From a virus (taxonomy: Duplodnaviria; Caudoviricetes): a stretch of 64,000 bases of DNA. The translations under genes were made by a program, and so were the position numbers. This document shows positions 1 to 64,000 of the stretch, piece after piece. Position 1 is the stretch's first letter. Each line of letters begins with the position of its first letter. Where the stretch lies: the IMG/VR virus record IMGVR_UViG_3300037067_012889, positions 128,001 through 192,000 of that record; one strand, written 5' to 3'. The notes below the pieces were generated by a model. That model saw only the letters and a program-made list of their open reading frames with translations. It did no database searches and was not told the DNA's origin.

Positions 1-2
1 GT

Positions 3-575
3 AATAACTCCGTTGAAATCTTCAATCGCCACAAGAGCACCCATAAGACTTTCACGCTCAGCAAAGAACTCCATGACGAGCTACTGATTGTCTTCAGAGA
101 CATATTTGGTCTTGACTCCGCCGATTGGTCATATGCCGATGGTGGGATTCTCGATGGCAAAAGCAAGCATATCTCTGGTCTTGTAGTTATTTGGGACATT
201 TTGGTGCGTAATGGTGATTGGCTGCTTGGCTCGACCTACCAAGAACGCTACAACTGGCTGCTCGAAAAAGCGGCCGCCGCTGGCGGCAAACCGTTCATCG
301 TCACCATCAACGGGCAGGAGTTCGATTTTGGCATCAAACTAAGCGAGCATGTCTTCCTGCCACGATTCTTCAATGATCTCAGCACTGCCTGGGAACTCAC
401 ACAAGTGGTCAACAAAGCCGCTGGATGGAGTACAGAGGGAGGCGGAGAGCCTGTATTAGAAGGCGTAATTCTAAAAGATCCACATGGCACGCTGAAACCA
501 GACAACGGCAAAGCAGAAAACAATAACGACTGGAGCGCAAGAAGTCGTGTCAGGACCGGTCGCCATCGTAACTAG
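3..575 (+). CDS. ATP-dependent ligase-like nucleotidyltransferase domain protein (5' truncated by window)
   Basis: Frame is open from position 3: IFNRH (motif Ia-like), YADGGIL (motif III-like), VVIWDIL (IIIa), EGVILKD (IV). Ends without an OB domain. Confidence 0.6.
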   Translation, partial: NNSVEIFNRHKSTHKTFTLSKELHDELLIVFRDIFGLDSADWSYADGGILDGKSKHISGLVVIWDILVRNGDWLLGSTYQERYNWLLEKAAAAGGKPFIVTINGQEFDFGIKLSEHVFLPRFFNDLSTAWELTQVVNKAAGWSTEGGGEPVLEGVILKDPHGTLKPDNGKAENNNDWSARSRVRTGRHRN

Positions 576-600
576 GACATATCCATCGCCAGGATGAATC

Positions 601-801
601 ATGCAAGTAAAGAAAATCACAATCGGCTTCGTTACACAGGTCTTCGACACGGACCTCAAACGATTTATAAGCCAGAAATTCACAACGGGCGATGAATGCA
701 ATTACGAAGGCGAGAAAGGTGAGGCCATTGAACCCGACTTATTAGAAGTCGATGGGCGGAGAGCATATCTGCCCTATGATATGGTGCAACCAGAGGCATA
801 G
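601..801 (+). CDS. hypothetical protein
   Basis: 66-aa ORF with AGGA upstream, within a co-directional small-gene run. Confidence 0.6.
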   Translation: MQVKKITIGFVTQVFDTDLKRFISQKFTTGDECNYEGEKGEAIEPDLLEVDGRRAYLPYDMVQPEA

Positions 802-804
802 TTA

Positions 805-1302
805 ATGACTGAATATGAAGTAGCGCTAAAAAACTACATCGAGCAGTTGGCTGCTCTACAACGTAGCATATCCAGAAACAACTGGATATATCACAGTGTA
901 GAGGAAATTGTTCTAGAAATCGGGCAGTTTGATATTGTCCGGCCACTTCCAAAGAGTATTAAACGTGGAAGGATGGGGTTGTGCTTCCAAAATGCCTTTA
1001 GATTGATGGAACAAGGCTTCATTTATGTCGAAGGTATCGCAGTTCCGGGAGGCACCGGATTTCCCGTACATCATGGGTGGTGTGTCGATCAATTCAACAA
1101 TGTACTAGATCCAACTTGGAAGGACGGTGTTGCATATCTTGGTATCCATCTAAACAAGATGTTCATATACCAACGAATCTTGCAGAGACGTAAATATGGC
1201 GTCTTTGACAACATAGAAGCGCGAGATCTGTATGAAAATGGCTTACCAGCAGATGCATTGGCAAAGAATGAAGCCTGTGTAATTTCAGGACCATCTAAAT
1301 GA
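805..1302 (+). CDS. transglutaminase/papain-like Cys-His-Asp domain protein
   Basis: GLCFQNA...YVEG...PVHHGWCVD...VLDPTW pattern gives a Cys-His-Asp triad. Confidence 0.55.
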   Translation: MTEYEVALKNYIEQLAALQRSISRNNWIYHSVEEIVLEIGQFDIVRPLPKSIKRGRMGLCFQNAFRLMEQGFIYVEGIAVPGGTGFPVHHGWCVDQFNNVLDPTWKDGVAYLGIHLNKMFIYQRILQRRKYGVFDNIEARDLYENGLPADALAKNEACVISGPSK

Positions 1303-1676
1303 GAACTATTTATCAAAGCAGTTACGACAAATCACACGCCGATGTGTTTGAGGCCAAGATCTCGGAAATCAAATTCGGACCCATTGATCCAAATTTCAAA
1401 TATGACGACTGGACAAAACACATCATCAATATGTTCGACAAGATCGAACTAGAAGAAGGCGATTTGTGTATCAAAGAATCGTCTACGAACGCATCACCAC
1501 CAAGTAGAATATTCAGGATCAAAAAACCAGAGTGCTTATTCTGGTATGTCGATGTTATACCAGCCACACGACAATTCTTATTCATCAAAGACAAAGCACA
1601 TACACAATGTCTTAGCCCAGAAGAAGGCATTGCTAATCTGACCCGTGAGATATCTAAAATAGTCTTTGGACAATAA
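1299..1676 (+). CDS. hypothetical protein
   Basis: 125-aa ORF, ATGA overlap with previous gene. Confidence 0.65.
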   Translation: MRTIYQSSYDKSHADVFEAKISEIKFGPIDPNFKYDDWTKHIINMFDKIELEEGDLCIKESSTNASPPSRIFRIKKPECLFWYVDVIPATRQFLFIKDKAHTQCLSPEEGIANLTREISKIVFGQ

Positions 1677-1678
1677 TA

Positions 1679-1936
1679 ATGGACGCACGAGACAGGGCAT
1701 GCATTTGCGGCGAATTTGAAAATGAAGTATTGTCATGCAGAGACATGCTACAACCGATAATAGACGGTCAAATTACACGTGGGCATTGTATAGCAGGACA
1801 ACGAGAAGCATATGGTGGTGTTCCTGGAAAACGAAAAACAACATTCGCAGATGCTAGACAGATTGCAAAAACCATTATATGTAGGCTCGATCGTGCTGTG
1901 AATAAATTCAACGAGCGCATGGAAGATGACAAATAG
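1679..1936 (+). CDS. hypothetical protein
   Basis: 85-aa ORF tightly packed in the operon. Confidence 0.55.
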   Translation: MDARDRACICGEFENEVLSCRDMLQPIIDGQITRGHCIAGQREAYGGVPGKRKTTFADARQIAKTIICRLDRAVNKFNERMEDDK

Positions 1937-2039
1937 CGAAGGCTAGCACTGGTGCTCAGTGGGTTTGCCCGATCCATAATCCCACAGTTTGGGGCTTCAC
2001 GGGACGAATGATGCGTGTGAGGTCCATTTTGAGAAAACA

Positions 2040-2231
2040 ATGTCAACTTTAGATATCAAAACCGAAGAGTTCCAACGAAACGAACTTGCAAAGCTACTAG
2101 CTCTTTGCACTATCGAACAACAAAAACTATTCCGTGAACGTGTGTTCCCGAACGGAGTTCCTACAGATAAGCTTGTATCGGCATATGACCTTTGTGAACG
2201 AACATTAAAGAAGAACTCCGATAGACGATAA
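2040..2231 (+). CDS. hypothetical protein
   Basis: Start moved to ATG 2040 (GAG upstream); MSTLDIK... Confidence 0.55.
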   Translation: MSTLDIKTEEFQRNELAKLLALCTIEQQKLFRERVFPNGVPTDKLVSAYDLCERTLKKNSDRR

Positions 2232-2302
2232 GTTATATTGCTGCGATTTAGGATGGCAGCGATTCACATTATACGGATCTGCTCAAATAGCTAGAGGCTA
2301 TC

Positions 2303-2830
2303 ATGGACCTTAGTTTCCTTGAAGACGAAAAACCTACTCTGCCAATTCCCAGAACTAAGCTATCTTTTGGATTCGTCGGTTGGATATTCGGATTTGTTTG
2401 TCTAGTACTCTTATGTGCTGTTCTTTATAAAACGAACACATCTACACAGTCAAATATGGCGTCGGCGTTTATTACGCCGGAATCAACACAACAAACTGGT
2501 AGTTCGACAACGATGACAAAGGAAGAGTGGTATGAGAGATATAAAAAACTCAAACCACTCTGTGAAGCCAGGCTCAATAAATTATGTCCTAAGGGCACTT
2601 CTCTGGAAGAGGATATAAAATGTATTCACAAAGACGATCTTTACATGATCTTTGGAAAACCGTTTAAAACACAACGCATAGAAGGATGTGTATTCCTGTA
2701 TTGGCAGTGTACTGACGGAATAGTACAAGTCAAACCATATATCGAACAATGGGTCGGAATTACTGGCAACAAACATCAATTCTTCCTTAATGATGATAAA
2801 ATCATTAAGTGCGAGATAAACGATTTCTGA
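2303..2830 (+). CDS. single-pass membrane protein
   Basis: GAGG RBS; hydrophobic segment FGFVGWIFGFVCLVLLCAVLY. Confidence 0.65.
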   Translation: MDLSFLEDEKPTLPIPRTKLSFGFVGWIFGFVCLVLLCAVLYKTNTSTQSNMASAFITPESTQQTGSSTTMTKEEWYERYKKLKPLCEARLNKLCPKGTSLEEDIKCIHKDDLYMIFGKPFKTQRIEGCVFLYWQCTDGIVQVKPYIEQWVGITGNKHQFFLNDDKIIKCEINDF

Positions 2831-2842
2831 TTCGAGGAACAC

Positions 2843-3046
2843 ATGAAAGTTTATTCAGTATCTGATGTTTCTAGAATCTGCGACGTCAGTCTTGTGACCG
2901 TTATAGCATGGTTTGATAGGGGCTTGCTCAAAGGACACAGAACACCAGGGAACTTAGAACGCCGTATTCCACAAGAGCATCTAGTGGAATTTATGAAAGA
3001 ACATAAACTCACAATCCCAACGGAACTCGAAGAATGTTTGAGTTAG
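2843..3046 (+). CDS. MerR/excisionase-like helix-turn-helix DNA-binding protein
   Basis: VYSVSDVSRICDVSLVTVIAWFDRGLLKGHRTPGNLERRIP...FMKEH is an HTH_17-type pattern; GAGG RBS. Confidence 0.85.
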   Translation: MKVYSVSDVSRICDVSLVTVIAWFDRGLLKGHRTPGNLERRIPQEHLVEFMKEHKLTIPTELEECLS

Positions 3047-3273
3047 ATGCTGAGCAATCGAAAAGGTTGAACGAGTGGTGCAGTGAACAAGATAAGAAAG
3101 TCATGGAATCTCAAAAGGGCACCGAAGTAGAACACTCGGGGGAAGCTTATTATGGGTGTTCTGGTGGCTCTGTAACATATATGTTCACACCAACAACACT
3201 CGGGCTTGTTGTGAAAGTCCAAAATAATATGACTGGTGAGATTATCGATCTCACAGATTACGAATCGTGGTGA
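3034..3273 (+). CDS. conserved phage hypothetical protein
   Basis: GCSGGSVTYMFTPTTLG...IDLTDYESW motif typical of small phage proteins. Confidence 0.65.
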   Translation: MFELDAEQSKRLNEWCSEQDKKVMESQKGTEVEHSGEAYYGCSGGSVTYMFTPTTLGLVVKVQNNMTGEIIDLTDYESW

Positions 3274-3277
3274 TAAT

Positions 3278-3433
3278 ATGAGTAGATCTGGCAGGGAAGA
3301 GAAAGTAAATCAGGGACATCGCAAATCATATGCGAGGATGAAGTCGTTTGGTCGTCATCGTGCTCGACAATTATCGAAATTGTCAGAAGATGCCACCAAT
3401 AAAGATATCAAGATAGCAAAGCACGTCCAGTAA
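3278..3433 (+). CDS. small basic hypothetical protein
   Basis: ATG 3278 in frame with track ORF 3236..3433. Confidence 0.35.
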   Translation: MSRSGREEKVNQGHRKSYARMKSFGRHRARQLSKLSEDATNKDIKIAKHVQ

Positions 3434-3435
3434 TT

Positions 3436-3744
3436 CTATCGACTCGGATAACCCACTGTGGTATTTTGCGCCGCGCGCCACTGAACATCATGATGGCATC
3501 GATGTCTGCAGTCGTCGATGCATTCTCGATCTGACGGGCTGGGACAAGCGTGATGACTTGTGAAATGGTAATCATCATGCTTGCAATTCGACCAGGGCGA
3601 TTTTCTATTGACACATCTCATTTCTAGCTGTACCTGTTCATTTACAGCCTGTGTCCACGCTGCCTGAATCAGGCTAGTAACTTCATCCGAAGTATATGTC
3701 TGTCCTGGAACGACATATTCCTTAATAAATTCATCGTATGTCAT
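3436..3744 (-). CDS. hypothetical protein with Cys/His-rich C-terminus
   Basis: Start moved to MTYDEFIKEY (3744); C-terminal cluster of Cys and His. Confidence 0.5.
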   Translation of the reverse strand: MTYDEFIKEYVVPGQTYTSDEVTSLIQAAWTQAVNEQVQLEMRCVNRKSPWSNCKHDDYHFTSHHACPSPSDRECIDDCRHRCHHDVQWRAAQNTTVGYPSR

Positions 3745-3813
3745 AGTGGTGTCCCTGTATTTTATTTTCGATGGAGCTATTATATTAGATGCTACAAGAG
3801 GCAACAATCGAAA

Positions 3814-4053
3814 ATGATTCAAGATCATGGCCAAGATGGCATAGTCGTTAGTTATACAACGAGCGAGGCCAAAGTCCATTCTGCTAAAGATTGGGACGGT
3901 ATGATGAGATTCATCATAGATCATAGACCGATTGTGGTTCATCAGTTTTGGATTGATTCTGGCAAACCGGATGCTAATATACCAGATAGTTATAAGATGC
4001 TCTATAGTAAAGTGACACCAGCACCTGATACATACAGTCCTTCAGACATCTAA
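3814..4053 (+). CDS. hypothetical protein
   Basis: GAGG RBS, 79 aa. Confidence 0.5.
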   Translation: MIQDHGQDGIVVSYTTSEAKVHSAKDWDGMMRFIIDHRPIVVHQFWIDSGKPDANIPDSYKMLYSKVTPAPDTYSPSDI

Positions 4054-4286
4054 TGTTCGACGATATAGAGTATTACATATACAACGATTCGGAGGTTGAA
4101 ATGTGCACCGAAGAGAAACTACCAGATAATGATCCAAGAATAATTGCATGGAAAAATTTCAAGAGTACCCATAAATATAAAGATGCCAGATATTGGGTTG
4201 TAAGCGGCGAATCACATATCGAAGGATCGTTATGGGCTGTCTTTTTGGCGGGTTATGAGGCAGCAAAATCAGAAGCCCAACTCTGA
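4053..4286 (+). CDS. hypothetical protein
   Basis: TAATG coupling to previous gene. Confidence 0.55.
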   Translation: MFDDIEYYIYNDSEVEMCTEEKLPDNDPRIIAWKNFKSTHKYKDARYWVVSGESHIEGSLWAVFLAGYEAAKSEAQL

Positions 4287-4529
4287 CTCTAAGTTATCTA
4301 AAAGGGTCGGCGTCCAACTATCTTCACTTTCTGTGAATAGATATTTGTCGTTATTGTCTAACATTTCGACAAATATCTCCTTAGTAATATTTATTCCGTG
4401 ATTGGAACAATAATTACTAAACTCTTCAAATCGCACAGTCTCAGAGGCTGTCACATAGCTATTGAGCAGTTCTTGCGGTCTACAATTTACTTGTTCAGAT
4501 ATTGTAATAGCTATTCTTGAGACGTCCAT
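4269..4529 (-). CDS. hypothetical protein
   Basis: Start moved to MDVSRIAITISE (GAGAG upstream), which avoids overlap with the 4614 gene. Confidence 0.5.
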   Translation of the reverse strand: MDVSRIAITISEQVNCRPQELLNSYVTASETVRFEEFSNYCSNHGINITKEIFVEMLDNNDKYLFTESEDSWTPTLLDNLESELGF

Positions 4530-4613
4530 TGGAACTCTCACTGTTTGTTGTAGTGTTCGCTGTATGTTTGCTTGTGAAAGATAAATAGTAGTATATATGT
4601 TGAAGGAAACATA

Positions 4614-7600
4614 ATGGCCATAAAAACAAATCCGCATATTCCGACTTGGGTCTGCATGCCCGTAAACAATAATCGGACAGCTTACAGACCTTTCTCACTC
4701 CCTATGATCTTGATGGAAACAGACCGTCGAGATTTATCTGGTAATCAAATAGCCAATTCCGATGTAATAGTTCAAAACTGCGATTGCGGAGGTAATACAG
4801 AATGCGATTGTATGGGTGTCCTGACAACCACATGCAACGAATATTGTAGCGGTGCTGCTATACGAATTGTTATCGAAGACGTCCCACATAAAGCCATAGT
4901 TGCGGGACAGATTCCTATCGGTTTAATGTCTCCGGATCACGAGATATTCGCCAAGAATGTTTCTATGTCAGAAATGATTAGCAGGATGATCCATCCTGAA
5001 ATGCAATCATTTTATAGAATAACAGCCGTCAACGCAACGACCGGGGAGCAGACATTAATCCCGATAGATTATTCAGAGGCAGTTGGCGGTGATCTAATGC
5101 AGTATGAAACAGCGTCTGGATCTGTCGGCAATATAACATATTATCCGACCGCTAATTACTATGACTTCAGTGACATCGCTATAGAAACAGAACAATTGCC
5201 GCCAGATTGGTACAATATAAGCTATCAGGCACAATATTATGCAAGAGTAGAAAGTGCATCGACACCTGGACAATTAAACTGTATCGATATAACTCGTAAG
5301 GCAACATCTGTCTATCGTTTCAGAATGAATCATCCTGGTCAGGTGATGGAAGAAACAGTAAGGATGACGCCAGCACCTTACATGACCAGCGATAAGAAGA
5401 GCGAAGATTCGACTATAGAGTTTTATCGCCCATTTACCGATATCTTACAAGATATTTTCGATGAGCAATATTTATTGGGTAGTGTAAATTGGGTTGACTA
5501 TATTACACCACAATTCGTACCATACCTGTGCTATTTACTCGGACTTGACTTACCATATTATCCACAGAGTTTATATAGACTGCGTAAGACAATGCTGCGC
5601 AACGTTGTGCGGCTACAACAGCTCAAAGGATCAAGAAATGCAATTTATGATTTATTCGAGCTGTTCGGATATATCGTCTATGTCAATAAGCTTTATTGGT
5701 CCGCCGATGGAAAGCGATTGATACGCCCCGGCGAAAAATTGCCATCGGCTTATTCTGATCAAGAGATCGTAGTAGAAGAACGATGCCAGGTTGAACCAAT
5801 TTTAGTCGGATATAATACGAGTGGCTTCGGACAGCTAACGATACCACTGCTTTATCGCCCGACTTACACAGAGGTAAATCAAGGCGTCGCTACTGTAACT
5901 CGTCCTGGCGAAATAACAATAGATGCTTATCTTGTAAGGAAGAATGTAATAGGTAATGGCACTGTTTCAATTGCCCAGTCTACAGCAGCAATAGGAACAG
6001 GCACAACATTCTTAACCGATTTTGCTGTCAATGACACAATAACAGTGTCTGGTGAAACAGTAAAAATTATCTCTGCGATTATAGACGACACGCACCTAAC
6101 TGTCACCACTGCTTTTCAGAATATAACCAACAACACAACATATAGTTATGTTAGTAGAACTTATAAGAGGTTGGAAGCGATCGCCTGCGGAATAGGTACT
6201 GCAGCTACAGGATGCAACAACAATCCTAGTGATTTTACCGCATGTGTTGTGCCATCGTTATCAGACGCAGAGACTGATGGTGTCGAAAGCTGGTCGAGAG
6301 TAGTAATTGAACGATCTTCCAACTTTGCCAACCCCGATGAAGATAGCTCAACTGGCGACCAGCCACCTTTTACTCATAATGGCGTCAGTATAGATAGAAA
6401 AGGCAATCTATTACATCTCACGTTCAACGGTGCTATACAATTTGATGATAAATATGCACAACAAGGAACAAACGCACTAAACAGCGAATTGTTACTATAT
6501 GCTTTTGCTATTTATAATCGTGAAGAACTGATTGTACCAGATAAAATAAAGAATTTATATAGCAACAGATTCGATATTCAATTATTAACCCAAGACGGAG
6601 AACAGATAAGTGGTGACATTCTAGAATTCTTAATCGATTATTTATTCAAGATTAAAGCTTTCCATTCGCTACTACATACTCTCATTTACCATGCTAATCT
6701 AAGTGAGACATATCAAGTAACGCCATTCTGTGTTGGGGGCGATCTTGAACAGCGCTATAACATAGATGCTGGCAAATTGCAAGTGCCACCGGCAATTCTG
6801 CCGAAAACACCGATTGATGACTGTTCGGCAGATCCTGGCGATTTAGGATATAAACCAGAAGATATCGCACTTAGAAAGAAAATATTAGACAATCTACCTG
6901 AAGAATTTCAATCGTGGGTTGACGTTAAACAGTATATGTCACAAAAAGCCGTTATTGGTGCAACTGGGCCGGTTTATATCGATAGGACCGTCGAACAAGT
7001 TGGCGACGAACGCTTAGCACCAACACCAGCAAAAGATGACACAGATTGCAGATTCACGTATCGCGGTCAAGATCGATTAATACCTGGAAATGCTACAGAT
7101 CAAGATACTATTGTATATGATCCCACACCATTTTCGAATACACAGAGCCTAGAAAGTCAGTCAACAACTGACTTGTCTCCAATAACGACTGGAATGCACG
7201 GTGTTTTCTACCCGACCGGTGCAGAGGCTTCTACAAACAATGATAGCTCTAAGTATAGCATATTCGATAGAGAGTACTCAACATTCCAAAACACTTTCTG
7301 CGAATTAGACGGAATATCGGATTATTGTTATAAAGGACGTGTAGAAGATGAAGTATTACATAGAATGACATTGATAGGCGATGAACAATACAAAGCTACG
7401 CCATGTAAAGTCACAATGGGTACAGGGATTTATTATACTTTCGCGGCTACGTCAGAATTGACAAATTCCGTTCAAGGATCAGGTTTAAAGCAATCATATA
7501 CAGCACCTCTTACACGTTCAAATAATAGTTTCTTAGGAAGATTGCTGCGAGCATATGATACTGTTCAAAGCGAGAACGTACATTTTACAGATCGACCATA

Positions 7601-8891
7601 TCTGATTAACGGCGTATCTGGTGAACAGAATATGTTGGCATTACAAAGGAAAAGCCTTGGGATCCAAGTACCGCTAATACACTTTCCAGGAACAAGATTC
7701 GCAACAGTCAATAAGTTAGAATTAGACTTCGAGCATCCAACATGGAGAGCCAAACCTTGGGATGACCAATATAGTACAAGCTGCGGCCCTAATAATCAGT
7801 CTTGTAGCAAGCCAACATATTTGAATGCCAAAATAGAAACAGATACGTCAGGCGATCAATACCTTGTATTCGATGATGTACCATTCACAATCATATCTAA
7901 TGGATTATATCCAGACATTCCAAGTTTTGGGTCGCATATTCTCGGTACAAACAAGCGCTTCGATGATAGCGACGTTGTTCATTCGGTCTACTCTACTCAA
8001 CCAGCTGGAAACGGAGCAATTACACTAGATACTACGGTTCCACCGACTAGACTAATACTTACAGACACAGACGATTATGTAAGTGGTGGCGTAACATGGA
8101 CATACGGATACACATTTACTGACGCGCCAACAATTACAATTGGTATAGAATTAAAATCTGGACTTCCGGATAATATTTATACACTATCAGCCAAAATAAT
8201 AACAGTAACTAATTCATATGCAGTAATCAAGGTTTATAAATCAGTTCTTGATGGTGTCGATATTGTGTTTAGCGAGTGTGCGACAGATGATGTAGCAGTG
8301 CATATGAGAGCTTGCTCAGCCGATACTGTCATGAATGCAGGAGATTCGCCGTTATTTTCATCGGCGACTCTATGTAAGGGAGTTGACCCATACTATATCG
8401 ATTACATAGATGGGTATCCAGCTTCATATGGATATCAAGATTATGTTTATGACGATTTCGATAGATCTGGGACTTTGACTGAATTATTTAACGAGCTTGA
8501 AATCGATCGCTCTGTTCCGACAGGTACAAGTATATTATTCTTCTTCATCAGTGGTATACGGTATCAGACGGCATATCGCTTCGATTGTGGATGCTCGGCC
8601 TTATTATGCGATTCTAGCACATCTCCGACGTCGGAAATTGATGTCTTAGATTGTTCTTTAGGCCATTATCAAGACGAGGTTTTGCCTTTTGATTTCGCCG
8701 ATGGTGAAACACGATATGGATATGACTATAATTCAGATAAGGTAGTAACAGATATAACTCTATACGCCGAGGAAAAGATTGGTGTATGTGATGTGGCATT
8801 CGACGGGCAATTGGTCTGGGATGAACAACACAAAACTTACAGACAGATGAACATGTTTGAACTCTGCAATGGATTTCCTACGTGTTTGTAG
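4614..8891 (+). CDS. large baseplate wedge / tail protein (P2 gpI-like domain)
   Basis: 1425 aa; FVPYLCYLLG...LRKTMLRNVVRLQQLKGSRNAIYDLFELFGY resembles the Tail_P2_I/baseplate wedge motif; Thr-rich beta inserts. Confidence 0.7.
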   Translation: MAIKTNPHIPTWVCMPVNNNRTAYRPFSLPMILMETDRRDLSGNQIANSDVIVQNCDCGGNTECDCMGVLTTTCNEYCSGAAIRIVIEDVPHKAIVAGQIPIGLMSPDHEIFAKNVSMSEMISRMIHPEMQSFYRITAVNATTGEQTLIPIDYSEAVGGDLMQYETASGSVGNITYYPTANYYDFSDIAIETEQLPPDWYNISYQAQYYARVESASTPGQLNCIDITRKATSVYRFRMNHPGQVMEETVRMTPAPYMTSDKKSEDSTIEFYRPFTDILQDIFDEQYLLGSVNWVDYITPQFVPYLCYLLGLDLPYYPQSLYRLRKTMLRNVVRLQQLKGSRNAIYDLFELFGYIVYVNKLYWSADGKRLIRPGEKLPSAYSDQEIVVEERCQVEPILVGYNTSGFGQLTIPLLYRPTYTEVNQGVATVTRPGEITIDAYLVRKNVIGNGTVSIAQSTAAIGTGTTFLTDFAVNDTITVSGETVKIISAIIDDTHLTVTTAFQNITNNTTYSYVSRTYKRLEAIACGIGTAATGCNNNPSDFTACVVPSLSDAETDGVESWSRVVIERSSNFANPDEDSSTGDQPPFTHNGVSIDRKGNLLHLTFNGAIQFDDKYAQQGTNALNSELLLYAFAIYNREELIVPDKIKNLYSNRFDIQLLTQDGEQISGDILEFLIDYLFKIKAFHSLLHTLIYHANLSETYQVTPFCVGGDLEQRYNIDAGKLQVPPAILPKTPIDDCSADPGDLGYKPEDIALRKKILDNLPEEFQSWVDVKQYMSQKAVIGATGPVYIDRTVEQVGDERLAPTPAKDDTDCRFTYRGQDRLIPGNATDQDTIVYDPTPFSNTQSLESQSTTDLSPITTGMHGVFYPTGAEASTNNDSSKYSIFDREYSTFQNTFCELDGISDYCYKGRVEDEVLHRMTLIGDEQYKATPCKVTMGTGIYYTFAATSELTNSVQGSGLKQSYTAPLTRSNNSFLGRLLRAYDTVQSENVHFTDRPYLINGVSGEQNMLALQRKSLGIQVPLIHFPGTRFATVNKLELDFEHPTWRAKPWDDQYSTSCGPNNQSCSKPTYLNAKIETDTSGDQYLVFDDVPFTIISNGLYPDIPSFGSHILGTNKRFDDSDVVHSVYSTQPAGNGAITLDTTVPPTRLILTDTDDYVSGGVTWTYGYTFTDAPTITIGIELKSGLPDNIYTLSAKIITVTNSYAVIKVYKSVLDGVDIVFSECATDDVAVHMRACSADTVMNAGDSPLFSSATLCKGVDPYYIDYIDGYPASYGYQDYVYDDFDRSGTLTELFNELEIDRSVPTGTSILFFFISGIRYQTAYRFDCGCSALLCDSSTSPTSEIDVLDCSLGHYQDEVLPFDFADGETRYGYDYNSDKVVTDITLYAEEKIGVCDVAFDGQLVWDEQHKTYRQMNMFELCNGFPTCL

Positions 8892-8937
8892 TTAGGAACT
8901 AGCACGTAATCAAATTTATAATATTGGAGGACATCAA

Positions 8938-9402
8938 ATGGCAGCGGCTAATAGTGTAGTTGGTTTTCTTTCTGGTATAGTGGCCTACGAAAACAACGAT
9001 GTTGGCAGTTTTCACTGTCAAGTCGAGTCACCAGATCTCGTCAACACGCTTGTTTGGAGCGTTGATGAGACTGGTAGCCGAATCGCCACTGGCGAGATGT
9101 ATAATATCGAATGGTATTACCCACTAGCTAATCTAATAGCTGGAATAGAATTATCTGCCGGGTTTACCTGGATGACCAATCCCCCAAGTCCAGTAAAAGC
9201 GATTAACGATGTTGTTATTCACTTAAACTTGACATTCACATTGGACGATGGGACTACCTGCCCGGTCTCGGCTACTTACGAGAATGGTGTCATGACCAAT
9301 CATACGGCAGTGCCGCCAACCTTGCCATCTAATATAACAAGTTTATTGGCGGCACTGACGCTCATGATCGACAAGGCAGTAACAGCGTGCCTGTTCACTT
9401 AA
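8938..9402 (+). CDS. putative virion structural protein
   Basis: GGAGG RBS, follows baseplate gene, preceded by CAAATTTA motif. Confidence 0.55.
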   Translation: MAAANSVVGFLSGIVAYENNDVGSFHCQVESPDLVNTLVWSVDETGSRIATGEMYNIEWYYPLANLIAGIELSAGFTWMTNPPSPVKAINDVVIHLNLTFTLDDGTTCPVSATYENGVMTNHTAVPPTLPSNITSLLAALTLMIDKAVTACLFT

Positions 9403-9492
9403 CCCTGTAGTCACCTTAGATCCCGCGCTGAATTCCCAAACGTTAATACTGTAATCACCTGGGAACGAGTGGAACTCTCCATTACGCCAATT

Positions 9493-9888
9493 TCAGAACT
9501 TGGCACGTATAATATCGACGTCGTGGCATCCGCCCTTTAGGACGATTTTTGCACCGCTTCCGCCATCGTCTGTGATTTCACATATTGAGTTGATGAACTC
9601 TAGAACCTCGTGCTCGAAATTGAGGTCTGTGTTCATCTTACCATTTCGTAATGGTACTACAAAATGTGGATGACCAGGATGTAATGTCTGCGTCAGCGAA
9701 GCCACAATATCGCGGACTTCATTTGGCGGAAGATTTCCGGTCTCAACATACATTACAGTTCTGATAGGAACACTCATATCATCGACCTCCCTAGATCGTG
9801 GTAATGCTTGAGTCGTCACAATCGGCTCACTCTTCGGTTTTTCGTCCTTAATTGCCGGTGGAATACTGCAACTTCTACATTTTCCCAT
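9493..9888 (-). CDS. hypothetical protein
   Basis: 131 aa, GGAG RBS. Confidence 0.65.
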   Translation of the reverse strand: MGKCRSCSIPPAIKDEKPKSEPIVTTQALPRSREVDDMSVPIRTVMYVETGNLPPNEVRDIVASLTQTLHPGHPHFVVPLRNGKMNTDLNFEHEVLEFINSICEITDDGGSGAKIVLKGGCHDVDIIRAKF

Positions 9889-10056
9889 TTTTCTACTCCA
9901 ATAAACAATAGCTTATTACACCTTACTATGAAATACGCTATAATGTATTTGACAAGAACCAGGCAACCAAACCAATGAGGTGTTATTATCGCATCAGCAA
10001 CACAATTCCCAGTCAATCTTGTTATACCACTAGCAACGGCTGAAGAATGCAAGTAT

Positions 10057-10365
10057 ATGGAGTTGCTAATAGCCGATCTAGTTGGACATGAACGACCAGA
10101 GGATCAGAAATGCGACTATGAACATATAGCATTTCTGACAAAGGCGTACTATGAAAATCCAGATGAAGGTCAGCGTGCTCGATTACTCATCAATGGCGAA
10201 GAAGTCAAGAGAGGCACCGTCGAGCAGATGAAAGAAGCCTATAGATTTCAAACCAGCATCAATCAGAAAGCCAATATTTCTGTGCAAGAATGGCAGAAGA
10301 AGCCATTGTCTGATAAACCGGCTGGCTTTGTGACAATAATGTCCAGAGCCGTACGGGTTTGTTAG
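10057..10365 (+). CDS. hypothetical protein
   Basis: 102 aa; frame is open upstream to 9979. Confidence 0.6.
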   Translation: MELLIADLVGHERPEDQKCDYEHIAFLTKAYYENPDEGQRARLLINGEEVKRGTVEQMKEAYRFQTSINQKANISVQEWQKKPLSDKPAGFVTIMSRAVRVC

Positions 10366-13253
10366 GTTATTTTGAACGATGATGCTGCGTGATAATATGT
10401 ACTAACACTAGTGTCTTCGTTGAAGATATATCCTATCACATAATAAGTACCAGCCGCTATTCCGGTCGTATCCCAATCGAGACTAAATGACCCGTTTTCT
10501 GCCACAATTACGCCAACAGATATCCACGTCGCAGGTGTGTAAACTGACGGGCTTGTAGTTATACCAAGGTTCACTTTACTATTGGCTTGTATACCAGAAG
10601 CAGTCCATGTAACTGGAACATGCGCCCCAGCGACATAACTCCCCGATAACGGAGCTGTGATTACGAATGCTACAGCTGGCAGCGGCGTTCCTACTATTTG
10701 CGAATGCCATACTCCCATTATACCGCCAGATGGTGCAACTCCCTGATACCCACACCATGCCGCGACCCATTTTCCAGTACTATTATTACGTGCAACATCG
10801 GGCCAGTATTGATCATCAATACCACGGTGTGCCAAACCAGGATTATTAACAATATATTCATCTGTTGTCGCCACACCAGCAGCAGTAAAGCTTCTAGCAA
10901 GAATACCATATTTAGAGATATTAGCAATCGGATCGTCTGGAATGTACGGGTTATCCCATATAACTGTGAAGTTACCATCACGATCACATGCGATACGATT
11001 GACATTCTGACCATAGTCACGTTGGGCCGTATTCACTATAGCCGGTACAGCCAATGCTGTGCCAGAACTATTATAACGACGCATCCAGGTAGAATAACCA
11101 CCTATTGTGTTACTATAGGCAGACCATATGACAGTGAAAGCACCAGATGCAGCTACTGCAACGTCAACGCTAGCACTGCCACTACCTATCAACTCGTTTG
11201 CAGTATTAGCCTTAAATTCTGCTGCATACGGAACACCAGTAGATTTATATCTTCGGCACCAAGTAGCGGCGTTGACGTTGTTTGTTTGGTATGACCAAAC
11301 AATAACAAAATCGCCAGTTTCAGCAATGCCAACAGAAGGAAGTGTGCAATACCAATCACTACCAGACGCATTAGATGTAGGAGTATTGACCTCGAAGTTT
11401 ACTGCTACTTTATTACCAGCACTATCATAACGTTGGCATTCGATATCTTGATACCAATTTCCTGGGAACCCTGGTTTATTTTCAAGCCATTGCCTTTCCC
11501 ATACAATGATAAAGCTCTTATCAACTTTATTCATTGATATGGCTGGATTGTAGAACCATGAATATGAAATGTCATTAACGCGGAACTGGTCTCCAAGAGG
11601 TGTACCATCAGCACTATACATTCTTGCTTGAATACCACTACGTACAACAGCGTCTGCTGTGTAATCAATATCTGGTCCTGTCCATATAACCACAAAAGTA
11701 CCGTCATGGCCCATTGCTACATCGGGGAACGAACTTGTTTGATCGCCGTATGATGGCACCACAAATTGGGCTGTTGTAGGATTGCCATCTGACCCGAAAC
11801 ATTGCGCCATTACGACCGGAACGCTGTTATTATCATAATTGGCCCAAGCAATAACAAACCGACCGTCATCGGCCGCATCAGAAACGCGTGTATAAAGGTC
11901 ATTGTGAGTACTGGCCTCTGGCGATGCCGATGGGGATGGTGACAACGATGGGGATGGTGCTATCGACTCCGATGGAGATGGAGATAACGACGGCGATAAT
12001 GACGGTGATGTTGAAGGCGACGGCAGTGATGGCGATGTTGAAGGCGACGGCAGTGACGGTGATGTTGAAGGCGACGGCAGTGACGGCGATGTTGAAGGCG
12101 ACGGCAGTGACGGCGATGTTGAAGGCGATAACGAGCGTGACAATGACGGCGATAACGAGTGTGACAATGACGGTGATAAGCTCATCGACGGTTCACCGCT
12201 TGGCGATATCGATACCGATGGCGACAATGAACGTGATAGCGATGGCGACGGCGACAACATCGATGGCGATCCAGGAGACAACCAAGATGACACAGATGGC
12301 GACGGAGATGGCGACGGGGTTAACGACAAGGACAAGGATAATGATGGCGATGCAGAATATGACGGCGATAATGATGGCGAATTAGATAAACTTGCAGAAG
12401 TAGATGGTGACAGTGAGTGTGATGCTGATAACGACAGAGACAATGACGGACTTAATGAAGGAGACAAGCTGGCTGATAACGATGGCGACAAACTAAGTGA
12501 AGGAGATAGGCTGGCTGATAATGATGGCGACAGTGAGGGCGATAGACAACCCGGTTGGGACGGCAAAATGTCTCGGCCCCAAACATCAACAAACCAAAAA
12601 GATTCTTTACTACATACTGGTACTACTGTTCCGTCCGGCAGCACCCATTGAAAAACACATTCTATACCAGTATCATCTGGGCTCGTGAAGCGTGGGCCAG
12701 ATGATACTGGTGCGGTTTCTATCCCCGATACTGCATTATCCATATGATATTTAAATGGATCTGTCGGACCAGTATTGCAATTGAAACTGGTCTGAAAATA
12801 GCATGTTGATTGTGAGCTATCTTCTGCGATAATATATCCGACATATCCCAAGTCATTGGGTTTTATTATTTGTCGTTCTACTGTACAAATACCACGCCTA
12901 TAGACATTCTTCGTATCCGTATCAACCCTACCATAATCTATTCCCATGTCGACTTCGGTGACTGAAATAATTGTCACCGTAGACATGTAATATCTATCAA
13001 TTATTATTTGTTCTGCCGCAGTTGTATTTTGTGCTTGTAATCTTACTACTCCACACTGACTATTGACACAGAATCTTACATCATAAGTCCTAGCGTCACA
13101 CCATACATACGGCATCTTTGTTATGGTTGTATAATCCAATACGCTTATACCATCAACATCTATCGTTTCCCATTGAGTCCAGTATAATGTACCATAATCA
13201 TCTCTAAAGAATATCGATCCTGTAGCTGGTGTCATTTGGAACTCACTATTCAA
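10362..13253 (-). CDS. putative surface/fibre protein: phage N-terminal domain, Ser/Pro-rich stalk, F.VN[TD] repeat domain, C-terminal Ig-like domain
   Basis: About 200-aa (SPSL)n tract; repeated F[RE]VN..P.VA...G.FVI.W...R.Y...G units; C-terminal ITAP...VTWT...WDTTGIAAGTYY. Confidence 0.75.
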   Translation of the reverse strand: MNSEFQMTPATGSIFFRDDYGTLYWTQWETIDVDGISVLDYTTITKMPYVWCDARTYDVRFCVNSQCGVVRLQAQNTTAAEQIIIDRYYMSTVTIISVTEVDMGIDYGRVDTDTKNVYRRGICTVERQIIKPNDLGYVGYIIAEDSSQSTCYFQTSFNCNTGPTDPFKYHMDNAVSGIETAPVSSGPRFTSPDDTGIECVFQWVLPDGTVVPVCSKESFWFVDVWGRDILPSQPGCLSPSLSPSLSASLSPSLSLSPSLSASLSPSLSPSLSLSLSASHSLSPSTSASLSNSPSLSPSYSASPSLSLSLSLTPSPSPSPSVSSWLSPGSPSMLSPSPSLSRSLSPSVSISPSGEPSMSLSPSLSHSLSPSLSRSLSPSTSPSLPSPSTSPSLPSPSTSPSLPSPSTSPSLPSPSTSPSLSPSLSPSPSESIAPSPSLSPSPSASPEASTHNDLYTRVSDAADDGRFVIAWANYDNNSVPVVMAQCFGSDGNPTTAQFVVPSYGDQTSSFPDVAMGHDGTFVVIWTGPDIDYTADAVVRSGIQARMYSADGTPLGDQFRVNDISYSWFYNPAISMNKVDKSFIIVWERQWLENKPGFPGNWYQDIECQRYDSAGNKVAVNFEVNTPTSNASGSDWYCTLPSVGIAETGDFVIVWSYQTNNVNAATWCRRYKSTGVPYAAEFKANTANELIGSGSASVDVAVAASGAFTVIWSAYSNTIGGYSTWMRRYNSSGTALAVPAIVNTAQRDYGQNVNRIACDRDGNFTVIWDNPYIPDDPIANISKYGILARSFTAAGVATTDEYIVNNPGLAHRGIDDQYWPDVARNNSTGKWVAAWCGYQGVAPSGGIMGVWHSQIVGTPLPAVAFVITAPLSGSYVAGAHVPVTWTASGIQANSKVNLGITTSPSVYTPATWISVGVIVAENGSFSLDWDTTGIAAGTYYVIGYIFNEDTSVSTYYHAASSFKIT
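12001..12128. repeat. 27-bp tandem repeat (~4.7 copies) encoding LPSPSTSPS
   Basis: Unit gacggygatgttgaaggcgacggcagt (one T substitution in copy 2) at 12001, 12028, 12055, 12082 and partial at 12109, inside a longer degenerate Ser/Pro tract (~11920-12545). Confidence 0.95.
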
Positions 13254-13320
13254 GTAATATAATTCATAGAAATGACCTAACCAGTAATGTGATTACATAA
13301 AGTATTTTTGTAGGTGTGTG

Positions 13321-13342
13321 ATTTTAACCTTCGGGTCGAAAT
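13321..13342. other. C(UUCG)G tetraloop hairpin
   Basis: attttaacc-ttcg-ggtcgaaat in the intergenic gap. Confidence 0.4.
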
Positions 13343-13350
13343 CTCTTAGG

Positions 13351-14439
13351 CTACCATAAGAGCAAATAATTACATCCTTTAAACGTCTTCGCTTCTACAG
13401 CATGATCATAAAGCTGAAGTACACTAGTTGGTTTATATTGATCTATCAACTCTTGTTTGTTTCGCCTCGAAGCATAACATATCATTTGCTTGGTTTGACT
13501 AAGTATATCCCCAGAAGGCATTTCAAATCCATCGAAGTTGTTGTCAGAAATTAGTAAGTCAAGTTTCTGACCATCAAGCCATCCAAAATTGCCCTGGACA
13601 AAACTAGCAAACCCTGCTTCTATAGCCTTCTCAAATCTCTCATCTTTAACAGTAAAATATGGAAGGCCCATCATAGCACATGCTATAGCTTTAGAACCAA
13701 AACCGGGATGTAAATCGCCCACTGGACCAGTAATTTTAAGAGCCTTAAATATCGCACAATATACTAATGGACTTATAATCCTGCGACGTGTAAACCATCT
13801 AGTTATTTTGCGAACATTTGACGAATTTATACAAACTTGCTTCTTATTACATATATTTCGCAGTGCTTTCCACAGCATCTTGCCAGCTTGATGAGCACCG
13901 GGATTGAAAAAATGTTCTAGTATTCTAAAATGTGTCGGTGGACGTCCTCTTGGAAAACATGTGACAGCCCCGTTGACAAAGTACTTTTCATATCCTGTTT
14001 CTTGCAACAATTGCCAATCTGATTCCAAGATATTATCAGGATACCAATCAGGTTCTGGTTTTGTGTTCAAAATTTCACGGAACAATCTATGCATAGCAAT
14101 ACGCTGCTCTACTATAGTTGCTTCATTAAATTGAGTACGATTAATACACCAATGATATGTTGGCGAATCGTCTAACGGATCATTGCGAAATTCTTTAAAT
14201 ATCGGTATTTCTTTTCTTATAACAGCCAATTCTGGCGTTAAGAAGAAGCAATTATCGTGACGTTTCTTTCTACGCTTGACTATTCTATAGAAATAATAAT
14301 CACGTATCCCGGTCTTGTAGGCTGCATGCACTGATTGACGTTCTATGTATGCATGCTCTATAATATCAGTCTGTTCTAATTGTGATGCAAGGAGCTTCAC
14401 CCACAGTGGTACTATTCCTGGCCTGGACCTTCGGGGCAT
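13351..14439 (-). CDS. degenerate DNA methyltransferase-like protein
   Basis: SPLVYCAIF...VGDLHPGFGSKAIA resembles SAM-binding motif I; the expected xPPY position reads LDLLISDNNF. Confidence 0.45.
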   Translation of the reverse strand: MPRRSRPGIVPLWVKLLASQLEQTDIIEHAYIERQSVHAAYKTGIRDYYFYRIVKRRKKRHDNCFFLTPELAVIRKEIPIFKEFRNDPLDDSPTYHWCINRTQFNEATIVEQRIAMHRLFREILNTKPEPDWYPDNILESDWQLLQETGYEKYFVNGAVTCFPRGRPPTHFRILEHFFNPGAHQAGKMLWKALRNICNKKQVCINSSNVRKITRWFTRRRIISPLVYCAIFKALKITGPVGDLHPGFGSKAIACAMMGLPYFTVKDERFEKAIEAGFASFVQGNFGWLDGQKLDLLISDNNFDGFEMPSGDILSQTKQMICYASRRNKQELIDQYKPTSVLQLYDHAVEAKTFKGCNYLLLW

Positions 14440-14974
14440 TTCTAGTCTTTACTTGAATCTTAAAGTTATTCAACCAAGTTGTTATGGTGTCTGGCGAAAC
14501 CCCGGCGAGCTTGGCACAGGTAACGACATTTTGATCTAACTCTACATAATGTTTATGTAACCACTCATAATTGCGGCAAGAGTTAGTCGATCGTACGCCG
14601 GTCTTGATGTTATATTTACTCAAACGCCTGCGTACTGTCTTCACGCTAAAATGAGATATACGAGACAAAATATACACACCATGTAGTTGATACTGTCGCC
14701 GCCACCATTCCTCACAATCCCAACCGGGTTCTAGCTCCATATCTAACGGAGTTTTTATTGTCTGCGGCGACGTTTTCCTGCCACGAGTTCTACATATGTC
14801 GGTTCTAGACTTCAGTCGTCTGATATATCTAGAACTCAAAGACAATACTTGTGCTAAATCATTAGTACTAAAGAATTTATAGCGTACAAAGAAATTGCCT
14901 AATTGTTCCGAATTGCGTCTATCGAGTAATTCAAACTCGTCACGCATTATTTGACAATGATCCGACATGTCCAA
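14366..14974 (-). CDS. multi-HTH DNA-binding protein
   Basis: STNDLAQVLSLSSRYIRRLK, SVKTVRRRLSKYNI and WLHKHYVEL...CAKLAGVSPDTITTWLNNFKI helix-turn-helix patterns. Confidence 0.7.
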   Translation of the reverse strand: MDMSDHCQIMRDEFELLDRRNSEQLGNFFVRYKFFSTNDLAQVLSLSSRYIRRLKSRTDICRTRGRKTSPQTIKTPLDMELEPGWDCEEWWRRQYQLHGVYILSRISHFSVKTVRRRLSKYNIKTGVRSTNSCRNYEWLHKHYVELDQNVVTCAKLAGVSPDTITTWLNNFKIQVKTRNAPKVQARNSTTVGEAPCITIRTD

Positions 14975-15004
14975 TCTATTTTGTGCTTTGCGTTTTTAAC
15001 GAAA

Positions 15005-15229
15005 TTAACCCGTAAAAAGGACTTCATATAGTCTGTTCTCAAATGATTCCTTCTTAACGTGCTTCGGCAAGCCTTTCGTTTTTGTCGAAGCGAACTTATC
15101 GAGTTCCTTGCTACTCATGCCCTTGGCCATTTGTGCGCTTGGAGAACCGGGCTTAAGAGGTGCTCCCGTTTCCTTGGCATGCTTGGCAATTCCTGCCGCC
15201 GCTTGTTGTGCTTTACTTACTGCTGGCAT
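15005..15229 (-). CDS. DUF3008-like small basic protein
   Basis: MPAVSKAQQAAAGIA...MAKGMSSKELDKFASTKTKGLPKHV matches the family pattern. Confidence 0.75.
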   Translation of the reverse strand: MPAVSKAQQAAAGIAKHAKETGAPLKPGSPSAQMAKGMSSKELDKFASTKTKGLPKHVKKESFENRLYEVLFTG

Positions 15230-15264
15230 AATTGATTCCCCTAATATTGTCCTGCTAGACCATC

Positions 15265-15777
15265 TTATATTTGTTCAGATAAGTCGAATACCATATAATA
15301 AGCTCCGTGCCCTTGCATATAGCAATCTCGTATAACACTTGTTGCTATAAATTTCATTTTACGTAGAAATAATTGGGCTGCGACATTATACTCACTAACA
15401 TAAAGAAAGATATATTTCTTCCTCTCCATTTGCAATTTAATTTTCAACATATTTATCATAAGAGATGCCATTTTGTGTTTGCGATGGTCTTCATCAACAG
15501 CTATACTATATAATTCAACACAATCAGGATAATTCTTTATAACGGCATATCCTATTATTAAACCATCACATTCCACGACATAACAGCAAGAACCATTCTC
15601 GTGGAGTACTGAATAAAAATCACAATATAACCATGGATATTCGAAGCTATTGCGTTCTATATCGATGATACGTTTAATGATACGTTTAAAATCATTATCA
15701 GACACCGAACGAATACTGGCTGGCGCTGATTGTATCAGAATCTTATGCCATGACTTCGTACATATCTCTTTCTTCAT
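15265..15777 (-). CDS. RimI-like GNAT N-acetyltransferase
   Basis: IERNSFEYPW...IIGYA...SIAVDEDHRKHKMAS...LYVSEYNVAAQLFL...F; start uncertain (15837 or 15777). Confidence 0.8.
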   Translation of the reverse strand: MKKEICTKSWHKILIQSAPASIRSVSDNDFKRIIKRIIDIERNSFEYPWLYCDFYSVLHENGSCCYVVECDGLIIGYAVIKNYPDCVELYSIAVDEDHRKHKMASLMINMLKIKLQMERKKYIFLYVSEYNVAAQLFLRKMKFIATSVIRDCYMQGHGAYYMVFDLSEQI

Positions 15778-15851
15778 TACGTTCTTCCATGAATGAAAGA
15801 GTGGCCACATCAGCAATTGCTGATGTGGCCGACACAAGCGTATCTGGTACT

Positions 15852-16901
15852 TTATTTACTAATTCTAGATAATTCTGAATATACCATCAATAGATCTTTT
15901 TCTGTTATGATTTTGAAACACTTATGTTTGTTATTTGCCGCTCTGAATTTCGCTTGATTCTTCGGCCAGGTAGTCATCTTCATTGGCTTCACCTCGATCA
16001 GTTCTTCATGGCCGTCTGAATACGATACAAGGAAATCGGGTGTATAATATAATTTTGTCCCTTCAAATTCATATTCTATATTAAAAGGCTCATATTTGAA
16101 TGCGATAACACTGGTGTCTTCTTGCAATATTTCGACATATCTAGTCTCATATGTCGACTTAGTAGTAAATTGACCTCCTTTACTCGTTTTTAGTCGCATT
16201 CCATAGCCACGATGCTTCGTCTTTCCTTGATTCGATAATTCTGATGCTCTTTTAGAAGCTTGTAATCTATATTCATCAGATCGCAGCTTTGCGATAGATT
16301 TCTTTCGTGCGAGAATACCAGCATCTGATTTTAGGTATTCTCGCATCTTAAAAATGCCACTAGACAAATAAACTAATCTCCTACTGCTCTTCTCCTCGTC
16401 AGTCATCTTATGACCAAACCAACCATTACGATCTCCTCTAATCGCTTCGGATATTTTACGCTTCGTATCATCGCTTAATCTGCCGTCTTTATTCCATGGA
16501 GTCTTTCCAATACTTCCATCAGTCGATGCTCTTCGAGCTCTCTGCTTGCCTAACTCTGAAAGTGATATACCATGCTCTTTAATCAAGATGCAGATTGTAT
16601 TATAACTCACTCCAAGCTCAGCGGACAGAGCTCTAATAGATAGAGAATTACGCAATCTCTTCAATTTATTGACTAACTCTGGCGTTCCTTTTGAGAGCGT
16701 TGCGGCTATTTTAGTCTTATGTTCATCAGTTGGGTTATATGATGAGTGCCGCACGCCAAGTTTTCTAGCTCTGGCCCCAATAGTTTTAGGGCTTATGCCC
16801 GGTAGATACCTATTACCAAATTCCTTGATAGTCAAGAATGGTAAATGAGTAATAATGATGTGGTCGTACAACGACCAATCTACAGGCTTTCCAGATGGCA
16901 T
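15852..16901 (-). CDS. free-standing homing endonuclease (NUMOD3-like + TnsA-N/PD-(D/E)XK nuclease)
   Basis: PWNKDGRLSDDTKRKISEA (NUMOD3-like); KSTYE...YEP...YTPDFLV...LIEVKP...K. Confidence 0.8.
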   Translation of the reverse strand: MPSGKPVDWSLYDHIIITHLPFLTIKEFGNRYLPGISPKTIGARARKLGVRHSSYNPTDEHKTKIAATLSKGTPELVNKLKRLRNSLSIRALSAELGVSYNTICILIKEHGISLSELGKQRARRASTDGSIGKTPWNKDGRLSDDTKRKISEAIRGDRNGWFGHKMTDEEKSSRRLVYLSSGIFKMREYLKSDAGILARKKSIAKLRSDEYRLQASKRASELSNQGKTKHRGYGMRLKTSKGGQFTTKSTYETRYVEILQEDTSVIAFKYEPFNIEYEFEGTKLYYTPDFLVSYSDGHEELIEVKPMKMTTWPKNQAKFRAANNKHKCFKIITEKDLLMVYSELSRISK

Positions 16902-16925
16902 AGAGGCATCTCCGCCTCTATTTAC

Positions 16926-17969
16926 TTACCCCATTATAATCGACCATCGTACGACGATCATAAAATCGGAACTTTTCTTGAATGGTATTTTGAGAATGCG
17001 ATGGGAGAATAACCGTAGAGAATCCCTGAATATCCCTATCGATCCAGTGATAGCGGTTCCGTTGGCGTCAACGGGAGTGCGATCTAGGCCAATGTCGCTA
17101 CCGCCAATAAGTTTTGATGTAACCAGGTAATGATCATTTATTTGTGCTAGACTTCCGGTGGCAGTATCGCCAGCATTCACAATTTTGATTTGGTCTCCCT
17201 CTTTGATGACATCGACATATGCGGAATCGACAGAACTTATCGAGATCGTAGAAGTACCACTAGCTGTTGCAGTTATTGCCGTACCATCTGATCTGCCTTC
17301 TAAGAATATCTCTTTTGGATCGCATTCACATGCCCCGACAGTGTCAAGCTCTTTACCTCCGGCCAATGCGACCTCTGTGATAGTAAAATAATCCGTATCT
17401 GTCATTCCAAAGCCATTGTATTCGTCCTTGGTCAACGTAGTCTCAAAGACTACTATGTTATTCATTGCACGAACATCGTTCTGCATCAACGGTGTTCCTG
17501 CTGGCTGATATGTTGGTTGAAAGTATACTGATTCAACCTTCTTTAATGGTCTTCCTGGCTCCGAGATAGGAATCGCATTGATTAGACCTCCTTCATATTC
17601 TGCACCGACACCGAGTGTGATCGGTATCGTCAATCCAGTAATCGGATCTGTAGTATAATATCGAGGATCAGTAGTATCTAATGCTGCACCGTTTTCATCA
17701 AAGGAAGCACCAAATAAGATATATTTAGGTGCATAGTCGGCAGCGCTTAGACCACTAGAAACCCAAGCACCCGCTCCACTTGTTGCATTTGGGTCCCATA
17801 CTTTTTCATATGGCAACCGGTGCGCCAATATCTCCTTAGCACCAATTTTAACGATATTGTGCGTGCGGTTGTGCTCTAATACTCGACCGTTCCTATCTTT
17901 AATGATGATTTCGATCTCACCATCACAAATATGTCCAAGAGATTCATTTAGATTTAAGACATTATTCAT
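16926..17969 (-). CDS. putative baseplate/tail structural protein
   Basis: HNIVKIGAKEILAH...VVFETTL...ITEVAL...LFSHR...KSSDF..VVRWSI is a tail-collar/baseplate-type fold pattern. Confidence 0.65.
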   Translation of the reverse strand: MNNVLNLNESLGHICDGEIEIIIKDRNGRVLEHNRTHNIVKIGAKEILAHRLPYEKVWDPNATSGAGAWVSSGLSAADYAPKYILFGASFDENGAALDTTDPRYYTTDPITGLTIPITLGVGAEYEGGLINAIPISEPGRPLKKVESVYFQPTYQPAGTPLMQNDVRAMNNIVVFETTLTKDEYNGFGMTDTDYFTITEVALAGGKELDTVGACECDPKEIFLEGRSDGTAITATASGTSTISISSVDSAYVDVIKEGDQIKIVNAGDTATGSLAQINDHYLVTSKLIGGSDIGLDRTPVDANGTAITGSIGIFRDSLRLFSHRILKIPFKKSSDFMIVVRWSIIMG

Positions 17970-17984
17970 ATCAAACCCTTTGGC

Positions 17985-18605
17985 TTATTTGAAATCTTTG
18001 AACATCCAATCAGACATTGCTTGGCATATGTGTCTAAATACTTCCAAGCTAAGCAATTCATCAAAAATCCAAACTGTTGGCTTGCGGACAATTAGCCATA
18101 AAGCATTCCATGGCCAAAGTATCGCCCACACGGCCAAACGTGCTTTATTGTTGTAATATTGGGGCGGAGTGATTTTTCCGTCCGATGCGACAGATAATCC
18201 ACTCTGATATCCAAAGTCATGAACTATATCGACCCAGCTTTCAAAAAGATTTTTGTTACTGGGGTTGATGGTCTCAACCTTATTACGTTTCAAAAAATCG
18301 GCTTTGGCCGTAGTCAATTTGTTGAGTAGACCTTTTAAGTAGATCGGCCATCTTATAAATATCGAGAAGATCATACCAATTACAATATAACCGATCGCAT
18401 ACAAAATTGGTGTCATCGGATGTTCTAATAACATCGGACCAATATTTGTGAAAAGTATTGCCAACACAATCGCAACAAACAAGATCGAGCTAGCCCAGCC
18501 AGTACTTGGCTCATCAACAGCAGAAAGAGCAATAAATACAATGCTTAAAATGGCCAATATTATCAAGGCCGCAATACCGTCAATCGCTAACAAAATAGTA
18601 ATCAT
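17985..18605 (-). CDS. multi-pass membrane protein
   Basis: Three N-terminal hydrophobic segments plus WAILWPW. Confidence 0.7.
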   Translation of the reverse strand: MITILLAIDGIAALIILAILSIVFIALSAVDEPSTGWASSILFVAIVLAILFTNIGPMLLEHPMTPILYAIGYIVIGMIFSIFIRWPIYLKGLLNKLTTAKADFLKRNKVETINPSNKNLFESWVDIVHDFGYQSGLSVASDGKITPPQYYNNKARLAVWAILWPWNALWLIVRKPTVWIFDELLSLEVFRHICQAMSDWMFKDFK

Positions 18606-19444
18606 ATTACAACGTCCGGAATTGAGAAGTTTGCCGAAATGATGTTGTTTATGACGACAGTAAACGTATCACCCGCACTAAGAGTAATGCCATTTAATAG
18701 CTTGATCGTCGTGACAGTATAATATTCGCAACTTCTCGGATCGACAAGCAAACCATTGATATAAACAAAAGGTCTCGTTTTTACGAGATCGACATCACCC
18801 TGCAATGTCACGGGAATAGGAATCTCAGTGGCGGTTGTTGAATTCACATAACCACTGAATGTCGATATTGGAGCAGCACCGCTCAGTTTGCTATTCACAG
18901 ATGTGTACCACGAGTCAAGTGTCACGGGCACACCACTAATTATCTCTAATTCAGTAGAAGTAGCAATACTAAGCCATGAACCTGAAATATTTTCAAGACT
19001 GCTACGCCAAATCTTAAGCGTAAGAGTATTCAAATCGAACCATAAAGTACCATCGCGATACTGCATTGGTTCATCATAAGATGACTGATTAGCCAATAAG
19101 CTCATATACCATATCAGCATCCAATCCCATCTTGGCTGCGCGTCTGGATATGGAAATCGTTCGTGATCTTGACCGGTTAAACCAACTTCGGTAGCAAAAT
19201 CGATAAGAGGTGCTGGGAAACGAAGTCTATTATCTGGTATGAGATTAACTGCCGAAAATGTAATAACTGCGGATCCTGCACCACTAATCAGTGTCAGTGT
19301 ACCGCTCGCTTCTGGTGCACCGGTCCCTGTTGTGGTCAGAAGGGTTGCACCTGTGATGGTATCGAGAACAGTGAACACATATCCGTTATTCGTATACGTA
19401 TCACCAGCAGTTGCATTGGCGGCAGTTATTGTGAAATTGTACAT
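18602..19444 (-). CDS. putative virion structural protein
   Basis: Thr/Gly-rich ANATAGDTYTNNG..FTV module; GTLWFD; C-terminal VYINGLL...Y....I.L...L.AGD.F.V module. Confidence 0.65.
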   Translation of the reverse strand: MYNFTITAANATAGDTYTNNGYVFTVLDTITGATLLTTTGTGAPEASGTLTLISGAGSAVITFSAVNLIPDNRLRFPAPLIDFATEVGLTGQDHERFPYPDAQPRWDWMLIWYMSLLANQSSYDEPMQYRDGTLWFDLNTLTLKIWRSSLENISGSWLSIATSTELEIISGVPVTLDSWYTSVNSKLSGAAPISTFSGYVNSTTATEIPIPVTLQGDVDLVKTRPFVYINGLLVDPRSCEYYTVTTIKLLNGITLSAGDTFTVVINNIISANFSIPDVVI

Positions 19445-20559
19445 TATTCTCGTTCTGGTTCTTGGGCTGGTGGCGCATACTTACCAGTGATTTGGTCTAC
19501 CAATCCAGAAATCTCCTTCTGGTGGTCGCCTAATTCTTTTGCATGCTGCTTTGCGGCATCAAGCTCAAGTTTTTTGGCATTTGGTGATTTGCCAAGTGCC
19601 ACAGACCAAAGAGCCGCCATGGTCTCTTCAAATACCTTCTTATCCGATAATGTCATGGGCTCAACTCGCCATTTCTCATCTCCACTCTTACCCTTGAAGA
19701 CGATTACATGCGAGCCGGGCTCTGCAACATGCCATGTAACTCCCGCTTTTTTCAATGCATCTTTAAGCGTAATTCCAGATTTTGTTTTGGCACTAAGTGC
19801 TTGCTCCAACATTTCAACGCCAACTTTTGGTTGAGCGGCACCATCAGGGACAGCGATACCTTTTAAAGCTTCGTTTAAGCTCTTATTTAATAGCACTTTA
19901 CGATCTTCATAGAAACGGTCTTTAGCACGTGGTGGCTCGTTTTCGTCCGGCTCCCACTCAGTTTTCCGGCCAGTACCGATCCATCCACCGGCTAATTTAT
20001 CATAACCGCGCTCTGTCGCCTCAGCTTCCTGCGATTTTTCGAACAACGCGCGAACGGCCTTGCCAAATTCTTTATGATCTCGAAATGCCCTCTTGGCGGC
20101 ATCAAAATTGAACCATTCATTTTGAGCTTGCTGCTCGACTTGATCTGGTCGACTGATATGGCCGACTCGTAGGACGCGCTCAAGACCAGATCTAATAATA
20201 TCTGACGTATCGCCCTCAAAAGCCTCATTAAGGTTACGATAGAATCTACCAAATTTACTATCCATAGAGTGAACAACTGACGATATATTGATTTTTGGAT
20301 TTGACGACATAATTACCAGTGTTCCAGATGAAATATTCCTAGATTCAACAATAATATCGTTTACTACCGCAATCTTTCGCAGTTCTTCGAATATTCCCAT
20401 TAATGGTCGTGTCGACAACACAACTCGCAAATTATCTTCACTGATCAGTAATTCTGTATCAATAGCGGCGTCATAGCACGACTGATTAAAATATTTATGT
20501 ACCGTATAAAGTTTATCCACAATCAGCTCCTTGGCGGTATCAGATGATGTACTTAACAT
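19444..20559 (-). CDS. putative internal head protein
   Basis: Charged protein with LISE, IVES, NLNE and SLNE sites; start moved to ATG 20559 just behind CAAAGATA. Confidence 0.55.
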   Translation of the reverse strand: MLSTSSDTAKELIVDKLYTVHKYFNQSCYDAAIDTELLISEDNLRVVLSTRPLMGIFEELRKIAVVNDIIVESRNISSGTLVIMSSNPKINISSVVHSMDSKFGRFYRNLNEAFEGDTSDIIRSGLERVLRVGHISRPDQVEQQAQNEWFNFDAAKRAFRDHKEFGKAVRALFEKSQEAEATERGYDKLAGGWIGTGRKTEWEPDENEPPRAKDRFYEDRKVLLNKSLNEALKGIAVPDGAAQPKVGVEMLEQALSAKTKSGITLKDALKKAGVTWHVAEPGSHVIVFKGKSGDEKWRVEPMTLSDKKVFEETMAALWSVALGKSPNAKKLELDAAKQHAKELGDHQKEISGLVDQITGKYAPPAQEPERE

Positions 20560-20578
20560 CCTGAGTATCTTTGACAAT

Positions 20579-21205
20579 ATGATACATTATTTAATTGGAA
20601 TCTTAACCGGCTGGAGAATGGCGTCGCGTAGAGCAAATTGTCTTCGTACATGGTTGCCTGAATGCGATCTATTAAATATACCAGCAGTTTTTGCATTCGG
20701 TTCAAAAGACCTACTAGCACCAGAGCTCTATGGTCGTGCATTATTATTACCATGTCCAGATACATACGAAGAATTACCACAACGAACAAGATGGTTATGT
20801 AAATGGGCGTTGGGCCGTGACGATTGGGATTATTTATTAAAGTGTGATGATGACACTTACGTCTCTGCACTACGACTTTCAGAATATCAACCAAAAGGAG
20901 AGTATGTCGGATGTGACTATGGATCGTTTTGTTCTGGTGGAGCTGGTTATTTGATATCACGAAAATGCGTTGAAATCATAGCTGATAATATGCTAGCTAC
21001 ACGCGGAGCCGAGGATGTTATTGTCGGTAAGACTTTACACTCTCATGGTGTACAATTAACACACGATCCACGATTTATATCATATGGTAGCGATTCATTA
21101 CGACCATCTACTGGGAATGATTTTATAACTGCACATAGAATATCAGATAACACATTAGATATTATCGATAAAGAAATAGGCATTAGATCAAGATTTCACA
21201 TCTAG
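20579..21205 (+). CDS. GT31/Fringe-like glycosyltransferase
   Basis: TW...YLLKCDDDTYV (DxD)...FCSGGAGYLIS...AEDVIVG...AH. Confidence 0.85.
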   Translation: MIHYLIGILTGWRMASRRANCLRTWLPECDLLNIPAVFAFGSKDLLAPELYGRALLLPCPDTYEELPQRTRWLCKWALGRDDWDYLLKCDDDTYVSALRLSEYQPKGEYVGCDYGSFCSGGAGYLISRKCVEIIADNMLATRGAEDVIVGKTLHSHGVQLTHDPRFISYGSDSLRPSTGNDFITAHRISDNTLDIIDKEIGIRSRFHI

Positions 21206-21261
21206 AAGATCTGTTTCGTAGATAATCAAAGATAATATATTTCACATGGTGGAGAGCACGC

Positions 21262-22992
21262 ATGCCAACTATCAATCCGTCCCTAGTACCCACAGTAGCG
21301 CCAGGGAATCTATTTGCGGCATTAACTACTGATTCGACACTAAATGTGCGGTGGATCACGCCGACTGACCCTGTCTATTATGAAGCGATGAATCGCCCAA
21401 TGGCTGATATCACCCTTCGGCAGCTTATCCTTGCGAAGACTCTTGATTCGTTGAGCATTAGCATTGGTCACGAAGCAATTTTCCCATTCCTAATCCAGGC
21501 AAGAGTTATCAACTCAACTACAAATGCTCCATTGCCGAATGGATGGATTTGGGATTTACATATGTCAACACCATATAAATGGCAGGATTTCAGACTCGCC
21601 AAAATCAAGCGTATTATAGGCGGCACAAATCCTGGTACTACCGGCACATATACTGGTACGATGCGTTTGATTTTCTCAGCAGTCAACAGCGATTCTCCAA
21701 CAATAGAAACATCGTTATTCACTGCAGATTATATCCTAGATAGTAGTTTAACATATCAAAGGGCAAGGCTGGCAGTCTGTACAGAAGATGACGTCAATAT
21801 TAGCGAAGAAGCCAGTGAGACGATAAAAGGATTTATCACTTTCCGGACATTGCTACAAGACGATCCAATCGTACAAGCATTTTATGATCTGTGTCTGCCA
21901 TCTCCTACGACTACTATAACATACCAGATTGCTGGAACCGGTGCGTCGCCAACAGAAATCGATAGCTACTCAGATTCAGTCGTAAGCCATGGTACAGGAT
22001 TATTGGTCGATAGCTGCAACAATGCTATTCCAAATACCGAGAGTGATGCGTCATCGTGGCTAAGTGCCTTCAATTACCCATTCGACGTCGATGCTAGCAG
22101 AACATCGAATGGGACATTCATAACCACTATCCCATCCGGAATATTCCGCGAATTCAATATCGTAGCACCTGCCGGTGATGAACCAACTGGCGACACAACA
22201 GGAACTTATTTCCCAGTATGGATTAGCAGAATCCAGCCAATCGGAACCACCAATAATCAATTAAGATTCTATTTTGCAACACATAACACCACAAGGCTAA
22301 GTCCATCACCAGACGCCATCGAATTTGCGAGACTTGATTTACTTCGTAGTATGGTTCCCGGCGATATTGTTGCGATAGAGGAAACCAACGACCTGCTACT
22401 TCATTCCGGTACCGACGACGATTTATATTATCAAGGTTTCGGAAAAGGACACGTGGTTCTTAGTAGCTTGTGGGGTTCTACTTCAACAGTAATTGATAAT
22501 TTCTTTGATACTTTCGACTCTCTATTAGCAGATCAATATGCCAGCTTCTTACAGACAGCGACAAGGATAAGTTCTTTTGGTGTTAGTCGAGTTCCCAAAT
22601 TCGCACCAACAGATGGTCAATGTAGAGCGATGGTAGGTTCGACATCTAGTTTATCGACACCGATACCACCATCTGAAACAAACCGATTTGTCGCAGAACT
22701 AGATCAAGGATTGGGAGATACTATTGATCTCGATTCACAGTCTGGAATCACAGCTGTAGATGGCATAAGCAGATATGGTTATACTGGTGGTCTTGTAAGA
22801 AAGTCAGTACAACTCTGTCTTGATTATACAAAACTACCAGAAGATACGGATACGACTGCGAATGCTTTTTATGAAGATTATGTACTACCTAGGCTAACGA
22901 TACTTCTAGGCCGCTCACCAATTTACGGAGATGAATGGTACAATGGTACTGTCTTCCTCCGCTTCAATGGTGATACTTGGCAGAGCCAATAA
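21262..22992 (+). CDS. putative baseplate/tail structural protein
   Basis: 576 aa, Thr-rich, YEAMNRPMADI motif, GGAG RBS, heads the structural operon. Confidence 0.65.
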   Translation: MPTINPSLVPTVAPGNLFAALTTDSTLNVRWITPTDPVYYEAMNRPMADITLRQLILAKTLDSLSISIGHEAIFPFLIQARVINSTTNAPLPNGWIWDLHMSTPYKWQDFRLAKIKRIIGGTNPGTTGTYTGTMRLIFSAVNSDSPTIETSLFTADYILDSSLTYQRARLAVCTEDDVNISEEASETIKGFITFRTLLQDDPIVQAFYDLCLPSPTTTITYQIAGTGASPTEIDSYSDSVVSHGTGLLVDSCNNAIPNTESDASSWLSAFNYPFDVDASRTSNGTFITTIPSGIFREFNIVAPAGDEPTGDTTGTYFPVWISRIQPIGTTNNQLRFYFATHNTTRLSPSPDAIEFARLDLLRSMVPGDIVAIEETNDLLLHSGTDDDLYYQGFGKGHVVLSSLWGSTSTVIDNFFDTFDSLLADQYASFLQTATRISSFGVSRVPKFAPTDGQCRAMVGSTSSLSTPIPPSETNRFVAELDQGLGDTIDLDSQSGITAVDGISRYGYTGGLVRKSVQLCLDYTKLPEDTDTTANAFYEDYVLPRLTILLGRSPIYGDEWYNGTVFLRFNGDTWQSQ

Positions 22993-22998
22993 TGCTAA

Positions 22999-23018
22999 GT
23001 ATAGGCAGCTGCCTATAC
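22999..23018. terminator. perfect 20-bp palindrome/hairpin
   Basis: GTATAGGCAGCTGCCTATAC immediately after the stop of 21262..22992. Confidence 0.55.
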
Positions 23019-23077
23019 GACTTGTAATAATTCAAATTTACAATAGATCGAAAAACACCACTAGCCATCAAAACGTT

Positions 23078-23617
23078 ATGGATTCTCTATACATACGTGG
23101 AAAATTCGCTGTCGAGCATTGGTATCGTGGAAAACTGATTGGGTTACATCCATGTCATAACGATACCACGAACGAGGGCAAAAACAGATTTCTAAATATT
23201 AGTTTTCATAAATATACTGCTATTACAAGCTGGTATATGAGTCTCATTGACAATGTTGGATATACTGCAGTAGCTGCAACAGACACATATGCAAATATCG
23301 GATTGGCTGGCAATACTTGGTCTGAATTCGCCTCATACACCGACACAAATAATGGCGAGAACGCTACGACAAGACCACTTTGGATAACAAGCCCGGCATC
23401 TGGTCCATCTATCGCAAACGCTACTAAGATATTGTTTACTTCAACTGCCATAGGTGTCGTCAGGGGCATCTTTGTAGTTGGCGGATCAGCAAATGCACAA
23501 CTCAAGAGTGATAATTCGTCTAGCAATAGCATCATGTGGGCAACTGCATTATTTGATTTACCTTTTGCCATGTTTGTTGGTAGCATATTAAAAGCGACAT
23601 ACACGATCAACGCGTGA
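23078..23617 (+). CDS. tail fibre-associated structural protein (paralog A1)
   Basis: GKFAVEHWYRGKL...NEGK...W...LIDN.G...WSEF..Y...TRP.W; paralog of 29265..29795. Confidence 0.7.
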   Translation: MDSLYIRGKFAVEHWYRGKLIGLHPCHNDTTNEGKNRFLNISFHKYTAITSWYMSLIDNVGYTAVAATDTYANIGLAGNTWSEFASYTDTNNGENATTRPLWITSPASGPSIANATKILFTSTAIGVVRGIFVVGGSANAQLKSDNSSSNSIMWATALFDLPFAMFVGSILKATYTINA

Positions 23618-23624
23618 GGTAGTT

Positions 23625-24623
23625 ATGTCTTTACTTTGGGTTGACGGATTTGAAGGATATGGCCCGAGCGGCGATCCAACTACCTTATTGGGATATCGTG
23701 GATATGGAACTAGTCAAACTAATCATTCGTCTATAACTACAGGACGCATAACGGGATATTGCATATCTGCTAATGATATTTATAGCCCAGGATTCTCAAC
23801 ACCATCTTTAACAATTAACCCAACATTGATTGCCGGTATTGCTTTTAAACTAAATAATGGCTATATCACAATACAGTTCATGGATAATACCATAAATGGT
23901 ATAGGCGTCACAATCAATCAGACTTCGATAGTGATAAAATTAGGTACTACAACCATTAGTACCACCAGCCTAACATTGACGACACTCACCTGGTTTTATG
24001 CCGAGGTAAAAGTATTTTGTCACGCTACTGCCGGAACTGTTGAAGTGCGTTTAAATGGCTCGACGATTGTATCATTGACAGGCATAAATACTAAAAACAG
24101 TTATGACGATTACAACAATGTCATCTATACAGAATTACACTATGCATGGTTGGACGACTACTACATTTGCGATGGTTCTGGTTTGACTGTAAATGATTTT
24201 CAGGGATTTTGCAGGGTAGTAGGTTTGTTGCCTAATGCTGATACATTAACAGAACAATGGTCGACGAGTACTGGTACAGATCATTATGCATTAGTAGATG
24301 AGAATCCGCCAAATACAACCGATTATGTTTATAGTGGCACACAAGGCCAAACAGACTTATACATATATCCACCATTGCCTGCTGCTATTGGTCCAATCAT
24401 AGGACTACAAGTTGCTACACAATCCAAAGTATTTTCCGGAACCGGTGCAATTGTAGAAGCACCAATCACATCATATGGCGTTACTGATGCAGGCACAGAT
24501 GCAATAGTTAAAAGTACGACGTACTCTGATATGCGACGTATAAGCATAACAGATCCGAGTACAGGATTGCCATGGACCGCAGCGGGATTATCAGCAGCAC
24601 AAATAGGCATAAAGGTGATGTAA
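23625..24623 (+). CDS. LamG/ConA-like virion protein (paralog B1)
   Basis: MSLLWVDGFEGYG...WFYAEVK...GTVEVRLNG...DDYYICDGSG...DP.TGLPWT...AQIGIKVM. Confidence 0.7.
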   Translation: MSLLWVDGFEGYGPSGDPTTLLGYRGYGTSQTNHSSITTGRITGYCISANDIYSPGFSTPSLTINPTLIAGIAFKLNNGYITIQFMDNTINGIGVTINQTSIVIKLGTTTISTTSLTLTTLTWFYAEVKVFCHATAGTVEVRLNGSTIVSLTGINTKNSYDDYNNVIYTELHYAWLDDYYICDGSGLTVNDFQGFCRVVGLLPNADTLTEQWSTSTGTDHYALVDENPPNTTDYVYSGTQGQTDLYIYPPLPAAIGPIIGLQVATQSKVFSGTGAIVEAPITSYGVTDAGTDAIVKSTTYSDMRRISITDPSTGLPWTAAGLSAAQIGIKVM

Positions 24624-24625
24624 AT

Positions 24626-25639
24626 ATGGCCTTACTTTGGATTGACGGGTTCGAAGGATATGGTGCAAGTAGTAATCCTACAACCATATCTGCACGCTAC
24701 CCATATTCCGGAAGTCTAGATCATTCAACGATTATGCCAGGGCGTATTACTGGATATAGTTGGGGAGCGACGGCTAACTATAGCCCATATATTTCTACAC
24801 CAGTTTTAACAACTAATCCAACACTGATATCGGGTTGTGCCTTTTTATTCACTACAGTTGGAAGTTATACTATATTGTCTTTTTATGACAATGCGACATT
24901 AGGTATAAATGTAACATTTACATCGACAGCCCCAAATTCTACAATCGTGGTAAAACTTGGGGCGGCTACACTTGCTACTTATACTAATTTTTTACTTGCA
25001 ACATATACATGGTTTTATGTTGAAATGAAAGTGTTTTGCCATGCCACGAGCGGCACCGTTGAAATTAAACTCAATGGCACAACTGTTATAACATTAACCG
25101 GTATCAATACTAAAGCGGGTTCTGATTCATATCATACTGCTGCCAATATCGCTTTGTGGTATGGATATGTTGATGATTTTTATGTCTGCGATGGTTCTGG
25201 ATCGGCACAAAATGATTTTCTTGGTACGTGCAGAGTACTGGGCATTTTCCCAAACGCAGACACAGATGTAGAGCAATGGACACCAAGTACAATCGGAGCA
25301 CATTATCAACTGGTCGATGAAAACCCGCCAAATACGAGTGATTACGTAGAGAGCCCAACACAAGGACAGATCGATTTATATAGATATCCTAGCTTAATCG
25401 GTTCCGGCACAATTATAGGATTACAAGTAAGTACAACAGTCGAAATAGCTACAGGGACGTCTATGGTCATAGAGGCACCGATCATATCGCATGGTGTCAC
25501 AGACTTAGGACCAGACACAACAGTGACCGGTGCTACATATGTAGATGTACGACATGTAAGCACAACAGATCCATATACTGGACTGCCGTGGACAGTAGCA
25601 AACTTGGCAGCAGCACAAATAGGAATAAGGGTAATGTAA
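24626..25639 (+). CDS. LamG/ConA-like virion protein (paralog B2)
   Basis: MALLWIDGFEGYG..., full-length paralog of B1. Confidence 0.7.
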   Translation: MALLWIDGFEGYGASSNPTTISARYPYSGSLDHSTIMPGRITGYSWGATANYSPYISTPVLTTNPTLISGCAFLFTTVGSYTILSFYDNATLGINVTFTSTAPNSTIVVKLGAATLATYTNFLLATYTWFYVEMKVFCHATSGTVEIKLNGTTVITLTGINTKAGSDSYHTAANIALWYGYVDDFYVCDGSGSAQNDFLGTCRVLGIFPNADTDVEQWTPSTIGAHYQLVDENPPNTSDYVESPTQGQIDLYRYPSLIGSGTIIGLQVSTTVEIATGTSMVIEAPIISHGVTDLGPDTTVTGATYVDVRHVSTTDPYTGLPWTVANLAAAQIGIRVM

Positions 25640-26664
25640 TGGCTCTACTTTGGATCGACGGATTTGATGGATATGCAGTTAGTGGTGGAAATCCATCGGC
25701 TGCGATGGCATTACGATATGGATCTATTGGAGGATCGAGCTATTTCGGTATTTTCGCCGGTCACGTTAGTGGTTATGCTGTAGGAGTAAGCAATGGACTC
25801 TCGGACGTCTATTTCGTAACGCCATCGTTAACAACCAATCCGACATTAATAGCAGGATGTGCTTTTTATTTCACAAGTACTGGCTCTACTGCATTGATAC
25901 GATTTTACGACAATGCGGCCAATGGAATATACGTTTATATGTCTCCGACAGTACCTTCGACCATATCGATAAAATCTTCTACCGATGCAGTATTAGCTAC
26001 TTATACTAATTTCTTGCTCGCACTAAACACATGGTATTATGTTGAAGTTAAAACATATTGTCATGCAACTGCCGGAACTGTCGAAGTACGTGTAAACGGT
26101 GTGACTGTTTTGACATTGACAGGAGCTAATACGAAGGCTGGTGTCGATAATTGGAATACTGCTATTATGTTCGACGGAATTAAAAACGTTTATTTCGACG
26201 ATGTCTATGTTTGCGATGGTTCTGGTTCAACACTAAATGATTTCCTAGGACTTTGCAGAGTTTTTGGATTGTTTCCAAATTCCGACACAGCCACAGAACA
26301 ATGGACACCGAGCGTTGCAGGACCACACTATGCACTAGTTGACGAGAATCCACCAAACACAACTGATTATGTATCGACCAACGTACAAGCAGCTACAGAT
26401 CTATACAAATATCCAAGCCTACTTGGTACAGCGACGGTCCTAGGAGTGCAGGTAAGTACGCAAATGATGTTGTCGTCAGGTGTGTGTGCTATTGTAGAAT
26501 CGCCAATAGTGTCAAATGGCGTCACCGAGACAGGACCAGACACAAATTTTTCAAGTGCTACGTATCTCGATGTACGACATATAAGCACAACAGATCCAAA
26601 TACTGGACTACCATGGACGATATCAAACTTAGCAGCAGCAGAAATTGGGATAAAGGTGATGTAG
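25639..26664 (+). CDS. LamG/ConA-like virion protein (paralog B3)
   Basis: MALLWIDGFDGY..., TAATG-coupled to B2. Confidence 0.7.
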   Translation: MALLWIDGFDGYAVSGGNPSAAMALRYGSIGGSSYFGIFAGHVSGYAVGVSNGLSDVYFVTPSLTTNPTLIAGCAFYFTSTGSTALIRFYDNAANGIYVYMSPTVPSTISIKSSTDAVLATYTNFLLALNTWYYVEVKTYCHATAGTVEVRVNGVTVLTLTGANTKAGVDNWNTAIMFDGIKNVYFDDVYVCDGSGSTLNDFLGLCRVFGLFPNSDTATEQWTPSVAGPHYALVDENPPNTTDYVSTNVQAATDLYKYPSLLGTATVLGVQVSTQMMLSSGVCAIVESPIVSNGVTETGPDTNFSSATYLDVRHISTTDPNTGLPWTISNLAAAEIGIKVM

Positions 26665-26665
26665 T

Positions 26666-28084
26666 ATGGCTGGTACAGCACGCGTATCGCGACAAATAGT
26701 TGAAGTTCTAACGACAAGCAATCTTTTGCCGCCATATACGTATGGAACGATTAAAGCAACAAGGCAAATGATAGATGTCCTGTTGTTAGATGGCACTGCT
26801 CTACCTCCATACACATATGCTACGATATACGTAACAAGACAAATTGTTGAAGTTTTGACTTGGCAAGACTATTATAATGCCAGTGCATCTAATACTTTAA
26901 GTATAACACAGACACTTAATGCTTTCGCGAATACAACGCCACCAACATTTTCAAAAGCACTCATATCTAAATCGAATGCAATAGAACAAATGCCAAACGG
27001 TGACATAATAAACCACGGAGATTTTCCAATATGGACTACAAATAGCTCATCTTGGACGCAAACAAGGCAAGCCTTTTGTGCAAGAGTCGAAGCAAACGCA
27101 GCATGTTTTAATCAAGATACCATTACATTTGGAAGTCTCGGGACTACTACGAAATGCTTGGGAAGTGTTTTGGCTCCAAATGGATGCATTTATGGTCCAC
27201 CACGTACAAGCACATCAATTCTAAAAATCGACACCACAACAGATGCAATTACAACTTTTGGCAGTTTTGGTTCTGGTGCAGATAAATGGGGTGGTGCCGT
27301 CTTAGCTCCCAATGGATACATATATTGCATACCAAATACGATTACGACGATTTTAAAAATTGATCCGGCAACAGATACTACAACCACATTTTCAAGTGGT
27401 TGCACTGGCTCTGCAGATTTTAGCGGCGGCGTTGTTGCACCGAATGGATGCATCTATTGTGCACCATGGAGCTATACTGCCGTCTTAAAAATTGATCCAA
27501 CAACAGATACAGTGACAACATTTGGAGCAGCGGCCGTTGGAGCCGGTACTGTTAAATGGCAATCTGCCGTTCTTGCCCCAAATGGTATGATTTATTGCAT
27601 GGCTGTAAATAGTACAGCAATCTTGAAAATCGATCCAACAACAGATACGGCTACAACATTTGGTAGCGTTGGTGCTGGGACTTATAAATGGGCTGGCGGC
27701 ATATTAGCGCCGAATGGTATGATCTATGCAATACCACAAGACGCAACAACTATCTTGAAAATCGATCCAACAACAGACACAGCAACAACATTTGGCAGTC
27801 TGTCCGGCACAGCCAAATGGGTCGGCGGCGTCTTAGCTCCAAATGGTATGATTTATGGCATACCGTGGTCTAGTACTACAATATTAAAAATCGATCCAAC
27901 AACAGACATAGCAACAACGTTTGGAAGCTTATCTGGCTCTGCCAAATGGGCTGGCGGCACAGTAGCGCCAAATGGCATGATTTATGGCATACCGTGGTCT
28001 AGTGCTACGGTCTTAAAATTTGGTGGTATGTCGGACGATGCGCCACTTGATTACTGTTTGTCAAGATATTTCAATAGATATTAG
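26666..28084 (+). CDS. seven-bladed beta-propeller fibre/adhesin protein (paralog C1)
   Basis: 7 repeats of GGVLAPNG.IY.IP....ILKIDPTTDT.TTFGS; N-terminal 3x RQ.V[ED]VL-like unit. Confidence 0.75.
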   Translation: MAGTARVSRQIVEVLTTSNLLPPYTYGTIKATRQMIDVLLLDGTALPPYTYATIYVTRQIVEVLTWQDYYNASASNTLSITQTLNAFANTTPPTFSKALISKSNAIEQMPNGDIINHGDFPIWTTNSSSWTQTRQAFCARVEANAACFNQDTITFGSLGTTTKCLGSVLAPNGCIYGPPRTSTSILKIDTTTDAITTFGSFGSGADKWGGAVLAPNGYIYCIPNTITTILKIDPATDTTTTFSSGCTGSADFSGGVVAPNGCIYCAPWSYTAVLKIDPTTDTVTTFGAAAVGAGTVKWQSAVLAPNGMIYCMAVNSTAILKIDPTTDTATTFGSVGAGTYKWAGGILAPNGMIYAIPQDATTILKIDPTTDTATTFGSLSGTAKWVGGVLAPNGMIYGIPWSSTTILKIDPTTDIATTFGSLSGSAKWAGGTVAPNGMIYGIPWSSATVLKFGGMSDDAPLDYCLSRYFNRY

Positions 28085-28108
28085 AGATTGATTGCATTTG
28101 GAGATTGC

Positions 28109-29254
28109 ATGGCTTACCAAAAACCACTGATTAAAAACACAAATTCGATTGGATCTCTGCCCAGTGGAGATTTATTAGCCCACGGCGATTTTCCCTTATG
28201 GTCTGCGAACAAATTGTCGTGGGAGCAAACACAATTAGCATTATGCACGAGGGCAAGTTTAGATCGTGCTTGTTCGCAGTTCACCACAACAATATTTGGT
28301 AGTTTTTCTGGTACGTCGAAATGGACGTGCGGTGTCTTAGCTCCTAACGGTTATATTTATAGTTGTCCATGTTACAGTGGCACAGTTTTAAAAATCGATC
28401 CGACAACAGATACTGGTACAACATTTGGTAGTCTTGGTGACACAACTACATTTAGATGGAGCGGTTGTGTCTTGGCACCAAATGGATACATCTACGGAGT
28501 TCCGAGTGCAAGCACTGAAATAGTAAAAATAGATCCTACGACAGATACAGTGACAACATTTGGAGCCCTGTCGTCTGATGCCGATAAGTGGTTTGGTTGC
28601 GTTTTGTCATCGACAGGTATAATTTACGGCATACCACAAACTGGCACCTCGATCTTAAGAATCGATCCTGCGACAGATACAGCTACCACATTCGGAAGCC
28701 TTGCAGTAGCTAATAACAAATGGTTAGGTGGTGTACTAGCTCCTAATGGATGTATTTATGGCGTTCCATATGCTAGTACGTCAGTTCTAAAAATCGATCC
28801 TAGTACAGATACAGCAACAACATTCGGAAGCTTTACAGGAGCAACAAAATGGCAGGGTGGCGTGTTAGCTCCTAATGGACGCATCTATTGTATTCCGACA
28901 GGTATCGGAACAATTTTGAAAATCGATCCAGCAACTGATACCGGCACGACATTTGGAAGCATATCCGGTACAGCACCGATGAATGTAGGTGGAGTCTTAG
29001 GTGCAGATGGTCTGATTTATGGGGTTCCTTTTAGTGGTACTGCACTTCTAAAAATAGATCCAACGATTGACGTGGCTGCTACTACTACATTTAGCAACTT
29101 AACTGGTTCTAGTAAATGGTATGGCGGAGTTTTGGCCACCAATGGATGTATATATTGCGTACCACACACAGGCACGACTGTTCTAAAGATTGGTACTGCA
29201 CTAGACGACGTACCGCTCAATCGGTGCCTGTCACGACATTTCAACAAACCTTAA
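28109..29254 (+). CDS. seven-bladed beta-propeller protein (paralog C2)
   Basis: 7 repeats; GGAG RBS before ATG 28109; C-terminal LSRHFNK. Confidence 0.75.
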   Translation: MAYQKPLIKNTNSIGSLPSGDLLAHGDFPLWSANKLSWEQTQLALCTRASLDRACSQFTTTIFGSFSGTSKWTCGVLAPNGYIYSCPCYSGTVLKIDPTTDTGTTFGSLGDTTTFRWSGCVLAPNGYIYGVPSASTEIVKIDPTTDTVTTFGALSSDADKWFGCVLSSTGIIYGIPQTGTSILRIDPATDTATTFGSLAVANNKWLGGVLAPNGCIYGVPYASTSVLKIDPSTDTATTFGSFTGATKWQGGVLAPNGRIYCIPTGIGTILKIDPATDTGTTFGSISGTAPMNVGGVLGADGLIYGVPFSGTALLKIDPTIDVAATTTFSNLTGSSKWYGGVLATNGCIYCVPHTGTTVLKIGTALDDVPLNRCLSRHFNKP

Positions 29255-29264
29255 TCATAGCACA

Positions 29265-29795
29265 ATGAATAACGAGACTTACATAAAACCGGCAGGTAGA
29301 TTCGATGTTGAACACTGGCGTAGAGGAAAGCTTCTTACTATACACCATGCACCAAATGGTGTTTCAAATGAAGGTAAGACTGGAATATTAAATGCCAACT
29401 TCTACAATGGCACTAATATTGGATATTGGTGGGTTGGTCTAATTGACAATACTGGTTTTGTGGCACTGGCCTCTACGGATTCTTATCAAAGCATTAATCA
29501 ACCAGGTAACGGATGGTCTGAATTTACAGGATATGTGGATGGCATAAATACTAGCACAAGGCCAACATGGAATAATAACGCAGCTTCGGCACAAACGATA
29601 ACAAATACAGTTAAAACGTTATTCACGATTACCGTCGCAGGCACAGTTGTTGGTGCATTCGTCGTTGGTGGCCCAACATCACAAATCAAAGGTGATTATT
29701 CTTCTGGTAATGTACTATGGGCGGATGCATTATTCCCGGTCACTGACGTATTACCGACAGATCAGTTAAAAATTACGTACACAATATTACTGTAA
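29265..29795 (+). CDS. tail fibre-associated structural protein (paralog A2)
   Basis: GRFDVEHWRRGKL... paralog of 23078..23617. Confidence 0.7.
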   Translation: MNNETYIKPAGRFDVEHWRRGKLLTIHHAPNGVSNEGKTGILNANFYNGTNIGYWWVGLIDNTGFVALASTDSYQSINQPGNGWSEFTGYVDGINTSTRPTWNNNAASAQTITNTVKTLFTITVAGTVVGAFVVGGPTSQIKGDYSSGNVLWADALFPVTDVLPTDQLKITYTILL

Positions 29796-29806
29796 ATGAG
29801 ATCAAT

Positions 29807-32005
29807 ATGACATATCAAAATCCATTAGTGTCAAAATCGGGCAGGATGCAAGTACTGTCAAACACAGAGATAATAAATCACGGAGACTTTCCACCATGGG
29901 CGACAAATCCGTATGGCCAGACGGCCGTAGCATACACTTCATCGATTTACTATAAAAAACTGATAACGGTCGATCACACTAAAATCGGCAGTACAGATAA
30001 TTTACGAATAGTAATCCCAATTGTAAATGACGCTGACTTGGGAGCACACGCTCAGCTAAATGGCTATGACATATTTCTCGTAGATGCAAATGGAAATTAT
30101 ATGCATCACGACATAATGAGTTACAGTGTTGTATCAGGGCTTGCGAATGGCAACATTGCAACATGTCTAGTCTCACCAAGCACATCAGTCGATACAACTT
30201 TCTATTTGTGTTACGGAATCGCTCAACAATTTTCACTTGCACATCCAAGCGGCGTATGGAACACATACCGATGGGTCTCGCATCTTGAAGAGGCATATTA
30301 TCCATATAAAGATGTCGCAAAAGGTTACAACACTGTAGGCGGAACATATCCAACGCAAGGGACTGGAAAAATCGGGAACGGCCAGACATTCAACGGCTCA
30401 TCTATGTATCTCGATTTTGGTTTACTTGTTGGATGTGCGATAGGAGATTATACTGCGTCTGCCTGGATTAAGCCAGCTGGGCTGGGAGCCGAACGACGTT
30501 TCATGTCTAATATGGGATATGGCAATTATAATGGCTCATTCGATTTCTTGTTAGATGGTTCGAATAAATTAACAATATTACATCAAAGCGGTTCAGCACA
30601 ATCGGTTTATAGGAGCACATCTACTAGCCTCTTCACAAACGGCGTATGGGCGAAGGTTGAAGTATCATGGGCGTCTCCGACTGGCGTACCAACATTATAT
30701 GTAAACGGTTCACCAGTTGCTGGTGCTCTAGATAGTGGCGTTGGCATGGTAACACCAAGATCGATACCAAGTTATGATATGCGAATCGGTTCTACTGGCG
30801 GTGGCACGATAACGACTTGGTGGAGTGGTATGGTAGACGAAGTCAGATTCGCCGACTACATCAAACCAGCAGCTCTAATTGCAACGGAATATACTTTCGA
30901 CACACAGACTTGCGTTACGGTGGGAGCAGAGACTAGTTCATCGTATCTACCACCAGCATATAGCAGCTGGCCACAAACAAGACAAGCTCTAACTTCACGT
31001 ATAGGGACCAATTTAGTTGCTTCCCAGCACTACATCTCATCTACTTTTACTAACGGTAGCCTCACATTAGACGCAAATAAATGGTCTGGTGGCGTCCTAG
31101 CTCCGAGTGGGTCGATTTATTGCGTGCCATATACTGCTACTACAATATTAAAAATCGATCCGACATTAGATACGGCGATTACTTTTGGAAGTCTCGCAGC
31201 AGATGCCACCAAATGGATTGGTGGCGTATTGGCTCCTAACGGATGCATCTATTGCATACCATATACTGCCACTACAATATTGAAAATAGATCCAACATCG
31301 GACACTACGACAACGTTCGGCAGTTTAGTCGGTGATACAAAATGGGTTGGTGGTGTTGTTGGTATGAATGGCATGATTTATGGAGTTCCACATAGTAGTA
31401 CGTCGATACTTAAAATAGACCCAACAACAGACACGGTTACAACATTCGGTGCTGTAGGGGCCGATACCTTAAAATGGCAAGGTGGAGTATTGGCCCCGAA
31501 CGGATGCATCTATTGTGCACCTTTTAATAATACTTATGCTCTAAAAATCGATCCATCAGCAGATACTTACACATTACTATTCGGTAGCCTATCAGGTACT
31601 AGCAAATGGATCGGTGCTGTTCTGGCTCCAAATGGATGTATTTATTGCATACCGTGCTCAAGTACAACCGTTCTAAAAGTCAATCCGTTTTCAGACACAT
31701 TTACAACATTTGGAAGCCTATCTGGTTCTCTAAAATGGAGTGGTGGCGTCTTGGCCCCGGACGGTATGATATATGGGATACCACAAAATTCTACTACAAT
31801 TCTAAAAATAGATCCAACAACAGACGTGGCCACAACTTTTGGCAGTGTTGGTTCTGCATCATCGAGCTGGCTTGGAGGTATCTTGGCTCAAAGCGGAGTA
31901 ATATATGGTGTTCCGCAGAGTTATAATTATGTTTTGAAAATCGGCACACCAGCTATTGATGTTACAACTGATTTCCCACTATCACGCCATTTCAACAAAT
32001 TTTAG
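29807..32005 (+). CDS. DUF2341-like + LamG + seven-bladed beta-propeller protein (paralog C3)
   Basis: YYKKLITVDHTKI...AQLNGYDI (DUF2341-like); YTASAWIK...LYVNG...IG...GMVDEVRF (LamG); 7 propeller repeats. Confidence 0.75.
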   Translation: MTYQNPLVSKSGRMQVLSNTEIINHGDFPPWATNPYGQTAVAYTSSIYYKKLITVDHTKIGSTDNLRIVIPIVNDADLGAHAQLNGYDIFLVDANGNYMHHDIMSYSVVSGLANGNIATCLVSPSTSVDTTFYLCYGIAQQFSLAHPSGVWNTYRWVSHLEEAYYPYKDVAKGYNTVGGTYPTQGTGKIGNGQTFNGSSMYLDFGLLVGCAIGDYTASAWIKPAGLGAERRFMSNMGYGNYNGSFDFLLDGSNKLTILHQSGSAQSVYRSTSTSLFTNGVWAKVEVSWASPTGVPTLYVNGSPVAGALDSGVGMVTPRSIPSYDMRIGSTGGGTITTWWSGMVDEVRFADYIKPAALIATEYTFDTQTCVTVGAETSSSYLPPAYSSWPQTRQALTSRIGTNLVASQHYISSTFTNGSLTLDANKWSGGVLAPSGSIYCVPYTATTILKIDPTLDTAITFGSLAADATKWIGGVLAPNGCIYCIPYTATTILKIDPTSDTTTTFGSLVGDTKWVGGVVGMNGMIYGVPHSSTSILKIDPTTDTVTTFGAVGADTLKWQGGVLAPNGCIYCAPFNNTYALKIDPSADTYTLLFGSLSGTSKWIGAVLAPNGCIYCIPCSSTTVLKVNPFSDTFTTFGSLSGSLKWSGGVLAPDGMIYGIPQNSTTILKIDPTTDVATTFGSVGSASSSWLGGILAQSGVIYGVPQSYNYVLKIGTPAIDVTTDFPLSRHFNKF

Positions 32006-32013
32006 TTAGACAT

Positions 32014-32262
32014 ATGAGGCGATATATGATCCCACTAGATGAATTACAAAATCATCTAATCCTTCTATCACATCATATTGATGATGTTCGTGAAGCATTA
32101 GAGGACGGAGATGACACCATTATCGAGGCCAGTCTTGATGATATGGAAGAAATAATTGGTGAATTGAAAGCTTATCTACCCGAAGGGCTAGCACGGGAAG
32201 TAGAAGCAAAAGAGATGGGAATGGATTCAAACGTGGAAGAGATTGCGAAAGATGTTTGGTAG
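32014..32262 (+). CDS. acidic hypothetical protein
   Basis: 82 aa acidic, helical-looking ORF. Confidence 0.6.
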   Translation: MRRYMIPLDELQNHLILLSHHIDDVREALEDGDDTIIEASLDDMEEIIGELKAYLPEGLAREVEAKEMGMDSNVEEIAKDVW

Positions 32263-32329
32263 GTATTTGACGTAGTAGATAATTTATCGTCGTGGATGCG
32301 ATATTGCTTGTAGCAATGAAATCCATACA

Positions 32330-32356
32330 GTAGTAGTCGTAGTAGTCGTAGTAGTA
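32330..32356 (+). repeat. 9-bp tandem repeat (GTAGTAGTC)x3 abutting RBS
   Basis: gtagtagtc gtagtagtc gtagtagta followed directly by AGGAGG. Confidence 0.85.
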
Positions 32357-32368
32357 AGGAGGTGTCTT

Positions 32369-33238
32369 ATGACACTGAATAGCAAGCTTGCCGGTGCACG
32401 TGCCATTCTAGAAGCACACAATTCTAACAGCACCAAACCCGTGGATGTCGAAGCCTTCTTCGCCAATCTCACAAACATGGGTGGCTCATCTGAGGACACT
32501 CTGTCTGCCGCAAGTTGGGAAGATCTTGAAGCATGCGGTGCCCCGCGTATCCTAGCAAGACGAATTGCAACTCTGTTTCGAGGCGAACAGCCAGCTTCAA
32601 CAACGCAAAAAGTCATTATTGAAGATAATGATCCTGAAAAGCTAGCAAAAGCCATGACACCAGCTCAATTGCTCGATGTCTATAACCCAAAACAATTGAA
32701 AACACCTATTGCCGAGCGATTAAAGTTCTATTCAGAAGGCAAAAAATTCATCGTATTTAACGATGACGGAACAATAGATAAAACAATCTCGTTAAAGCTT
32801 CTAGATGAGCTTGATGATCATGGTGAGATATTCACATATATCGGAACCGATGGTGTCATTAGGTTGACATATGCTGTTGGCGAACGACCAGATCAAATAA
32901 CGAATGAGCATCCTTTATTCCCAGGCACCGCTTTGCGAAATGGCGTTTCTGCTATTGGGTGCGATTGGAATAAAATCGATTGGAAATCGAAGAGAACTCT
33001 ATATCTCGCAGTCACCGAGACATCAGAAATCGACATGAGTAAGATGCACGAACTCGATGTCTACGATCTAGCAAAAGACGGCATGGTCGATAGACGTTGC
33101 ATCGAAGCAGCCAAACTGTACAAAGAACGTGAAGCTCTCGAAAACTTACCCAGCCTACGTATTCGACTCGGCAAAAAGGCAGAGAAAACGCAGAAGGGAA
33201 ACAATCCTTTCAATCTAGGTAAGAACCGTGTTGTTTGA
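32369..33238 (+). CDS. hypothetical protein
   Basis: 289 aa, strong AAGGAGGT RBS. Confidence 0.75.
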   Translation: MTLNSKLAGARAILEAHNSNSTKPVDVEAFFANLTNMGGSSEDTLSAASWEDLEACGAPRILARRIATLFRGEQPASTTQKVIIEDNDPEKLAKAMTPAQLLDVYNPKQLKTPIAERLKFYSEGKKFIVFNDDGTIDKTISLKLLDELDDHGEIFTYIGTDGVIRLTYAVGERPDQITNEHPLFPGTALRNGVSAIGCDWNKIDWKSKRTLYLAVTETSEIDMSKMHELDVYDLAKDGMVDRRCIEAAKLYKEREALENLPSLRIRLGKKAEKTQKGNNPFNLGKNRVV

Positions 33239-33278
33239 TCTGGTATGTTCCCAAACGTCAGGATACTAATCACAAACC

Positions 33279-33307
33279 CGCATGATGTGCTTATAGCACA
33301 TCATGCG
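33279..33307 (+). terminator. 13-bp perfect stem-loop, terminator/attenuator-like
   Basis: CGCATGATGTGCT-TAT-AGCACATCATGCG followed by TTCTTCTT. Confidence 0.7.
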
Positions 33308-33325
33308 TTCTTCTTGGAGACAATA

Positions 33326-34414
33326 ATGATTTCACCGCACACGTACGCTAATGGTATGATGGAAGTTAACGGCCTAAAAGCCCAAGTCAATACACCCGAA
33401 GCCTTAAAAGGTGATTCGCTACATGCGTTGCCGCCACATTGTGTAGTTCCTGCATGTGTCGTCGACGAATACCCAGCATGCCCAGAAAATTGGATGCATG
33501 GCTCTAGTAAAGCGTCCAGTTATTTTATACCAGTACAGACCGGCAGGGGGCTCTGGTTTGACTTCACTATGAATGTCGGGCATACCCATGACATAGCTAT
33601 CGTTGTTAGCGTACAAGGCGTCAATCCGATAACTGGCAAAAAAGTAACTGAATTGAATCTAGAACAATATCGCGAAAAATGTCCTGTCCACAACACAACT
33701 TTTCGACAGGACAGATTTTGTGAAGAATGTGGATATAAGTGGCCTGCTCAGAATTATATCGCAACGACAACAAACCAACTACTATGGATTGATGGTTTTC
33801 GTAATGAAAACGGCGAAGTAAGACAATATATCATTACAGAAGACATTACACGTGGCATAGCTGCACAAGTCATAGGAAATGACCGTGTCTGGGCTATTGG
33901 TTTTGCTTTTTATCTTAGCAAAGAACCACGTCATAGAGAAGCATCAAGTCTACTATTATGCCCGAAAACGAATTACTTCCAACAATCAAGTCCTAGCATA
34001 TATGGCGTAGACCAACAATTAAGTCCTAACATGTATGGTGTGTCTAATGATGCCGGAGATATGTGCGATTGTGCATCAGATACGTCAAAAGGAATGACGA
34101 ACATATCATTAAATTGTTGCAACGCATCTCCGACTGCATCTACAAAAGGCTTATATAAAAGTAGATTAATACGTTCTTGTTCGGTTACACCACCCATAAC
34201 GCCGCAGAAGACGCTAGAAATCGGTGCTGGTGCCAGAATTAACCAGGAGATTGGTATCGACCCAAATGCAATTGATTTTTGGCAGACGGAACCAGCAGGT
34301 TTGATTTATGCAAACTACTGTAGCAAAGAAACCTTTGCAGAGATCGTCGCGGCCGGGCGTAGACAAGATAAGAAAGATGGCGCACTAAATACTCTGAAAG
34401 TTGGCAATGTGTGA
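33326..34414 (+). CDS. conserved hypothetical protein with Zn-ribbon insertion
   Basis: P..W...YFIPV...LWFDF...GVNPITG...QNY...WIDGF...G.VRQ pattern; CPVH...CEEC insertion; start moved to ATG 33326 (GGAG). Confidence 0.7.
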   Translation: MISPHTYANGMMEVNGLKAQVNTPEALKGDSLHALPPHCVVPACVVDEYPACPENWMHGSSKASSYFIPVQTGRGLWFDFTMNVGHTHDIAIVVSVQGVNPITGKKVTELNLEQYREKCPVHNTTFRQDRFCEECGYKWPAQNYIATTTNQLLWIDGFRNENGEVRQYIITEDITRGIAAQVIGNDRVWAIGFAFYLSKEPRHREASSLLLCPKTNYFQQSSPSIYGVDQQLSPNMYGVSNDAGDMCDCASDTSKGMTNISLNCCNASPTASTKGLYKSRLIRSCSVTPPITPQKTLEIGAGARINQEIGIDPNAIDFWQTEPAGLIYANYCSKETFAEIVAAGRRQDKKDGALNTLKVGNV

Positions 34415-34431
34415 TTCCTTTATAGGAATCA
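34412..34431. terminator. hairpin between convergent genes
   Basis: TGATTCCT-TTAT-AGGAATCA. Confidence 0.5.
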
Positions 34432-34444
34432 AGGGACCACAGGA

Positions 34445-36802
34445 CTAGCCATAAATCAGTTTATTTGCACCGGGCACCACTTCTTCGACTACCATCTTAC
34501 ATAAGCATAAGTGAAATTCACTTATCATTTTGTATTCGATTGAATCGAATCCGCAGCTTTCGCCGATTTCTTGTTTGACGGCGTTTGCTGCCGACGTGAA
34601 CTTCAACATTGCTGCAGTCCGCAGTTTTGATATGTGGGCGTTAGAAACAGAGCAGATATGCTCACCCTTCTCATCCACTTTATCGAAAATGTCGGTCCAC
34701 ACATGTATCGGAGTCTTTCTACCAATTTCGACACCACCAACGGCTGGATAACCTGCTTCGGCCCATTGAGATTTTCCACCGCTCGCGGTGATTTCCGGAT
34801 CTTGTGGTGTATCGCGCTCAGGATAGTTATCAATGCCATATATTCTGAGCAACATCCGATATTGCTGAACTGATACTGTCTCTGGTGATGGCTTGAGTTT
34901 AATATCCTGCTTTGCTACCTTCAACAGATCGTTGATTTCGGTCCGAATCTCACTAAATCCGCCATGTATCTCTATCGTCCCGAAGATCGATTTAAGTAAT
35001 TCAGAAATTTCTTCTTTCCATTCGCCCAAATCTCCTACATCTTGGGCAATGTTTTTAAGATCACTGATTGCCTTTGTGGTGTCGAGATTTTCAGAGCGTG
35101 CCTCTAGATAACTATCGACAGCTTCTCGAATAGCCGTAAAAATCTCAGCGGCTTCTTCTGCTTGTTCTTTTCGTTTAACAGAATCATCCTGATATGGCGA
35201 AACTTTAGCAATCGTCATCGCCAACTTTTCACGAGTCTCCTCACTATGCAAATAGTCTACATTAGTGCCAGTACTAGCGAAATCTGTACGCTCAGTCTGC
35301 TCGTCATCATCGCCGCCGACATCCATAGAAGCAGCATGAATAGCTTGTAAGTTAACCTGTTCTCGCGTTCTGATCATTTCTTGCTGATGTTCGCTCATAC
35401 TGATGAATTCCTCTAGTTGCTCTCTATCATTCGATCTTAATGCTTCTTCTAATCTTGCCGTTATTGCTGCAAGTCCAATAGATCCCGGAGATTTATGTAA
35501 ATCTTTCTGATGTGGTTCATATCTAGAAACATACGCTGTTTTCCGCACAGTACCAGTTTTGCCATACTTGCTCTTACTTATGGGATACTTGAAATCGTGC
35601 CACAATTTTTTCGCAGCATCGACAAGTTGATCAGATGACTGCCCATTAGATAACAACTTATCAGCATGACGGGCCAATTCACGTTGCTTGTCTAGTAATT
35701 TGGCGGCTTTATTATATGCCACTAATGAACCATGCTCCCTCGGTTTTGTACCAACGGCACCGCTACGAGTGCTGCCGAGGGATTTATACTTACTTTCATT
35801 TTGTTCTATCTTGTCAAACACCTCATCCATGCTTTCAAGTTCTCGTTGAATCTCCTTAGCGCTTCCAGATGTTATAGCACGAAGAAGTTTGCTTCTTACC
35901 TCCAACAATTCATCAGCGAGAATACCATATGGATGTTTCGGGCCAGATTCTAATTCACCTCTACCACCGCACCTGACACAGCGCACTAATGCCCTGCGGC
36001 CTTCTTTATCTAGCATATTCTTACTTTGAATCTCTCCGGTGCCCTCGCAATCTGGGCAACGATTGAAGTTCGCAAAAATTTTGCGAACTTCCATAATATC
36101 ACCCTCTATTCGTTCTCCATTCCTGATATTGCGAATAGCCGATTTTGCGATAGATGTCAAATTTCTTCGTATTCCCCTAGCTTTGCGATATTCATCATGA
36201 TATCCGGGCGGAACACCCGAACGCATAGCTTGTTCTATAGCTATACCAATATAAGAGTCAAACCTTACACCTTCTTCGGCTCTATCACCGGGCAATACCT
36301 GTATAGCCGCTTCGGCACCACGCATCATTGCATCTCTTATATCGTTCTCATCATATGTGCCACCATGTGTTGCCGCTGCTGCCCCAGAAACCGAACCCTT
36401 TTTGGCGATTCTTCGTAGGACAGAATTGTCGTATTCGTCATATAGTTTACCTATTAGTGTCTCGATCACTTCACTAACAGACCATGGCCTAATTCCACCA
36501 TATTTATGGCTGTATGGATTTTCATCGAATTTTATATTGTGTGAGTCTCTTTCCGATAGACCGCGCTTACCGGTATCCTTAGGGCCGATAGGTTGTTTAG
36601 AACCTGCTGTGAATACTCTTGGCGGTATATAATCACGGCCAGCGACATAATCATCCCAGCCGACATTTGGACCTTTACAATTATGTAAGGCCATCTTCCT
36701 GGCCGCAGGATCGTTCATATCGACTACTATTTCCGGTGGATTTTCTGCCTCACTAATAATTCCGACATTGAACGCCGAATCTAGTCGCTGTATAATATTC
36801 AT
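34445..36802 (-). CDS. highly divergent sigma70-like protein with DnaJ-type Zn-finger insertion
   Basis: Region 2-like VLRRIAKK...DAMMRG...EEGVRFDSYIGIAIEQAMR; region 3.2-like ASMDVGGDDD; region 4-like VSVQQYRMLLRIYGI...VSNAHISKLRTAAMLKF; CPDCEGTG/CVRCGGRG. Confidence 0.55.
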   Translation of the reverse strand: MNIIQRLDSAFNVGIISEAENPPEIVVDMNDPAARKMALHNCKGPNVGWDDYVAGRDYIPPRVFTAGSKQPIGPKDTGKRGLSERDSHNIKFDENPYSHKYGGIRPWSVSEVIETLIGKLYDEYDNSVLRRIAKKGSVSGAAAATHGGTYDENDIRDAMMRGAEAAIQVLPGDRAEEGVRFDSYIGIAIEQAMRSGVPPGYHDEYRKARGIRRNLTSIAKSAIRNIRNGERIEGDIMEVRKIFANFNRCPDCEGTGEIQSKNMLDKEGRRALVRCVRCGGRGELESGPKHPYGILADELLEVRSKLLRAITSGSAKEIQRELESMDEVFDKIEQNESKYKSLGSTRSGAVGTKPREHGSLVAYNKAAKLLDKQRELARHADKLLSNGQSSDQLVDAAKKLWHDFKYPISKSKYGKTGTVRKTAYVSRYEPHQKDLHKSPGSIGLAAITARLEEALRSNDREQLEEFISMSEHQQEMIRTREQVNLQAIHAASMDVGGDDDEQTERTDFASTGTNVDYLHSEETREKLAMTIAKVSPYQDDSVKRKEQAEEAAEIFTAIREAVDSYLEARSENLDTTKAISDLKNIAQDVGDLGEWKEEISELLKSIFGTIEIHGGFSEIRTEINDLLKVAKQDIKLKPSPETVSVQQYRMLLRIYGIDNYPERDTPQDPEITASGGKSQWAEAGYPAVGGVEIGRKTPIHVWTDIFDKVDEKGEHICSVSNAHISKLRTAAMLKFTSAANAVKQEIGESCGFDSIEYKMISEFHLCLCKMVVEEVVPGANKLIYG

Positions 36803-36833
36803 ATGTCACTCCACTGATTAATAATTACCTAAA

Positions 36834-36841
36834 TATCTTTG
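36834..36841 (-). promoter_or_regulatory. CAAAGATA promoter-like motif
   Basis: Same 8-mer upstream of genes at 20559, 21262, 36802 and 46370. Confidence 0.45.
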
Positions 36842-36908
36842 GCTGCCGGTCGCGCGTGGTGGAATTGCTTGCAGTATCTTATATACAACAAACCAAAGAG
36901 ATATTAAG

Positions 36909-37847
36909 ATGCTCGTAGAAAGCCATCGACATTTAGCAGGTTCCATAACCCCAGAAACTATATGGGAAATAATTAGCGGACCTCCATACCCTCTGTACTG
37001 TTTTGGCACGAAATTGTCCGTCGTATCATCTCTAGAAGCCGTGCGCCAACAAGTATGTCTTATGCGTGACGACGCCGACTTCAATTATTTCTGTTCAAGA
37101 TTCAATATCTTAAATAAAATAGAATGGAATGATTGGGCATTATATAAAGTAGCAAGACAAGTATTATCTGATATAAAAACCGAAGGAATAGATTGGTGCA
37201 CTCTTACAGTATCATTGAACAAATTCACCGGATCAGACGATCTAGTTACCACTGGCTATCGAGTGTTTAGTATATTAGATGTAATCACAAAAGAGTTAGA
37301 TATTAATGTCAATTTTTTATTATCTATTAGTTATGATTGGCCTATAGAATTGCAACTTAAGATGCTTGGCCTTATCGAGCATCTAGGGATTTTCGTATCT
37401 GGTGTAGATTTTGTTGGTGATGAATCACTTGCTAAATGGCATGAATATACAGAGCCACTTAGCAAATGGAAAGCAGAAGACAAAACCATACGTGTCCATG
37501 TAGCAGAAAGGCCAGGAACTAGCAATAATCTCGGCCTGGCTATGACACATATAGACATTACCAGGATTGCCCATGGAATCTATGCCACAAAAGAGCAACA
37601 GATAGAAACCATACGTCGTGGAATTGTATTCGACATGGCAATACATAGTAATATTTATACGCATGCGATTGAACTGACAAAACACCCGATCAAACAAATG
37701 CAAGAGGCTGGATGTCTGATAACTGTCGGCACTGATGACCCCGTACAGTTCAACTGTACATTACAAAATGAATATGCACTGGCCGAAGCTATGGGTGTAA
37801 ATAAGGAATTACTGCGACAAACAGCAATCACATCAAGGATAATATGA
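36909..37847 (+). CDS. add: adenosine/AMP deaminase family amidohydrolase
   Basis: ESHRHLAGSI (HxH), GVDFVGDE, HVAE, RIAHG, TVGTDDP. Confidence 0.88.
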   Translation: MLVESHRHLAGSITPETIWEIISGPPYPLYCFGTKLSVVSSLEAVRQQVCLMRDDADFNYFCSRFNILNKIEWNDWALYKVARQVLSDIKTEGIDWCTLTVSLNKFTGSDDLVTTGYRVFSILDVITKELDINVNFLLSISYDWPIELQLKMLGLIEHLGIFVSGVDFVGDESLAKWHEYTEPLSKWKAEDKTIRVHVAERPGTSNNLGLAMTHIDITRIAHGIYATKEQQIETIRRGIVFDMAIHSNIYTHAIELTKHPIKQMQEAGCLITVGTDDPVQFNCTLQNEYALAEAMGVNKELLRQTAITSRII

Positions 37848-37849
37848 AG

Positions 37850-38263
37850 CTAGTGTTTGTGCTTCGCTTTTTCTATTAGGTCTAACACATTATTATATAG
37901 CTTTAGCGATTTCATCTCTTTGGTAGTAAAGAATCCAAGTGATGCAAATTCATGATTAGGTTTCAGCCTACTACAGTCTGTAGAGTCTGTTTTACACGGT
38001 ACAAACGCCACAAATCCTTTACGTTTATCCTTAATTGGACCTGAAATAGAACGGCATTTACAACCAGTTTCTTCTTGTGTCTCCCTGACAGCTGCTTTCT
38101 CTGGTGTTTCTCCGGATTTAATCCCACCCCCAGGAAAACACCAACGGCCCGAGCGATCGTCGTCCGACTTAGATAATCCCAATAGCCATTTATCTCGACA
38201 TTTAACAATACCGACAGCGGCAGTAAATTTATCTAACCCTTCAACCAGTAATCTTAATTGCAT
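37850..38263 (-). CDS. Nudix hydrolase with MQLRLLVE N-terminal tag
   Basis: Nudix box WCFPGGGIKSGETPEKAAVRETQEETG. Confidence 0.92.
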   Translation of the reverse strand: MQLRLLVEGLDKFTAAVGIVKCRDKWLLGLSKSDDDRSGRWCFPGGGIKSGETPEKAAVRETQEETGCKCRSISGPIKDKRKGFVAFVPCKTDSTDCSRLKPNHEFASLGFFTTKEMKSLKLYNNVLDLIEKAKHKH

Positions 38264-38763
38264 TACGAGTTTCCCTTTTTAACTTCTTTAATTTCTTTGT
38301 CTACTAATTCCTTTAAATAGTCATTAAGCGATGCCCAGCATTTTCGCTCATCTGGCTCTATATCATCCAATCCACTATCGTTATTTGGAGAAGTCTGATT
38401 ACCTTTACTACCTAAAAGGTGGAGATTACCTTGTTCTTTATTTGGGATAAAACAGAAATATGGGTTGTGATATTGACTAAGTTCAAAAGCATATCCATCC
38501 CATAACTGGCATCGGAAATAAATCGATGGCCGTTCCCAATCGCCACCACCTTTTCTCATTTGACAATGGAATGTACACTTCGATGATTCCCATTGTTTTT
38601 GCGGTATAGTTATGACTCGCTCAACTATGGTGTCGTCATTTTCAAGACTAAAACTAACACCAAACTCTTTCTTGGCCTCCTTGAATTTTTCATCCCACAT
38701 TGGTTTGGATATAGCATCATATCCAAAAAACTCTTTATCTTCTGTCAACAATCTTAATTTCAT
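38263..38763 (-). CDS. hypothetical protein with MKLRLLTE N-terminal tag
   Basis: 166 aa, TAATG-coupled to the Nudix gene. Confidence 0.7.
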   Translation of the reverse strand: MKLRLLTEDKEFFGYDAISKPMWDEKFKEAKKEFGVSFSLENDDTIVERVITIPQKQWESSKCTFHCQMRKGGGDWERPSIYFRCQLWDGYAFELSQYHNPYFCFIPNKEQGNLHLLGSKGNQTSPNNDSGLDDIEPDERKCWASLNDYLKELVDKEIKEVKKGNS

Positions 38764-38767
38764 TTTA

Positions 38768-39070
38768 CTACCTACTCAAAATTACAATATCGAATATATC
38801 CGATTGTGGACTTGGATATCCATCTACAACCATAAATTCATGAACAAGTGGTGCCGACATAGTAGTACCACATACTTCACGCAATTCTATTGTGATTGTC
38901 GTATTGTCTACTACCTGTAATTCTGAAATTTCTACAGATTCAATATCGCGATCATTGATCGTCTTATGTGGCATTCCGTCGATAAGAATCTGAACTTCTC
39001 GCGATGTAGCCTCTGATTTTTTGAGAACTTCGGGAATGGTTATTACCATATCAATAGTTCCGTTCATCAT
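38768..39070 (-). CDS. hypothetical (beta-rich) protein
   Basis: Start moved to ATG 39070 (GGAG RBS). Confidence 0.55.
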   Translation of the reverse strand: MMNGTIDMVITIPEVLKKSEATSREVQILIDGMPHKTINDRDIESVEISELQVVDNTTITIELREVCGTTMSAPLVHEFMVVDGYPSPQSDIFDIVILSR

Positions 39071-39176
39071 AATCTCCGCAAGGTACGCAAGAATCACAGA
39101 CAAACACACTTATATTTGTTAGGTTATCATTATAAGTTTGATCAATAGTCAAAATTATATGTGGAGAAAATACCAT

Positions 39177-40145
39177 ATGTTGAGTCTCGTAAGAAAACCC
39201 GATGGTAAAAAATGCAAGAGTAAAAAAGAGACTACGTGGGAACCAGAATATCGCACACCAGAACGCGATCTCGACAAACTAATCGACGTAAACGAGCCTG
39301 GTCTACCAGCGATACATAGTGTCAATAAAACATCAACCTTACCCAAGGAATTATCCTGGGGCCACATGAGAGAGGGTAAAACTATGTTATCGTCGACTCT
39401 AGATAAGAAACTCAACAAAGCACTAGAGCCATTGATATCGAACACCAAATTCGATGATGATAATACCCAGCTTGCATTAGAAGAGATGATGCGCATTACC
39501 ACATCGCCACGAAGATTTGACAATCAGATCCAATTCTCGCAATATCTCACCGAGGGAATTATTCTAAATGTCAACAGATTGGTGTCACAAAGCATTGGGA
39601 TCCCACAAGGTGAATATGTTCTATATAACATCACACCAGAAAAGGCGATGTTAGTCCCAACAGACGAAATCACAGTTCAAGAAACCGACTTTAGCAAGTT
39701 ACCAAAAACTTTCGAAATCCACACAAGTAAACTTCTAGGATGTTGGAACAAAATCGAGGGCACCATAACAGAAGCAGATACTGCGAATGTATCTGGAAGA
39801 CCACCGAGACGATTTGGCCACAAAGAGATTGAACAAACATCGCAGTCGAAATACAAGAATGTTCCGGAAGTCGTATCAGCTCTTGAAAGAGCTGGGAAAA
39901 CACAAGAAGAAGTTGCAGACGAAATTGGCGTCCATCCATCTACCGTCAGCAGATACAAACATGCAACGAGTAAAAAAGGTGGTCGAGTCCCAAGTTTAGG
40001 TGCTGCATTGAAGTTGGCCGATGCTACTGGTGGAAATATTGAAGCTATGTTCGGAAATGTTGAGCCGCCGACCAAGCGCAAAGCTACGAGTGGTAGTGGA
40101 GGTGGTCGAAATCCGACATATAAGAGTGGCAACGCGGACAAATAG
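39177..40145 (+). CDS. protein with C-terminal XRE/Cro-type HTH
   Basis: GKTQEEVADEIGVHPSTVSRY...PSLGAALKLA; YLTE and TITE sites upstream. Confidence 0.75.
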   Translation: MLSLVRKPDGKKCKSKKETTWEPEYRTPERDLDKLIDVNEPGLPAIHSVNKTSTLPKELSWGHMREGKTMLSSTLDKKLNKALEPLISNTKFDDDNTQLALEEMMRITTSPRRFDNQIQFSQYLTEGIILNVNRLVSQSIGIPQGEYVLYNITPEKAMLVPTDEITVQETDFSKLPKTFEIHTSKLLGCWNKIEGTITEADTANVSGRPPRRFGHKEIEQTSQSKYKNVPEVVSALERAGKTQEEVADEIGVHPSTVSRYKHATSKKGGRVPSLGAALKLADATGGNIEAMFGNVEPPTKRKATSGSGGGRNPTYKSGNADK

Positions 40146-40215
40146 ATATAAAAATTAAATATCGTTATATATTCTAGATAGTAAATAATATATTATCAAC
40201 ATCCAGGAGTATGTC

Positions 40216-40641
40216 ATGTATATTGAGCCAGTGCCTATAGGTGGAGCATATGATAAATCCTGCACTGTCTTTGAAATAAAGATATATGATCATCTCAACC
40301 ACATAGATCCCGGTGAGTTTGGACTAACCGGAGTACCAAAACTTGATCCGGAAATGTATTATGTCACTAGCGGTGACGCTATTTGCAAAACCAATCAGCT
40401 ACACAAAGATTTATGGTTATTAGTTGGTAAAATTCAAAAACTCGCTGGTAAGAATCCCACAAAACAGCTCACATTATATCTAAAAGCCTTGTATAGTTGT
40501 GCTGTTAAATCGAAAGTACTAATCGATAAGCTCAAAATAGCGAAAGGCGAAGCTATTTTTCTTGAAACAGAATGGCGAGACGGACGCGTGATATGTGTAG
40601 CTAAAAACCCGCGCCCAAAAATTAAGATTGCCGAAATCTAG
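40216..40641 (+). CDS. hypothetical protein
   Basis: AGGAG RBS, 141 aa. Confidence 0.65.
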   Translation: MYIEPVPIGGAYDKSCTVFEIKIYDHLNHIDPGEFGLTGVPKLDPEMYYVTSGDAICKTNQLHKDLWLLVGKIQKLAGKNPTKQLTLYLKALYSCAVKSKVLIDKLKIAKGEAIFLETEWRDGRVICVAKNPRPKIKIAEI

Positions 40642-40661
40642 TCGTTATCAAAAACGATTTT

Positions 40662-41492
40662 TCACTCATATCTCCACGCAATCAACTCTTGTTCAACAAG
40701 ACCTGTAGTATATCTGGGTTGCACACTATGTTGTAAGTCTACGATTTTTGTCTTCGCATCAGTTCCACTGAATTGTTCGACAATAAATGGGTGTGCCTTG
40801 TTAGTATAAATGAATTGCTGACCACTCTTCAAAATACACCCAATTAGTGCTGTCTGGTCTTCTGCTGTGAATTCACCACTATAACCAGTGAATTTCTTCT
40901 TGTCATCATAGTATGGAGGGTCTAGGAAAACCACACATTTCTCACATAGTGACTGTATAGTAGTTATCGCATCGTTTTTACAGATTAAAGTTCCCTGCAA
41001 CGCCGCAGAATCACATCGTATCAATTCTTCATTGCAAATTTCTGGATTTTTGTAGCTTCCTGGCGGAACATTGAATCGGCCCTGTTTATTGATACGCATC
41101 AAACCATTGAAACACGTACGCAATAAAAACATGATTCTAGAAGCACGCATGATGGGATCGGTTGGACTAGATGCTCGTATTGCTCGATATGTCTCCAAAG
41201 ATTGGCCATCTGATTTATGGACATATTTATAATCCGGTTTTTTCAATTCTCTGATAAGATCTTCTGGCCGATCTCTAATTACAATATAAAGATTTATCAA
41301 CTCTGCGTTAGTGTCGGCTATAACTCGATGCTTGAACCTATTATGAACCGTCCAATATAAAGCTCCACCACCAATCATTGGCTCACAATACCCAAGCTCC
41401 ATATCACCGCTTAAGAAATTTAAAATTATATGTAATTCCGAAAGCAGATATGTCTTACCACCAGCCCATTTGATAAAAGGTTTCGGATCCAT
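40662..41492 (-). CDS. dam: Dam-family (D12 class) DNA adenine methyltransferase
   Basis: KPFIKWAGGK, EPMIGGGA, FNGL.R.N..G.FNVP.G, FLDPPY. Confidence 0.92.
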   Translation of the reverse strand: MDPKPFIKWAGGKTYLLSELHIILNFLSGDMELGYCEPMIGGGALYWTVHNRFKHRVIADTNAELINLYIVIRDRPEDLIRELKKPDYKYVHKSDGQSLETYRAIRASSPTDPIMRASRIMFLLRTCFNGLMRINKQGRFNVPPGSYKNPEICNEELIRCDSAALQGTLICKNDAITTIQSLCEKCVVFLDPPYYDDKKKFTGYSGEFTAEDQTALIGCILKSGQQFIYTNKAHPFIVEQFSGTDAKTKIVDLQHSVQPRYTTGLVEQELIAWRYE

Positions 41493-41568
41493 ATTAACCC
41501 AATGTATCCTTCGTGCTATAATGACGTATTTGATGAATGTTAAATACTACACATTAACAGAGGCAACC

Positions 41569-42279
41569 ATGCATCCAGGTTTATATGTTGTGTTCGAGGG
41601 ATCGGATTTCTCCGGTAAGAGTACATTGGCACACATGGTTATGGAGGAACTTCGAAATACCGATCTCAATTGTATTCTCACTCATCATCCCGGATCTACT
41701 CCTCTTGGAAAACATCTGCGTAAGCTCGTAAAAACCCCAGAAGAATTTGACGAGCCTGGCGCTGATCCGATAGTCATCGATAGTATGTCGGCGCAGATGT
41801 TGATGATGGTCGATCACAGCAATTTTATCAGCACCAAATTGATTCCATATCTTGATGAAGGTGGTGTTGTTTTAGCAGATAGATCTAATTACATCAGTTG
41901 CATTGTTTATGGTGTAGCAGAGGGTCTAAAATTAACATCGATCAACAAATTGCTGAGTTTAGTGCAATCGCCGATACCAGATAGAGTCTTCATCATCTCG
42001 AACAGATGGGAAACAATCCAAGAGCGCATGAAGAAGTCTGATCGCACTAAGTCAGACAGATTTGATAATAATGAAAACTTATTACGCCATGTTGGCGAAT
42101 TGTATGATAACCTTCTGCAATTAAGCCCAGAATCTTTAATGATGCTGTCGCGATATGTACCATTAGAGCATATTGTGTATCTCAATGGTGACACACCAGC
42201 CATAGAATTAGCAAAAACAGTATCGCAAAAAATAATACGAATGGCAAATGAGAAATCGGCGAATAATGTCGCCCAGTAA
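41569..42279 (+). CDS. tmk: thymidylate kinase
   Basis: VVFEGSDFSGKST P-loop, THHPGSTPLG, VLADR; start moved to ATG 41569 (GAGG). Confidence 0.9.
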   Translation: MHPGLYVVFEGSDFSGKSTLAHMVMEELRNTDLNCILTHHPGSTPLGKHLRKLVKTPEEFDEPGADPIVIDSMSAQMLMMVDHSNFISTKLIPYLDEGGVVLADRSNYISCIVYGVAEGLKLTSINKLLSLVQSPIPDRVFIISNRWETIQERMKKSDRTKSDRFDNNENLLRHVGELYDNLLQLSPESLMMLSRYVPLEHIVYLNGDTPAIELAKTVSQKIIRMANEKSANNVAQ

Positions 42280-42541
42280 GGCCCTGTAATCGCTCTTTCT
42301 TATATCTTTTGAATTGCTGTATTTTCTTTGCAGCAAGCATTTCCTCATTTGAGATTGGTTTTGCCTCTACGAAGCGTAGGCCCTTGCTACGCAATGCACG
42401 CCTTATCTTATTAAATTCTACGTAGACATTATCTGAACCAATCTCAGTTATAAAAATCTGTATTTTATCATTTGGGTCAACCGCAATGCATCTCCACCAT
42501 CGTAATTGAGACACATCAAAATTATCATTCATGCCATCCAT
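42182..42541 (-). CDS. C-terminally membrane-anchored hypothetical protein
   Basis: C-terminal hydrophobic tail; overlaps the tmk 3' end on the opposite strand. Confidence 0.5.
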   Translation of the reverse strand: MDGMNDNFDVSQLRWWRCIAVDPNDKIQIFITEIGSDNVYVEFNKIRRALRSKGLRFVEAKPISNEEMLAAKKIQQFKRYKKERLQGLTGRHYSPISHLPFVLFFAILFLLILWLVCHH

Positions 42542-42556
42542 AGGAACTGAAATACA

Positions 42557-43063
42557 ATGAGCCCAGAAGGCAGTTTAAATCCAACACTGGTGTTTCCGGC
42601 ATCTGAGAGCGAAATACATGTATATCCGTCAGACTACGTACGATTAGAATTTAAGCGTGTTCATCGAGATGCACGAGTTCCATATCGCAAGCGTGAGACC
42701 GATGCCGGATACGATCTGTTCTCAATCGAAGAAGTCACGATCAAACCACATTCTACTGAAAACATCAGGACCGGTGTTATCGTAGTTTGCCCGAAAGGAT
42801 GGCAACTTCTCATTGAGGGGCGATCGAGTGTATGGATTAATGGCGTCGCGCCTTTTCATGCTGTTATAGACAGCACATATACTGGAGAAATGATGGTTCG
42901 GCTCATGAATGTCAGCGACACTCCGTATCATATCGAAAAACATGATAGGATAGCACAATTCGTTTTACATAAAGCATACAGTGCCGTATTTGTCGAAGTT
43001 GATGAATTCAGCCCTGACTATAATCAAAGAGGAGAAGCTGGTTTTGGATCATCAGGCCGATAG
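42557..43063 (+). CDS. dut: trimeric dUTPase
   Basis: DAGYDL, GRSS, VIDSTYTGE, DRIAQ, RGEAGFGSSG. Confidence 0.95.
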   Translation: MSPEGSLNPTLVFPASESEIHVYPSDYVRLEFKRVHRDARVPYRKRETDAGYDLFSIEEVTIKPHSTENIRTGVIVVCPKGWQLLIEGRSSVWINGVAPFHAVIDSTYTGEMMVRLMNVSDTPYHIEKHDRIAQFVLHKAYSAVFVEVDEFSPDYNQRGEAGFGSSGR

Positions 43064-43095
43064 CATTCGAACTTACAACACATGAGCCGTAAAAA

Positions 43096-43392
43096 ATGCT
43101 TGTAGTAATTTATGGAAAAGCAATCGACGATAAAGAAATAGGGATATATATAGACGGTGTCTTCTTCGGTGGTATAGCTGAAAATCAAGAAGATGCTGAA
43201 CAACTAGCCAAAGAATGTGTAAATTATACCGTTGGTGGAGTTGCAATTCCCAAAATAATTCCAATCGGCCGTAAAAATTTACACGAAATATTCAAAGAGG
43301 CAAAAATTCGCTTCGACAAAATCGAGAGAGAAATGATTGAAGCTGAATCGATCATACAAGCTAATCAACAGAGATGTAAAAACAAAAAATAG
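43096..43392 (+). CDS. hypothetical protein
   Basis: 98 aa ORF. Confidence 0.6.
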   Translation: MLVVIYGKAIDDKEIGIYIDGVFFGGIAENQEDAEQLAKECVNYTVGGVAIPKIIPIGRKNLHEIFKEAKIRFDKIEREMIEAESIIQANQQRCKNKK

Positions 43393-43481
43393 CTCTCCGA
43401 CCTTTTCTCTTGTATCTTCTTTACGCATTCGCTACTTCGGCACATCGGAAGCCATAACGCAAAACAATCTAAAAAGAAACG

Positions 43482-43748
43482 TCACACGGGCTTCTTGTGA
43501 TATTTGTAATATATAATCATTATCAGCCATATAGTGTTCGCTACTGCCAAAACCGCCCCACCGACAAGAGAAACAAATTGTTCAAGGTGCGGATAATAAT
43601 ATAAATTCCAATATCCCCAAGTAACAAAGAATAATACAGCAGCCCAAGAAACACCTTTTACTTCTTTATCGCGATAAAGAGTTTTGATGTGCAACCATAT
43701 GAAGTATCCACCAAAAATCTCAAACAAACCATTGATAATGTCGGCCAT
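43482..43748 (-). CDS. PQ-loop/SemiSWEET-like 3-TM membrane protein
   Basis: IKTLYRDKEVKGVSW...WG.W..YY...AN pattern, 88 aa. Confidence 0.6.
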   Translation of the reverse strand: MADIINGLFEIFGGYFIWLHIKTLYRDKEVKGVSWAAVLFFVTWGYWNLYYYPHLEQFVSLVGGAVLAVANTIWLIMIIYYKYHKKPV

Positions 43749-43749
43749 G

Positions 43750-43935
43750 CTATATAAGGTTGGCGCGTTGTTTGAATTGCCGAGTTGCCCTAGCTAATGC
43801 GACATATTTACAACATCCAAAACCTTTGGCGTGTATGCATCTTTGGCCGTTCCAACCACCTTCTACACGGCATATCCAACGCGGCTTCTTACCATTATAA
43901 CAATAGAAGACTGCACTAATGTATGGTCGATCCAT
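43750..43935 (-). CDS. small hypothetical protein
   Basis: 61 aa filling the gap in a minus-strand operon. Confidence 0.4.
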   Translation of the reverse strand: MDRPYISAVFYCYNGKKPRWICRVEGGWNGQRCIHAKGFGCCKYVALARATRQFKQRANLI

Positions 43936-43940
43936 TATAT

Positions 43941-46370
43941 CTATGCCAATTCAAGCTGGCCGTGAGTGTACTCACTAAAAGCACGATCATATCCTCGCAA
44001 TACAATACGTCTTAACTTACAGCCTGGAAACATTCGCATCCCAAATTTTCCCATGGGACTTTCTCTTACGATTGGAAAATAAGGTGTCGAAATTGCTACT
44101 GGCGTTGGCAATATTCCACTTGCATCAGTACTTGGTGGTATAAGCAATCCATTCCACCATATCCATACCTGATTACCACGCTGCATGATCTCTAGCTCGT
44201 TCCAATATTCGACGCTACCTGTTGTTTCCGACGATATACCAAATCCACCATCATACACGACAAATCCCGGCTGATTCACTGCCGGAATATCTCCACTACC
44301 ATTATATGTGGCGTCTTGAATATAAGTGCCGCTGACAGCATATCCTGGCGTTAGGCCACGTACAAAGTCATCTGCTACGTCGATTGTATCGTCTTCGTAA
44401 TCAATACCGACGTCGAGAGTCCCAACCTTGAAATATAGTTCAACCTTGCCCGCAGACGTCAAATTGAAGTTAAGTCTGACACACGGTCCACTATATTCTT
44501 GATGCAGAATCTGTGCAATCTCGGAAATAAGACCAACAAATGGGCTTGAACCGATTAATGCCACAACGTCTTCGGCATGCAAGGAACACATCGCTTTATA
44601 TGTGTAACTCCATGTATGCCCAGCATTTAAGCCGGTCAACAGCCGCAATGTTCCAAACTGCGGCAATTCCTGGAAACTAGCACCACGAAGTAGTACGTAA
44701 TATCCTGTGCCACCGGTAAGCGCTCCGGTTTCAACGACATTCAAGAAATATTCTTCATTTCCGTCGATTGGTGCATTCAACAAGATGTCATATGGAGGAT
44801 AGACGCCAGTTTCTGACGGCCGCCCAATGGCTATATTAGCTAAGCACGAAGAACCAATATGTCTATTCCATAAGCAAACTGGACGTTGCCGATAAGTTTC
44901 TGTAGACGATTGCCGTTCTACACGCAGCCCAGGAAGTGATGTATCAATCGATGCAATATATTGATCATTTACATCGAATATCATAATTTCAGAACCGGAC
45001 GTGCCACCAGACGCTGATTCTGTCACTTCCGTCAATAAATATGGCGGATCAATACCCGTCATACCCCATACTTTGTGCTCGAAATTGCGAACGTCGGTGA
45101 CAAGCTCAAAATCGAAGGTAGCAGTTGGTGTCGATGGTTCCGTTCTGGCTGTCAGCTGCGTACCAAATTCAACACATCCAACCTCAGACCAAACACTACC
45201 GGCATCAAGGCTTGGTTTACGATTAAAAACGTATTGACGAATTGGTACATCGTTAACAGAGCCAACTTCGAAGAACCACATATCGATGACAGTACCGATT
45301 GGAAGAATTCCAATCGTCTTATCTAATACTAGTGCTTTGCTGTTGACTCCACCTTCTGGATAATCGTATTGCCAGACGTTTGTCGCTATAAATGAAGTAT
45401 TATCGGCGACAGTTGCACCATGGACGTCCCACCATTTACAGACATACTGGTTTGTTGCCAATACCTGCGTAGTGTAGTCTGTAATGACTGCTGCACGCTT
45501 TGTAAGTAGGTTACCATTATATAACAAACCACCAAGAATACCTGGTGTTGATACCATGTCCAAATCGAAACGAATTTGGTCACCGTTGGCATCACTTCCC
45601 ATGAACCACACGCATTCAGGCGTTGCACCGGCACCGGGAGTAAACGCCCAGCCAACATTAGTCGATGTGCTATTCGTCGCTGAACGTTTCAAAACCAATT
45701 CATATTCACCGACACCAGGAGCAACGGAATCATCATATCGTTTAAAAATCAGCGATGGATATGTAGTCTTCGTATTGAGCGACGCATCCGGGTTTGATGT
45801 GTTGACTATCAAACTCTCCGGCATGAGATAAACCTTCATCTCACCATACGTGCTAAGTCCAGGTAATTTACCAGCACATGACGGCGGACGTATAGTACTT
45901 GTTTCTGTAGAATCTTGCACCCAATAAATAGATGCACATGTTTCGACATTGCAACTCAACGGAATTGGAGAATCGACGGTCCATCGAATAACATTGCCAA
46001 ACCGCTCGATCGATATAAATTCACTTCCTGCGGCTAAGATTACGTCTCCCTGTAGCCAACCACCATCATCGGGGAAACCACCGCCTTGGAATCCAACGAT
46101 GCCAAGCCGCATCTGAGTCAATGCATCCAATTTGCATTTGTCGTCCGCAGCCATCAAACCCATTGTGTCACATGTAGCAGTTGGTATTGGGTCAGACGAG
46201 ATATGGCTTGTTCCATGTATTCCTATTTGGCTGATTTGACTATCTCGACCCCACAACGATCGAGTTTCAGCGTCATAAGCAAACCCACTAATTATATCGT
46301 CAGGACCGCTTACCTGAATCCATTGCTTATCAACTAATGAAGAATGGAGCGGTATTTTCGTTAGTGGCAT
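43941..46370 (-). CDS. virion structural (baseplate/fibre) protein
   Basis: HG.SH...DPIPTAT..TMGLM.A.DK.KLD tail-fibre-type motif; 809 aa; GGAG RBS. Confidence 0.7.
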   Translation of the reverse strand: MPLTKIPLHSSLVDKQWIQVSGPDDIISGFAYDAETRSLWGRDSQISQIGIHGTSHISSDPIPTATCDTMGLMAADDKCKLDALTQMRLGIVGFQGGGFPDDGGWLQGDVILAAGSEFISIERFGNVIRWTVDSPIPLSCNVETCASIYWVQDSTETSTIRPPSCAGKLPGLSTYGEMKVYLMPESLIVNTSNPDASLNTKTTYPSLIFKRYDDSVAPGVGEYELVLKRSATNSTSTNVGWAFTPGAGATPECVWFMGSDANGDQIRFDLDMVSTPGILGGLLYNGNLLTKRAAVITDYTTQVLATNQYVCKWWDVHGATVADNTSFIATNVWQYDYPEGGVNSKALVLDKTIGILPIGTVIDMWFFEVGSVNDVPIRQYVFNRKPSLDAGSVWSEVGCVEFGTQLTARTEPSTPTATFDFELVTDVRNFEHKVWGMTGIDPPYLLTEVTESASGGTSGSEIMIFDVNDQYIASIDTSLPGLRVERQSSTETYRQRPVCLWNRHIGSSCLANIAIGRPSETGVYPPYDILLNAPIDGNEEYFLNVVETGALTGGTGYYVLLRGASFQELPQFGTLRLLTGLNAGHTWSYTYKAMCSLHAEDVVALIGSSPFVGLISEIAQILHQEYSGPCVRLNFNLTSAGKVELYFKVGTLDVGIDYEDDTIDVADDFVRGLTPGYAVSGTYIQDATYNGSGDIPAVNQPGFVVYDGGFGISSETTGSVEYWNELEIMQRGNQVWIWWNGLLIPPSTDASGILPTPVAISTPYFPIVRESPMGKFGMRMFPGCKLRRIVLRGYDRAFSEYTHGQLELA

Positions 46371-46418
46371 ATGTGTTCTCCAAATGAAGTCATTTATATC
46401 TTTGGGCTGAAAATAATC

Positions 46419-48218
46419 CTAAAATTCGATTGCTGCGTGGCTGACTGATGGAGAAAATCTACTACCCTCAGATATTTTACCACGATTGTCTACAATAATA
46501 TCTAGATATCCTGGCTTAATGAGAACTGGTAGTAGCTTCCATTTACGCGAAATTATCGTAGCTGGCAACCGCCCAGCATGCGCGAATTCACCCTTAGGAA
46601 TTCTGTTATCTTCTGTGTAATCCTTTACCGCAGATCTTGGAATTTCTATAACTATCCCTGGTTTAGTTATTGTTGGTTTGAACGAATATGGTGCAAAACC
46701 ATTTGCATAATATTCAGCTGTTTCTACATCTCCATAGAATGTCAAATCGTCTTGGCCAATGTTGTGAGTTCCAGAAGAATATAACTGCTTAGATTTGACT
46801 GTCTTTATCCATTCATCCCAACTCATCCCTCTATAGACAAATCCTTCCCTGCCCATTATTTCTGTTTTTGCTGATGGCTCTTTATATTTATATTGTTCTT
46901 TATCGATGTCGATAGAATATATCGGCTCAGCCTTAGAGGGCTCGCCAACTTTCGGATATATCTCGAATCTATAAGTCTTCTCATTCCAATAATCATCAAT
47001 TTTTATGAGTCTATACGCCCAGCGGCTAGCATTGAATTTAGTTTCATCGCCCCATGGTTTAGAATGTAAAACAGTCAGTATTCTCTCGACTTCGTCTTTA
47101 TCGTAGTCTATTCCGGGTTTAGTTGTAATAGAGAAATGCTTTTTCTCATCCAAGAGATGGGATTCACATAGCACATTCTTAACGATATTGTTCTTGAAAT
47201 GCTCAACCGCTTCGGCAATAATGGCGTCTGCACAATCAGATTTAATAACCAACTCTTTACCAACGACTTCAAATAGTACTGTATGATCGTAATCCCATCC
47301 AGCATCAAACAATATTTCAGCATGGCTTATGACTGAATCGACAACAAATTGTTTCGATATTGTGTCGAATACAGCCAGTAGATTGCGACCTCTGGATTCT
47401 GAGAGTAATCTATGACCTGGTTTATGATTGTTAATGTATGATTTACTCTCATATCCCAAATCATCCAAATGATATTCCGGGCCATATCCTAAATCATCTG
47501 ACTCTTCTACGTCTTCTGGTTCCGGTAACTCTTCCGGCTCCTCCATTTTACGTAGTTCTTTTTGTAATGCTACTTGGCGTTCTAATTCTTTTAATTTCTT
47601 TCTGTCTCTGACATATCGTGTAGCTTTAGCCTTCTTTGCTACGTCGCTGCCAGCAATACCAATTCTCTCTGGTGATGTTCTGCGTCTTTGCTTCTCCGGT
47701 TCATATAAGCGACGCTTCAACCTCCAAGCTTCTCTATCTAATTCATCAGTATTCTTATCGATAGTTTTAGCCGGATCTGTTACATGACTCGCCTTGTCGG
47801 TATCAAGACTCGTCTTAATCTTTTCGTCTTTAGGACTTGATTTTGGTTTAACATATGTGTTTAATTCATTATGCTCTATTGATTTGATATATTTCGTATC
47901 ATAGGTCCTATAGTACATCGCAATATCTGGTAGTATAGATTTTAAATATCGATATCGAGATCGTAATGTGTCTCTTCTGAAAATCCTGTTTGCCGCCTTA
48001 CGCAGTCTATCAAGCTGGCCACTAGATAAATAATTAAGATTAATACCAGCAATCAACTGATTCTTTGTAGTCTGGTTTTTCCAATTGCCAAGAATCAGTA
48101 CGTCTGGTTTTGGGTCTGTGTTGTATGATAAATATTTAAAACTATCTCTTGGATAAGAACCACTCTTAAGGCGTCTGCCAGTACCTGTCTTACTCAGCTT
48201 GCGTTCAATTAGTTTCAT
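46419..48218 (-). CDS. putative head protein: T4 gp2 (DNA end protector)-like N-domain + ADP-ribosyltransferase-like C-domain
   Basis: FKY...DPKPDVL...GINLNYL...YRTY (gp2-like); VYRG...TFY....AEYYA...IVIEI...GEF (ART-like); LLSE, VLCE and LLDE sites between them. Confidence 0.5.
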   Translation of the reverse strand: MKLIERKLSKTGTGRRLKSGSYPRDSFKYLSYNTDPKPDVLILGNWKNQTTKNQLIAGINLNYLSSGQLDRLRKAANRIFRRDTLRSRYRYLKSILPDIAMYYRTYDTKYIKSIEHNELNTYVKPKSSPKDEKIKTSLDTDKASHVTDPAKTIDKNTDELDREAWRLKRRLYEPEKQRRRTSPERIGIAGSDVAKKAKATRYVRDRKKLKELERQVALQKELRKMEEPEELPEPEDVEESDDLGYGPEYHLDDLGYESKSYINNHKPGHRLLSESRGRNLLAVFDTISKQFVVDSVISHAEILFDAGWDYDHTVLFEVVGKELVIKSDCADAIIAEAVEHFKNNIVKNVLCESHLLDEKKHFSITTKPGIDYDKDEVERILTVLHSKPWGDETKFNASRWAYRLIKIDDYWNEKTYRFEIYPKVGEPSKAEPIYSIDIDKEQYKYKEPSAKTEIMGREGFVYRGMSWDEWIKTVKSKQLYSSGTHNIGQDDLTFYGDVETAEYYANGFAPYSFKPTITKPGIVIEIPRSAVKDYTEDNRIPKGEFAHAGRLPATIISRKWKLLPVLIKPGYLDIIVDNRGKISEGSRFSPSVSHAAIEF

Positions 48219-48505
48219 AGAACTGACGCGGCTAAAACTCTGTTTGGAATAAAATAAGTCTCTGCTCCAATAATTTTCACCTCGCCAAACCCACGCGATT
48301 CAAGTGCATATAACAGTTGTTCTATATTCGATGTATCTCCGAATTTGTTGAGATTTCTAATATCATCAATCGATATACTACCGGTTGGCTGCGACATTCT
48401 AGATATCACAACGAATAACTTCTTCGCGTCGTATGAAAGTTTATTAAAAAGCTTAGCTTGAGTACCTTGCTTGTTCTCGATAATTGGTATCCTAATAGTT
48501 CGCAT
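48215..48505 (-). CDS. small winged-helix-like protein
   Basis: LSYDAKKLF...ISIDDI...LLYALESRGF. Confidence 0.5.
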   Translation of the reverse strand: MRTIRIPIIENKQGTQAKLFNKLSYDAKKLFVVISRMSQPTGSISIDDIRNLNKFGDTSNIEQLLYALESRGFGEVKIIGAETYFIPNRVLAASVL

Positions 48506-48526
48506 AATTTATCTACCCATACAACA

Positions 48527-48563
48527 AAGGCGACAGGCGGCATTAATCCGCTCCTGTCGCCTT
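48527..48563 (-). terminator. rho-independent terminator
   Basis: aaggcgacagg...cctgtcgcctt stem followed by a T-rich tail on the minus strand, just after the 48585 stop. Confidence 0.75.
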
Positions 48564-48584
48564 CTTATCGGTCAAGGATTCCTA

Positions 48585-51125
48585 CTATCTGAATCGTCTG
48601 CGCGGACCTATGTTTCTGGCGTCGATGCCGCTTCCAAGTTCAAGATTTTCAAGATCTTGCAATTCCTCATCTGGTCTTGCACCGAAGTCAGCTTCCGGAG
48701 ACCCTCCCGATCGATCATTCCCACAACCATAGCACACACCATTCTCATCTGGCGATTCTGCAGAACCACAATGTGGGCACAGCTGGCCTTCTGGATCTAT
48801 AAAACCTGGAGCCTCGGTGTTGTATTCCGGCTCTTCCAAGTCGTCTTCCGGCCCATTAAAATCCTGTTCTTGTTCTTGCCCAAATCCGTGTTCTGGTTCA
48901 AGCTCGCCACCTAAATCTTCATCATATCCACGACCAAAAGCTTCTCGGTTTGGAGAACGGATCTGAGTACCCCAAGCCTCAGACAGCATCTGGAAAGCCT
49001 TCTGAGCTGTCGGCCAACCAAATTGACCAACAACGGCCGCACCCCAGTTATGATTCTTAACACGGCACGCGATACCTTCCGATACCACACAATCGGCAAA
49101 AGCGCTGGCTACTTTTCTTGTCTTGAACAGAATTTTACCTTCGCACGCTATAGGATCACGTCGCCTAGTTTGTACGGTTGGCAATTGGTGGCGATAAACG
49201 ATCGTCTTCTGATGCGGCATCGAGTACAAAGCCTCGAATACAACTTTTTTGCGATCGTACATTTGAAGTAGCTCTTCAACTACTGCCAGCGCTTCTGTAA
49301 GTGCTGAAAATGTTGCCGAAGCTCCTTCCGCTTTCACGCCAAAACGAACAGTATATTTCCCAGCTCGGCCGATCTTCCTGGCACCGTCAGTGATTGCTTC
49401 CTTCGCAACGCGCGATAGACGCAATATGTTCTCCTTCATGGTACCACTGCCACCCTTAAAAGCAGCTTGACCGCCAACGTTTTTCATTTTGGGTTTTAGT
49501 GGCGTCTGCATACCAGGAATCTCACTAGTGATACCATCACATGCGGCCCCTGATGTGCTGTTGCACGTTTCTTGCGGTGGGATCTTAGTGCCAAGTTCGC
49601 CCTGGCCACTCTTCGTTTTGTCGCTTGTATAGAAGCCATCCTTGTCCGCCTTGGCATCTTCGCCATTCATTCCACCAAGCTCATTACTCTCACGCAAGAA
49701 ATCGCAGAGCATACAGCCACTCTCATCTAAAACAGTTCCGCAATGAGCACACTTGCGAGACTCTGTTTTGACGACTTCCTTCGATGGATCGACGGCGTTT
49801 TTCTCATCGTCATCGCGACCCTTCATAGCAACTGCCGTCGCTTTGCCTTTGACAGCAGAGCCAATCTGGCCCATCATATTGCCACTCTCTGGCGACGATG
49901 TTTCGTCTCCAACATCGGCGTCTTCACATACTTCCTCTGTGCATTCCTCGGTTTCCTCGTCACCTTCTTCACTGGCCTCGTCGCCTTCTTCATCACCAGC
50001 TTCACCCTCTGGCATATCGCCTTCAAGTGCTTCATCCTCTGGCGTTTCAGACTCCTCGTCATGACCAGCGATCAGGTTAGCGGCCCTCTCGAAATCGTCG
50101 CCGATTTGCTGGAAGACATCGGCTAAATCGTCCGGGCCTTCTGCGTCAATTTCGATAACATCTTGCTCGATACCAACGGGCATGTCGGTATTGGCTACTT
50201 CCGGGACCTCGTTTGAAACCTCGCCCGGAATCTCGTCTGTTTCATCTGGAAATTCTTCTTCAACGGCCGGACCAGCGGCAACAGCACCAGATCCGACCAT
50301 TTCAGATAAAGGGCGTGGCTGCCAGAACCTCCCACTGGCATCATTCCCCTCATAAAACATGAATTTGCGGCTGGCTTCCATTAGTGATTGGAGATTCCGT
50401 TCCGACAAAATGGTCTTAACACCATGAGCATTGCACAACTGTTGGAAGTCTTCCAGGCAGACGTACGATGCTTGGCCGCTATATGTCTCGAACAAGCTCT
50501 GCAAATTGACCGAATCGCCTTCCATAATTCCGGCAATATTCGCAAGAGACCATTCCTCAGACATCTTATTGGTGCTGCCCTTAAATGGCTCGTGTTGGCC
50601 ACCCTTGTTCTTCTGCTTGGAATTTTGGCCAAGCTCGCCGCACATATTACCCATTTCGGATGTGATGCCGTCGTCGGCGGTGCCCTTAGAGATGTTGACT
50701 GTCTCAAAGCCACCACCAACATTTTTCTGCTTGGTCTTCAGGTTCATATCCTTCAGATGAGTTGTTATACAATCACAAGCTTCACCAGAAGTACTCTTCC
50801 CGAAAGCCTCCGTAGCACCGGTATTCTTCTGCTTACCACCGAGCTTATTGGTCCTGCCGTCCATACTGGTCATAAAGTCGCCCTTGACGCCTTTATAATC
50901 TTGGACTGCTTCCGAAATGCGAGATCGTGCCATTGCAAACTCCTGTAAACGTATTGGTGCCTCAATATTGTCTTGGCACTCAGGATCAAGCTCGTTTAGT
51001 ACCCTCTTAACTGGCTTACCGGGCTGTTTAACGGTTTTCTCCGGATGACCCATAATATTGGTCTTTTCCGTCTCATCTTTGCCCACATCTGCGGCGTTTT
51101 GGACATTTTTTGATTTAGCAGCCAT
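48585..51125 (-). CDS. acidic scaffold/inner-core-like head protein
   Basis: Very acidic central tract, many [LIFM]xE sites, internal repeats, two Cys4 ribbons, own terminator; start moved to ATG 51125. Confidence 0.55.
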   Translation of the reverse strand: MAAKSKNVQNAADVGKDETEKTNIMGHPEKTVKQPGKPVKRVLNELDPECQDNIEAPIRLQEFAMARSRISEAVQDYKGVKGDFMTSMDGRTNKLGGKQKNTGATEAFGKSTSGEACDCITTHLKDMNLKTKQKNVGGGFETVNISKGTADDGITSEMGNMCGELGQNSKQKNKGGQHEPFKGSTNKMSEEWSLANIAGIMEGDSVNLQSLFETYSGQASYVCLEDFQQLCNAHGVKTILSERNLQSLMEASRKFMFYEGNDASGRFWQPRPLSEMVGSGAVAAGPAVEEEFPDETDEIPGEVSNEVPEVANTDMPVGIEQDVIEIDAEGPDDLADVFQQIGDDFERAANLIAGHDEESETPEDEALEGDMPEGEAGDEEGDEASEEGDEETEECTEEVCEDADVGDETSSPESGNMMGQIGSAVKGKATAVAMKGRDDDEKNAVDPSKEVVKTESRKCAHCGTVLDESGCMLCDFLRESNELGGMNGEDAKADKDGFYTSDKTKSGQGELGTKIPPQETCNSTSGAACDGITSEIPGMQTPLKPKMKNVGGQAAFKGGSGTMKENILRLSRVAKEAITDGARKIGRAGKYTVRFGVKAEGASATFSALTEALAVVEELLQMYDRKKVVFEALYSMPHQKTIVYRHQLPTVQTRRRDPIACEGKILFKTRKVASAFADCVVSEGIACRVKNHNWGAAVVGQFGWPTAQKAFQMLSEAWGTQIRSPNREAFGRGYDEDLGGELEPEHGFGQEQEQDFNGPEDDLEEPEYNTEAPGFIDPEGQLCPHCGSAESPDENGVCYGCGNDRSGGSPEADFGARPDEELQDLENLELGSGIDARNIGPRRRFR

Positions 51126-51139
51126 ATGATATTTTTGCG

Positions 51140-51685
51140 TCATATATTAGATTTCTTTTTATACGCCCTAATTTGCCAATTTTTCTCTGGTATGTTCGAC
51201 TTGTATGACGATATGTTATGCGGGATATATTCGACATATGCACGATCATCTATGACTAACCATTCACAATAAAATTGCTTAGCACAAAAATCGCGCACTT
51301 CCTTTTGCAAATCTCCACCGGAAAATATTATTCTTCTAGGAAGCGTAGCCAAAGAAGGATCGTAATAAGTAAAAATTTTATGCTTATTGTCGACTTCTTT
51401 TGAAACACCTCTTTTTGGAACAGTCTCGGCTGGTTTGGTGTCATCTATAATCATAGCCGGGAAATGCTTTGTTAGAAATGCTTCTAATGAGATTGCCCAT
51501 TGCCTCTTCTTAGTGATAGTCTGTAATATTTCATACATTTTATCCCTATTTTCTGAGCACCCATGTCCACCTTTCAGAAAATTTATTAAACTTGTATGGA
51601 TAGCAGAATCTAAATTCTTCAACCATACTAGAAATAATTCTGACTTGGCCAGATAACAAAATTCTTTTGAGTTTATCTTCTTCAT
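51140..51685 (-). CDS. hypothetical protein
   Basis: 181 aa in operon. Confidence 0.6.
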   Translation of the reverse strand: MKKINSKEFCYLAKSELFLVWLKNLDSAIHTSLINFLKGGHGCSENRDKMYEILQTITKKRQWAISLEAFLTKHFPAMIIDDTKPAETVPKRGVSKEVDNKHKIFTYYDPSLATLPRRIIFSGGDLQKEVRDFCAKQFYCEWLVIDDRAYVEYIPHNISSYKSNIPEKNWQIRAYKKKSNI

Positions 51686-51686
51686 T

Positions 51687-54600
51687 TTAAGCTATGATTG
51701 GAAATAATATTATCCCAATATCTACGTCTTCTATAGCAGATTTCACAACCGTCTCAAGTTGAGATATACGTTTAAAGAAAACGACGCCACTATCTGGCAC
51801 GCCGACAAAATGTAATCCGTCTAGTGTCGGCCAAGCAAAGCATGGGTCTTTATATTTATCTGTACAAGCTTGTATGCCATCTATATGTTGGTGTATTATG
51901 ATATAATCTTGCCCAGCTGCATCTATTACAACACCAATGTTTTGCGTCAGATGCAGATTCTCCATCAATTTAACCTGTGCGTAACTAATAGCACACGTAT
52001 CTTCAAAAGACAGTACATCTGACTCATCACGCACAAAAGATTCTTTTGTTGTAAATCTAACGCTTATTTTACCGGAGCCATCTAATAAAACAGGCGATAC
52101 GAGTCTTGCACCTACTTGACCACCTTGGTGGTTTATTTCTATCGTTAAACCGCGATAATTCGATCTCGCAACATCACTATCTGTAAAAGCACCTAGGTTT
52201 GGAAATCTCTTAGTCGTCTTACCATTAACATCCTGGTATTCTATTTCGACATGTCCTGTATATTGTTCACCAGATCTAAAGCAACAATCTGTTATATCGA
52301 CGACATATTCACCTTTAGATAGTTCTGACGTTGAGCCTTTGAAAAATCCTGCGTTATTTTCATCGACATCCAACGTCAATTCAACGCTATCGTCTTGTAA
52401 TAAGTTCTCAACAGCTCTGGCCTTAAATTTTACCTCAATACCAGCTATTACCCATATGCCATCTAAAGACCAGTTGTCACACTTCGCTGTCGCTATGACA
52501 GATCCGAAATTGGCTACATCACCGACACAATCACTAGAATTCCATCCTAAAATGGTACATCGATAACCATTGCCACCGATCGAGTCTGTAGATTGTCCTG
52601 GTTCTATGCTAACCGGTTCAAGCTGCTCTATAATTATCTGTGCACTATGGCCATTCTCAATATTAAAACCACCAGAATATGTATTATGTGCGACACGGCA
52701 CATAATTAGATCATCTATGGCGAAAGGACTATCAATTGTAATCTTGATAGCATCGGGAACAGTCCATGCATTACAACGGCTTGTGTACCATGTGGAAATT
52801 GATCCATCGCCAATTACAAAATCTCGTGAAAGTATACTACCTGTACCATTTGGTAGTTCGCGACAAAATCTTCTATCAGTTCTAGATGATCGTGGGCCAA
52901 CAGCACCGCAACTCGATGAGTATGGCTGTTGGAGCGATCGTGGGTGTTCTACACGTATCTGCAGCCACCATATTTCAGCCGGACCTTGTGCTGCGATTAT
53001 CTTATTATCTGATTGGATTAATGTATTAGACCAACCATCGCCAGCACCCTGTATAAATTTAACATTTTGCGTCGTTACTTCTATATCTAGACTCGACGAT
53101 ACGCCAGAATCATTTATTATACATATATTGTAAATGCCATTGAACAGCTTATCATAAAACTTGTTGCCGTCTGATTGTAAAGCACTAGCATAATCGCCAC
53201 CAAAACCGTCAGTATAACAGATTTTAAGTTTTGCGTCTGATTCAATCTTTATTACAACCGATTCTTTACTGCTAAATGCAGATAACGCCTCTGATAATGA
53301 TATTTGTGAATTTGGATCTGATACTATTTGCTGCTTCACAAGAGACTCAAATCTCGCATCTCCAGGTACTATGAGTTCAGCTGGTATACTTGATTCCAAA
53401 ACCCAACTAGATGAATTTGATGCAATCTTTAACTTATCGTAAACAACAAATGACATTCTAGCCAGATTTTGAGCACCATCGGTCCTGGCTATGAATTGAA
53501 CAGTTTTGCAACTTCGCAATTCTATCGCTTGTTGTGATATTGGATTTGCAACAGGACTACAAGGTTGATCAACTTCATAATAATATGGGTCGGTTTCTGT
53601 TGTATCGTCAGTACCAGCATAAACGATCCAAAGGCCATTCGGTATGCCAGTAAATACAATTTCACCTTGATTTGTTGTGGATGTACCAGCATAAGCACTA
53701 CACAACGTATATCCTGTTGAATAATAGCGAACAGAAATCCATGTAGCATTTATTGCTTCTGGACTACCAACAACAGTGACGACCAGCACATTTGTACCAG
53801 ATGAGCACGTCACTATTTGTTGTATCGGCGTCGTAGTCACACCAGTTGTAACTGTCGATTGGAGCTGTGCTATCTGTAACGTAGTGGGCTGAACTAGTGA
53901 AAAACTTTCAGGTGCAAATAAGCACCCACTCTTTTCTAGAAAGACATTATATTGTTCTAGACTTGACAGATTCTTAAAATAGATATCGCCATCGGCATTA
54001 GTTTGTCCATATGCAAGGGTTGTACCACTAGTCGACTTAACATATACAGTAACAGATTTACATAATGAAAGCGGCGTACCTGTTACAGTTACTCTTAATT
54101 CTGAACTCGTAGTTGGATTGTTCGATCGATATGCATTTACAGCCAATTTCCGTGCCAATGAAATTCCAGGCGGCAAATAGAGATTTACACCCGGTGTAGT
54201 CTTTCCATATATTGAACCTTGATAGATATTGGCCGATCCGCTACCAGTCTCTGGCACATCTAAAGCCACACTGTAATCGGCTGGTACTTCACGAGTTGGC
54301 ACTGCTGAGACAGATGCAGTAAGAACTGCGTCGCGTTTAACATATCTGGGGATAAAACCGGGCGGACATTCATCATACTTTAATGCAGTTCCATCTGATG
54401 ATAGAACGATACCTGGGATACAAGCACTTCCACCTACCGGATCTTGATTGTTTGGAAGATTATGTATATTACTTGCGCCAAAACCAGTCCCACAAGCGGA
54501 ACCCATTACTGTCGTATTGACAACAGATTTACCACTTTGCCGTGGGTTGCCATCAATAACTATACTTTGTGCTGTAGTATTAATTGCTTCATTGGTTACT

Positions 54601-55721
54601 GTTGTAAGATTGCCCGTTGTAGGATCTGTAAACTGATATGATGTCGAAGAACCACCTTTTACAGTAACAGCTTGCGCAGCTTGTATACGCTGTTGTTCTA
54701 TGTATTGTCTCGTTTCTGCGTTTCGAGTTTGAGACTCACAATATTCGAGTGCACAACATAGAGCTGCTTTCTGTTCATCAAACAAACCAGCCATTATCGA
54801 CAGCCAAAATTGAACAATATTCTCACAATCGCTCTTAATAGCGGCCACTTCACGATTAAATTCGGTTTCTATAGCGCTTAGTATTCCAGATATGTCAATA
54901 TAATAAACTTGCTGCGAATTACTATAGCATATATCTGGAAGCCACGTTATAATAGCGTTCGACGCGGTGATTGGCAACGCAATGAGCCAGTTGCTATTTA
55001 TAGTCGATGTCAACCTCAACTGCGTCGGACAGGCATCTGGGTTACCAATTATTGATCTTGTTACTACTAGATAATTTTCGGTTTCACTAATTTCTTCTGT
55101 TGTTATCGATGTAACAGCACGAGTTTCACTAGAGCTAATTCTTTCTAGCGATGCCGATTCTGGTTGTATCGTCAAGTCAAATGATGCATTGGCACCTGCG
55201 TCACCAGCTGGACCATCGGGGCCAAATGCCAAATTATCTTGTCCAGCTGGACCAGTTTCACCTTTATCACCTTGAGCGCCCTGTGCTGAACGTACAACGA
55301 ATTTGCCACTATCAATCATGTACTGAAAGAAAGCACTCGTGTCGATAGTGAAATCAAAGGAATAAGTATTTTGATGGACTTGCCTGGAAATGTTTAATGC
55401 TGTGCTAAGCTGTGCATGCGTATCTATCTGTACATATTCATCACCCGCTATTAAGGCTATAGTACCGCCAGTAAAAGAATATGCATAATCGGCCACGCTA
55501 ATCGTAGCTTGCGGTGGCGGAACAATAAGGCCATTTAATTTGTTAAAATCGTCAGACGACATCAATCCTGGTGATGATATCGTCGCCAATGATACTGTGC
55601 CACCTTCCTGCTTATGCCAGACATTCAAAGTGCCATCGTAGACATAGCTTAAACCATCTTCGACTACAACTGTGTCGCCCGTCTTCGGATTTTTCGGAAA
55701 AGACATATTATTGTGGCTCAC
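51687..55721 (-). CDS. large tail fibre-like protein with short collagen segment
   Basis: FPKNPKTGD..., ATISSPGLMSSDD, GAQGDKGETGPAG; beta-sandwich-like middle domains; 1344 aa (ATG 55706 also possible). Confidence 0.7.
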   Translation of the reverse strand: MSHNNMSFPKNPKTGDTVVVEDGLSYVYDGTLNVWHKQEGGTVSLATISSPGLMSSDDFNKLNGLIVPPPQATISVADYAYSFTGGTIALIAGDEYVQIDTHAQLSTALNISRQVHQNTYSFDFTIDTSAFFQYMIDSGKFVVRSAQGAQGDKGETGPAGQDNLAFGPDGPAGDAGANASFDLTIQPESASLERISSSETRAVTSITTEEISETENYLVVTRSIIGNPDACPTQLRLTSTINSNWLIALPITASNAIITWLPDICYSNSQQVYYIDISGILSAIETEFNREVAAIKSDCENIVQFWLSIMAGLFDEQKAALCCALEYCESQTRNAETRQYIEQQRIQAAQAVTVKGGSSTSYQFTDPTTGNLTTVTNEAINTTAQSIVIDGNPRQSGKSVVNTTVMGSACGTGFGASNIHNLPNNQDPVGGSACIPGIVLSSDGTALKYDECPPGFIPRYVKRDAVLTASVSAVPTREVPADYSVALDVPETGSGSANIYQGSIYGKTTPGVNLYLPPGISLARKLAVNAYRSNNPTTSSELRVTVTGTPLSLCKSVTVYVKSTSGTTLAYGQTNADGDIYFKNLSSLEQYNVFLEKSGCLFAPESFSLVQPTTLQIAQLQSTVTTGVTTTPIQQIVTCSSGTNVLVVTVVGSPEAINATWISVRYYSTGYTLCSAYAGTSTTNQGEIVFTGIPNGLWIVYAGTDDTTETDPYYYEVDQPCSPVANPISQQAIELRSCKTVQFIARTDGAQNLARMSFVVYDKLKIASNSSSWVLESSIPAELIVPGDARFESLVKQQIVSDPNSQISLSEALSAFSSKESVVIKIESDAKLKICYTDGFGGDYASALQSDGNKFYDKLFNGIYNICIINDSGVSSSLDIEVTTQNVKFIQGAGDGWSNTLIQSDNKIIAAQGPAEIWWLQIRVEHPRSLQQPYSSSCGAVGPRSSRTDRRFCRELPNGTGSILSRDFVIGDGSISTWYTSRCNAWTVPDAIKITIDSPFAIDDLIMCRVAHNTYSGGFNIENGHSAQIIIEQLEPVSIEPGQSTDSIGGNGYRCTILGWNSSDCVGDVANFGSVIATAKCDNWSLDGIWVIAGIEVKFKARAVENLLQDDSVELTLDVDENNAGFFKGSTSELSKGEYVVDITDCCFRSGEQYTGHVEIEYQDVNGKTTKRFPNLGAFTDSDVARSNYRGLTIEINHQGGQVGARLVSPVLLDGSGKISVRFTTKESFVRDESDVLSFEDTCAISYAQVKLMENLHLTQNIGVVIDAAGQDYIIIHQHIDGIQACTDKYKDPCFAWPTLDGLHFVGVPDSGVVFFKRISQLETVVKSAIEDVDIGIILFPIIA

Positions 55722-56232
55722 TTTGACCGAGAAGTACTGGCGGTATATGTCTCCAAATTCTCACACGGACGCTACCGACTGAATTACAAGGCGATGTCAA
55801 TCTTAATCTGTGTGGGACAGTAAATTCCATATAAAAACAATGCTTTAGATTGGCCATGTCAATAAATTTAAATGCTTCTGCATTCGAAGCCTCAATTTCT
55901 ATTGGATAACTGACAACAGTCCACTGGTGGCCAACATTGCTCTTCCATTCAATTTTCATCCCGCGTTTACCGCCGACAACAAAAACAGCGGGGTCTCCGT
56001 TCAACAACAAAAAGGCACCACTTATATATTTAACTATATATCCGCCTGGCGGCAATAATAGCGATGTCAAACCAGATATATTCCTATTATATATATCAAC
56101 AGACTTTGGGGTATTAGATGGATTGCAGGGTATGTCTATTGCACCAAAATCAATTGAAGAAGAATCAATATACTCCGGCCCAAACATACTAACCGCTATA
56201 GACATTGATTCACCGATTAAGGACTGCCGCAA
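55708..56232 (-). CDS. putative structural protein
   Basis: LPPGGYIVKYISGAF resembles the C-terminal module of 51687..55721 (LSKGEYVVDITDCCF). Confidence 0.5.
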   Translation of the reverse strand: MRQSLIGESMSIAVSMFGPEYIDSSSIDFGAIDIPCNPSNTPKSVDIYNRNISGLTSLLLPPGGYIVKYISGAFLLLNGDPAVFVVGGKRGMKIEWKSNVGHQWTVVSYPIEIEASNAEAFKFIDMANLKHCFYMEFTVPHRLRLTSPCNSVGSVRVRIWRHIPPVLLGQSEPQ

Positions 56233-59200
56233 TCAGAACATGGGATTGTGGTGCTAGCTACTGTTTCGCACATCGTACTTCTATAACTACTCCACCAAGT
56301 CTCATCTCCGACATGGAATGTAGTATCGTTATCCTTATTTAAGAAATATGTCGTTACTGTGTTCATGGCCTGTAGCCATCTACCATTATACCCCATCTCG
56401 ACAACCAATGGGTGTTTATACCCATATGCTGTGAAACCCGATGGAGGGACTACACATTGCAAAGCAAGAACGGCACTATTAACTTCATCGGACATCAAAA
56501 ATCCAACATCAGTCTCTGCTGTATCGACCGAGTCGGCAACTCTTGGGCCTATCCATCTGCCTAGTGTTGTATCGTAATATGAGAGAGACGACGTCTGATC
56601 CACCTCTACACCATGAGTAGTATTGTTATGCTCAGCGACTGCTTTATTTATCCAATATGTCAGAGATGGTTTCATAGATTGAGTAGTATCAAGCAGAACA
56701 GCTACCAAATCAGGGCACAGTGCTCCATTGTTAGTCATTTCATTATAAAAGTCCATTATATCTGTCGCAGTCACTCTCTTAACACCAAAACCATTCCAAG
56801 GTAATACTTTATGAGTTATAGTACCTCTGCTGTCTTTTGGGAAGCTACCATCTTCAACAGATGTATCGATATTAGTTCCCCACGACGTATCTGGTAGTAT
56901 GTCTCTCTCGTCCTGTTTAAATTCGTGTGTCTTATCAATAATCCAACCATTAGTCTTCGAACCATCTGCTAGCGTATACTGATCTGGTCCACGATCAGTT
57001 TGCTCTGGATAGCTTGGCGATCCAGGATTCGCTAATTGCAATATCCCCACAGTGACATATTGGCTGTTACATAATGAGCTAATCCAAGTATTCCATTGTA
57101 TCTTATCATATGTATAATTCGCGTACCCAGTATTATAGCCAGAGCCTTCATAACTTACATAGCCATCATTTGTTGTTATACTTGGATCGCAGTTAGATTC
57201 ATCTGTTATTACTAGAATCATCATTTGATATGCTGCGGTCGGAATATATGTTGGTTTTGGCATCCAGTAGTACAATAATTGCTCAACAACGCCAACCGCG
57301 CGTCCAAGCCATCTTTCAGCGGCATCGATTGTCGATCTAACATATAGAGTTGGGAACAATATTGATTGCTTAGCTGGCGATACGTACTGCCAACCCCATA
57401 AATAAATATTGCTTGCAACTTGCGTGATATATCCACTTATCGGAGGTGGTACAGCAAGTTCACCAGCCTTATTAGAACCAACATCCACTACATCAGTTCG
57501 AATGATCAGGCTAGTGTAAGTTTTTTGTAACAATGACACGCCAGCTGAAATAATACCATCAACCTTATCTGGGTCGCCAAGCGATCCCGAAGTGTCGACG
57601 ACTATATAAAGTATTGTTGCGGCATAATCGTTATCATTTGTTATGGCCTTAAATGCCGCCATCATATCATCGGCTGTAAACGACGGCGTATTAGTTTGAA
57701 CGATGGTGATTCTATTTCTGTCTGTATCTCCTGGCCATGCCGAAGTACTTGGTTTTAAAGATCCTCCTAACGGCGACGCACCAGCATAGCCCTGTGGTTG
57801 TAATATGCCTAAACGAACCTTATTGTCGCTACCATTGAGTGCAGCAAGAGAATCCTTCCATTTTGCTAAATCAAAATCCCAAGCTGTCATTCCGGAAGGA
57901 ATACCAATTGGTCCACTGACACCATCGGGGCCTTTATATCCATCATAACTATAAATCGGGCTCGCCTCGTCAGTTATACACATGATAACTACGTGGTCAG
58001 TACCTGGGACAGTCGTCGTAGGACACTGATAACATAGATATCTGCTAGCCGTAGTCGTAGAATCTCTCAACCATCGATCGTCTTGGTCATGGTCAGGCGA
58101 TGATGAACTAATAGTTGAAACAAAGCATACATCTGGGTATGCTATTTGAAGCTCAGCAACAGCATCATTTAATGCACTCTGCTCCGACAATATGTCAGAC
58201 GAGTCGATGCTCATCGCTTTCGATTTGAATAATATGTTGATTTGGTTCGGGATAAACTCTCCACCACACAGCCTTATTGGATCAGAATCGTTGTCATATG
58301 TCACATTTGATAGCATCTTCTCAACAAATGTGACAATATCGGCAGATGTTATTTTAGGGCTTTGTTCTGGTAACAGATGATAAAATGTTTCCGTCCTCAT
58401 AGAATCATACGGTAACGTACAATCCGCACATTTCATATCGCGTTCGTCACCATAATATGCATCGCCGATTTTAGGTATCTGTAACAAGCCGAGGGCAACG
58501 ATCTGGTTCGCAGTCAAATTACCAATAAATTTTTCCCACTCAGCTTTATCGTTATTATAATAGTTAACAATAGTCAAATCGACATCTGGAATGCCAGTCA
58601 CATACACCGGATTGGCTTCATCTGTAATAATGACCAACATCATTCGATATGGCAGCAAGCATTTTGCTGGATTTGTCGGATCGAACGACGCAAGAGATGA
58701 ATATTTCGACCGAGAAAGCATAGTAGTGTCAGACGAAATATCAGTAGATGTTGTCGATGTTGCAGTAGTCGTCACACCAGTTGCACCCACTGGTGCTGGT
58801 GTTGGTGTCGAACCTGAATCTACTATCGGAATATTCACCTCTATTTTTAAGACTACCGCTGTATCTGCAGTATGCGTCGTTGGAGACGTATAATCTACGC
58901 CTCTTGTCACAGTCCAAACTGTGGTACCATAACCGGCTGTCACGAGCATATGTTCGGTACCAACAATAATAGTATATGGGCCTGTCGTTGGAAAATTGGT
59001 TGCTGAATCGATTGTTATTGTTGTATTTGCTATTGTTATATCGGCCGATAAAAGAGTATTGGCCACACCTTGCGAACAATCAGATGGCGCAATCCCTAAA
59101 CAGAACTCTATTGGCCTTTTGAATTCACATTGGGCAACCTGCTGAGCAATCGATGATAATACCTCACGTGCAGCTGCATCTTTCGTTTCGATGAATGACT

Positions 59201-60374
59201 TCATCTGAGCAAGCCACGTATCTTGGAAAGAGACAAGTTTTGACTTATAAGCATTAACAACAACTGTAATAAAATCAGACAGTTTTGTCAATTCTATTGA
59301 TGTAGTATCGCCCACTTCTAAATCTGCTGGCATCTTTACCAATAATATGTCTGCTGTATCCGCATTTGATAATGGATCTCCACTAGGAATCGACAGGCTC
59401 CAATCATCGAGTGTAACATAATCATTACCATTCTCGGCGACCGTAGGATATATAAGTGCTCGCTGTGTTGGTTGTGCATATATCTGATCTGCAGGAGCAG
59501 TATTAGATGGGACATTCATCTTCGCAGTAGTATAAGACATCTGTCCAGCAGAGCCATTCATCTGCAAAGAAACAACTGCGGTATCAACAATATTAGTCGA
59601 GTCAACTACCTTGATACCACTGAAAGTATAGGCTGTAGTGGCGTCGGCTCCAGTATCACCTTTTTCGCCAGCCGGACCGTCATTAAAACCATCTGTACCG
59701 GCCGGACCAGTAGCACCAGTCTCGCCCTTCTTACCTGTAGGCCCAACAACTTCCAGACACAGCGCATCGATAAAATTCGTGCTAAGAGAAAACTTTATGC
59801 CAGCCAAATTCACGCCAGTGGGATCATCTGGTAGAGGCTGGCCAAGATAAGGATATCCATTACTATCAATGCATTCGATCAGCAAACTATCACTGTGTAA
59901 CTTGATATCGCCGCTGACTAGACCAACACGATTGCTTTGCGATCTAATTATTGCATTTTGATCAGTGACGATTCCAAACGCACCAGCTACAATAGGGATA
60001 GAATCTAAAAATCGCTTATTTTGCGAACTCAGTAAGCCTGTCGTATTGACATCGGCTATAGGATAACTTGTGGAGGTACCAATACTAACCCAAACACTCA
60101 GATCGGACGACCAGCGCCATCTAACTAAATTACTATCTGTCCATATTTGGCCGTCTGCCGGATACTGCGGAAGTTGCACAGGAGTGGCATTGTTCTGTAA
60201 TGTGTTGGTATTTATCGTCCCAACATCATTCCATTTTGGTCCGGTGGCACCGGTAGCACCGGTGGCACCAGTAGACCATTGCCAGCTGACGAGATTTCCA
60301 TCGACCCAAACCTGGCCAAGAGTTGGGCTAGATGGTGCTGGATTTTTTGCTACTGGATTTGTGTGTGTAGACAT
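56217..60374 (-). CDS. large tail fibre-like protein with collagen segment and three vWA-like modules
   Basis: N-terminal region paralogous to 51687..55721; GPTGKKGETGATGPAG; 3x ITDE...GILQ-type modules; VVDTSGS. Confidence 0.7.
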   Translation of the reverse strand: MSTHTNPVAKNPAPSSPTLGQVWVDGNLVSWQWSTGATGATGATGPKWNDVGTINTNTLQNNATPVQLPQYPADGQIWTDSNLVRWRWSSDLSVWVSIGTSTSYPIADVNTTGLLSSQNKRFLDSIPIVAGAFGIVTDQNAIIRSQSNRVGLVSGDIKLHSDSLLIECIDSNGYPYLGQPLPDDPTGVNLAGIKFSLSTNFIDALCLEVVGPTGKKGETGATGPAGTDGFNDGPAGEKGDTGADATTAYTFSGIKVVDSTNIVDTAVVSLQMNGSAGQMSYTTAKMNVPSNTAPADQIYAQPTQRALIYPTVAENGNDYVTLDDWSLSIPSGDPLSNADTADILLVKMPADLEVGDTTSIELTKLSDFITVVVNAYKSKLVSFQDTWLAQMKSFIETKDAAAREVLSSIAQQVAQCEFKRPIEFCLGIAPSDCSQGVANTLLSADITIANTTITIDSATNFPTTGPYTIIVGTEHMLVTAGYGTTVWTVTRGVDYTSPTTHTADTAVVLKIEVNIPIVDSGSTPTPAPVGATGVTTTATSTTSTDISSDTTMLSRSKYSSLASFDPTNPAKCLLPYRMMLVIITDEANPVYVTGIPDVDLTIVNYYNNDKAEWEKFIGNLTANQIVALGLLQIPKIGDAYYGDERDMKCADCTLPYDSMRTETFYHLLPEQSPKITSADIVTFVEKMLSNVTYDNDSDPIRLCGGEFIPNQINILFKSKAMSIDSSDILSEQSALNDAVAELQIAYPDVCFVSTISSSSPDHDQDDRWLRDSTTTASRYLCYQCPTTTVPGTDHVVIMCITDEASPIYSYDGYKGPDGVSGPIGIPSGMTAWDFDLAKWKDSLAALNGSDNKVRLGILQPQGYAGASPLGGSLKPSTSAWPGDTDRNRITIVQTNTPSFTADDMMAAFKAITNDNDYAATILYIVVDTSGSLGDPDKVDGIISAGVSLLQKTYTSLIIRTDVVDVGSNKAGELAVPPPISGYITQVASNIYLWGWQYVSPAKQSILFPTLYVRSTIDAAERWLGRAVGVVEQLLYYWMPKPTYIPTAAYQMMILVITDESNCDPSITTNDGYVSYEGSGYNTGYANYTYDKIQWNTWISSLCNSQYVTVGILQLANPGSPSYPEQTDRGPDQYTLADGSKTNGWIIDKTHEFKQDERDILPDTSWGTNIDTSVEDGSFPKDSRGTITHKVLPWNGFGVKRVTATDIMDFYNEMTNNGALCPDLVAVLLDTTQSMKPSLTYWINKAVAEHNNTTHGVEVDQTSSLSYYDTTLGRWIGPRVADSVDTAETDVGFLMSDEVNSAVLALQCVVPPSGFTAYGYKHPLVVEMGYNGRWLQAMNTVTTYFLNKDNDTTFHVGDETWWSSYRSTMCETVASTTIPCSDCGSP

Positions 60375-60424
60375 AGGGTGACCTTTTCCTTATATTTCAC
60401 CCAATATCTACAGTATCGTGATAA

Positions 60425-60589
60425 TCACAACTGCCGACGCACAAATCCTATACACACCAGCCAAATTATGGCTGCTATGATGATGGATTGTATATTATTA
60501 AAGCGATATCTTATCAGCTCAGCAATACCAATATACGCAAAGACCAGTAGCAATGCTGAAGCAATCATGGTCGCCCTGGTATACCGCAT
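60425..60589 (-). CDS. small two-TM membrane protein (not in ORF track)
   Basis: MRYTRATMIASALLLVFAYIGIAELIRYRFNNIQSIIIAAIIWLVCIGFVRRQL, 54 aa, starts 1 nt after the 60591 stop. Confidence 0.5.
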   Translation of the reverse strand: MRYTRATMIASALLLVFAYIGIAELIRYRFNNIQSIIIAAIIWLVCIGFVRRQL

Positions 60590-60590
60590 A

Positions 60591-61034
60591 TCATTCGGCA
60601 TCGAGCTTATTCAGTTGATGTGCAAATGCCATGATGGCACTGTTCGGACTGCCATGCTCTAAGATATGATCGCCAAGAGCAATGCAAAAATCAACATCGA
60701 GCAATATTGGTACATAATCGGCCATCACCAAAAATGCGCCGAACTGAAATGGATTCTTAGATGGCTTTGATGATCCATTCGAATGAGTATGATCTTGAGT
60801 AGCTTCCATTTTAGAGGGGGCTCTGCTTGTTCGCATTGAAGCTTGTTCCGAAGATGTCTTACCATATGGAATTGCTGTGCTCATATCCAATTCCTCTATT
60901 ACCTCTTGGTTCTCGGAGCAGGTCTTTTCATCTAATTCCTCTGCTCCTTGGTTTTTAGAACAGGTCTTTTCATGATTGGTAAGTCCTGATCTACTTTTAG
61001 CCGTCTTACCACAAAACTTGCAAACTAATTCCAT
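60591..61034 (-). CDS. C2HC zinc-finger protein
   Basis: CKFCGKTAKSRSGLTNHEKTC. Confidence 0.7.
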   Translation of the reverse strand: MELVCKFCGKTAKSRSGLTNHEKTCSKNQGAEELDEKTCSENQEVIEELDMSTAIPYGKTSSEQASMRTSRAPSKMEATQDHTHSNGSSKPSKNPFQFGAFLVMADYVPILLDVDFCIALGDHILEHGSPNSAIMAFAHQLNKLDAE

Positions 61035-61106
61035 TATCGACTTTCTAAAATAAGGTGATACCTACAATAATAACTCACATAGAGTTAAGCGTGCAAAAAT
61101 ATCTAT

Positions 61107-61361
61107 ATGGAATCATTCTTCGAAGAATTAGAAGTTGTAAAAGCCGGTAATACACTATACCAAAACTGGTTGGATTATGCTTTATCATTTACGAAAGAAG
61201 ACATACGAGAAATTATTGAAAATGGTTTAACATACCAAGCAGACAGCTTACGATCTATGATACGTGAATTAATCGCTGGACAACCTGTACCGAAGACATT
61301 GCATCGTAAGTTAGACATAATTCTAGTCGCATCTAGGCGACAAGCAAATCAGTTAAGATAA
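61107..61361 (+). CDS. hypothetical protein
   Basis: 84 aa, ATG 5 nt after CAAAAATA. Confidence 0.55.
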   Translation: MESFFEELEVVKAGNTLYQNWLDYALSFTKEDIREIIENGLTYQADSLRSMIRELIAGQPVPKTLHRKLDIILVASRRQANQLR

Positions 61362-61423
61362 CGGTTAAATACGTACTACATTTGACTGTCTTGACAATTT
61401 GCAAATTTAGCATCACGTTGATT

Positions 61424-62119
61424 TCATCGGTTTATGGCATTTCGTACAAAATACATCAGATGAGCATACTGCTGTGGTATCTTCTTGCGTTCTCTTGCCT
61501 TCCATTCTAATGCAGATGCTTTTTTATGTGCATCATTATAATTGTGACCATTATCTAATATTTCAGCTCGTTCGAAAAATTCATGCAAAGCTACGAATGG
61601 TAGTTCGCTCTTATGTATCGCAATATCTAACCAGATCTCATCAGTAGGAACCCAATCGTATGCGCCATGATTTCCGCCCAAACAGAAATCTACCTTATAT
61701 TGATCCCTGACTGCTTCGGCATTTATTAAATAGAAACGTACACCAGATATTATTCCAAGATCGAGCTGATAAATTTCTTGATCTGGCTTACCATATGGGC
61801 CGTGCTTCGACGGTAGTGCCTTTGATCGTTCTGCTTTTTCTGCCCGTATACCAGTTTTATAATCATCGTGAAGCATCCCAACAACCAAACCATAAATAAC
61901 ATATGGTAGTTCGTCACGAGATATGCTATCTTCTATCCATCCTTCATTTTCTGGTATTTGGCTTATAAGCTGGTGACTAGCCGATTCGTTAAATTCTTCA
62001 AAATCTGGGCTTATTGAGCGTATTTGTTCGCCGTTCACAAGATAGATAGAAATATTACCAAAACGTTTAAGCGGTTGCTTTGTAATTCTAGTGTCTTCTG
62101 ATAACAATCTTAATTTCAT
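61424..62119 (-). CDS. internally duplicated zincin-like protein with MKLRLLSE tag
   Basis: Two copies of YL[VI]N.E.[IV]R...E.W...I...ELP[YF]V; second copy has HEFFE...YNDAH. Confidence 0.6.
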   Translation of the reverse strand: MKLRLLSEDTRITKQPLKRFGNISIYLVNGEQIRSISPDFEEFNESASHQLISQIPENEGWIEDSISRDELPYVIYGLVVGMLHDDYKTGIRAEKAERSKALPSKHGPYGKPDQEIYQLDLGIISGVRFYLINAEAVRDQYKVDFCLGGNHGAYDWVPTDEIWLDIAIHKSELPFVALHEFFERAEILDNGHNYNDAHKKASALEWKARERKKIPQQYAHLMYFVRNAINR

Positions 62120-62125
62120 AATATA

Positions 62126-62133
62126 TATTTATA
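62126..62133 (-). promoter_or_regulatory. TATAAATA late-promoter-like element
   Basis: Exact T4 late consensus 6 nt before the ATG of the MKLRLLSE gene; no SD. Confidence 0.45.
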
Positions 62134-62428
62134 TCAAGAACATGCTGTAATCGTTATAATCATCATATGTATCAGCTACAGCATCCATATTACGTAATCT
62201 GTTCCTTTGCACTTCTGCTATTCTATCTGCGATTTCTTCAGGTGTAGGATTTACAGCAACATTACCATGTAGACATTTACGAAGTTCTATTCCTTGCGAC
62301 ACTATTATTTTCTTAATCACATTTCGAGAGCAATCAAATCTACGCCCTATTTCGCTCAATGTAAGACCATTTTGATATGCTTCCGCAATAATAGGCCATA
62401 CTTCTTCTGGTATTTTGTTCGAGACCAT
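62129..62428 (-). CDS. HTH DNA-binding protein
   Basis: YQNGLTLSEIGRRFDCSRNVIKKII. Confidence 0.7.
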   Translation of the reverse strand: MVSNKIPEEVWPIIAEAYQNGLTLSEIGRRFDCSRNVIKKIIVSQGIELRKCLHGNVAVNPTPEEIADRIAEVQRNRLRNMDAVADTYDDYNDYSMFLI

Positions 62429-62434
62429 GATTAA

Positions 62435-62647
62435 CTAGGAAACTAATCCGTTTGGATGATAAACTTCCGCCACCCTTGCTATACCATCTGGATATATCAT
62501 TTCTGCAATTGCTTCAGCAATTTCATAACGCATTTGCTTGTCCTCAGCTTGATTCATAGCTTCGAACAATTCTACAAGAGTATGAATTTTCTTGCGTTTA
62601 CGTAAAACATTGCGTGTTATTTTTTTGCGTATTCTATCTGAAGTCAT
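62435..62647 (-). CDS. hypothetical protein
   Basis: GAGG RBS, 70 aa. Confidence 0.55.
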   Translation of the reverse strand: MTSDRIRKKITRNVLRKRKKIHTLVELFEAMNQAEDKQMRYEIAEAIAEMIYPDGIARVAEVYHPNGLVS

Positions 62648-62712
62648 GTTGATTCCTCAATTAAATACCAATGTAGATTTTGTATTTAATGATTAACGAA
62701 AAGGAGCCTATT

Positions 62713-63267
62713 ATGGCGTTAGTTTGGACTGCACCTCTAGAAATCATCGAAAAATTACAAGAAATCAAGGACAAATCACATCCGGAGTTAGAAAGCGTCT
62801 CCATAGTCGTCGAATTATCTGATGCCAAGCCATTCAAAAACAATAGATTGAATCTTGGCAATGTGCGTAAATTCTCGGCAGCTAATAAGATCTGGCAAAA
62901 AGGCGATTTCGATTTTTGCATCACATTAGTTGGAGAAGTGTGGCAGGACATCCTAAAAGGTCAACAACGTGATGCTCTACTAGACTTACATCTGACAAGA
63001 ATCGAGCCCGTCTGCGAGCCGCAGGTAGTCATTGAGAACAAGAAACGAATCCCATGTAAAGATGAATTCGGTAGAATTATTCTCACCGAAGAACAAAAAC
63101 TTGATAAGAATGGCAATCCACGATGGAGAATTGTGCCAATAGATCTTGGCGTTCTATCTAGGAATGTCAGAAGATACGGATTCTGGTTTGACGATCTTAT
63201 TGAATTTCAGAATGCTCTAGCAGACGCAGCAGAGAGCCAAGAATCGGATGAGGAGTTAGCGAGTTAA
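62713..63267 (+). CDS. phage metallopeptidase-like protein (degenerate HExxH)
   Basis: HPEL...LG...K...DFCITL...W....QRDALLDLHLTRI...D...VRRYG; AAGGAG RBS. Confidence 0.6.
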   Translation: MALVWTAPLEIIEKLQEIKDKSHPELESVSIVVELSDAKPFKNNRLNLGNVRKFSAANKIWQKGDFDFCITLVGEVWQDILKGQQRDALLDLHLTRIEPVCEPQVVIENKKRIPCKDEFGRIILTEEQKLDKNGNPRWRIVPIDLGVLSRNVRRYGFWFDDLIEFQNALADAAESQESDEELAS

Positions 63268-64000
63268 TGAGTTTGCAATCACGCATTGATGCGTTAAAAT
63301 ATTCAATCGAGTCAGATTTTCAGAAAGAAATAGGTAAGCTGCTTGGTCTCCAGCGCGAAATGAATGCTGGAAACTTAATAGAATGCCTAGATGATGGATT
63401 CGTTCGCTTAGTCGATCACATGGGCGATGATTCCGCTATCGTACAAGCAGCGAGAGTTAGCTATGGTGCTGGTACGAGATCTATCAATGACGACAATGGT
63501 CTCATACGCTATCTAATGCGCCATAGACACACATCTCCATTCGAGATGGTCGAATTCAAATTCCATGTTCGCGTTCCAATGGATTGTTGGCGACAGTGGA
63601 TCCGGCACAGAACGGCATCTGTGAATGAAACGTCTACAAGATATAGCGAAGCCATCGATAGTCGAAGCATTACGAGTTGCGATTCTTGGAGACTGCAATC
63701 TAGTGATAGAAAACAAGGGTCTTCTGGTTTTGCACCGGCACATCTACAGTCTCCATCCGATCCAGCAGCTTATTATGAACTTACTGGTGAATATCTGACA
63801 AAACGAGAAGCAGATCTACACGAATTAGCACAGAACGTCTATCTTGAAAGACTCGAAGCTGGTATAGCTAGAGAGCAAGCACGTAAAGATTTACCACTAA
63901 GCACATATACTGAAGCTTATTGGAAAATAGATGGGCATAATCTGTTGCATTTTCTTGGATTGCGTATGGAAGCTCACGCGCAACTAGAGATTCGGACGTA
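63267..64000 (+). CDS. thyX: FAD-dependent thymidylate synthase (3' truncated)
   Basis: LDDGFVRLVDHMGDD..IVQAARVSY...H.SPFE...RQWIRHRTASVNETSTRY...AREQAR..LP; TAATG-coupled; absent from the ORF track because there is no stop in the window. Confidence 0.95.
   Translation, partial: MSLQSRIDALKYSIESDFQKEIGKLLGLQREMNAGNLIECLDDGFVRLVDHMGDDSAIVQAARVSYGAGTRSINDDNGLIRYLMRHRHTSPFEMVEFKFHVRVPMDCWRQWIRHRTASVNETSTRYSEAIDSRSITSCDSWRLQSSDRKQGSSGFAPAHLQSPSDPAAYYELTGEYLTKREADLHELAQNVYLERLEAGIAREQARKDLPLSTYTEAYWKIDGHNLLHFLGLRMEAHAQLEIRT

Follow-up and report, generated by a model that had tools for sequence, protein, structure and literature searches.

The gene at positions 34445-36802 (minus strand) of the window, a 64,000-nucleotide stretch of the 364-kb genome of an uncultured jumbo phage, encodes a 785-aa protein (P0001) that, judged by sequence profiles and a structural model, belongs to the sigma70 family but has diverged very far from it and acquired many insertions. 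Its family, which comprises 16 close members and 57 representative clusters, every one from uncultured large-phage contigs, is a new and insertion-rich lineage of phage sigma factors, and P0001 itself is probably used to steer the host polymerase. Standard annotation misses at least this one whole phage sigma lineage, whose 57 clusters include no cultured member and in which P0001 has no sigma match in Pfam, PHROGs, or NCBIfam. Most jumbo phages lack an RNA polymerase (RNAP) of their own, and little has been established about the timing of gene expression in them; the genome described here provides a concrete system for a division of labour, with three promoter-motif classes, one full-length sigma-like protein, and one gp55-like candidate.

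Domain layout and sigma70 homology

The first-pass annotation of this locus had described a sigma70-like protein with large insertions, and both the 785-aa reading frame and the motifs that it quoted proved real, the frame being free of stops and the motifs occurring in the order given. The start codon is supported by a GGAG ribosome-binding site (36809-36812, minus strand), read directly from the sequence, and by an N-terminus that is conserved across all relatives. In searches of Pfam, PHROGs, and NCBIfam, P0001 never matched a sigma model, the zinc finger being its sole match, and tblastn searches of 50,697 deposited phage genomes with P0001 and its relatives P0046 and P0049 as queries returned no meaningful match, hence no homologue of the family. 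The features of the protein described below are all encoded on the minus strand.

The region 2 domain of P0001 (regions 2.1-2.4; aa 127-205, 36188-36424), which was delimited by profile and structure matches and carries 'LRRIAKK' in 2.1, 'D..MRGA' in 2.2, and 'G.RF.SY.G..IEQAM' in 2.3/2.4, is homologous to that of sigma70. When a domain profile (A5, covering residues 94-240) was compared with PDB sequences, the best 60 of 67 matches all belonged to the sigma70 family, with RpoD at E=5e-5, and the alignment laid P0001 residues ~154-200 on residues 400-446 of E. coli sigma70, that is, on regions 2.2-2.4. Superposition of the AF2 model with VIA-align gave a Z of 8.0 against 1sig_A (rmsd 2.5 over 72 residues at 19% identity, with model residues 108-200 on sigma70 375-446) and a Z of 8.2 against SigB (8x6g_H). 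The A5 matches and these superpositions place the 2.1-2.4-like stretch beyond chance, and together with relatives that pass the Sigma70_r2 and Sigma70_r4 cut-offs they bear out the earlier description of an insertion-laden sigma70-like protein.

Pfam Sigma70_r2 was matched in 10 of 29 distant family members (best 5.9e-8, over the cut-off). The family profile A1 also retrieves shorter relatives at E values of 1e-17 to 1e-24; one of these, P0049, passes the Sigma70_r2 cut-off with 32.8 bits, and the Sigma70_r4 cut-off of 24.1 is reached by P0046 (36.5 bits), P0045 (28.3), and P0052 (24.1). The Sigma70_r2 and Sigma70_r4 segments of the shorter relatives occupy the same family-HMM columns as P0001, with the r4 part corresponding to P0001 aa 643-736, and the C-terminal domain of P0001 is, by transitive comparison through these intermediates, homologous to sigma region 4. 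The recognition and melting residues that define groups 1-3, and not the whole family, are retained in part: F181, Y184, and Q191 of P0001 align with sigma70 F427, Y430, and Q437, which are characteristic of -10 recognition, in the A5 alignment, and in the same alignment the positions of sigma70 W433 and W434 are taken by Ile and Ala.

Searches with larger or more C-terminal queries gave fainter signals. The whole-protein profile A1 had FliA on top of its PDB matches at E=0.73, significance being reached only with the domain-restricted profile, and the C-terminal profile A4 had SigB region 4.2 as its second-best PDB row (E=0.33). No sigma4 fold was found when the C-terminal AF2 model (pLDDT 82) was compared with the PDB using Foldseek and VIA-align, a long helical hairpin dominating both lists. 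With the whole model as Foldseek query, neither the PDB nor a viral library gave a row at E<=0.001, the weak rows including a Vibrio phage Kuja protein of 685 aa labelled 'sigma-70 factor' (E=0.1). When E. coli beta' 255-315 was paired with the region 2 domain alignment in a complex prediction, the score was 0.27 against a mark of 0.32, which speaks neither for nor against an interaction. The structure prediction that had been proposed as a check on the r2 and r4 folds thus recovered region 2 but left region 4 unmatched, and the 4.1-like and 4.2-like assignments are upheld by the columns of the relatives passing Sigma70_r4 and not by the C-terminal model.

P0001 begins with a leader (aa 1-18, MNIIQRLDSAF..IISE; 36749-36802), defined by motif conservation, that ends in [ILV]-x-E and gives way to a variable acidic linker. 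It is followed by a highly conserved region rich in W, Y, P, and G (aa 28-118, 36449-36721; GP..GW.DY..G.DY.PP ... RPW..E) that has many invariant columns in the family alignment A1, low to moderate pLDDT, and no Pfam, PHROG, or NCBIfam match. Beyond the region 2 domain, ~430 aa of helical bundles and zinc finger lead to the region 4-like domain, and VIA-align comparisons found only generic helical bundles and no region 3 homology within them; the acidic loop earlier likened to region 3.2 gained no support. The zinc finger is of the DnaJ/Q type (CxxCxGxG...CxxCxGxG, about aa 247-284, 35951-36064); the CxxCxGxG pair noted earlier is present, with matches below the cut-offs to DnaJ_CXXCXGXG (PF00684, E=7e-4) and to phrog_127 (E=1.3e-4), but the finger is a lineage-variable insertion, the PF00684 match recurring in only 7 of 15 relatives. 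The helical-bundle insertions proper span ~345 aa (34883-35920; helices 295-634 of the AF2 model) and within them two disordered loops are conserved, one reading AVGTKPREHG (aa ~345-358) and the other acidic, with an ER that never varies (aa ~487-519); much of this stretch is missing from the shorter relatives (450-650 aa).

The region 4.1-like helix (aa 643-657, VQQYRMLLRIYGI; 34832-34876) aligns to the start of the Sigma70_r4 match of P0046 (residues 373-443). Between it and the helix-turn-helix (HTH) lies a family-specific insertion, NYPE(R/K)GT..DPE...G..S.WA..GYP (aa 658-692, 34727-34831), whose columns are invariant or near-invariant in the 44 sequences of alignment A4. The region 4.2-like recognition helix (aa 719-736, SVSNAHISKLRTAAMLKF; 34595-34648) shares its columns with the canonical HTH of P0045, P0046, and P0052, and in P0001 it is preceded by ~21 inserted residues that sit at the position of the HTH turn and form a beta-hairpin in the model.

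Promoter motifs and phage context

Three promoter-motif classes were recognised in the phage genome (GTTAAT-N15-TGCTATAAC, GTATTTNA, and CAAANWTA), and for GTATTTNA and CAAANWTA the enrichment is restricted to upstream regions in sense orientation. The sigma-like gene carries a motif of the third class, CAAAGATA, 31 nt before its ATG (36834-36841, minus strand), assigned by class enrichment and conservation. Sense copies of the CAAANWTA class stand upstream of genes 28 times against 3.6 expected, among them the sheath, baseplate hub, tail spike, and fibre genes, and CCAAA[GTA]ATA is kept 27-38 nt upstream of the sigma-like gene start in all seven of the seven close-clade loci. The late-type motif singled out in the first-pass annotation therefore holds as a degenerate class and not as an exact word, since CAAAGATA itself is not enriched genome-wide (21 observed, 18 expected). 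No link between P0001 and the GTATTTNA promoters was found; that exact word is likewise not enriched genome-wide (85 observed, 83.5 expected).

On the strand of the sigma-like gene, no sigma70-type consensus promoter was found upstream of it. Because of this, and because the CAAANWTA class is shared with tail and baseplate genes, we infer that the gene is expressed together with the virion proteins, the temporal class of CAAANWTA being a prediction. A second conserved intergenic element, TTGTATATAAGATACTGC (36871-36888, minus strand), identified by its conservation across loci, is possibly another promoter or operator. TAAGATACTGC is invariant in four aligned loci whose proteins are 42-88% identical, and the 14-mer TTGTATATAAGATA has one further copy in the genome, before gene 237871-239259.

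No RNAP domains were detected in the 364-kb genome, nor in a 99%-complete relative of 388 kb, and for a phage without its own RNAP a sigma factor that uses the host polymerase makes sense. The late-type motif before the gene had been called unexpected for an ordinary sigma, which is fair for such a promoter, but RNAP-less jumbo phages were already described as encoding sigma factors (PMC7824862, PMC13282480). The Sigma70_r2 cut-off is reached by no other ORF of the phage genome. A separate and widely conserved gp55-like candidate (family A6) is encoded in the same genome, with a weak Pfam sigma-2 match (E=0.076), a P of 0.0018 against the region 2 profile in hhalign, and no sigma match in the PDB. 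Sigma-like ORFs near genome positions 284-2331 were rejected, as neither PHROGs nor the PDB supported them.

A gene of the adenosine-deaminase family (36909-37847, plus strand; PF00962, E=5.9e-22) adjoins the sigma-like gene in 10 of 10 loci, divergently in the close clade and co-directionally with gaps of 4-12 nt in distant lineages. Dam-type methylase and Mom genes lie near the locus in relatives, and because of these the deaminase pairing may link the take-over of transcription to adenine or nucleotide chemistry.

Possible roles of P0001

We put at about an even chance the reading that we prefer, namely that P0001 redirects host core RNAP to phage promoters as a late-phase sigma factor. P0001 would displace the host sigma on the core enzyme, gripping the beta' clamp helices through region 2 and the beta flap through region 4, and the RNAP so bound would be directed to phage promoters. 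Having been made with the virion proteins, it would act in the same cell to keep host RNAP on these promoters, with positive feedback if CAAANWTA is its own target. As the region 2 tryptophan pair is missing and the region 4 HTH is interrupted, the sequence suggests that P0001 recognises a single -10-like element and not a -35/-10 pair. Several points weigh against this late-phase role: P0001 itself has no direct sigma-library match, no sigma4 fold in its model, and no W433/W434 equivalents; a sigma made solely from a late-class promoter would need another source of its first molecules; A6, for all the weakness of its sigma-2 likeness, would more naturally be expected to read a late promoter made of a single element; and the N-terminal [ILV]xE site found across the family would be left without a role.

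This site would find a role if, as had been proposed, P0001 were made late, targeted by its leader to the prohead, trimmed after Glu18 by a T4-type protease, packaged, and delivered into the host along with the DNA, where it would turn host RNAP to a phage promoter class or displace host sigma at the very outset of the next infection. We consider such a course possible but somewhat doubtful. The gene appears to be switched on like a virion gene, with a late-class motif conserved upstream in place of a sigma70-type promoter, and its product therefore might travel inside the phage particle. A prohead protease of the T4 type (gp21 family; Peptidase_S77, PF03420, E=1.4e-21, 74.6 bits) is encoded at 24959-25402 of the genome, and its gene is present in the 388-kb relative as well. 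Protease-type sites had been claimed at both termini of P0001, and the C-terminal one is not supported: MISE (aa 759-762), though conserved, falls within a confidently predicted helix, whereas IISE (aa 15-18), shared by 14 of 15 relatives, is clear of any predicted helix. An [ILVM]-x-E followed by the variable acidic linker occurs at residues 11-27 in 52 of the 58 full-length family members, even at ~20% identity, and is the sole conserved site of its kind in P0001 outside predicted helices. Six unrelated proteins of the phage, including those of two genes just past the neighbouring deaminase gene, begin with M[KQR]L.LL.E, which resembles the short capsid-targeting sequences of T4 that end in LxE (PMC3012670, PMC9026906). 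Packaging is also favoured by the consideration that, if A6 reads late promoters, a late-made second sigma would lack an evident task in the cell that makes it. There is precedent in kind in the 76-kDa T4 protein Alt, which is packaged and whose capsid-targeting sequence is cut by gp21 after L/I-x-E, and in the RNAPs of N4 and phiKZ, which are made late and packaged (PMC7598289).

The evidence against packaging is that a position-weight model built from the family leader showed no enrichment among the N-termini encoded in the genome, six scoring above the 99th percentile where ~5 were expected, that the generic [IL]xE[AN] is just 2-fold enriched at genome N-termini, and that three distant lineages co-transcribe the gene with metabolic-looking deaminase, GNAT, or Nudix genes. 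The literature searched offered no precedent for a packaged sigma. Were P0001 borne in the virion, it would constitute a new route by which a virus seizes host transcription at time zero, with host RNAP reprogrammed before any phage gene expression, and a 'bring your own sigma' counterpart of the packaged RNAPs of N4 and phiKZ.

It is improbable, in our estimation, that P0001 is derived from a sigma factor and no longer initiates transcription, serving either as a decoy or inhibitor on the sigma-binding surfaces of the host core (host shut-off) or as a scaffold whose sigma-like ends are docking modules for neighbouring enzymes such as the deaminase and Nudix proteins. The loss of the melting tryptophans, the breaking of the region 4 HTH by ~21 residues with no sigma4 fold recovered, the family-specific character of more than half of the protein (the W/Y/P-rich N-terminal region, the helical bundles, and the NYPE..DPE..WA..GYP insertion), and the strict linkage to the deaminase gene are all consistent with such a role. 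They are set against the retained equivalents of sigma70 F427, Y430, and Q437, the canonical region 4.2 HTH with which shorter relatives pass Pfam cut-offs, and the need for some factor to read the two non-sigma70 promoter classes of the phage. An antiterminator of the lambda Q type was rejected, as only aa 247-283 of P0001 match and the PF03589 score (14 bits) falls short of the 26.7 cut-off.

Comparison with known systems

P0001 resembles the bacterial sigma70 proteins of groups 1-3 (E. coli RpoD, 1SIG/4JK1; FliA; SigB, 8X6G) in the sequence and fold of regions 2.1-2.4, in its retention of G-x-[RK]-F-[ST]-[ST]-[YFW] and I-x-Q-[AG], and in a C-terminal domain that is related to region 4 through intermediates. 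It differs from them in its length of 785 aa, in the conserved N-terminal region of ~100 aa that replaces regions 1.1/1.2, in the ~430 aa of helical bundles and zinc finger at the position of region 3, in the absence of W433/W434 equivalents, in the two insertions within region 4, and in its escape from every Pfam and NCBIfam sigma model.

The late sigma factor of T4, gp55, is a protein of ~185 aa that has region 2 only, is made before the late genes, and works with gp33 and the gp45 clamp. The two systems are alike in that a phage factor brings host RNAP to one late element of 8 bp (TATAAATA for T4 and, by prediction, CAAANWTA here) and in that the tryptophan dyad is absent and a -10-like element is relied upon, as predicted for P0001. 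P0001 is four times larger, adds a region 4 homologue, and shares its genome with a separate gp55-like candidate; its 785 aa and region 4 homologue rule it out as a minimal late sigma of the gp55 type.

With the packaged N4 virion RNAP, the phiKZ virion RNAP, and T4 Alt, P0001 has in common a putative late-type promoter, a leader ending in I-x-E, and a prohead protease of the T4 type. Those proteins are polymerases or an ADP-ribosyltransferase and not sigma factors, and their packaging was shown experimentally, whereas that of P0001 is a prediction. The likeness to the zinc ribbon of lambda Q and DnaJ consists of the CxxCxGxG pair, with a weak Foldseek row for lambda Q against the P0001 model (7ubl_A, E=0.84, probability 0.35); it extends over only ~38 residues, stays below all cut-offs, and concerns a finger that is missing in many relatives.

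A comparable biological setting is that of the 'group 2' RNAP-less jumbo phages, which encode sigmas of a minimal gp55-like type and of an RpoD-like type (Iyer et al. 2021, PMC7824862), the complete versions being 'close to cellular RpoD' (PMC7824862). The genome described here resembles theirs in lacking an RNAP and in encoding both a T4-type head protease and one or more phage sigmas that presumably recruit the host core. The P0001 family is set apart from the sigmas of these phages by a divergence too great for standard models and by the late-class promoter motif that stands before the P0001 gene.

Sigma70 homology of P0001

P0001, the 785-aa sigma-like protein under study, belongs to a new and very divergent sigma70-family lineage, laden with insertions, that occurs in jumbo phages without an RNA polymerase (RNAP). 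Its gene is real and conserved, and consists of one open frame of 785 codons (window 34445-36802, minus strand) that is preceded by a GGAG ribosome-binding site and stands alone on its strand, convergent on its downstream side with lectin/propeller fibre genes and divergent on its upstream side from an adenosine-deaminase gene. The window spans positions 128001-192000 in the record of an uncultured virus (363,885 bp), which CheckV rates complete. A word-indexed search recovered 16 family proteins, of which 13 are full-length (41-88% identity), and an exhaustive profile search recovered 57 representative clusters; all members originate from contigs of metagenomes, several being 70-390 kb long, and no homologue was found in 50,697 deposited phage genomes. 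A short inverted repeat (GATTCCT-ATAA-AGGAATC, window 34413-34430), which has no T-run and was not called by the terminator scan, lies in the gap where the P0001 gene converges with a 389-aa fibre-module gene.

The first-pass annotation had described a giant, insertion-laden sigma70-like protein with region 2-like motifs, and both descriptions hold. P0001 itself matched no sigma model among the family models, a sub-threshold zinc finger being the sole find; sigma70 homology is supported by three independent lines, namely transitive sequence matches, a domain-restricted profile, and structure. With the family profile, shorter members of 405-650 aa are recovered at E-values between 1e-17 and 1e-24 for the whole library; 10/29 of them match Pfam Sigma70_r2 (cut-off 24 bits; best 5.9e-8, 32.8 bits) and 7/29 match Sigma70_r4 (cut-off 24.1 bits; best 9.7e-10; 36.5 bits in the short relative P0046), and the matching segments align through the family HMM onto the stretches of P0001 marked in the first-pass annotation. 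When a profile of P0001 aa 94-240 and 44 relatives was searched against all PDB sequences, the best 60 of 67 matches were all sigma70-family chains, with RpoD at the top (E=5e-5) and SigA, SigB, FliA, and RpoS also among them; residues ~154-200 align with E. coli sigma70 400-446, corresponding to regions 2.2-2.4. The equivalents of sigma70 F427, Y430, and Q437 are retained in this alignment, and W433/W434 are replaced by Ile/Ala. In structural comparison, the AF2 model, whose mean pLDDT is 69, matches the sigma70 fragment 1SIG with Z 8.0 and an rmsd of 2.5 Å over 72 residues at 19% identity (model 108-200, chain 375-446) and SigB from an open complex with Z 8.2; since these matches sit amid many generic helical-bundle matches, they carry weight only jointly with the sequence evidence.

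The C-terminus is accepted as homologous to region 4, less securely than region 2. In the short relatives, a canonical region 4.1 helix is followed by a family-specific insertion and a standard helix-turn-helix (HTH), as in P0045 (...TANEISNELGIGVARVNQLKRRAMEKL); the nearly invariant insertion, NYPE(R/K)GT..DPE...G..S.WA..GYP, is a hallmark of this family. P0001 keeps the region 4 columns of these relatives, but with ~21 residues inserted at the HTH turn that are predicted to form a beta-hairpin. A separate model of the C-terminus (pLDDT 82) matched no sigma4 structure, and the best direct sequence match of this region was SigB region 4.2 (E=0.33). The proposed region 4 likeness stands by way of the relatives, and P0001 may or may not still read a -35 element.

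Between the two sigma domains lie ~430 aa of helical bundles, for which structural matches were generic, together with two disordered loops that are conserved. At aa 247-284, the DnaJ/Q-type zinc finger fell below threshold in family scans and gave a Pfam match in only 7/15 close relatives. The densest invariant residues of the protein (W, Y, P, G) fall within its first ~118 residues, in which no known family was detected. The most conserved part, aa 28-118 (window 36449-36721, minus strand; G44 P45 G48 W49 Y52 G55 D57 Y58 P60 P61 G73 P74 R105 P106 W107 E111 invariant), was modelled at low confidence and might serve to dock a host protein.

Upstream motifs and the deaminase neighbour

Three motif classes were derived from 206 upstream regions under a simple gene call. 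Class B, GTTAA(T/C)-N15-TGCTATAA(C/T), is very uniform (23 copies, for example just before the window start at genome 127862 and at window 10057), resembles extended -10 promoters of the sigma70 and T4-early kinds, and probably represents the early class read by the host sigma. Class A, GTATTTNA or GTATTT(A/T/G)A in strand orientation (36 copies, with examples at window 9493-9888, 32369, 42557, 62435, and 62689), is enriched ~5-fold as a 6-mer and 18-fold as GTATTTAA, often has an ..AT or TATAAT-like hexamer 5' of it, and has the appearance of a second promoter class that is specific to the phage. Class C, CAAANWTA, has 28 sense copies against 3.6 expected, and its leading C contributes to the signal, enrichment being only 1.7-fold without it. 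It is found ahead of virion structural genes, including the tail sheath (phrog_23, E=2e-85), a tail spike or fibre gene, and the baseplate hub, and judging from these kinds of genes it would be temporally late.

CAAAGATA, 31 nt before the P0001 ATG, is a member of class C, and CCAAA[G/T/A]ATA occurs 27-38 nt upstream in 7/7 close-clade loci despite only 42-88% protein identity. The late-type motif noted earlier is therefore retained as a class C member; the exact 8-mer is not enriched. No sigma70-type consensus promoter was found on the strand of the P0001 gene. A second invariant element, TTGTATATAAGATACTGC (window 36871-36888, minus strand), lies 30 nt further upstream. The 14-mer TTGTATATAAGATA has only two copies in 364 kb, one upstream of the P0001 gene, where relatives share an invariant TAAGATACTGC, and the other (genome 239259-239272, minus strand) 13 nt before a 462-aa gene with a subtilisin-like D-T-G motif.

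An adenosine-deaminase-family gene (here window 36909-37847, plus strand) adjoins the sigma-like gene in 10/10 loci, the others being L010, L011, L013, and L015-L020. The two genes are divergent in the close clade and co-directional in three distant lineages, with gaps of 4-12 nt and, in one, a GNAT gene between them, forming an apparent operon; in L017, a distant lineage, CAAAATTA lies 37 nt before the start of the deaminase. The wider module comprises Nudix, an HTH_3 regulator, a Dam-type methylase, thymidylate kinase, and dUTPase, with Mom also present in relatives.

Host RNAP, a second sigma candidate, and possible packaging

No RNAP domains (Rpb1_2, Rpb2_6, single-subunit) were detectable in the 364-kb genome or in a relative of 388 kb that is 99% complete, in agreement with the published 'group 2' jumbo phages, whose genomes carry sigma factors and no RNAP (PMC7824862; also PMC13282480). 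No ORF of the genome reached the Sigma70_r2 cut-off. The sole weak match (E=0.076) was a 344-aa gene (genome 243933-244967, L001:817-1851, minus strand) of a highly conserved core family with >320 clusters at >=50% identity, no annotation or Pfam hit above cut-off, and no PDB match by profile. Its region-2-like motifs, DLLQTAW..IERTLYKF ... KVFNMWSQIARTVIL..IKKE, are interrupted by a zinc ribbon, CxxC...CPxC, and profile-profile comparison of the family with the region-2 alignment gave only P=0.0018 and a probability of 15%. It is a plausible candidate for a second, minimal sigma of gp55 type with a zinc-ribbon insertion. Al-Shayeb et al. (2020) describe a huge phage that carries CRISPR spacers against the host sigma70 gene and encodes its own sigma70, as well as dead Cas14 used for repression (PMC7162821).

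We prefer the reading, to which we give about an even chance, that P0001 would act inside the cell as a late-phase sigma for host RNAP. The first-pass proposal of a virion-borne sigma, matured by protease and injected, is distinctly less probable and stays a serious alternative because the gene lies under the structural-gene motif and has no early-type promoter, and because a family-wide protease-type site is matched by a protease in the phage. The genome, like that of the 388-kb relative, encodes a T4 gp21-family prohead protease. Among 18 [ILVM]xE sites in P0001, only the N-terminal IISE (aa 15-18) is both conserved (14/15) and outside predicted helices; the C-terminal MISE (aa 759-762) is conserved but falls, like two more conserved sites, in C-terminal-domain helices predicted with confidence, and is not supported as a cleavage site. 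Even at ~20% identity, 52/58 full-length family members share an N-terminus that starts with a short amphipathic M..[LI]..[RK][LI][DN]..[LI], reaches [ILVM]-x-E at residue 11-27, and continues into a linker that is acidic and variable. M[KQR]L.LL.E starts six otherwise unrelated phage proteins (window 37850-38263, 38263-38763, and 61424-62119, all minus strand; genome 27653, 284125, and 284583), including the Nudix enzyme (MQLRLLVE) and the next gene just beyond the deaminase gene; as a portable leader of eight residues that ends in L-x-E, it resembles a T4 capsid-targeting sequence. Against packaging, a weight matrix of the family leader showed no enrichment at the other N-termini of the genome, and generic [IL]xE[AN] was only 2-fold enriched at N-termini. 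Together with the protease, the N-terminal features of P0001 would fit capsid targeting and processing of T4 type. That P0001 is instead a sigma-derived scaffold or blocker of RNAP activity is improbable.

The literature searches turned up no packaged sigma factor. RNA polymerases are packaged in N4 and phiKZ, and T4 Alt is a packaged RNAP-modifying enzyme; these are the nearest precedents for a virion-borne sigma.

Follow-up and report, generated by a model that had tools for sequence, protein, structure and literature searches.

Why should proteins that have nothing else in common begin with the same eight amino acids? The question is raised by three open reading frames (ORFs) of an uncultured phage, related to T4 by its head genes, whose products start MQLRLLVE, MKLRLLTE and MKLRLLSE. 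They lie in a window of 64,000 nucleotides, i.e., bases 128001-192000 of a 363,885-bp (~364 kb) IMG/VR virus record, called G000 in comparisons. A preliminary description of this DNA had read these starts as portable tags, cleaved by a protease, that load a toolkit of enzymes into the phage head. We followed up this idea in G000 and in four relatives taken in full (G001, G002, G004 and G005); the capsid protein of this phage is at most 36% identical to that of any GenBank phage. By analogy with T4, we consider the 8-residue leader to be a T4-type signal for capsid targeting and processing, with a probability of roughly 0.65.

Table 1. Leader tags, tagged ORFs and prohead protease of G000. Positions are those of the window unless marked as genome positions.
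Feature	Position	Strand	Evidence
Leader tag MQLRLLVE, Nudix gene, codons 1-8	38240..38263	-	translation
137-aa Nudix hydrolase, candidate cargo	37850..38263	-	Pfam NUDIX PF00293, E 1.9e-15, 57.5 bits
Leader tag MKLRLLTE, 166-aa gene	38740..38763	-	translation
166-aa protein, conserved Cys/His positions, candidate cargo	38263..38763	-	no Pfam or PHROG family
Leader tag MKLRLLSE, 231-aa gene	62096..62119	-	translation
231-aa protein, candidate cargo	61424..62119	-	invariant H-E-F-x-E-R...A-H positions
Tagged ORF outside window	genome start 28099	-	
Tagged ORF outside window	genome start 193711	+	
Tagged ORF outside window	genome start 226188	-	
Tagged ORF outside window	genome start 284580	-	
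Tagged ORF outside window	genome start 284846	-	
Tagged ORF outside window	genome start 305777	+	
gp21-type prohead protease	genome 24821-25612	-	Peptidase_S77 PF03420, E 1.4e-21, 74.6 bits

Occurrence and coding of the leader

The three starts are found exactly at the positions in Table 1, and the ORFs that carry them are unrelated. The leader consensus is M-[KRQ]-[LI]-x-x-[LI]-x-E, the last three residues of which form an [LI]-x-E protease site. Enrichment across the genome, on which the preliminary description had made the tag idea depend, was found: the motif is ~100-fold enriched at ORF starts in G000 and its relatives. Scanning the whole genome with ^M[KQ]L..L.E yielded four further ORF starts beyond the window, against 0.063 expected genome-wide (Poisson P ~5e-7). 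With Arg permitted at position 2, there are nine tags in G000 (~0.09 expected), and all nine six-frame matches lie at ORF starts, at most 22 codons past the upstream stop. At the N-termini of called genes, M[KRQ]L..L.E occurs seven times in G000 (0.085 expected), five times in G001 (0.089 expected) and four times in G005 (0.108 expected). Each of the four relatives has 5-8 tags; tagged genes number about 4-9 per genome and are dispersed over it.

Conservation ends at E8 and a small or acidic residue 9 (37 of 54 non-redundant tags have G, S, D or A there); from residue 10 the composition is near background. The 37 matches to the tag regular expression in the five genomes belong to over 25 families, between which BLAST showed no similarity outside the tag. 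Chance, or common descent of whole proteins, might be invoked given that MKL... is a common start type and that an unrelated, non-T4 phage family likewise begins MKLRLLKE, so that a start of this kind can also come about elsewhere. However, the excess of tags in G000, a like excess in the four other genomes and the lack of any similarity between families past residue 9 effectively refute this explanation, and we regard its probability as negligible.

At the DNA level, the window contains the pattern ATGMAATTAAGATTRYT three times, where 0.26 occurrences would be expected; a count of three was not attained in any of 100 shuffles. The preliminary description had reported conservation even at synonymous sites, from which it suggested a copied DNA cassette. 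The conservation is real in part, with 17 identical bases common to two window tags, Leu3 encoded by TTA in seven of nine tags (24% genome-wide) and Glu8 by GAA in all nine G000 tags, A/T-rich codons being preferred. Over all tags and relatives, however, Leu is encoded by TTA, TTG, CTT, CTC, CTA and CTG, and Glu by GAA or GAG, with no change in the pattern of amino acids. Selection thus acts mainly on the peptide, and the copied cassette has to be abandoned. Several tagged genes have no obvious Shine-Dalgarno sequence, as might be expected if the shared start were a feature of the mRNA or of translation initiation rather than a protein signal. Nevertheless, no motif is common to the regions upstream of the tagged genes, and the lineage-specific changes at positions 6 (Leu to Ile) and 7 (aromatic residues) described below are made at the protein level, which leaves an mRNA feature or a recently copied cassette very unlikely. 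A late promoter class was sought for expression timing, but none could be defined.

Tagged and untagged proteins of the window

The identification of the 137-aa protein as a Nudix hydrolase was borne out both by its Pfam match, which spans residues 13-117 and so has the tag outside it, and by an intact catalytic box (G-x5-E-x7-RE-x2-EE-xG, the reference being G-x5-E-x7-R-E-U-x-E-E-x-G-U), which reads GGIKSGETPEKAAVRETQEETGC in the translation. The closest solved chains are 3ees, 3i7u (Ap4A hydrolase) and 1mut (MutT); the nearest solved relatives are of the RNA pyrophosphohydrolase, Ap4A hydrolase and MutT types and fix no single substrate class. An action of this enzyme against alarm nucleotides, as had been put forward, is pure speculation. 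The mature part has a pI of 9.3, and the orthologues are tagged too (MRLSLLTE in G001, MKFELILE in G002). The gene adjoins a deaminase-like gene, with a Dam methylase gene nearby.

The stop of the 166-aa gene overlaps the Nudix start, which suggests that the two genes form one operon. The 166-aa protein belongs to no family in Pfam or PHROG, and only five relatives were found. Its homologues begin MKLILLNE, MLLSE or MTFREFVE, and the G002 orthologue (V)KLKEICE; in the homologue P0016, the junction LLTE|E is internal, behind an extra 85-aa domain. For the 166-aa protein, AF2 gave a poor model (pLDDT 53) that leaves residues 1-18 without structure.

The 231-aa gene is the last in a run of three, encoding proteins of 70 aa, 99 aa (sigma-r4-like) and 231 aa. 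Its product likewise matches no family in Pfam or PHROG and has 12 relatives. All rows of the family alignment (A1) share M1, and at least 90% share L3; at residue 8, close relatives have E and distant relatives N, D, T or S (e.g., MQLAALHN). The AF2 model (pLDDT 78) has residues 1-9 disordered and the fold starting at about residue 14. Foldseek returned no match for this model and VIA-align weak matches only (best Z 4.4), many of them zinc metallopeptidases; the invariant positions (Table 1) do not spell HExxH, the zinc site that zincins have in this or a variant form.

The wider toolkit fared less well. The HTH protein (39138, plus strand) and the sigma-r4-like protein (62129, minus strand) are indeed encoded but untagged, and no ART-like domain could be detected; nothing therefore places these proteins in the head. 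Similarly, the proteins at 19444, 34445, 39177, 46419 and 48585 had been described as punctuated by [LI]xE sites, the density of which is not significantly above the background of genome proteins (P 0.09-0.66).

Head machinery and a shared reader

A gp21-type prohead protease, which the preliminary description had proposed to look for, is encoded in the genome (Table 1) and aligns to the T4 gp21 structure 5JBL (E 2e-14). It has a His in EFDHP and a Ser in GISSRG, which we take to be the catalytic residues; the deposited 5JBL chain has Ala there. The major capsid protein is of the gp23 type (PF07068, E 2.6e-78), and a junction of the form [ILV]-[TSA]-E is kept at its N-terminus, right before the conserved core, in ~30 relatives. 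The gp22-type scaffold contains nine [LI]xE sites in 236 aa (P 0.0007). In the scaffold family the mean density is 3.9 sites per 100 aa, against 1.0 in proteins of the genome and 1.55 from the family's own composition (2.5-fold), with three sites kept in 26 of 33 scaffold sequences.

Some tagged genes are close to this machinery. Immediately upstream of the scaffold and capsid genes is the gene of a tagged basic protein of 55 aa, a paralogue of a tagged protein lies between the protease and scaffold genes in G002, and tagged ORFs in relatives are often just downstream of the capsid gene; most tagged genes, the Nudix gene included, are outside structural modules. The first two locations are those of T4 core proteins, and the scaffold itself has a tag-like N-terminus, MDKIKxLL[EQ]K, as would be expected if the tag sent its carriers into the prohead to be cut there, the carriers being assembly or core parts of the kind of T4 gp67 and gp68, to be degraded or expelled, rather than host effectors. 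We judge this quite unlikely, since an intact Nudix hydrolase and a globular 231-aa protein would make an improbable structural core, and since G000 and G001 share only five tagged families, plus one in which the G001 tag is one residue shorter. So fast a turnover, despite capsid proteins that are 96% identical between the two phages, is typical of accessory cargo and not of essential assembly parts.

The tags also differ between genomes. Position 6 is Ile in all seven G002 tags and Leu in 28 of 29 tags from the other genomes (P 1e-6), while an aromatic residue, His or Cys occupies position 7 in 11 of 13 tags of G004 and G005 against two of 24 elsewhere (P 6e-6). Orthologous tagged proteins take on the flavour of the genome in which they reside. 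Such concerted evolution within genomes implies one shared reader per genome, without saying which.

The reader might accordingly be some other trans-acting factor unrelated to the capsid, for which the tag would be a recognition peptide, e.g., a modifying enzyme such as a radical-SAM/SPASM protein, a chaperone, an N-degron adaptor or another sorting machine. The loss of the Glu in some orthologues fits this, and in both G000 and G001 the tagged 148-aa gene has a conserved neighbour in convergent orientation, a radical-SAM/SPASM-like gene. The latter adjoins only one of the nine tagged genes, however, and G004 and G005 lack a close homologue of it, G002 having a weak one (25% identity), although all three genomes are tagged; on both counts we rejected a RiPP-like leader linked to this enzyme. 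A reader outside the head also leaves aside that the tag ends in a protease motif found at the capsid-protein junction and enriched in the scaffold, and that some tagged genes are inside the head module. We therefore hold it to be unlikely.

A leader that probably works like that of T4

In T4, the 10-residue capsid-targeting sequence (CTS) MKTYQEFIAE is sufficient for packaging, targeting being governed by residues 4 and 7 and processing by residues 8 and 10 (PMC9026906, PMC8442874). [quoted passage not shown] The leader described here is likewise short, N-terminal and borne by otherwise unrelated, mostly small basic proteins (the mature products of six of the nine tagged G000 genes have a pI of 9.3-10.6), and it ends in [LI]-x-E, the gp21 site. 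Both systems have gp21-, gp22- and gp23-type head machinery and a cargo set that varies between related phages, and T4 Alt is a precedent for enzyme cargo. Unlike in T4, the leader has eight residues rather than ten, the tagged genes are dispersed over genomes of 350-400 kb, a Nudix hydrolase is among the candidate cargo, each lineage has its own tag flavour, and function is assigned by analogy. By eye, the two sequences have nothing in common but the M-K start and the [LI]-x-E end, and we rejected homology with the CTS; what we consider probable is a likeness in function, not a copied sequence.

Giant phages of the phiKZ type also have N-terminal propeptides on their head and ejection proteins (phiKZ gp175, SPN3US gp245 and 201phi2-1) (PMC5694885, PMC9026906). 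As proposed here, these are inferred to target proteins into the prohead of a giant phage and are cut by a gp21-related protease, after a Glu behind a short motif. The motif is S/A/G-x-E, however, as opposed to L/I-x-E, and the propeptides are mostly longer than 100 residues; the phages are of a different lineage with no recognised gp22-type scaffold.

The leader motif is restricted to ORF starts, portable between unrelated proteins and subject to concerted evolution, in genomes with T4-type head machinery. From this we infer that nine G000 proteins, i.e., the Nudix, 166-aa and 231-aa proteins of the window and six encoded elsewhere, are probably tagged for the head. The hydrophobic N-terminal part of the leader (L3, position 5 and L/I6) would dock its carrier onto the scaffold core during head assembly, and the gp21-family protease would then cut after Glu8, with Leu/Ile at P3 and Glu at P1. 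The mature protein would remain in the capsid with the DNA and would probably enter the host at infection. This reading is favoured by the enrichment, the T4-type head machinery with fitting protease sites, the sharp boundary of the motif, its portability and concerted evolution, the linkage to the head module, the position of a disordered tag outside the fold, the basic mature proteins and the T4 precedent. Against it stands that distant 231-aa orthologues have N, D, T or S in place of the Glu, where a protease specific for Glu should fail to cut; in T4, however, an Asp at the cleavage position of the CTS stops processing yet permits targeting (PMC9026906, PMC8442874). The weak likeness to the T4 CTS, the non-structural sites of most tagged genes and the MKLRLLKE start in a non-T4 family also count against it.

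Taken together, the idea of a portable, protease-cleaved tag fits all computational tests that were run (gp21 homologue, enrichment, unrelated carriers and concerted evolution), whereas the toolkit, punctuation and cassette parts of the preliminary description did not stand. The capsid-targeting principle of T4 is said to go back to Mullaney and Black in 1996 and to have been textbook knowledge since, so that any advance lies in scope and cargo; the mechanism is probably the one known from T4, for which the present leader is a candidate. A more tentative and, on balance, doubtful extension is that an 8-residue address mimicking the scaffold loads fast-changing enzymes, that the catalytically intact RppH/Ap4A/MutT-like Nudix hydrolase is injected with the DNA and acts, ahead of any phage gene expression, on nucleotide signals or the 5' ends of host RNA, and that the tag flavours (Leu/Ile at P3, small/aromatic at P2) result from address and reader evolving together, which could bar cargo sharing between co-infecting relatives.

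Should the leader function as it does in T4, a single regular expression lists the probable capsid cargo of a clade of environmental phages that is widespread and has genomes of 340-410 kb, and the proteins listed would be active from the very start of infection. With more than 25 families, nearly all of unknown function, and an intact Nudix hydrolase, the list would be a candidate catalogue of anti-defence and host-takeover proteins, and the genome-specific tag flavours would offer a natural experiment on the co-evolution of an address and its reader.

Occurrence of the tag in the phage and its relatives

Three minus-strand ORFs of the window begin MQLRLLVE, MKLRLLTE and MKLRLLSE, exactly where the preliminary description had placed them, and the 17-nt DNA pattern of the tag is present in three copies in the window against 0.26 expected. 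A genome-wide scan for ^M[KQ]L..L.E identified four further ORF starts outside the window, with 0.063 expected for the entire gene set (P about 5e-7), and permitting Arg at position 2 brought the total in this genome (G000) to nine. All nine six-frame matches to M[KRQ]L..L.E had an upstream stop no more than 22 codons away, and the same six-frame scan yielded no internal match. The motif is therefore specific to N-termini, to which it is confined with an enrichment of about 100-fold.

Tagged ORFs and other features, by position in the window or in the full record (G000 unless another relative is named)
Feature	Window position	Record position	Strand	Basis
Tagged ORF, 148 aa		28099	-
Tagged ORF, Nudix, 137 aa, MQLRLLVE (ORF 37850-38263)	38263	166263	-	ORF start, translation
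Tagged ORF, 166 aa, MKLRLLTE	38763	166763	-	ORF start, translation
Tagged ORF, 231 aa, MKLRLLSE	62119	190119	-	ORF start, translation
Tagged ORF, 71 aa		193711	+
Tagged ORF, 55 aa		226188	-
Tagged ORF, 151 aa		284580	-
Tagged ORF, 87 aa		284846	-
Tagged ORF, 84 aa		305777	+
Scaffold-like gene		225034-225744	-
Prohead protease ORF, G002 (L155)		108292-110214	+
~80-aa domain	4269-4637		-
~80-aa domain		19862-20584	+
~80-aa domain, G001		93807-94055	+
Radical-SAM/SPASM-like gene		26829-27632	+
Radical-SAM/SPASM-like gene, G001		228029-228850	-
Adenosine-deaminase-family gene	36909-37847		+	PF00962, E 5.9e-22
HTH protein	39138-40145			HTH_3
Dam-type methyltransferase gene	40662-41492		-
Sigma-region-4-like protein	62129-62428
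sigma70-like site	near 2908		-
sigma70-like site	near 41514		+
GTATTTAA, divergent pair	62668, 62682		-, +

The G000 record, of which the window makes up bases 128001-192000, is a single contig of 363,885 bp (43% GC, completeness estimate 100%), whose capsid protein shares at most 36% identity with those of GenBank phages, the best match being an uncultured 595-kb phage. Relatives were found via a capsid-protein search of IMG/VR and not via the tag DNA. In that collection, 156 stretches encode a relative of the capsid protein, the best 80 of the 156 at 72-96% identity, and several of the records concerned are 340-410 kb long. The clade is a large, uncultured one of huge phages distantly related to T4.

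Four relatives were fetched whole (G001, G002, G004 and G005), and each carried five to eight tagged ORF starts. The 37 matches in the five genomes belong to over 25 families, between which BLAST detected no similarity outside the tag; this excludes paralogy, just as the enrichment at ORF starts excludes chance. Only five tagged families are common to G000 and G001, despite 96% identical capsid proteins; in a sixth, that of the 148-aa protein, the tag of the G001 orthologue is one residue shorter (MRLLLSE). In IMG/VR, the exact tag-DNA pattern retrieved one unrelated small-protein family only, from non-T4 phages of roughly 38 kb. That family, of 83-87 aa and starting MKLRLLKEWNGK, is found on IMG/VR contigs L008-L013 (34-37% GC, one a complete 38-kb genome). 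It is a tag lookalike in an unrelated context, as these small phages have no capsid gene of the gp23 type.

We also surveyed ORFs beginning M[KRQ][LIF]..[LIM] in about 1.1 Mb around the capsid genes of 80 relatives. Many of these ORFs lay directly downstream of the capsid gene, and Glu occupied position 8 in 33 of 109, several-fold over its frequency elsewhere in those proteins. A position table was built on 54 non-redundant tags and preferences were read at regex-free positions. In this set, where Glu at position 8 stands at 100% (16-fold), position 4 prefers S, R or K, position 5 L, T or M, and position 7 S, H, T, F or Y, while position 9 is G, S, D or A in 37 tags. Beyond position 9, residue frequencies are close to background, and the signal therefore stops sharply one residue past the Glu.

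Tag flavour and upstream motifs

Position 6 is Ile in all seven G002 tags and Leu in 28 of 29 tags elsewhere (Fisher P 1e-6), and position 7 holds an aromatic residue, His or Cys in 11/13 tags from G004 and G005 versus 2/24 of G000-G002 (P 6e-6). Orthologues take on the flavour of the genome in which they reside: the Nudix protein starts MQLRLLVE in G000, MRLSLLTE in G001 and MKFELILE in G002, and the 166-aa protein MKLRLLTE in G000 and (V)KLKEICE in G002. Unrelated proteins of one genome thus share tag details that are absent from their orthologues in other genomes. Such a pattern would be expected of a single trans-acting reader that serves every tag of its genome, and this sharing argues for selection on the peptide. 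The sequence comparison clearly points to co-evolution of the address and its putative reader. That the shared start is purely an mRNA-level signal is contradicted both by these amino-acid-level flavours and by the codon variation in the tags, whose Leu residues are encoded by TTA, TTG, CTT, CTC, CTA and CTG alike; A/T-rich codons are mildly preferred at the 5' end, where seven of nine tags use TTA for Leu3.

The T4 late promoter TATAAATA was rejected as a general promoter here, given that a gene start follows within 150 nt for only 4 of its 26 copies in the genome; one of these four is found 14 nt before the 231-aa gene. K-mer enrichment upstream of G000 genes returned a sigma70-like GTTAAY...TGCTATAAC element and a GTATTTAA element, neither of which marks the tagged genes as a class, and a "CATATG" start context was not enriched. 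Sites of this sigma70-like consensus, GTTAAY-N17/18-TGCTATAAC, are dense at 5-130 kb and 205-213 kb of G000; TGCTATAA sites number 58, and a gene start follows 28 of these within 200 nt. They probably mark early transcription units dependent on host RNA polymerase. Of the 29 copies of the octamer GTATTTAA, 21 are likewise followed by a gene start within 200 nt, and the element may represent a second class of promoter; its divergent pair precedes the operon of which the tagged 231-aa gene is the last member.

Head machinery as the probable reader

By analogy with T4, we consider the tag to be a capsid-targeting and processing leader of the T4 type, with a probability of about 0.65. Its reader would probably be the head machinery: a gp21-type protease would cut after [LI]-x-E, and the carriers would be packed in the head. 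As the preliminary description had anticipated, G000 encodes, at 24821-25612 (-) of the record, a prohead protease of the T4 gp21 family (PF03420, E 1.4e-21), which aligned to the T4 gp21 structure 5JBL (E 2e-14) and has His and Ser at the two sites that are Ala in the deposited chain. A major capsid protein of the gp23 family is also encoded (E 2.6e-78), with a coiled-coil scaffold-like gene directly upstream. The G002 protease ORF is 640 aa long against 263 aa in G000, with an insertion of ~370 aa between two blocks homologous to the G000 protease that resembles an intein or inserted domain.

In T4, the capsid-targeting sequence (CTS) is MKTYQEFIAE: targeting depends on its residues 4 and 7, processing on Ile at residue 8 and Glu at residue 10, and gp21 has an LIE-9 site at its own N-terminus (PMC9026906, PMC8442874). 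The tag ends in [LI]-x-E, and the capsid protein has an [ILV]-[TSA]-E junction right before its conserved core, kept in about 30 relatives. Much as T4 gp22 is cut at many sites (PMC5694885), the scaffold of the clade is rich in candidate [LI]xE sites: nine in 236 aa in G000 (P 0.0007), and 3.9 per 100 aa in the family alignment, versus 1.0 genome-wide and 1.55 predicted by the family's own composition (2.5-fold enriched), with three sites conserved in 26 of 33 sequences. Similar "punctuation" had been claimed for several large window proteins; in those at 19444, 34445, 39138, 46419 and 48585, the density of [LI]xE was not significantly above background (P 0.09-0.66); with the stricter [LI]xE[GSDA], the 48585 protein reached an uncorrected P of 0.008.

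The scaffold and capsid genes are immediately preceded by the gene for the tagged 55-aa protein, which is basic, although small tagged proteins near head genes might be expendable core components instead of delivered cargo. The mature parts of six of the nine tagged proteins are basic (pI 9.3-10.6), as are T4 internal proteins. The scaffold N-terminus, MDKIKxLL[EQ]K, is similar to the tag, suggesting that the tag may mimic a scaffold contact; a complex prediction for the scaffold and the 55-aa protein scored 0.00, which is no evidence on binding either way. AF2 modelled residues 1-9 of the 231-aa protein as disordered, with the fold beginning at about residue 14.

The protease and scaffold genes of G002 flank a gene for a paralogue of a canonically tagged protein; this paralogue has a longer leader of its own, ending in MLLTE/D. 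A homologue of the 166-aa family (P0016) has an internal MLLTE/E junction after an 85-aa domain with free-standing homologues in G000 and G001. This apparent fusion, seen in the protein sequence, would fit a cleavage joint better than a translation-start signal. The ~80-aa domain family occurs free-standing, at the N-terminus of a 240-aa protein, or, in P0016, before MLLTE/E and the 166-aa cargo family, and may represent another, longer type of propeptide.

Distant orthologues of the 231-aa protein have N, D, T or S in place of the Glu. On an 87.8-kb contig syntenic with window 51-63 kb (L187, JGI 3300014204), for example, the 231-aa homologue, followed by two ~1,330-aa proteins, begins MQLAALHN, and the 71-aa protein encoded there retains MKLQKLSE. 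Asp at P1 stops processing in T4 with targeting retained (PMC9026906), so the loss would be compatible with reading by the capsid machinery, yet it counts as a caution. We give low weight to the alternative that a radical-SAM/SPASM-like enzyme, and not head machinery, lies behind the tag: its gene is a conserved neighbour of one tagged gene, but of only one of the nine, and three tag-bearing relatives lack a close homologue. Its product has CxxxCxxC close to the N-terminus and many Cys residues at the C-terminus, and in both G000 and G001 the gene lies next to the tagged 148-aa gene in convergent orientation.

Candidate cargo and comparison with T4

The tagged Nudix protein matched Pfam NUDIX from residue 13 (E 1.9e-15) with an intact Nudix box, while the 166-aa and 231-aa proteins belonged to no family in Pfam or PHROGs. 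The nearest solved relatives of the Nudix protein are 3ees (an RNA pyrophosphohydrolase of Bdellovibrio), an Ap4A hydrolase and MutT; action on alarm nucleotides is speculation. Its best PHROG match was phrog_15528, a "portal protein" family with a Nudix domain at profile positions 519-628 of 794. Some phages thus seem to have Nudix fused to portal, and a virion-associated Nudix may have precedent. The adenosine-deaminase-family gene directly adjoins the Nudix gene, tail to tail, and a gene for a Dam-type N6-adenine DNA methyltransferase lies 2 kb away.

Searches of the GenBank phage collection returned no match to the Nudix/166-aa DNA or to an 809-aa window protein, the protein atlas no usable match for the cargo, and Foldseek and VIA-align nothing convincing for the 231-aa model; the AF2 model of the 166-aa protein was too poor for structure search. 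The HTH and sigma-region-4-like proteins that had been counted in the head toolkit exist, without the tag, and no ART-like domain was detected in the large window proteins.

The head machinery of this clade is homologous to that of T4, and its leader would be likened to the T4 CTS in function: at 8 aa and with a different sequence, it is analogous and not homologous. Diverse CTS-bearing proteins are already known in T4-related phages (PMC9026906). The tag would provide a cargo catalogue for a large clade of huge phages, together with evidence on the co-evolution of address and reader.
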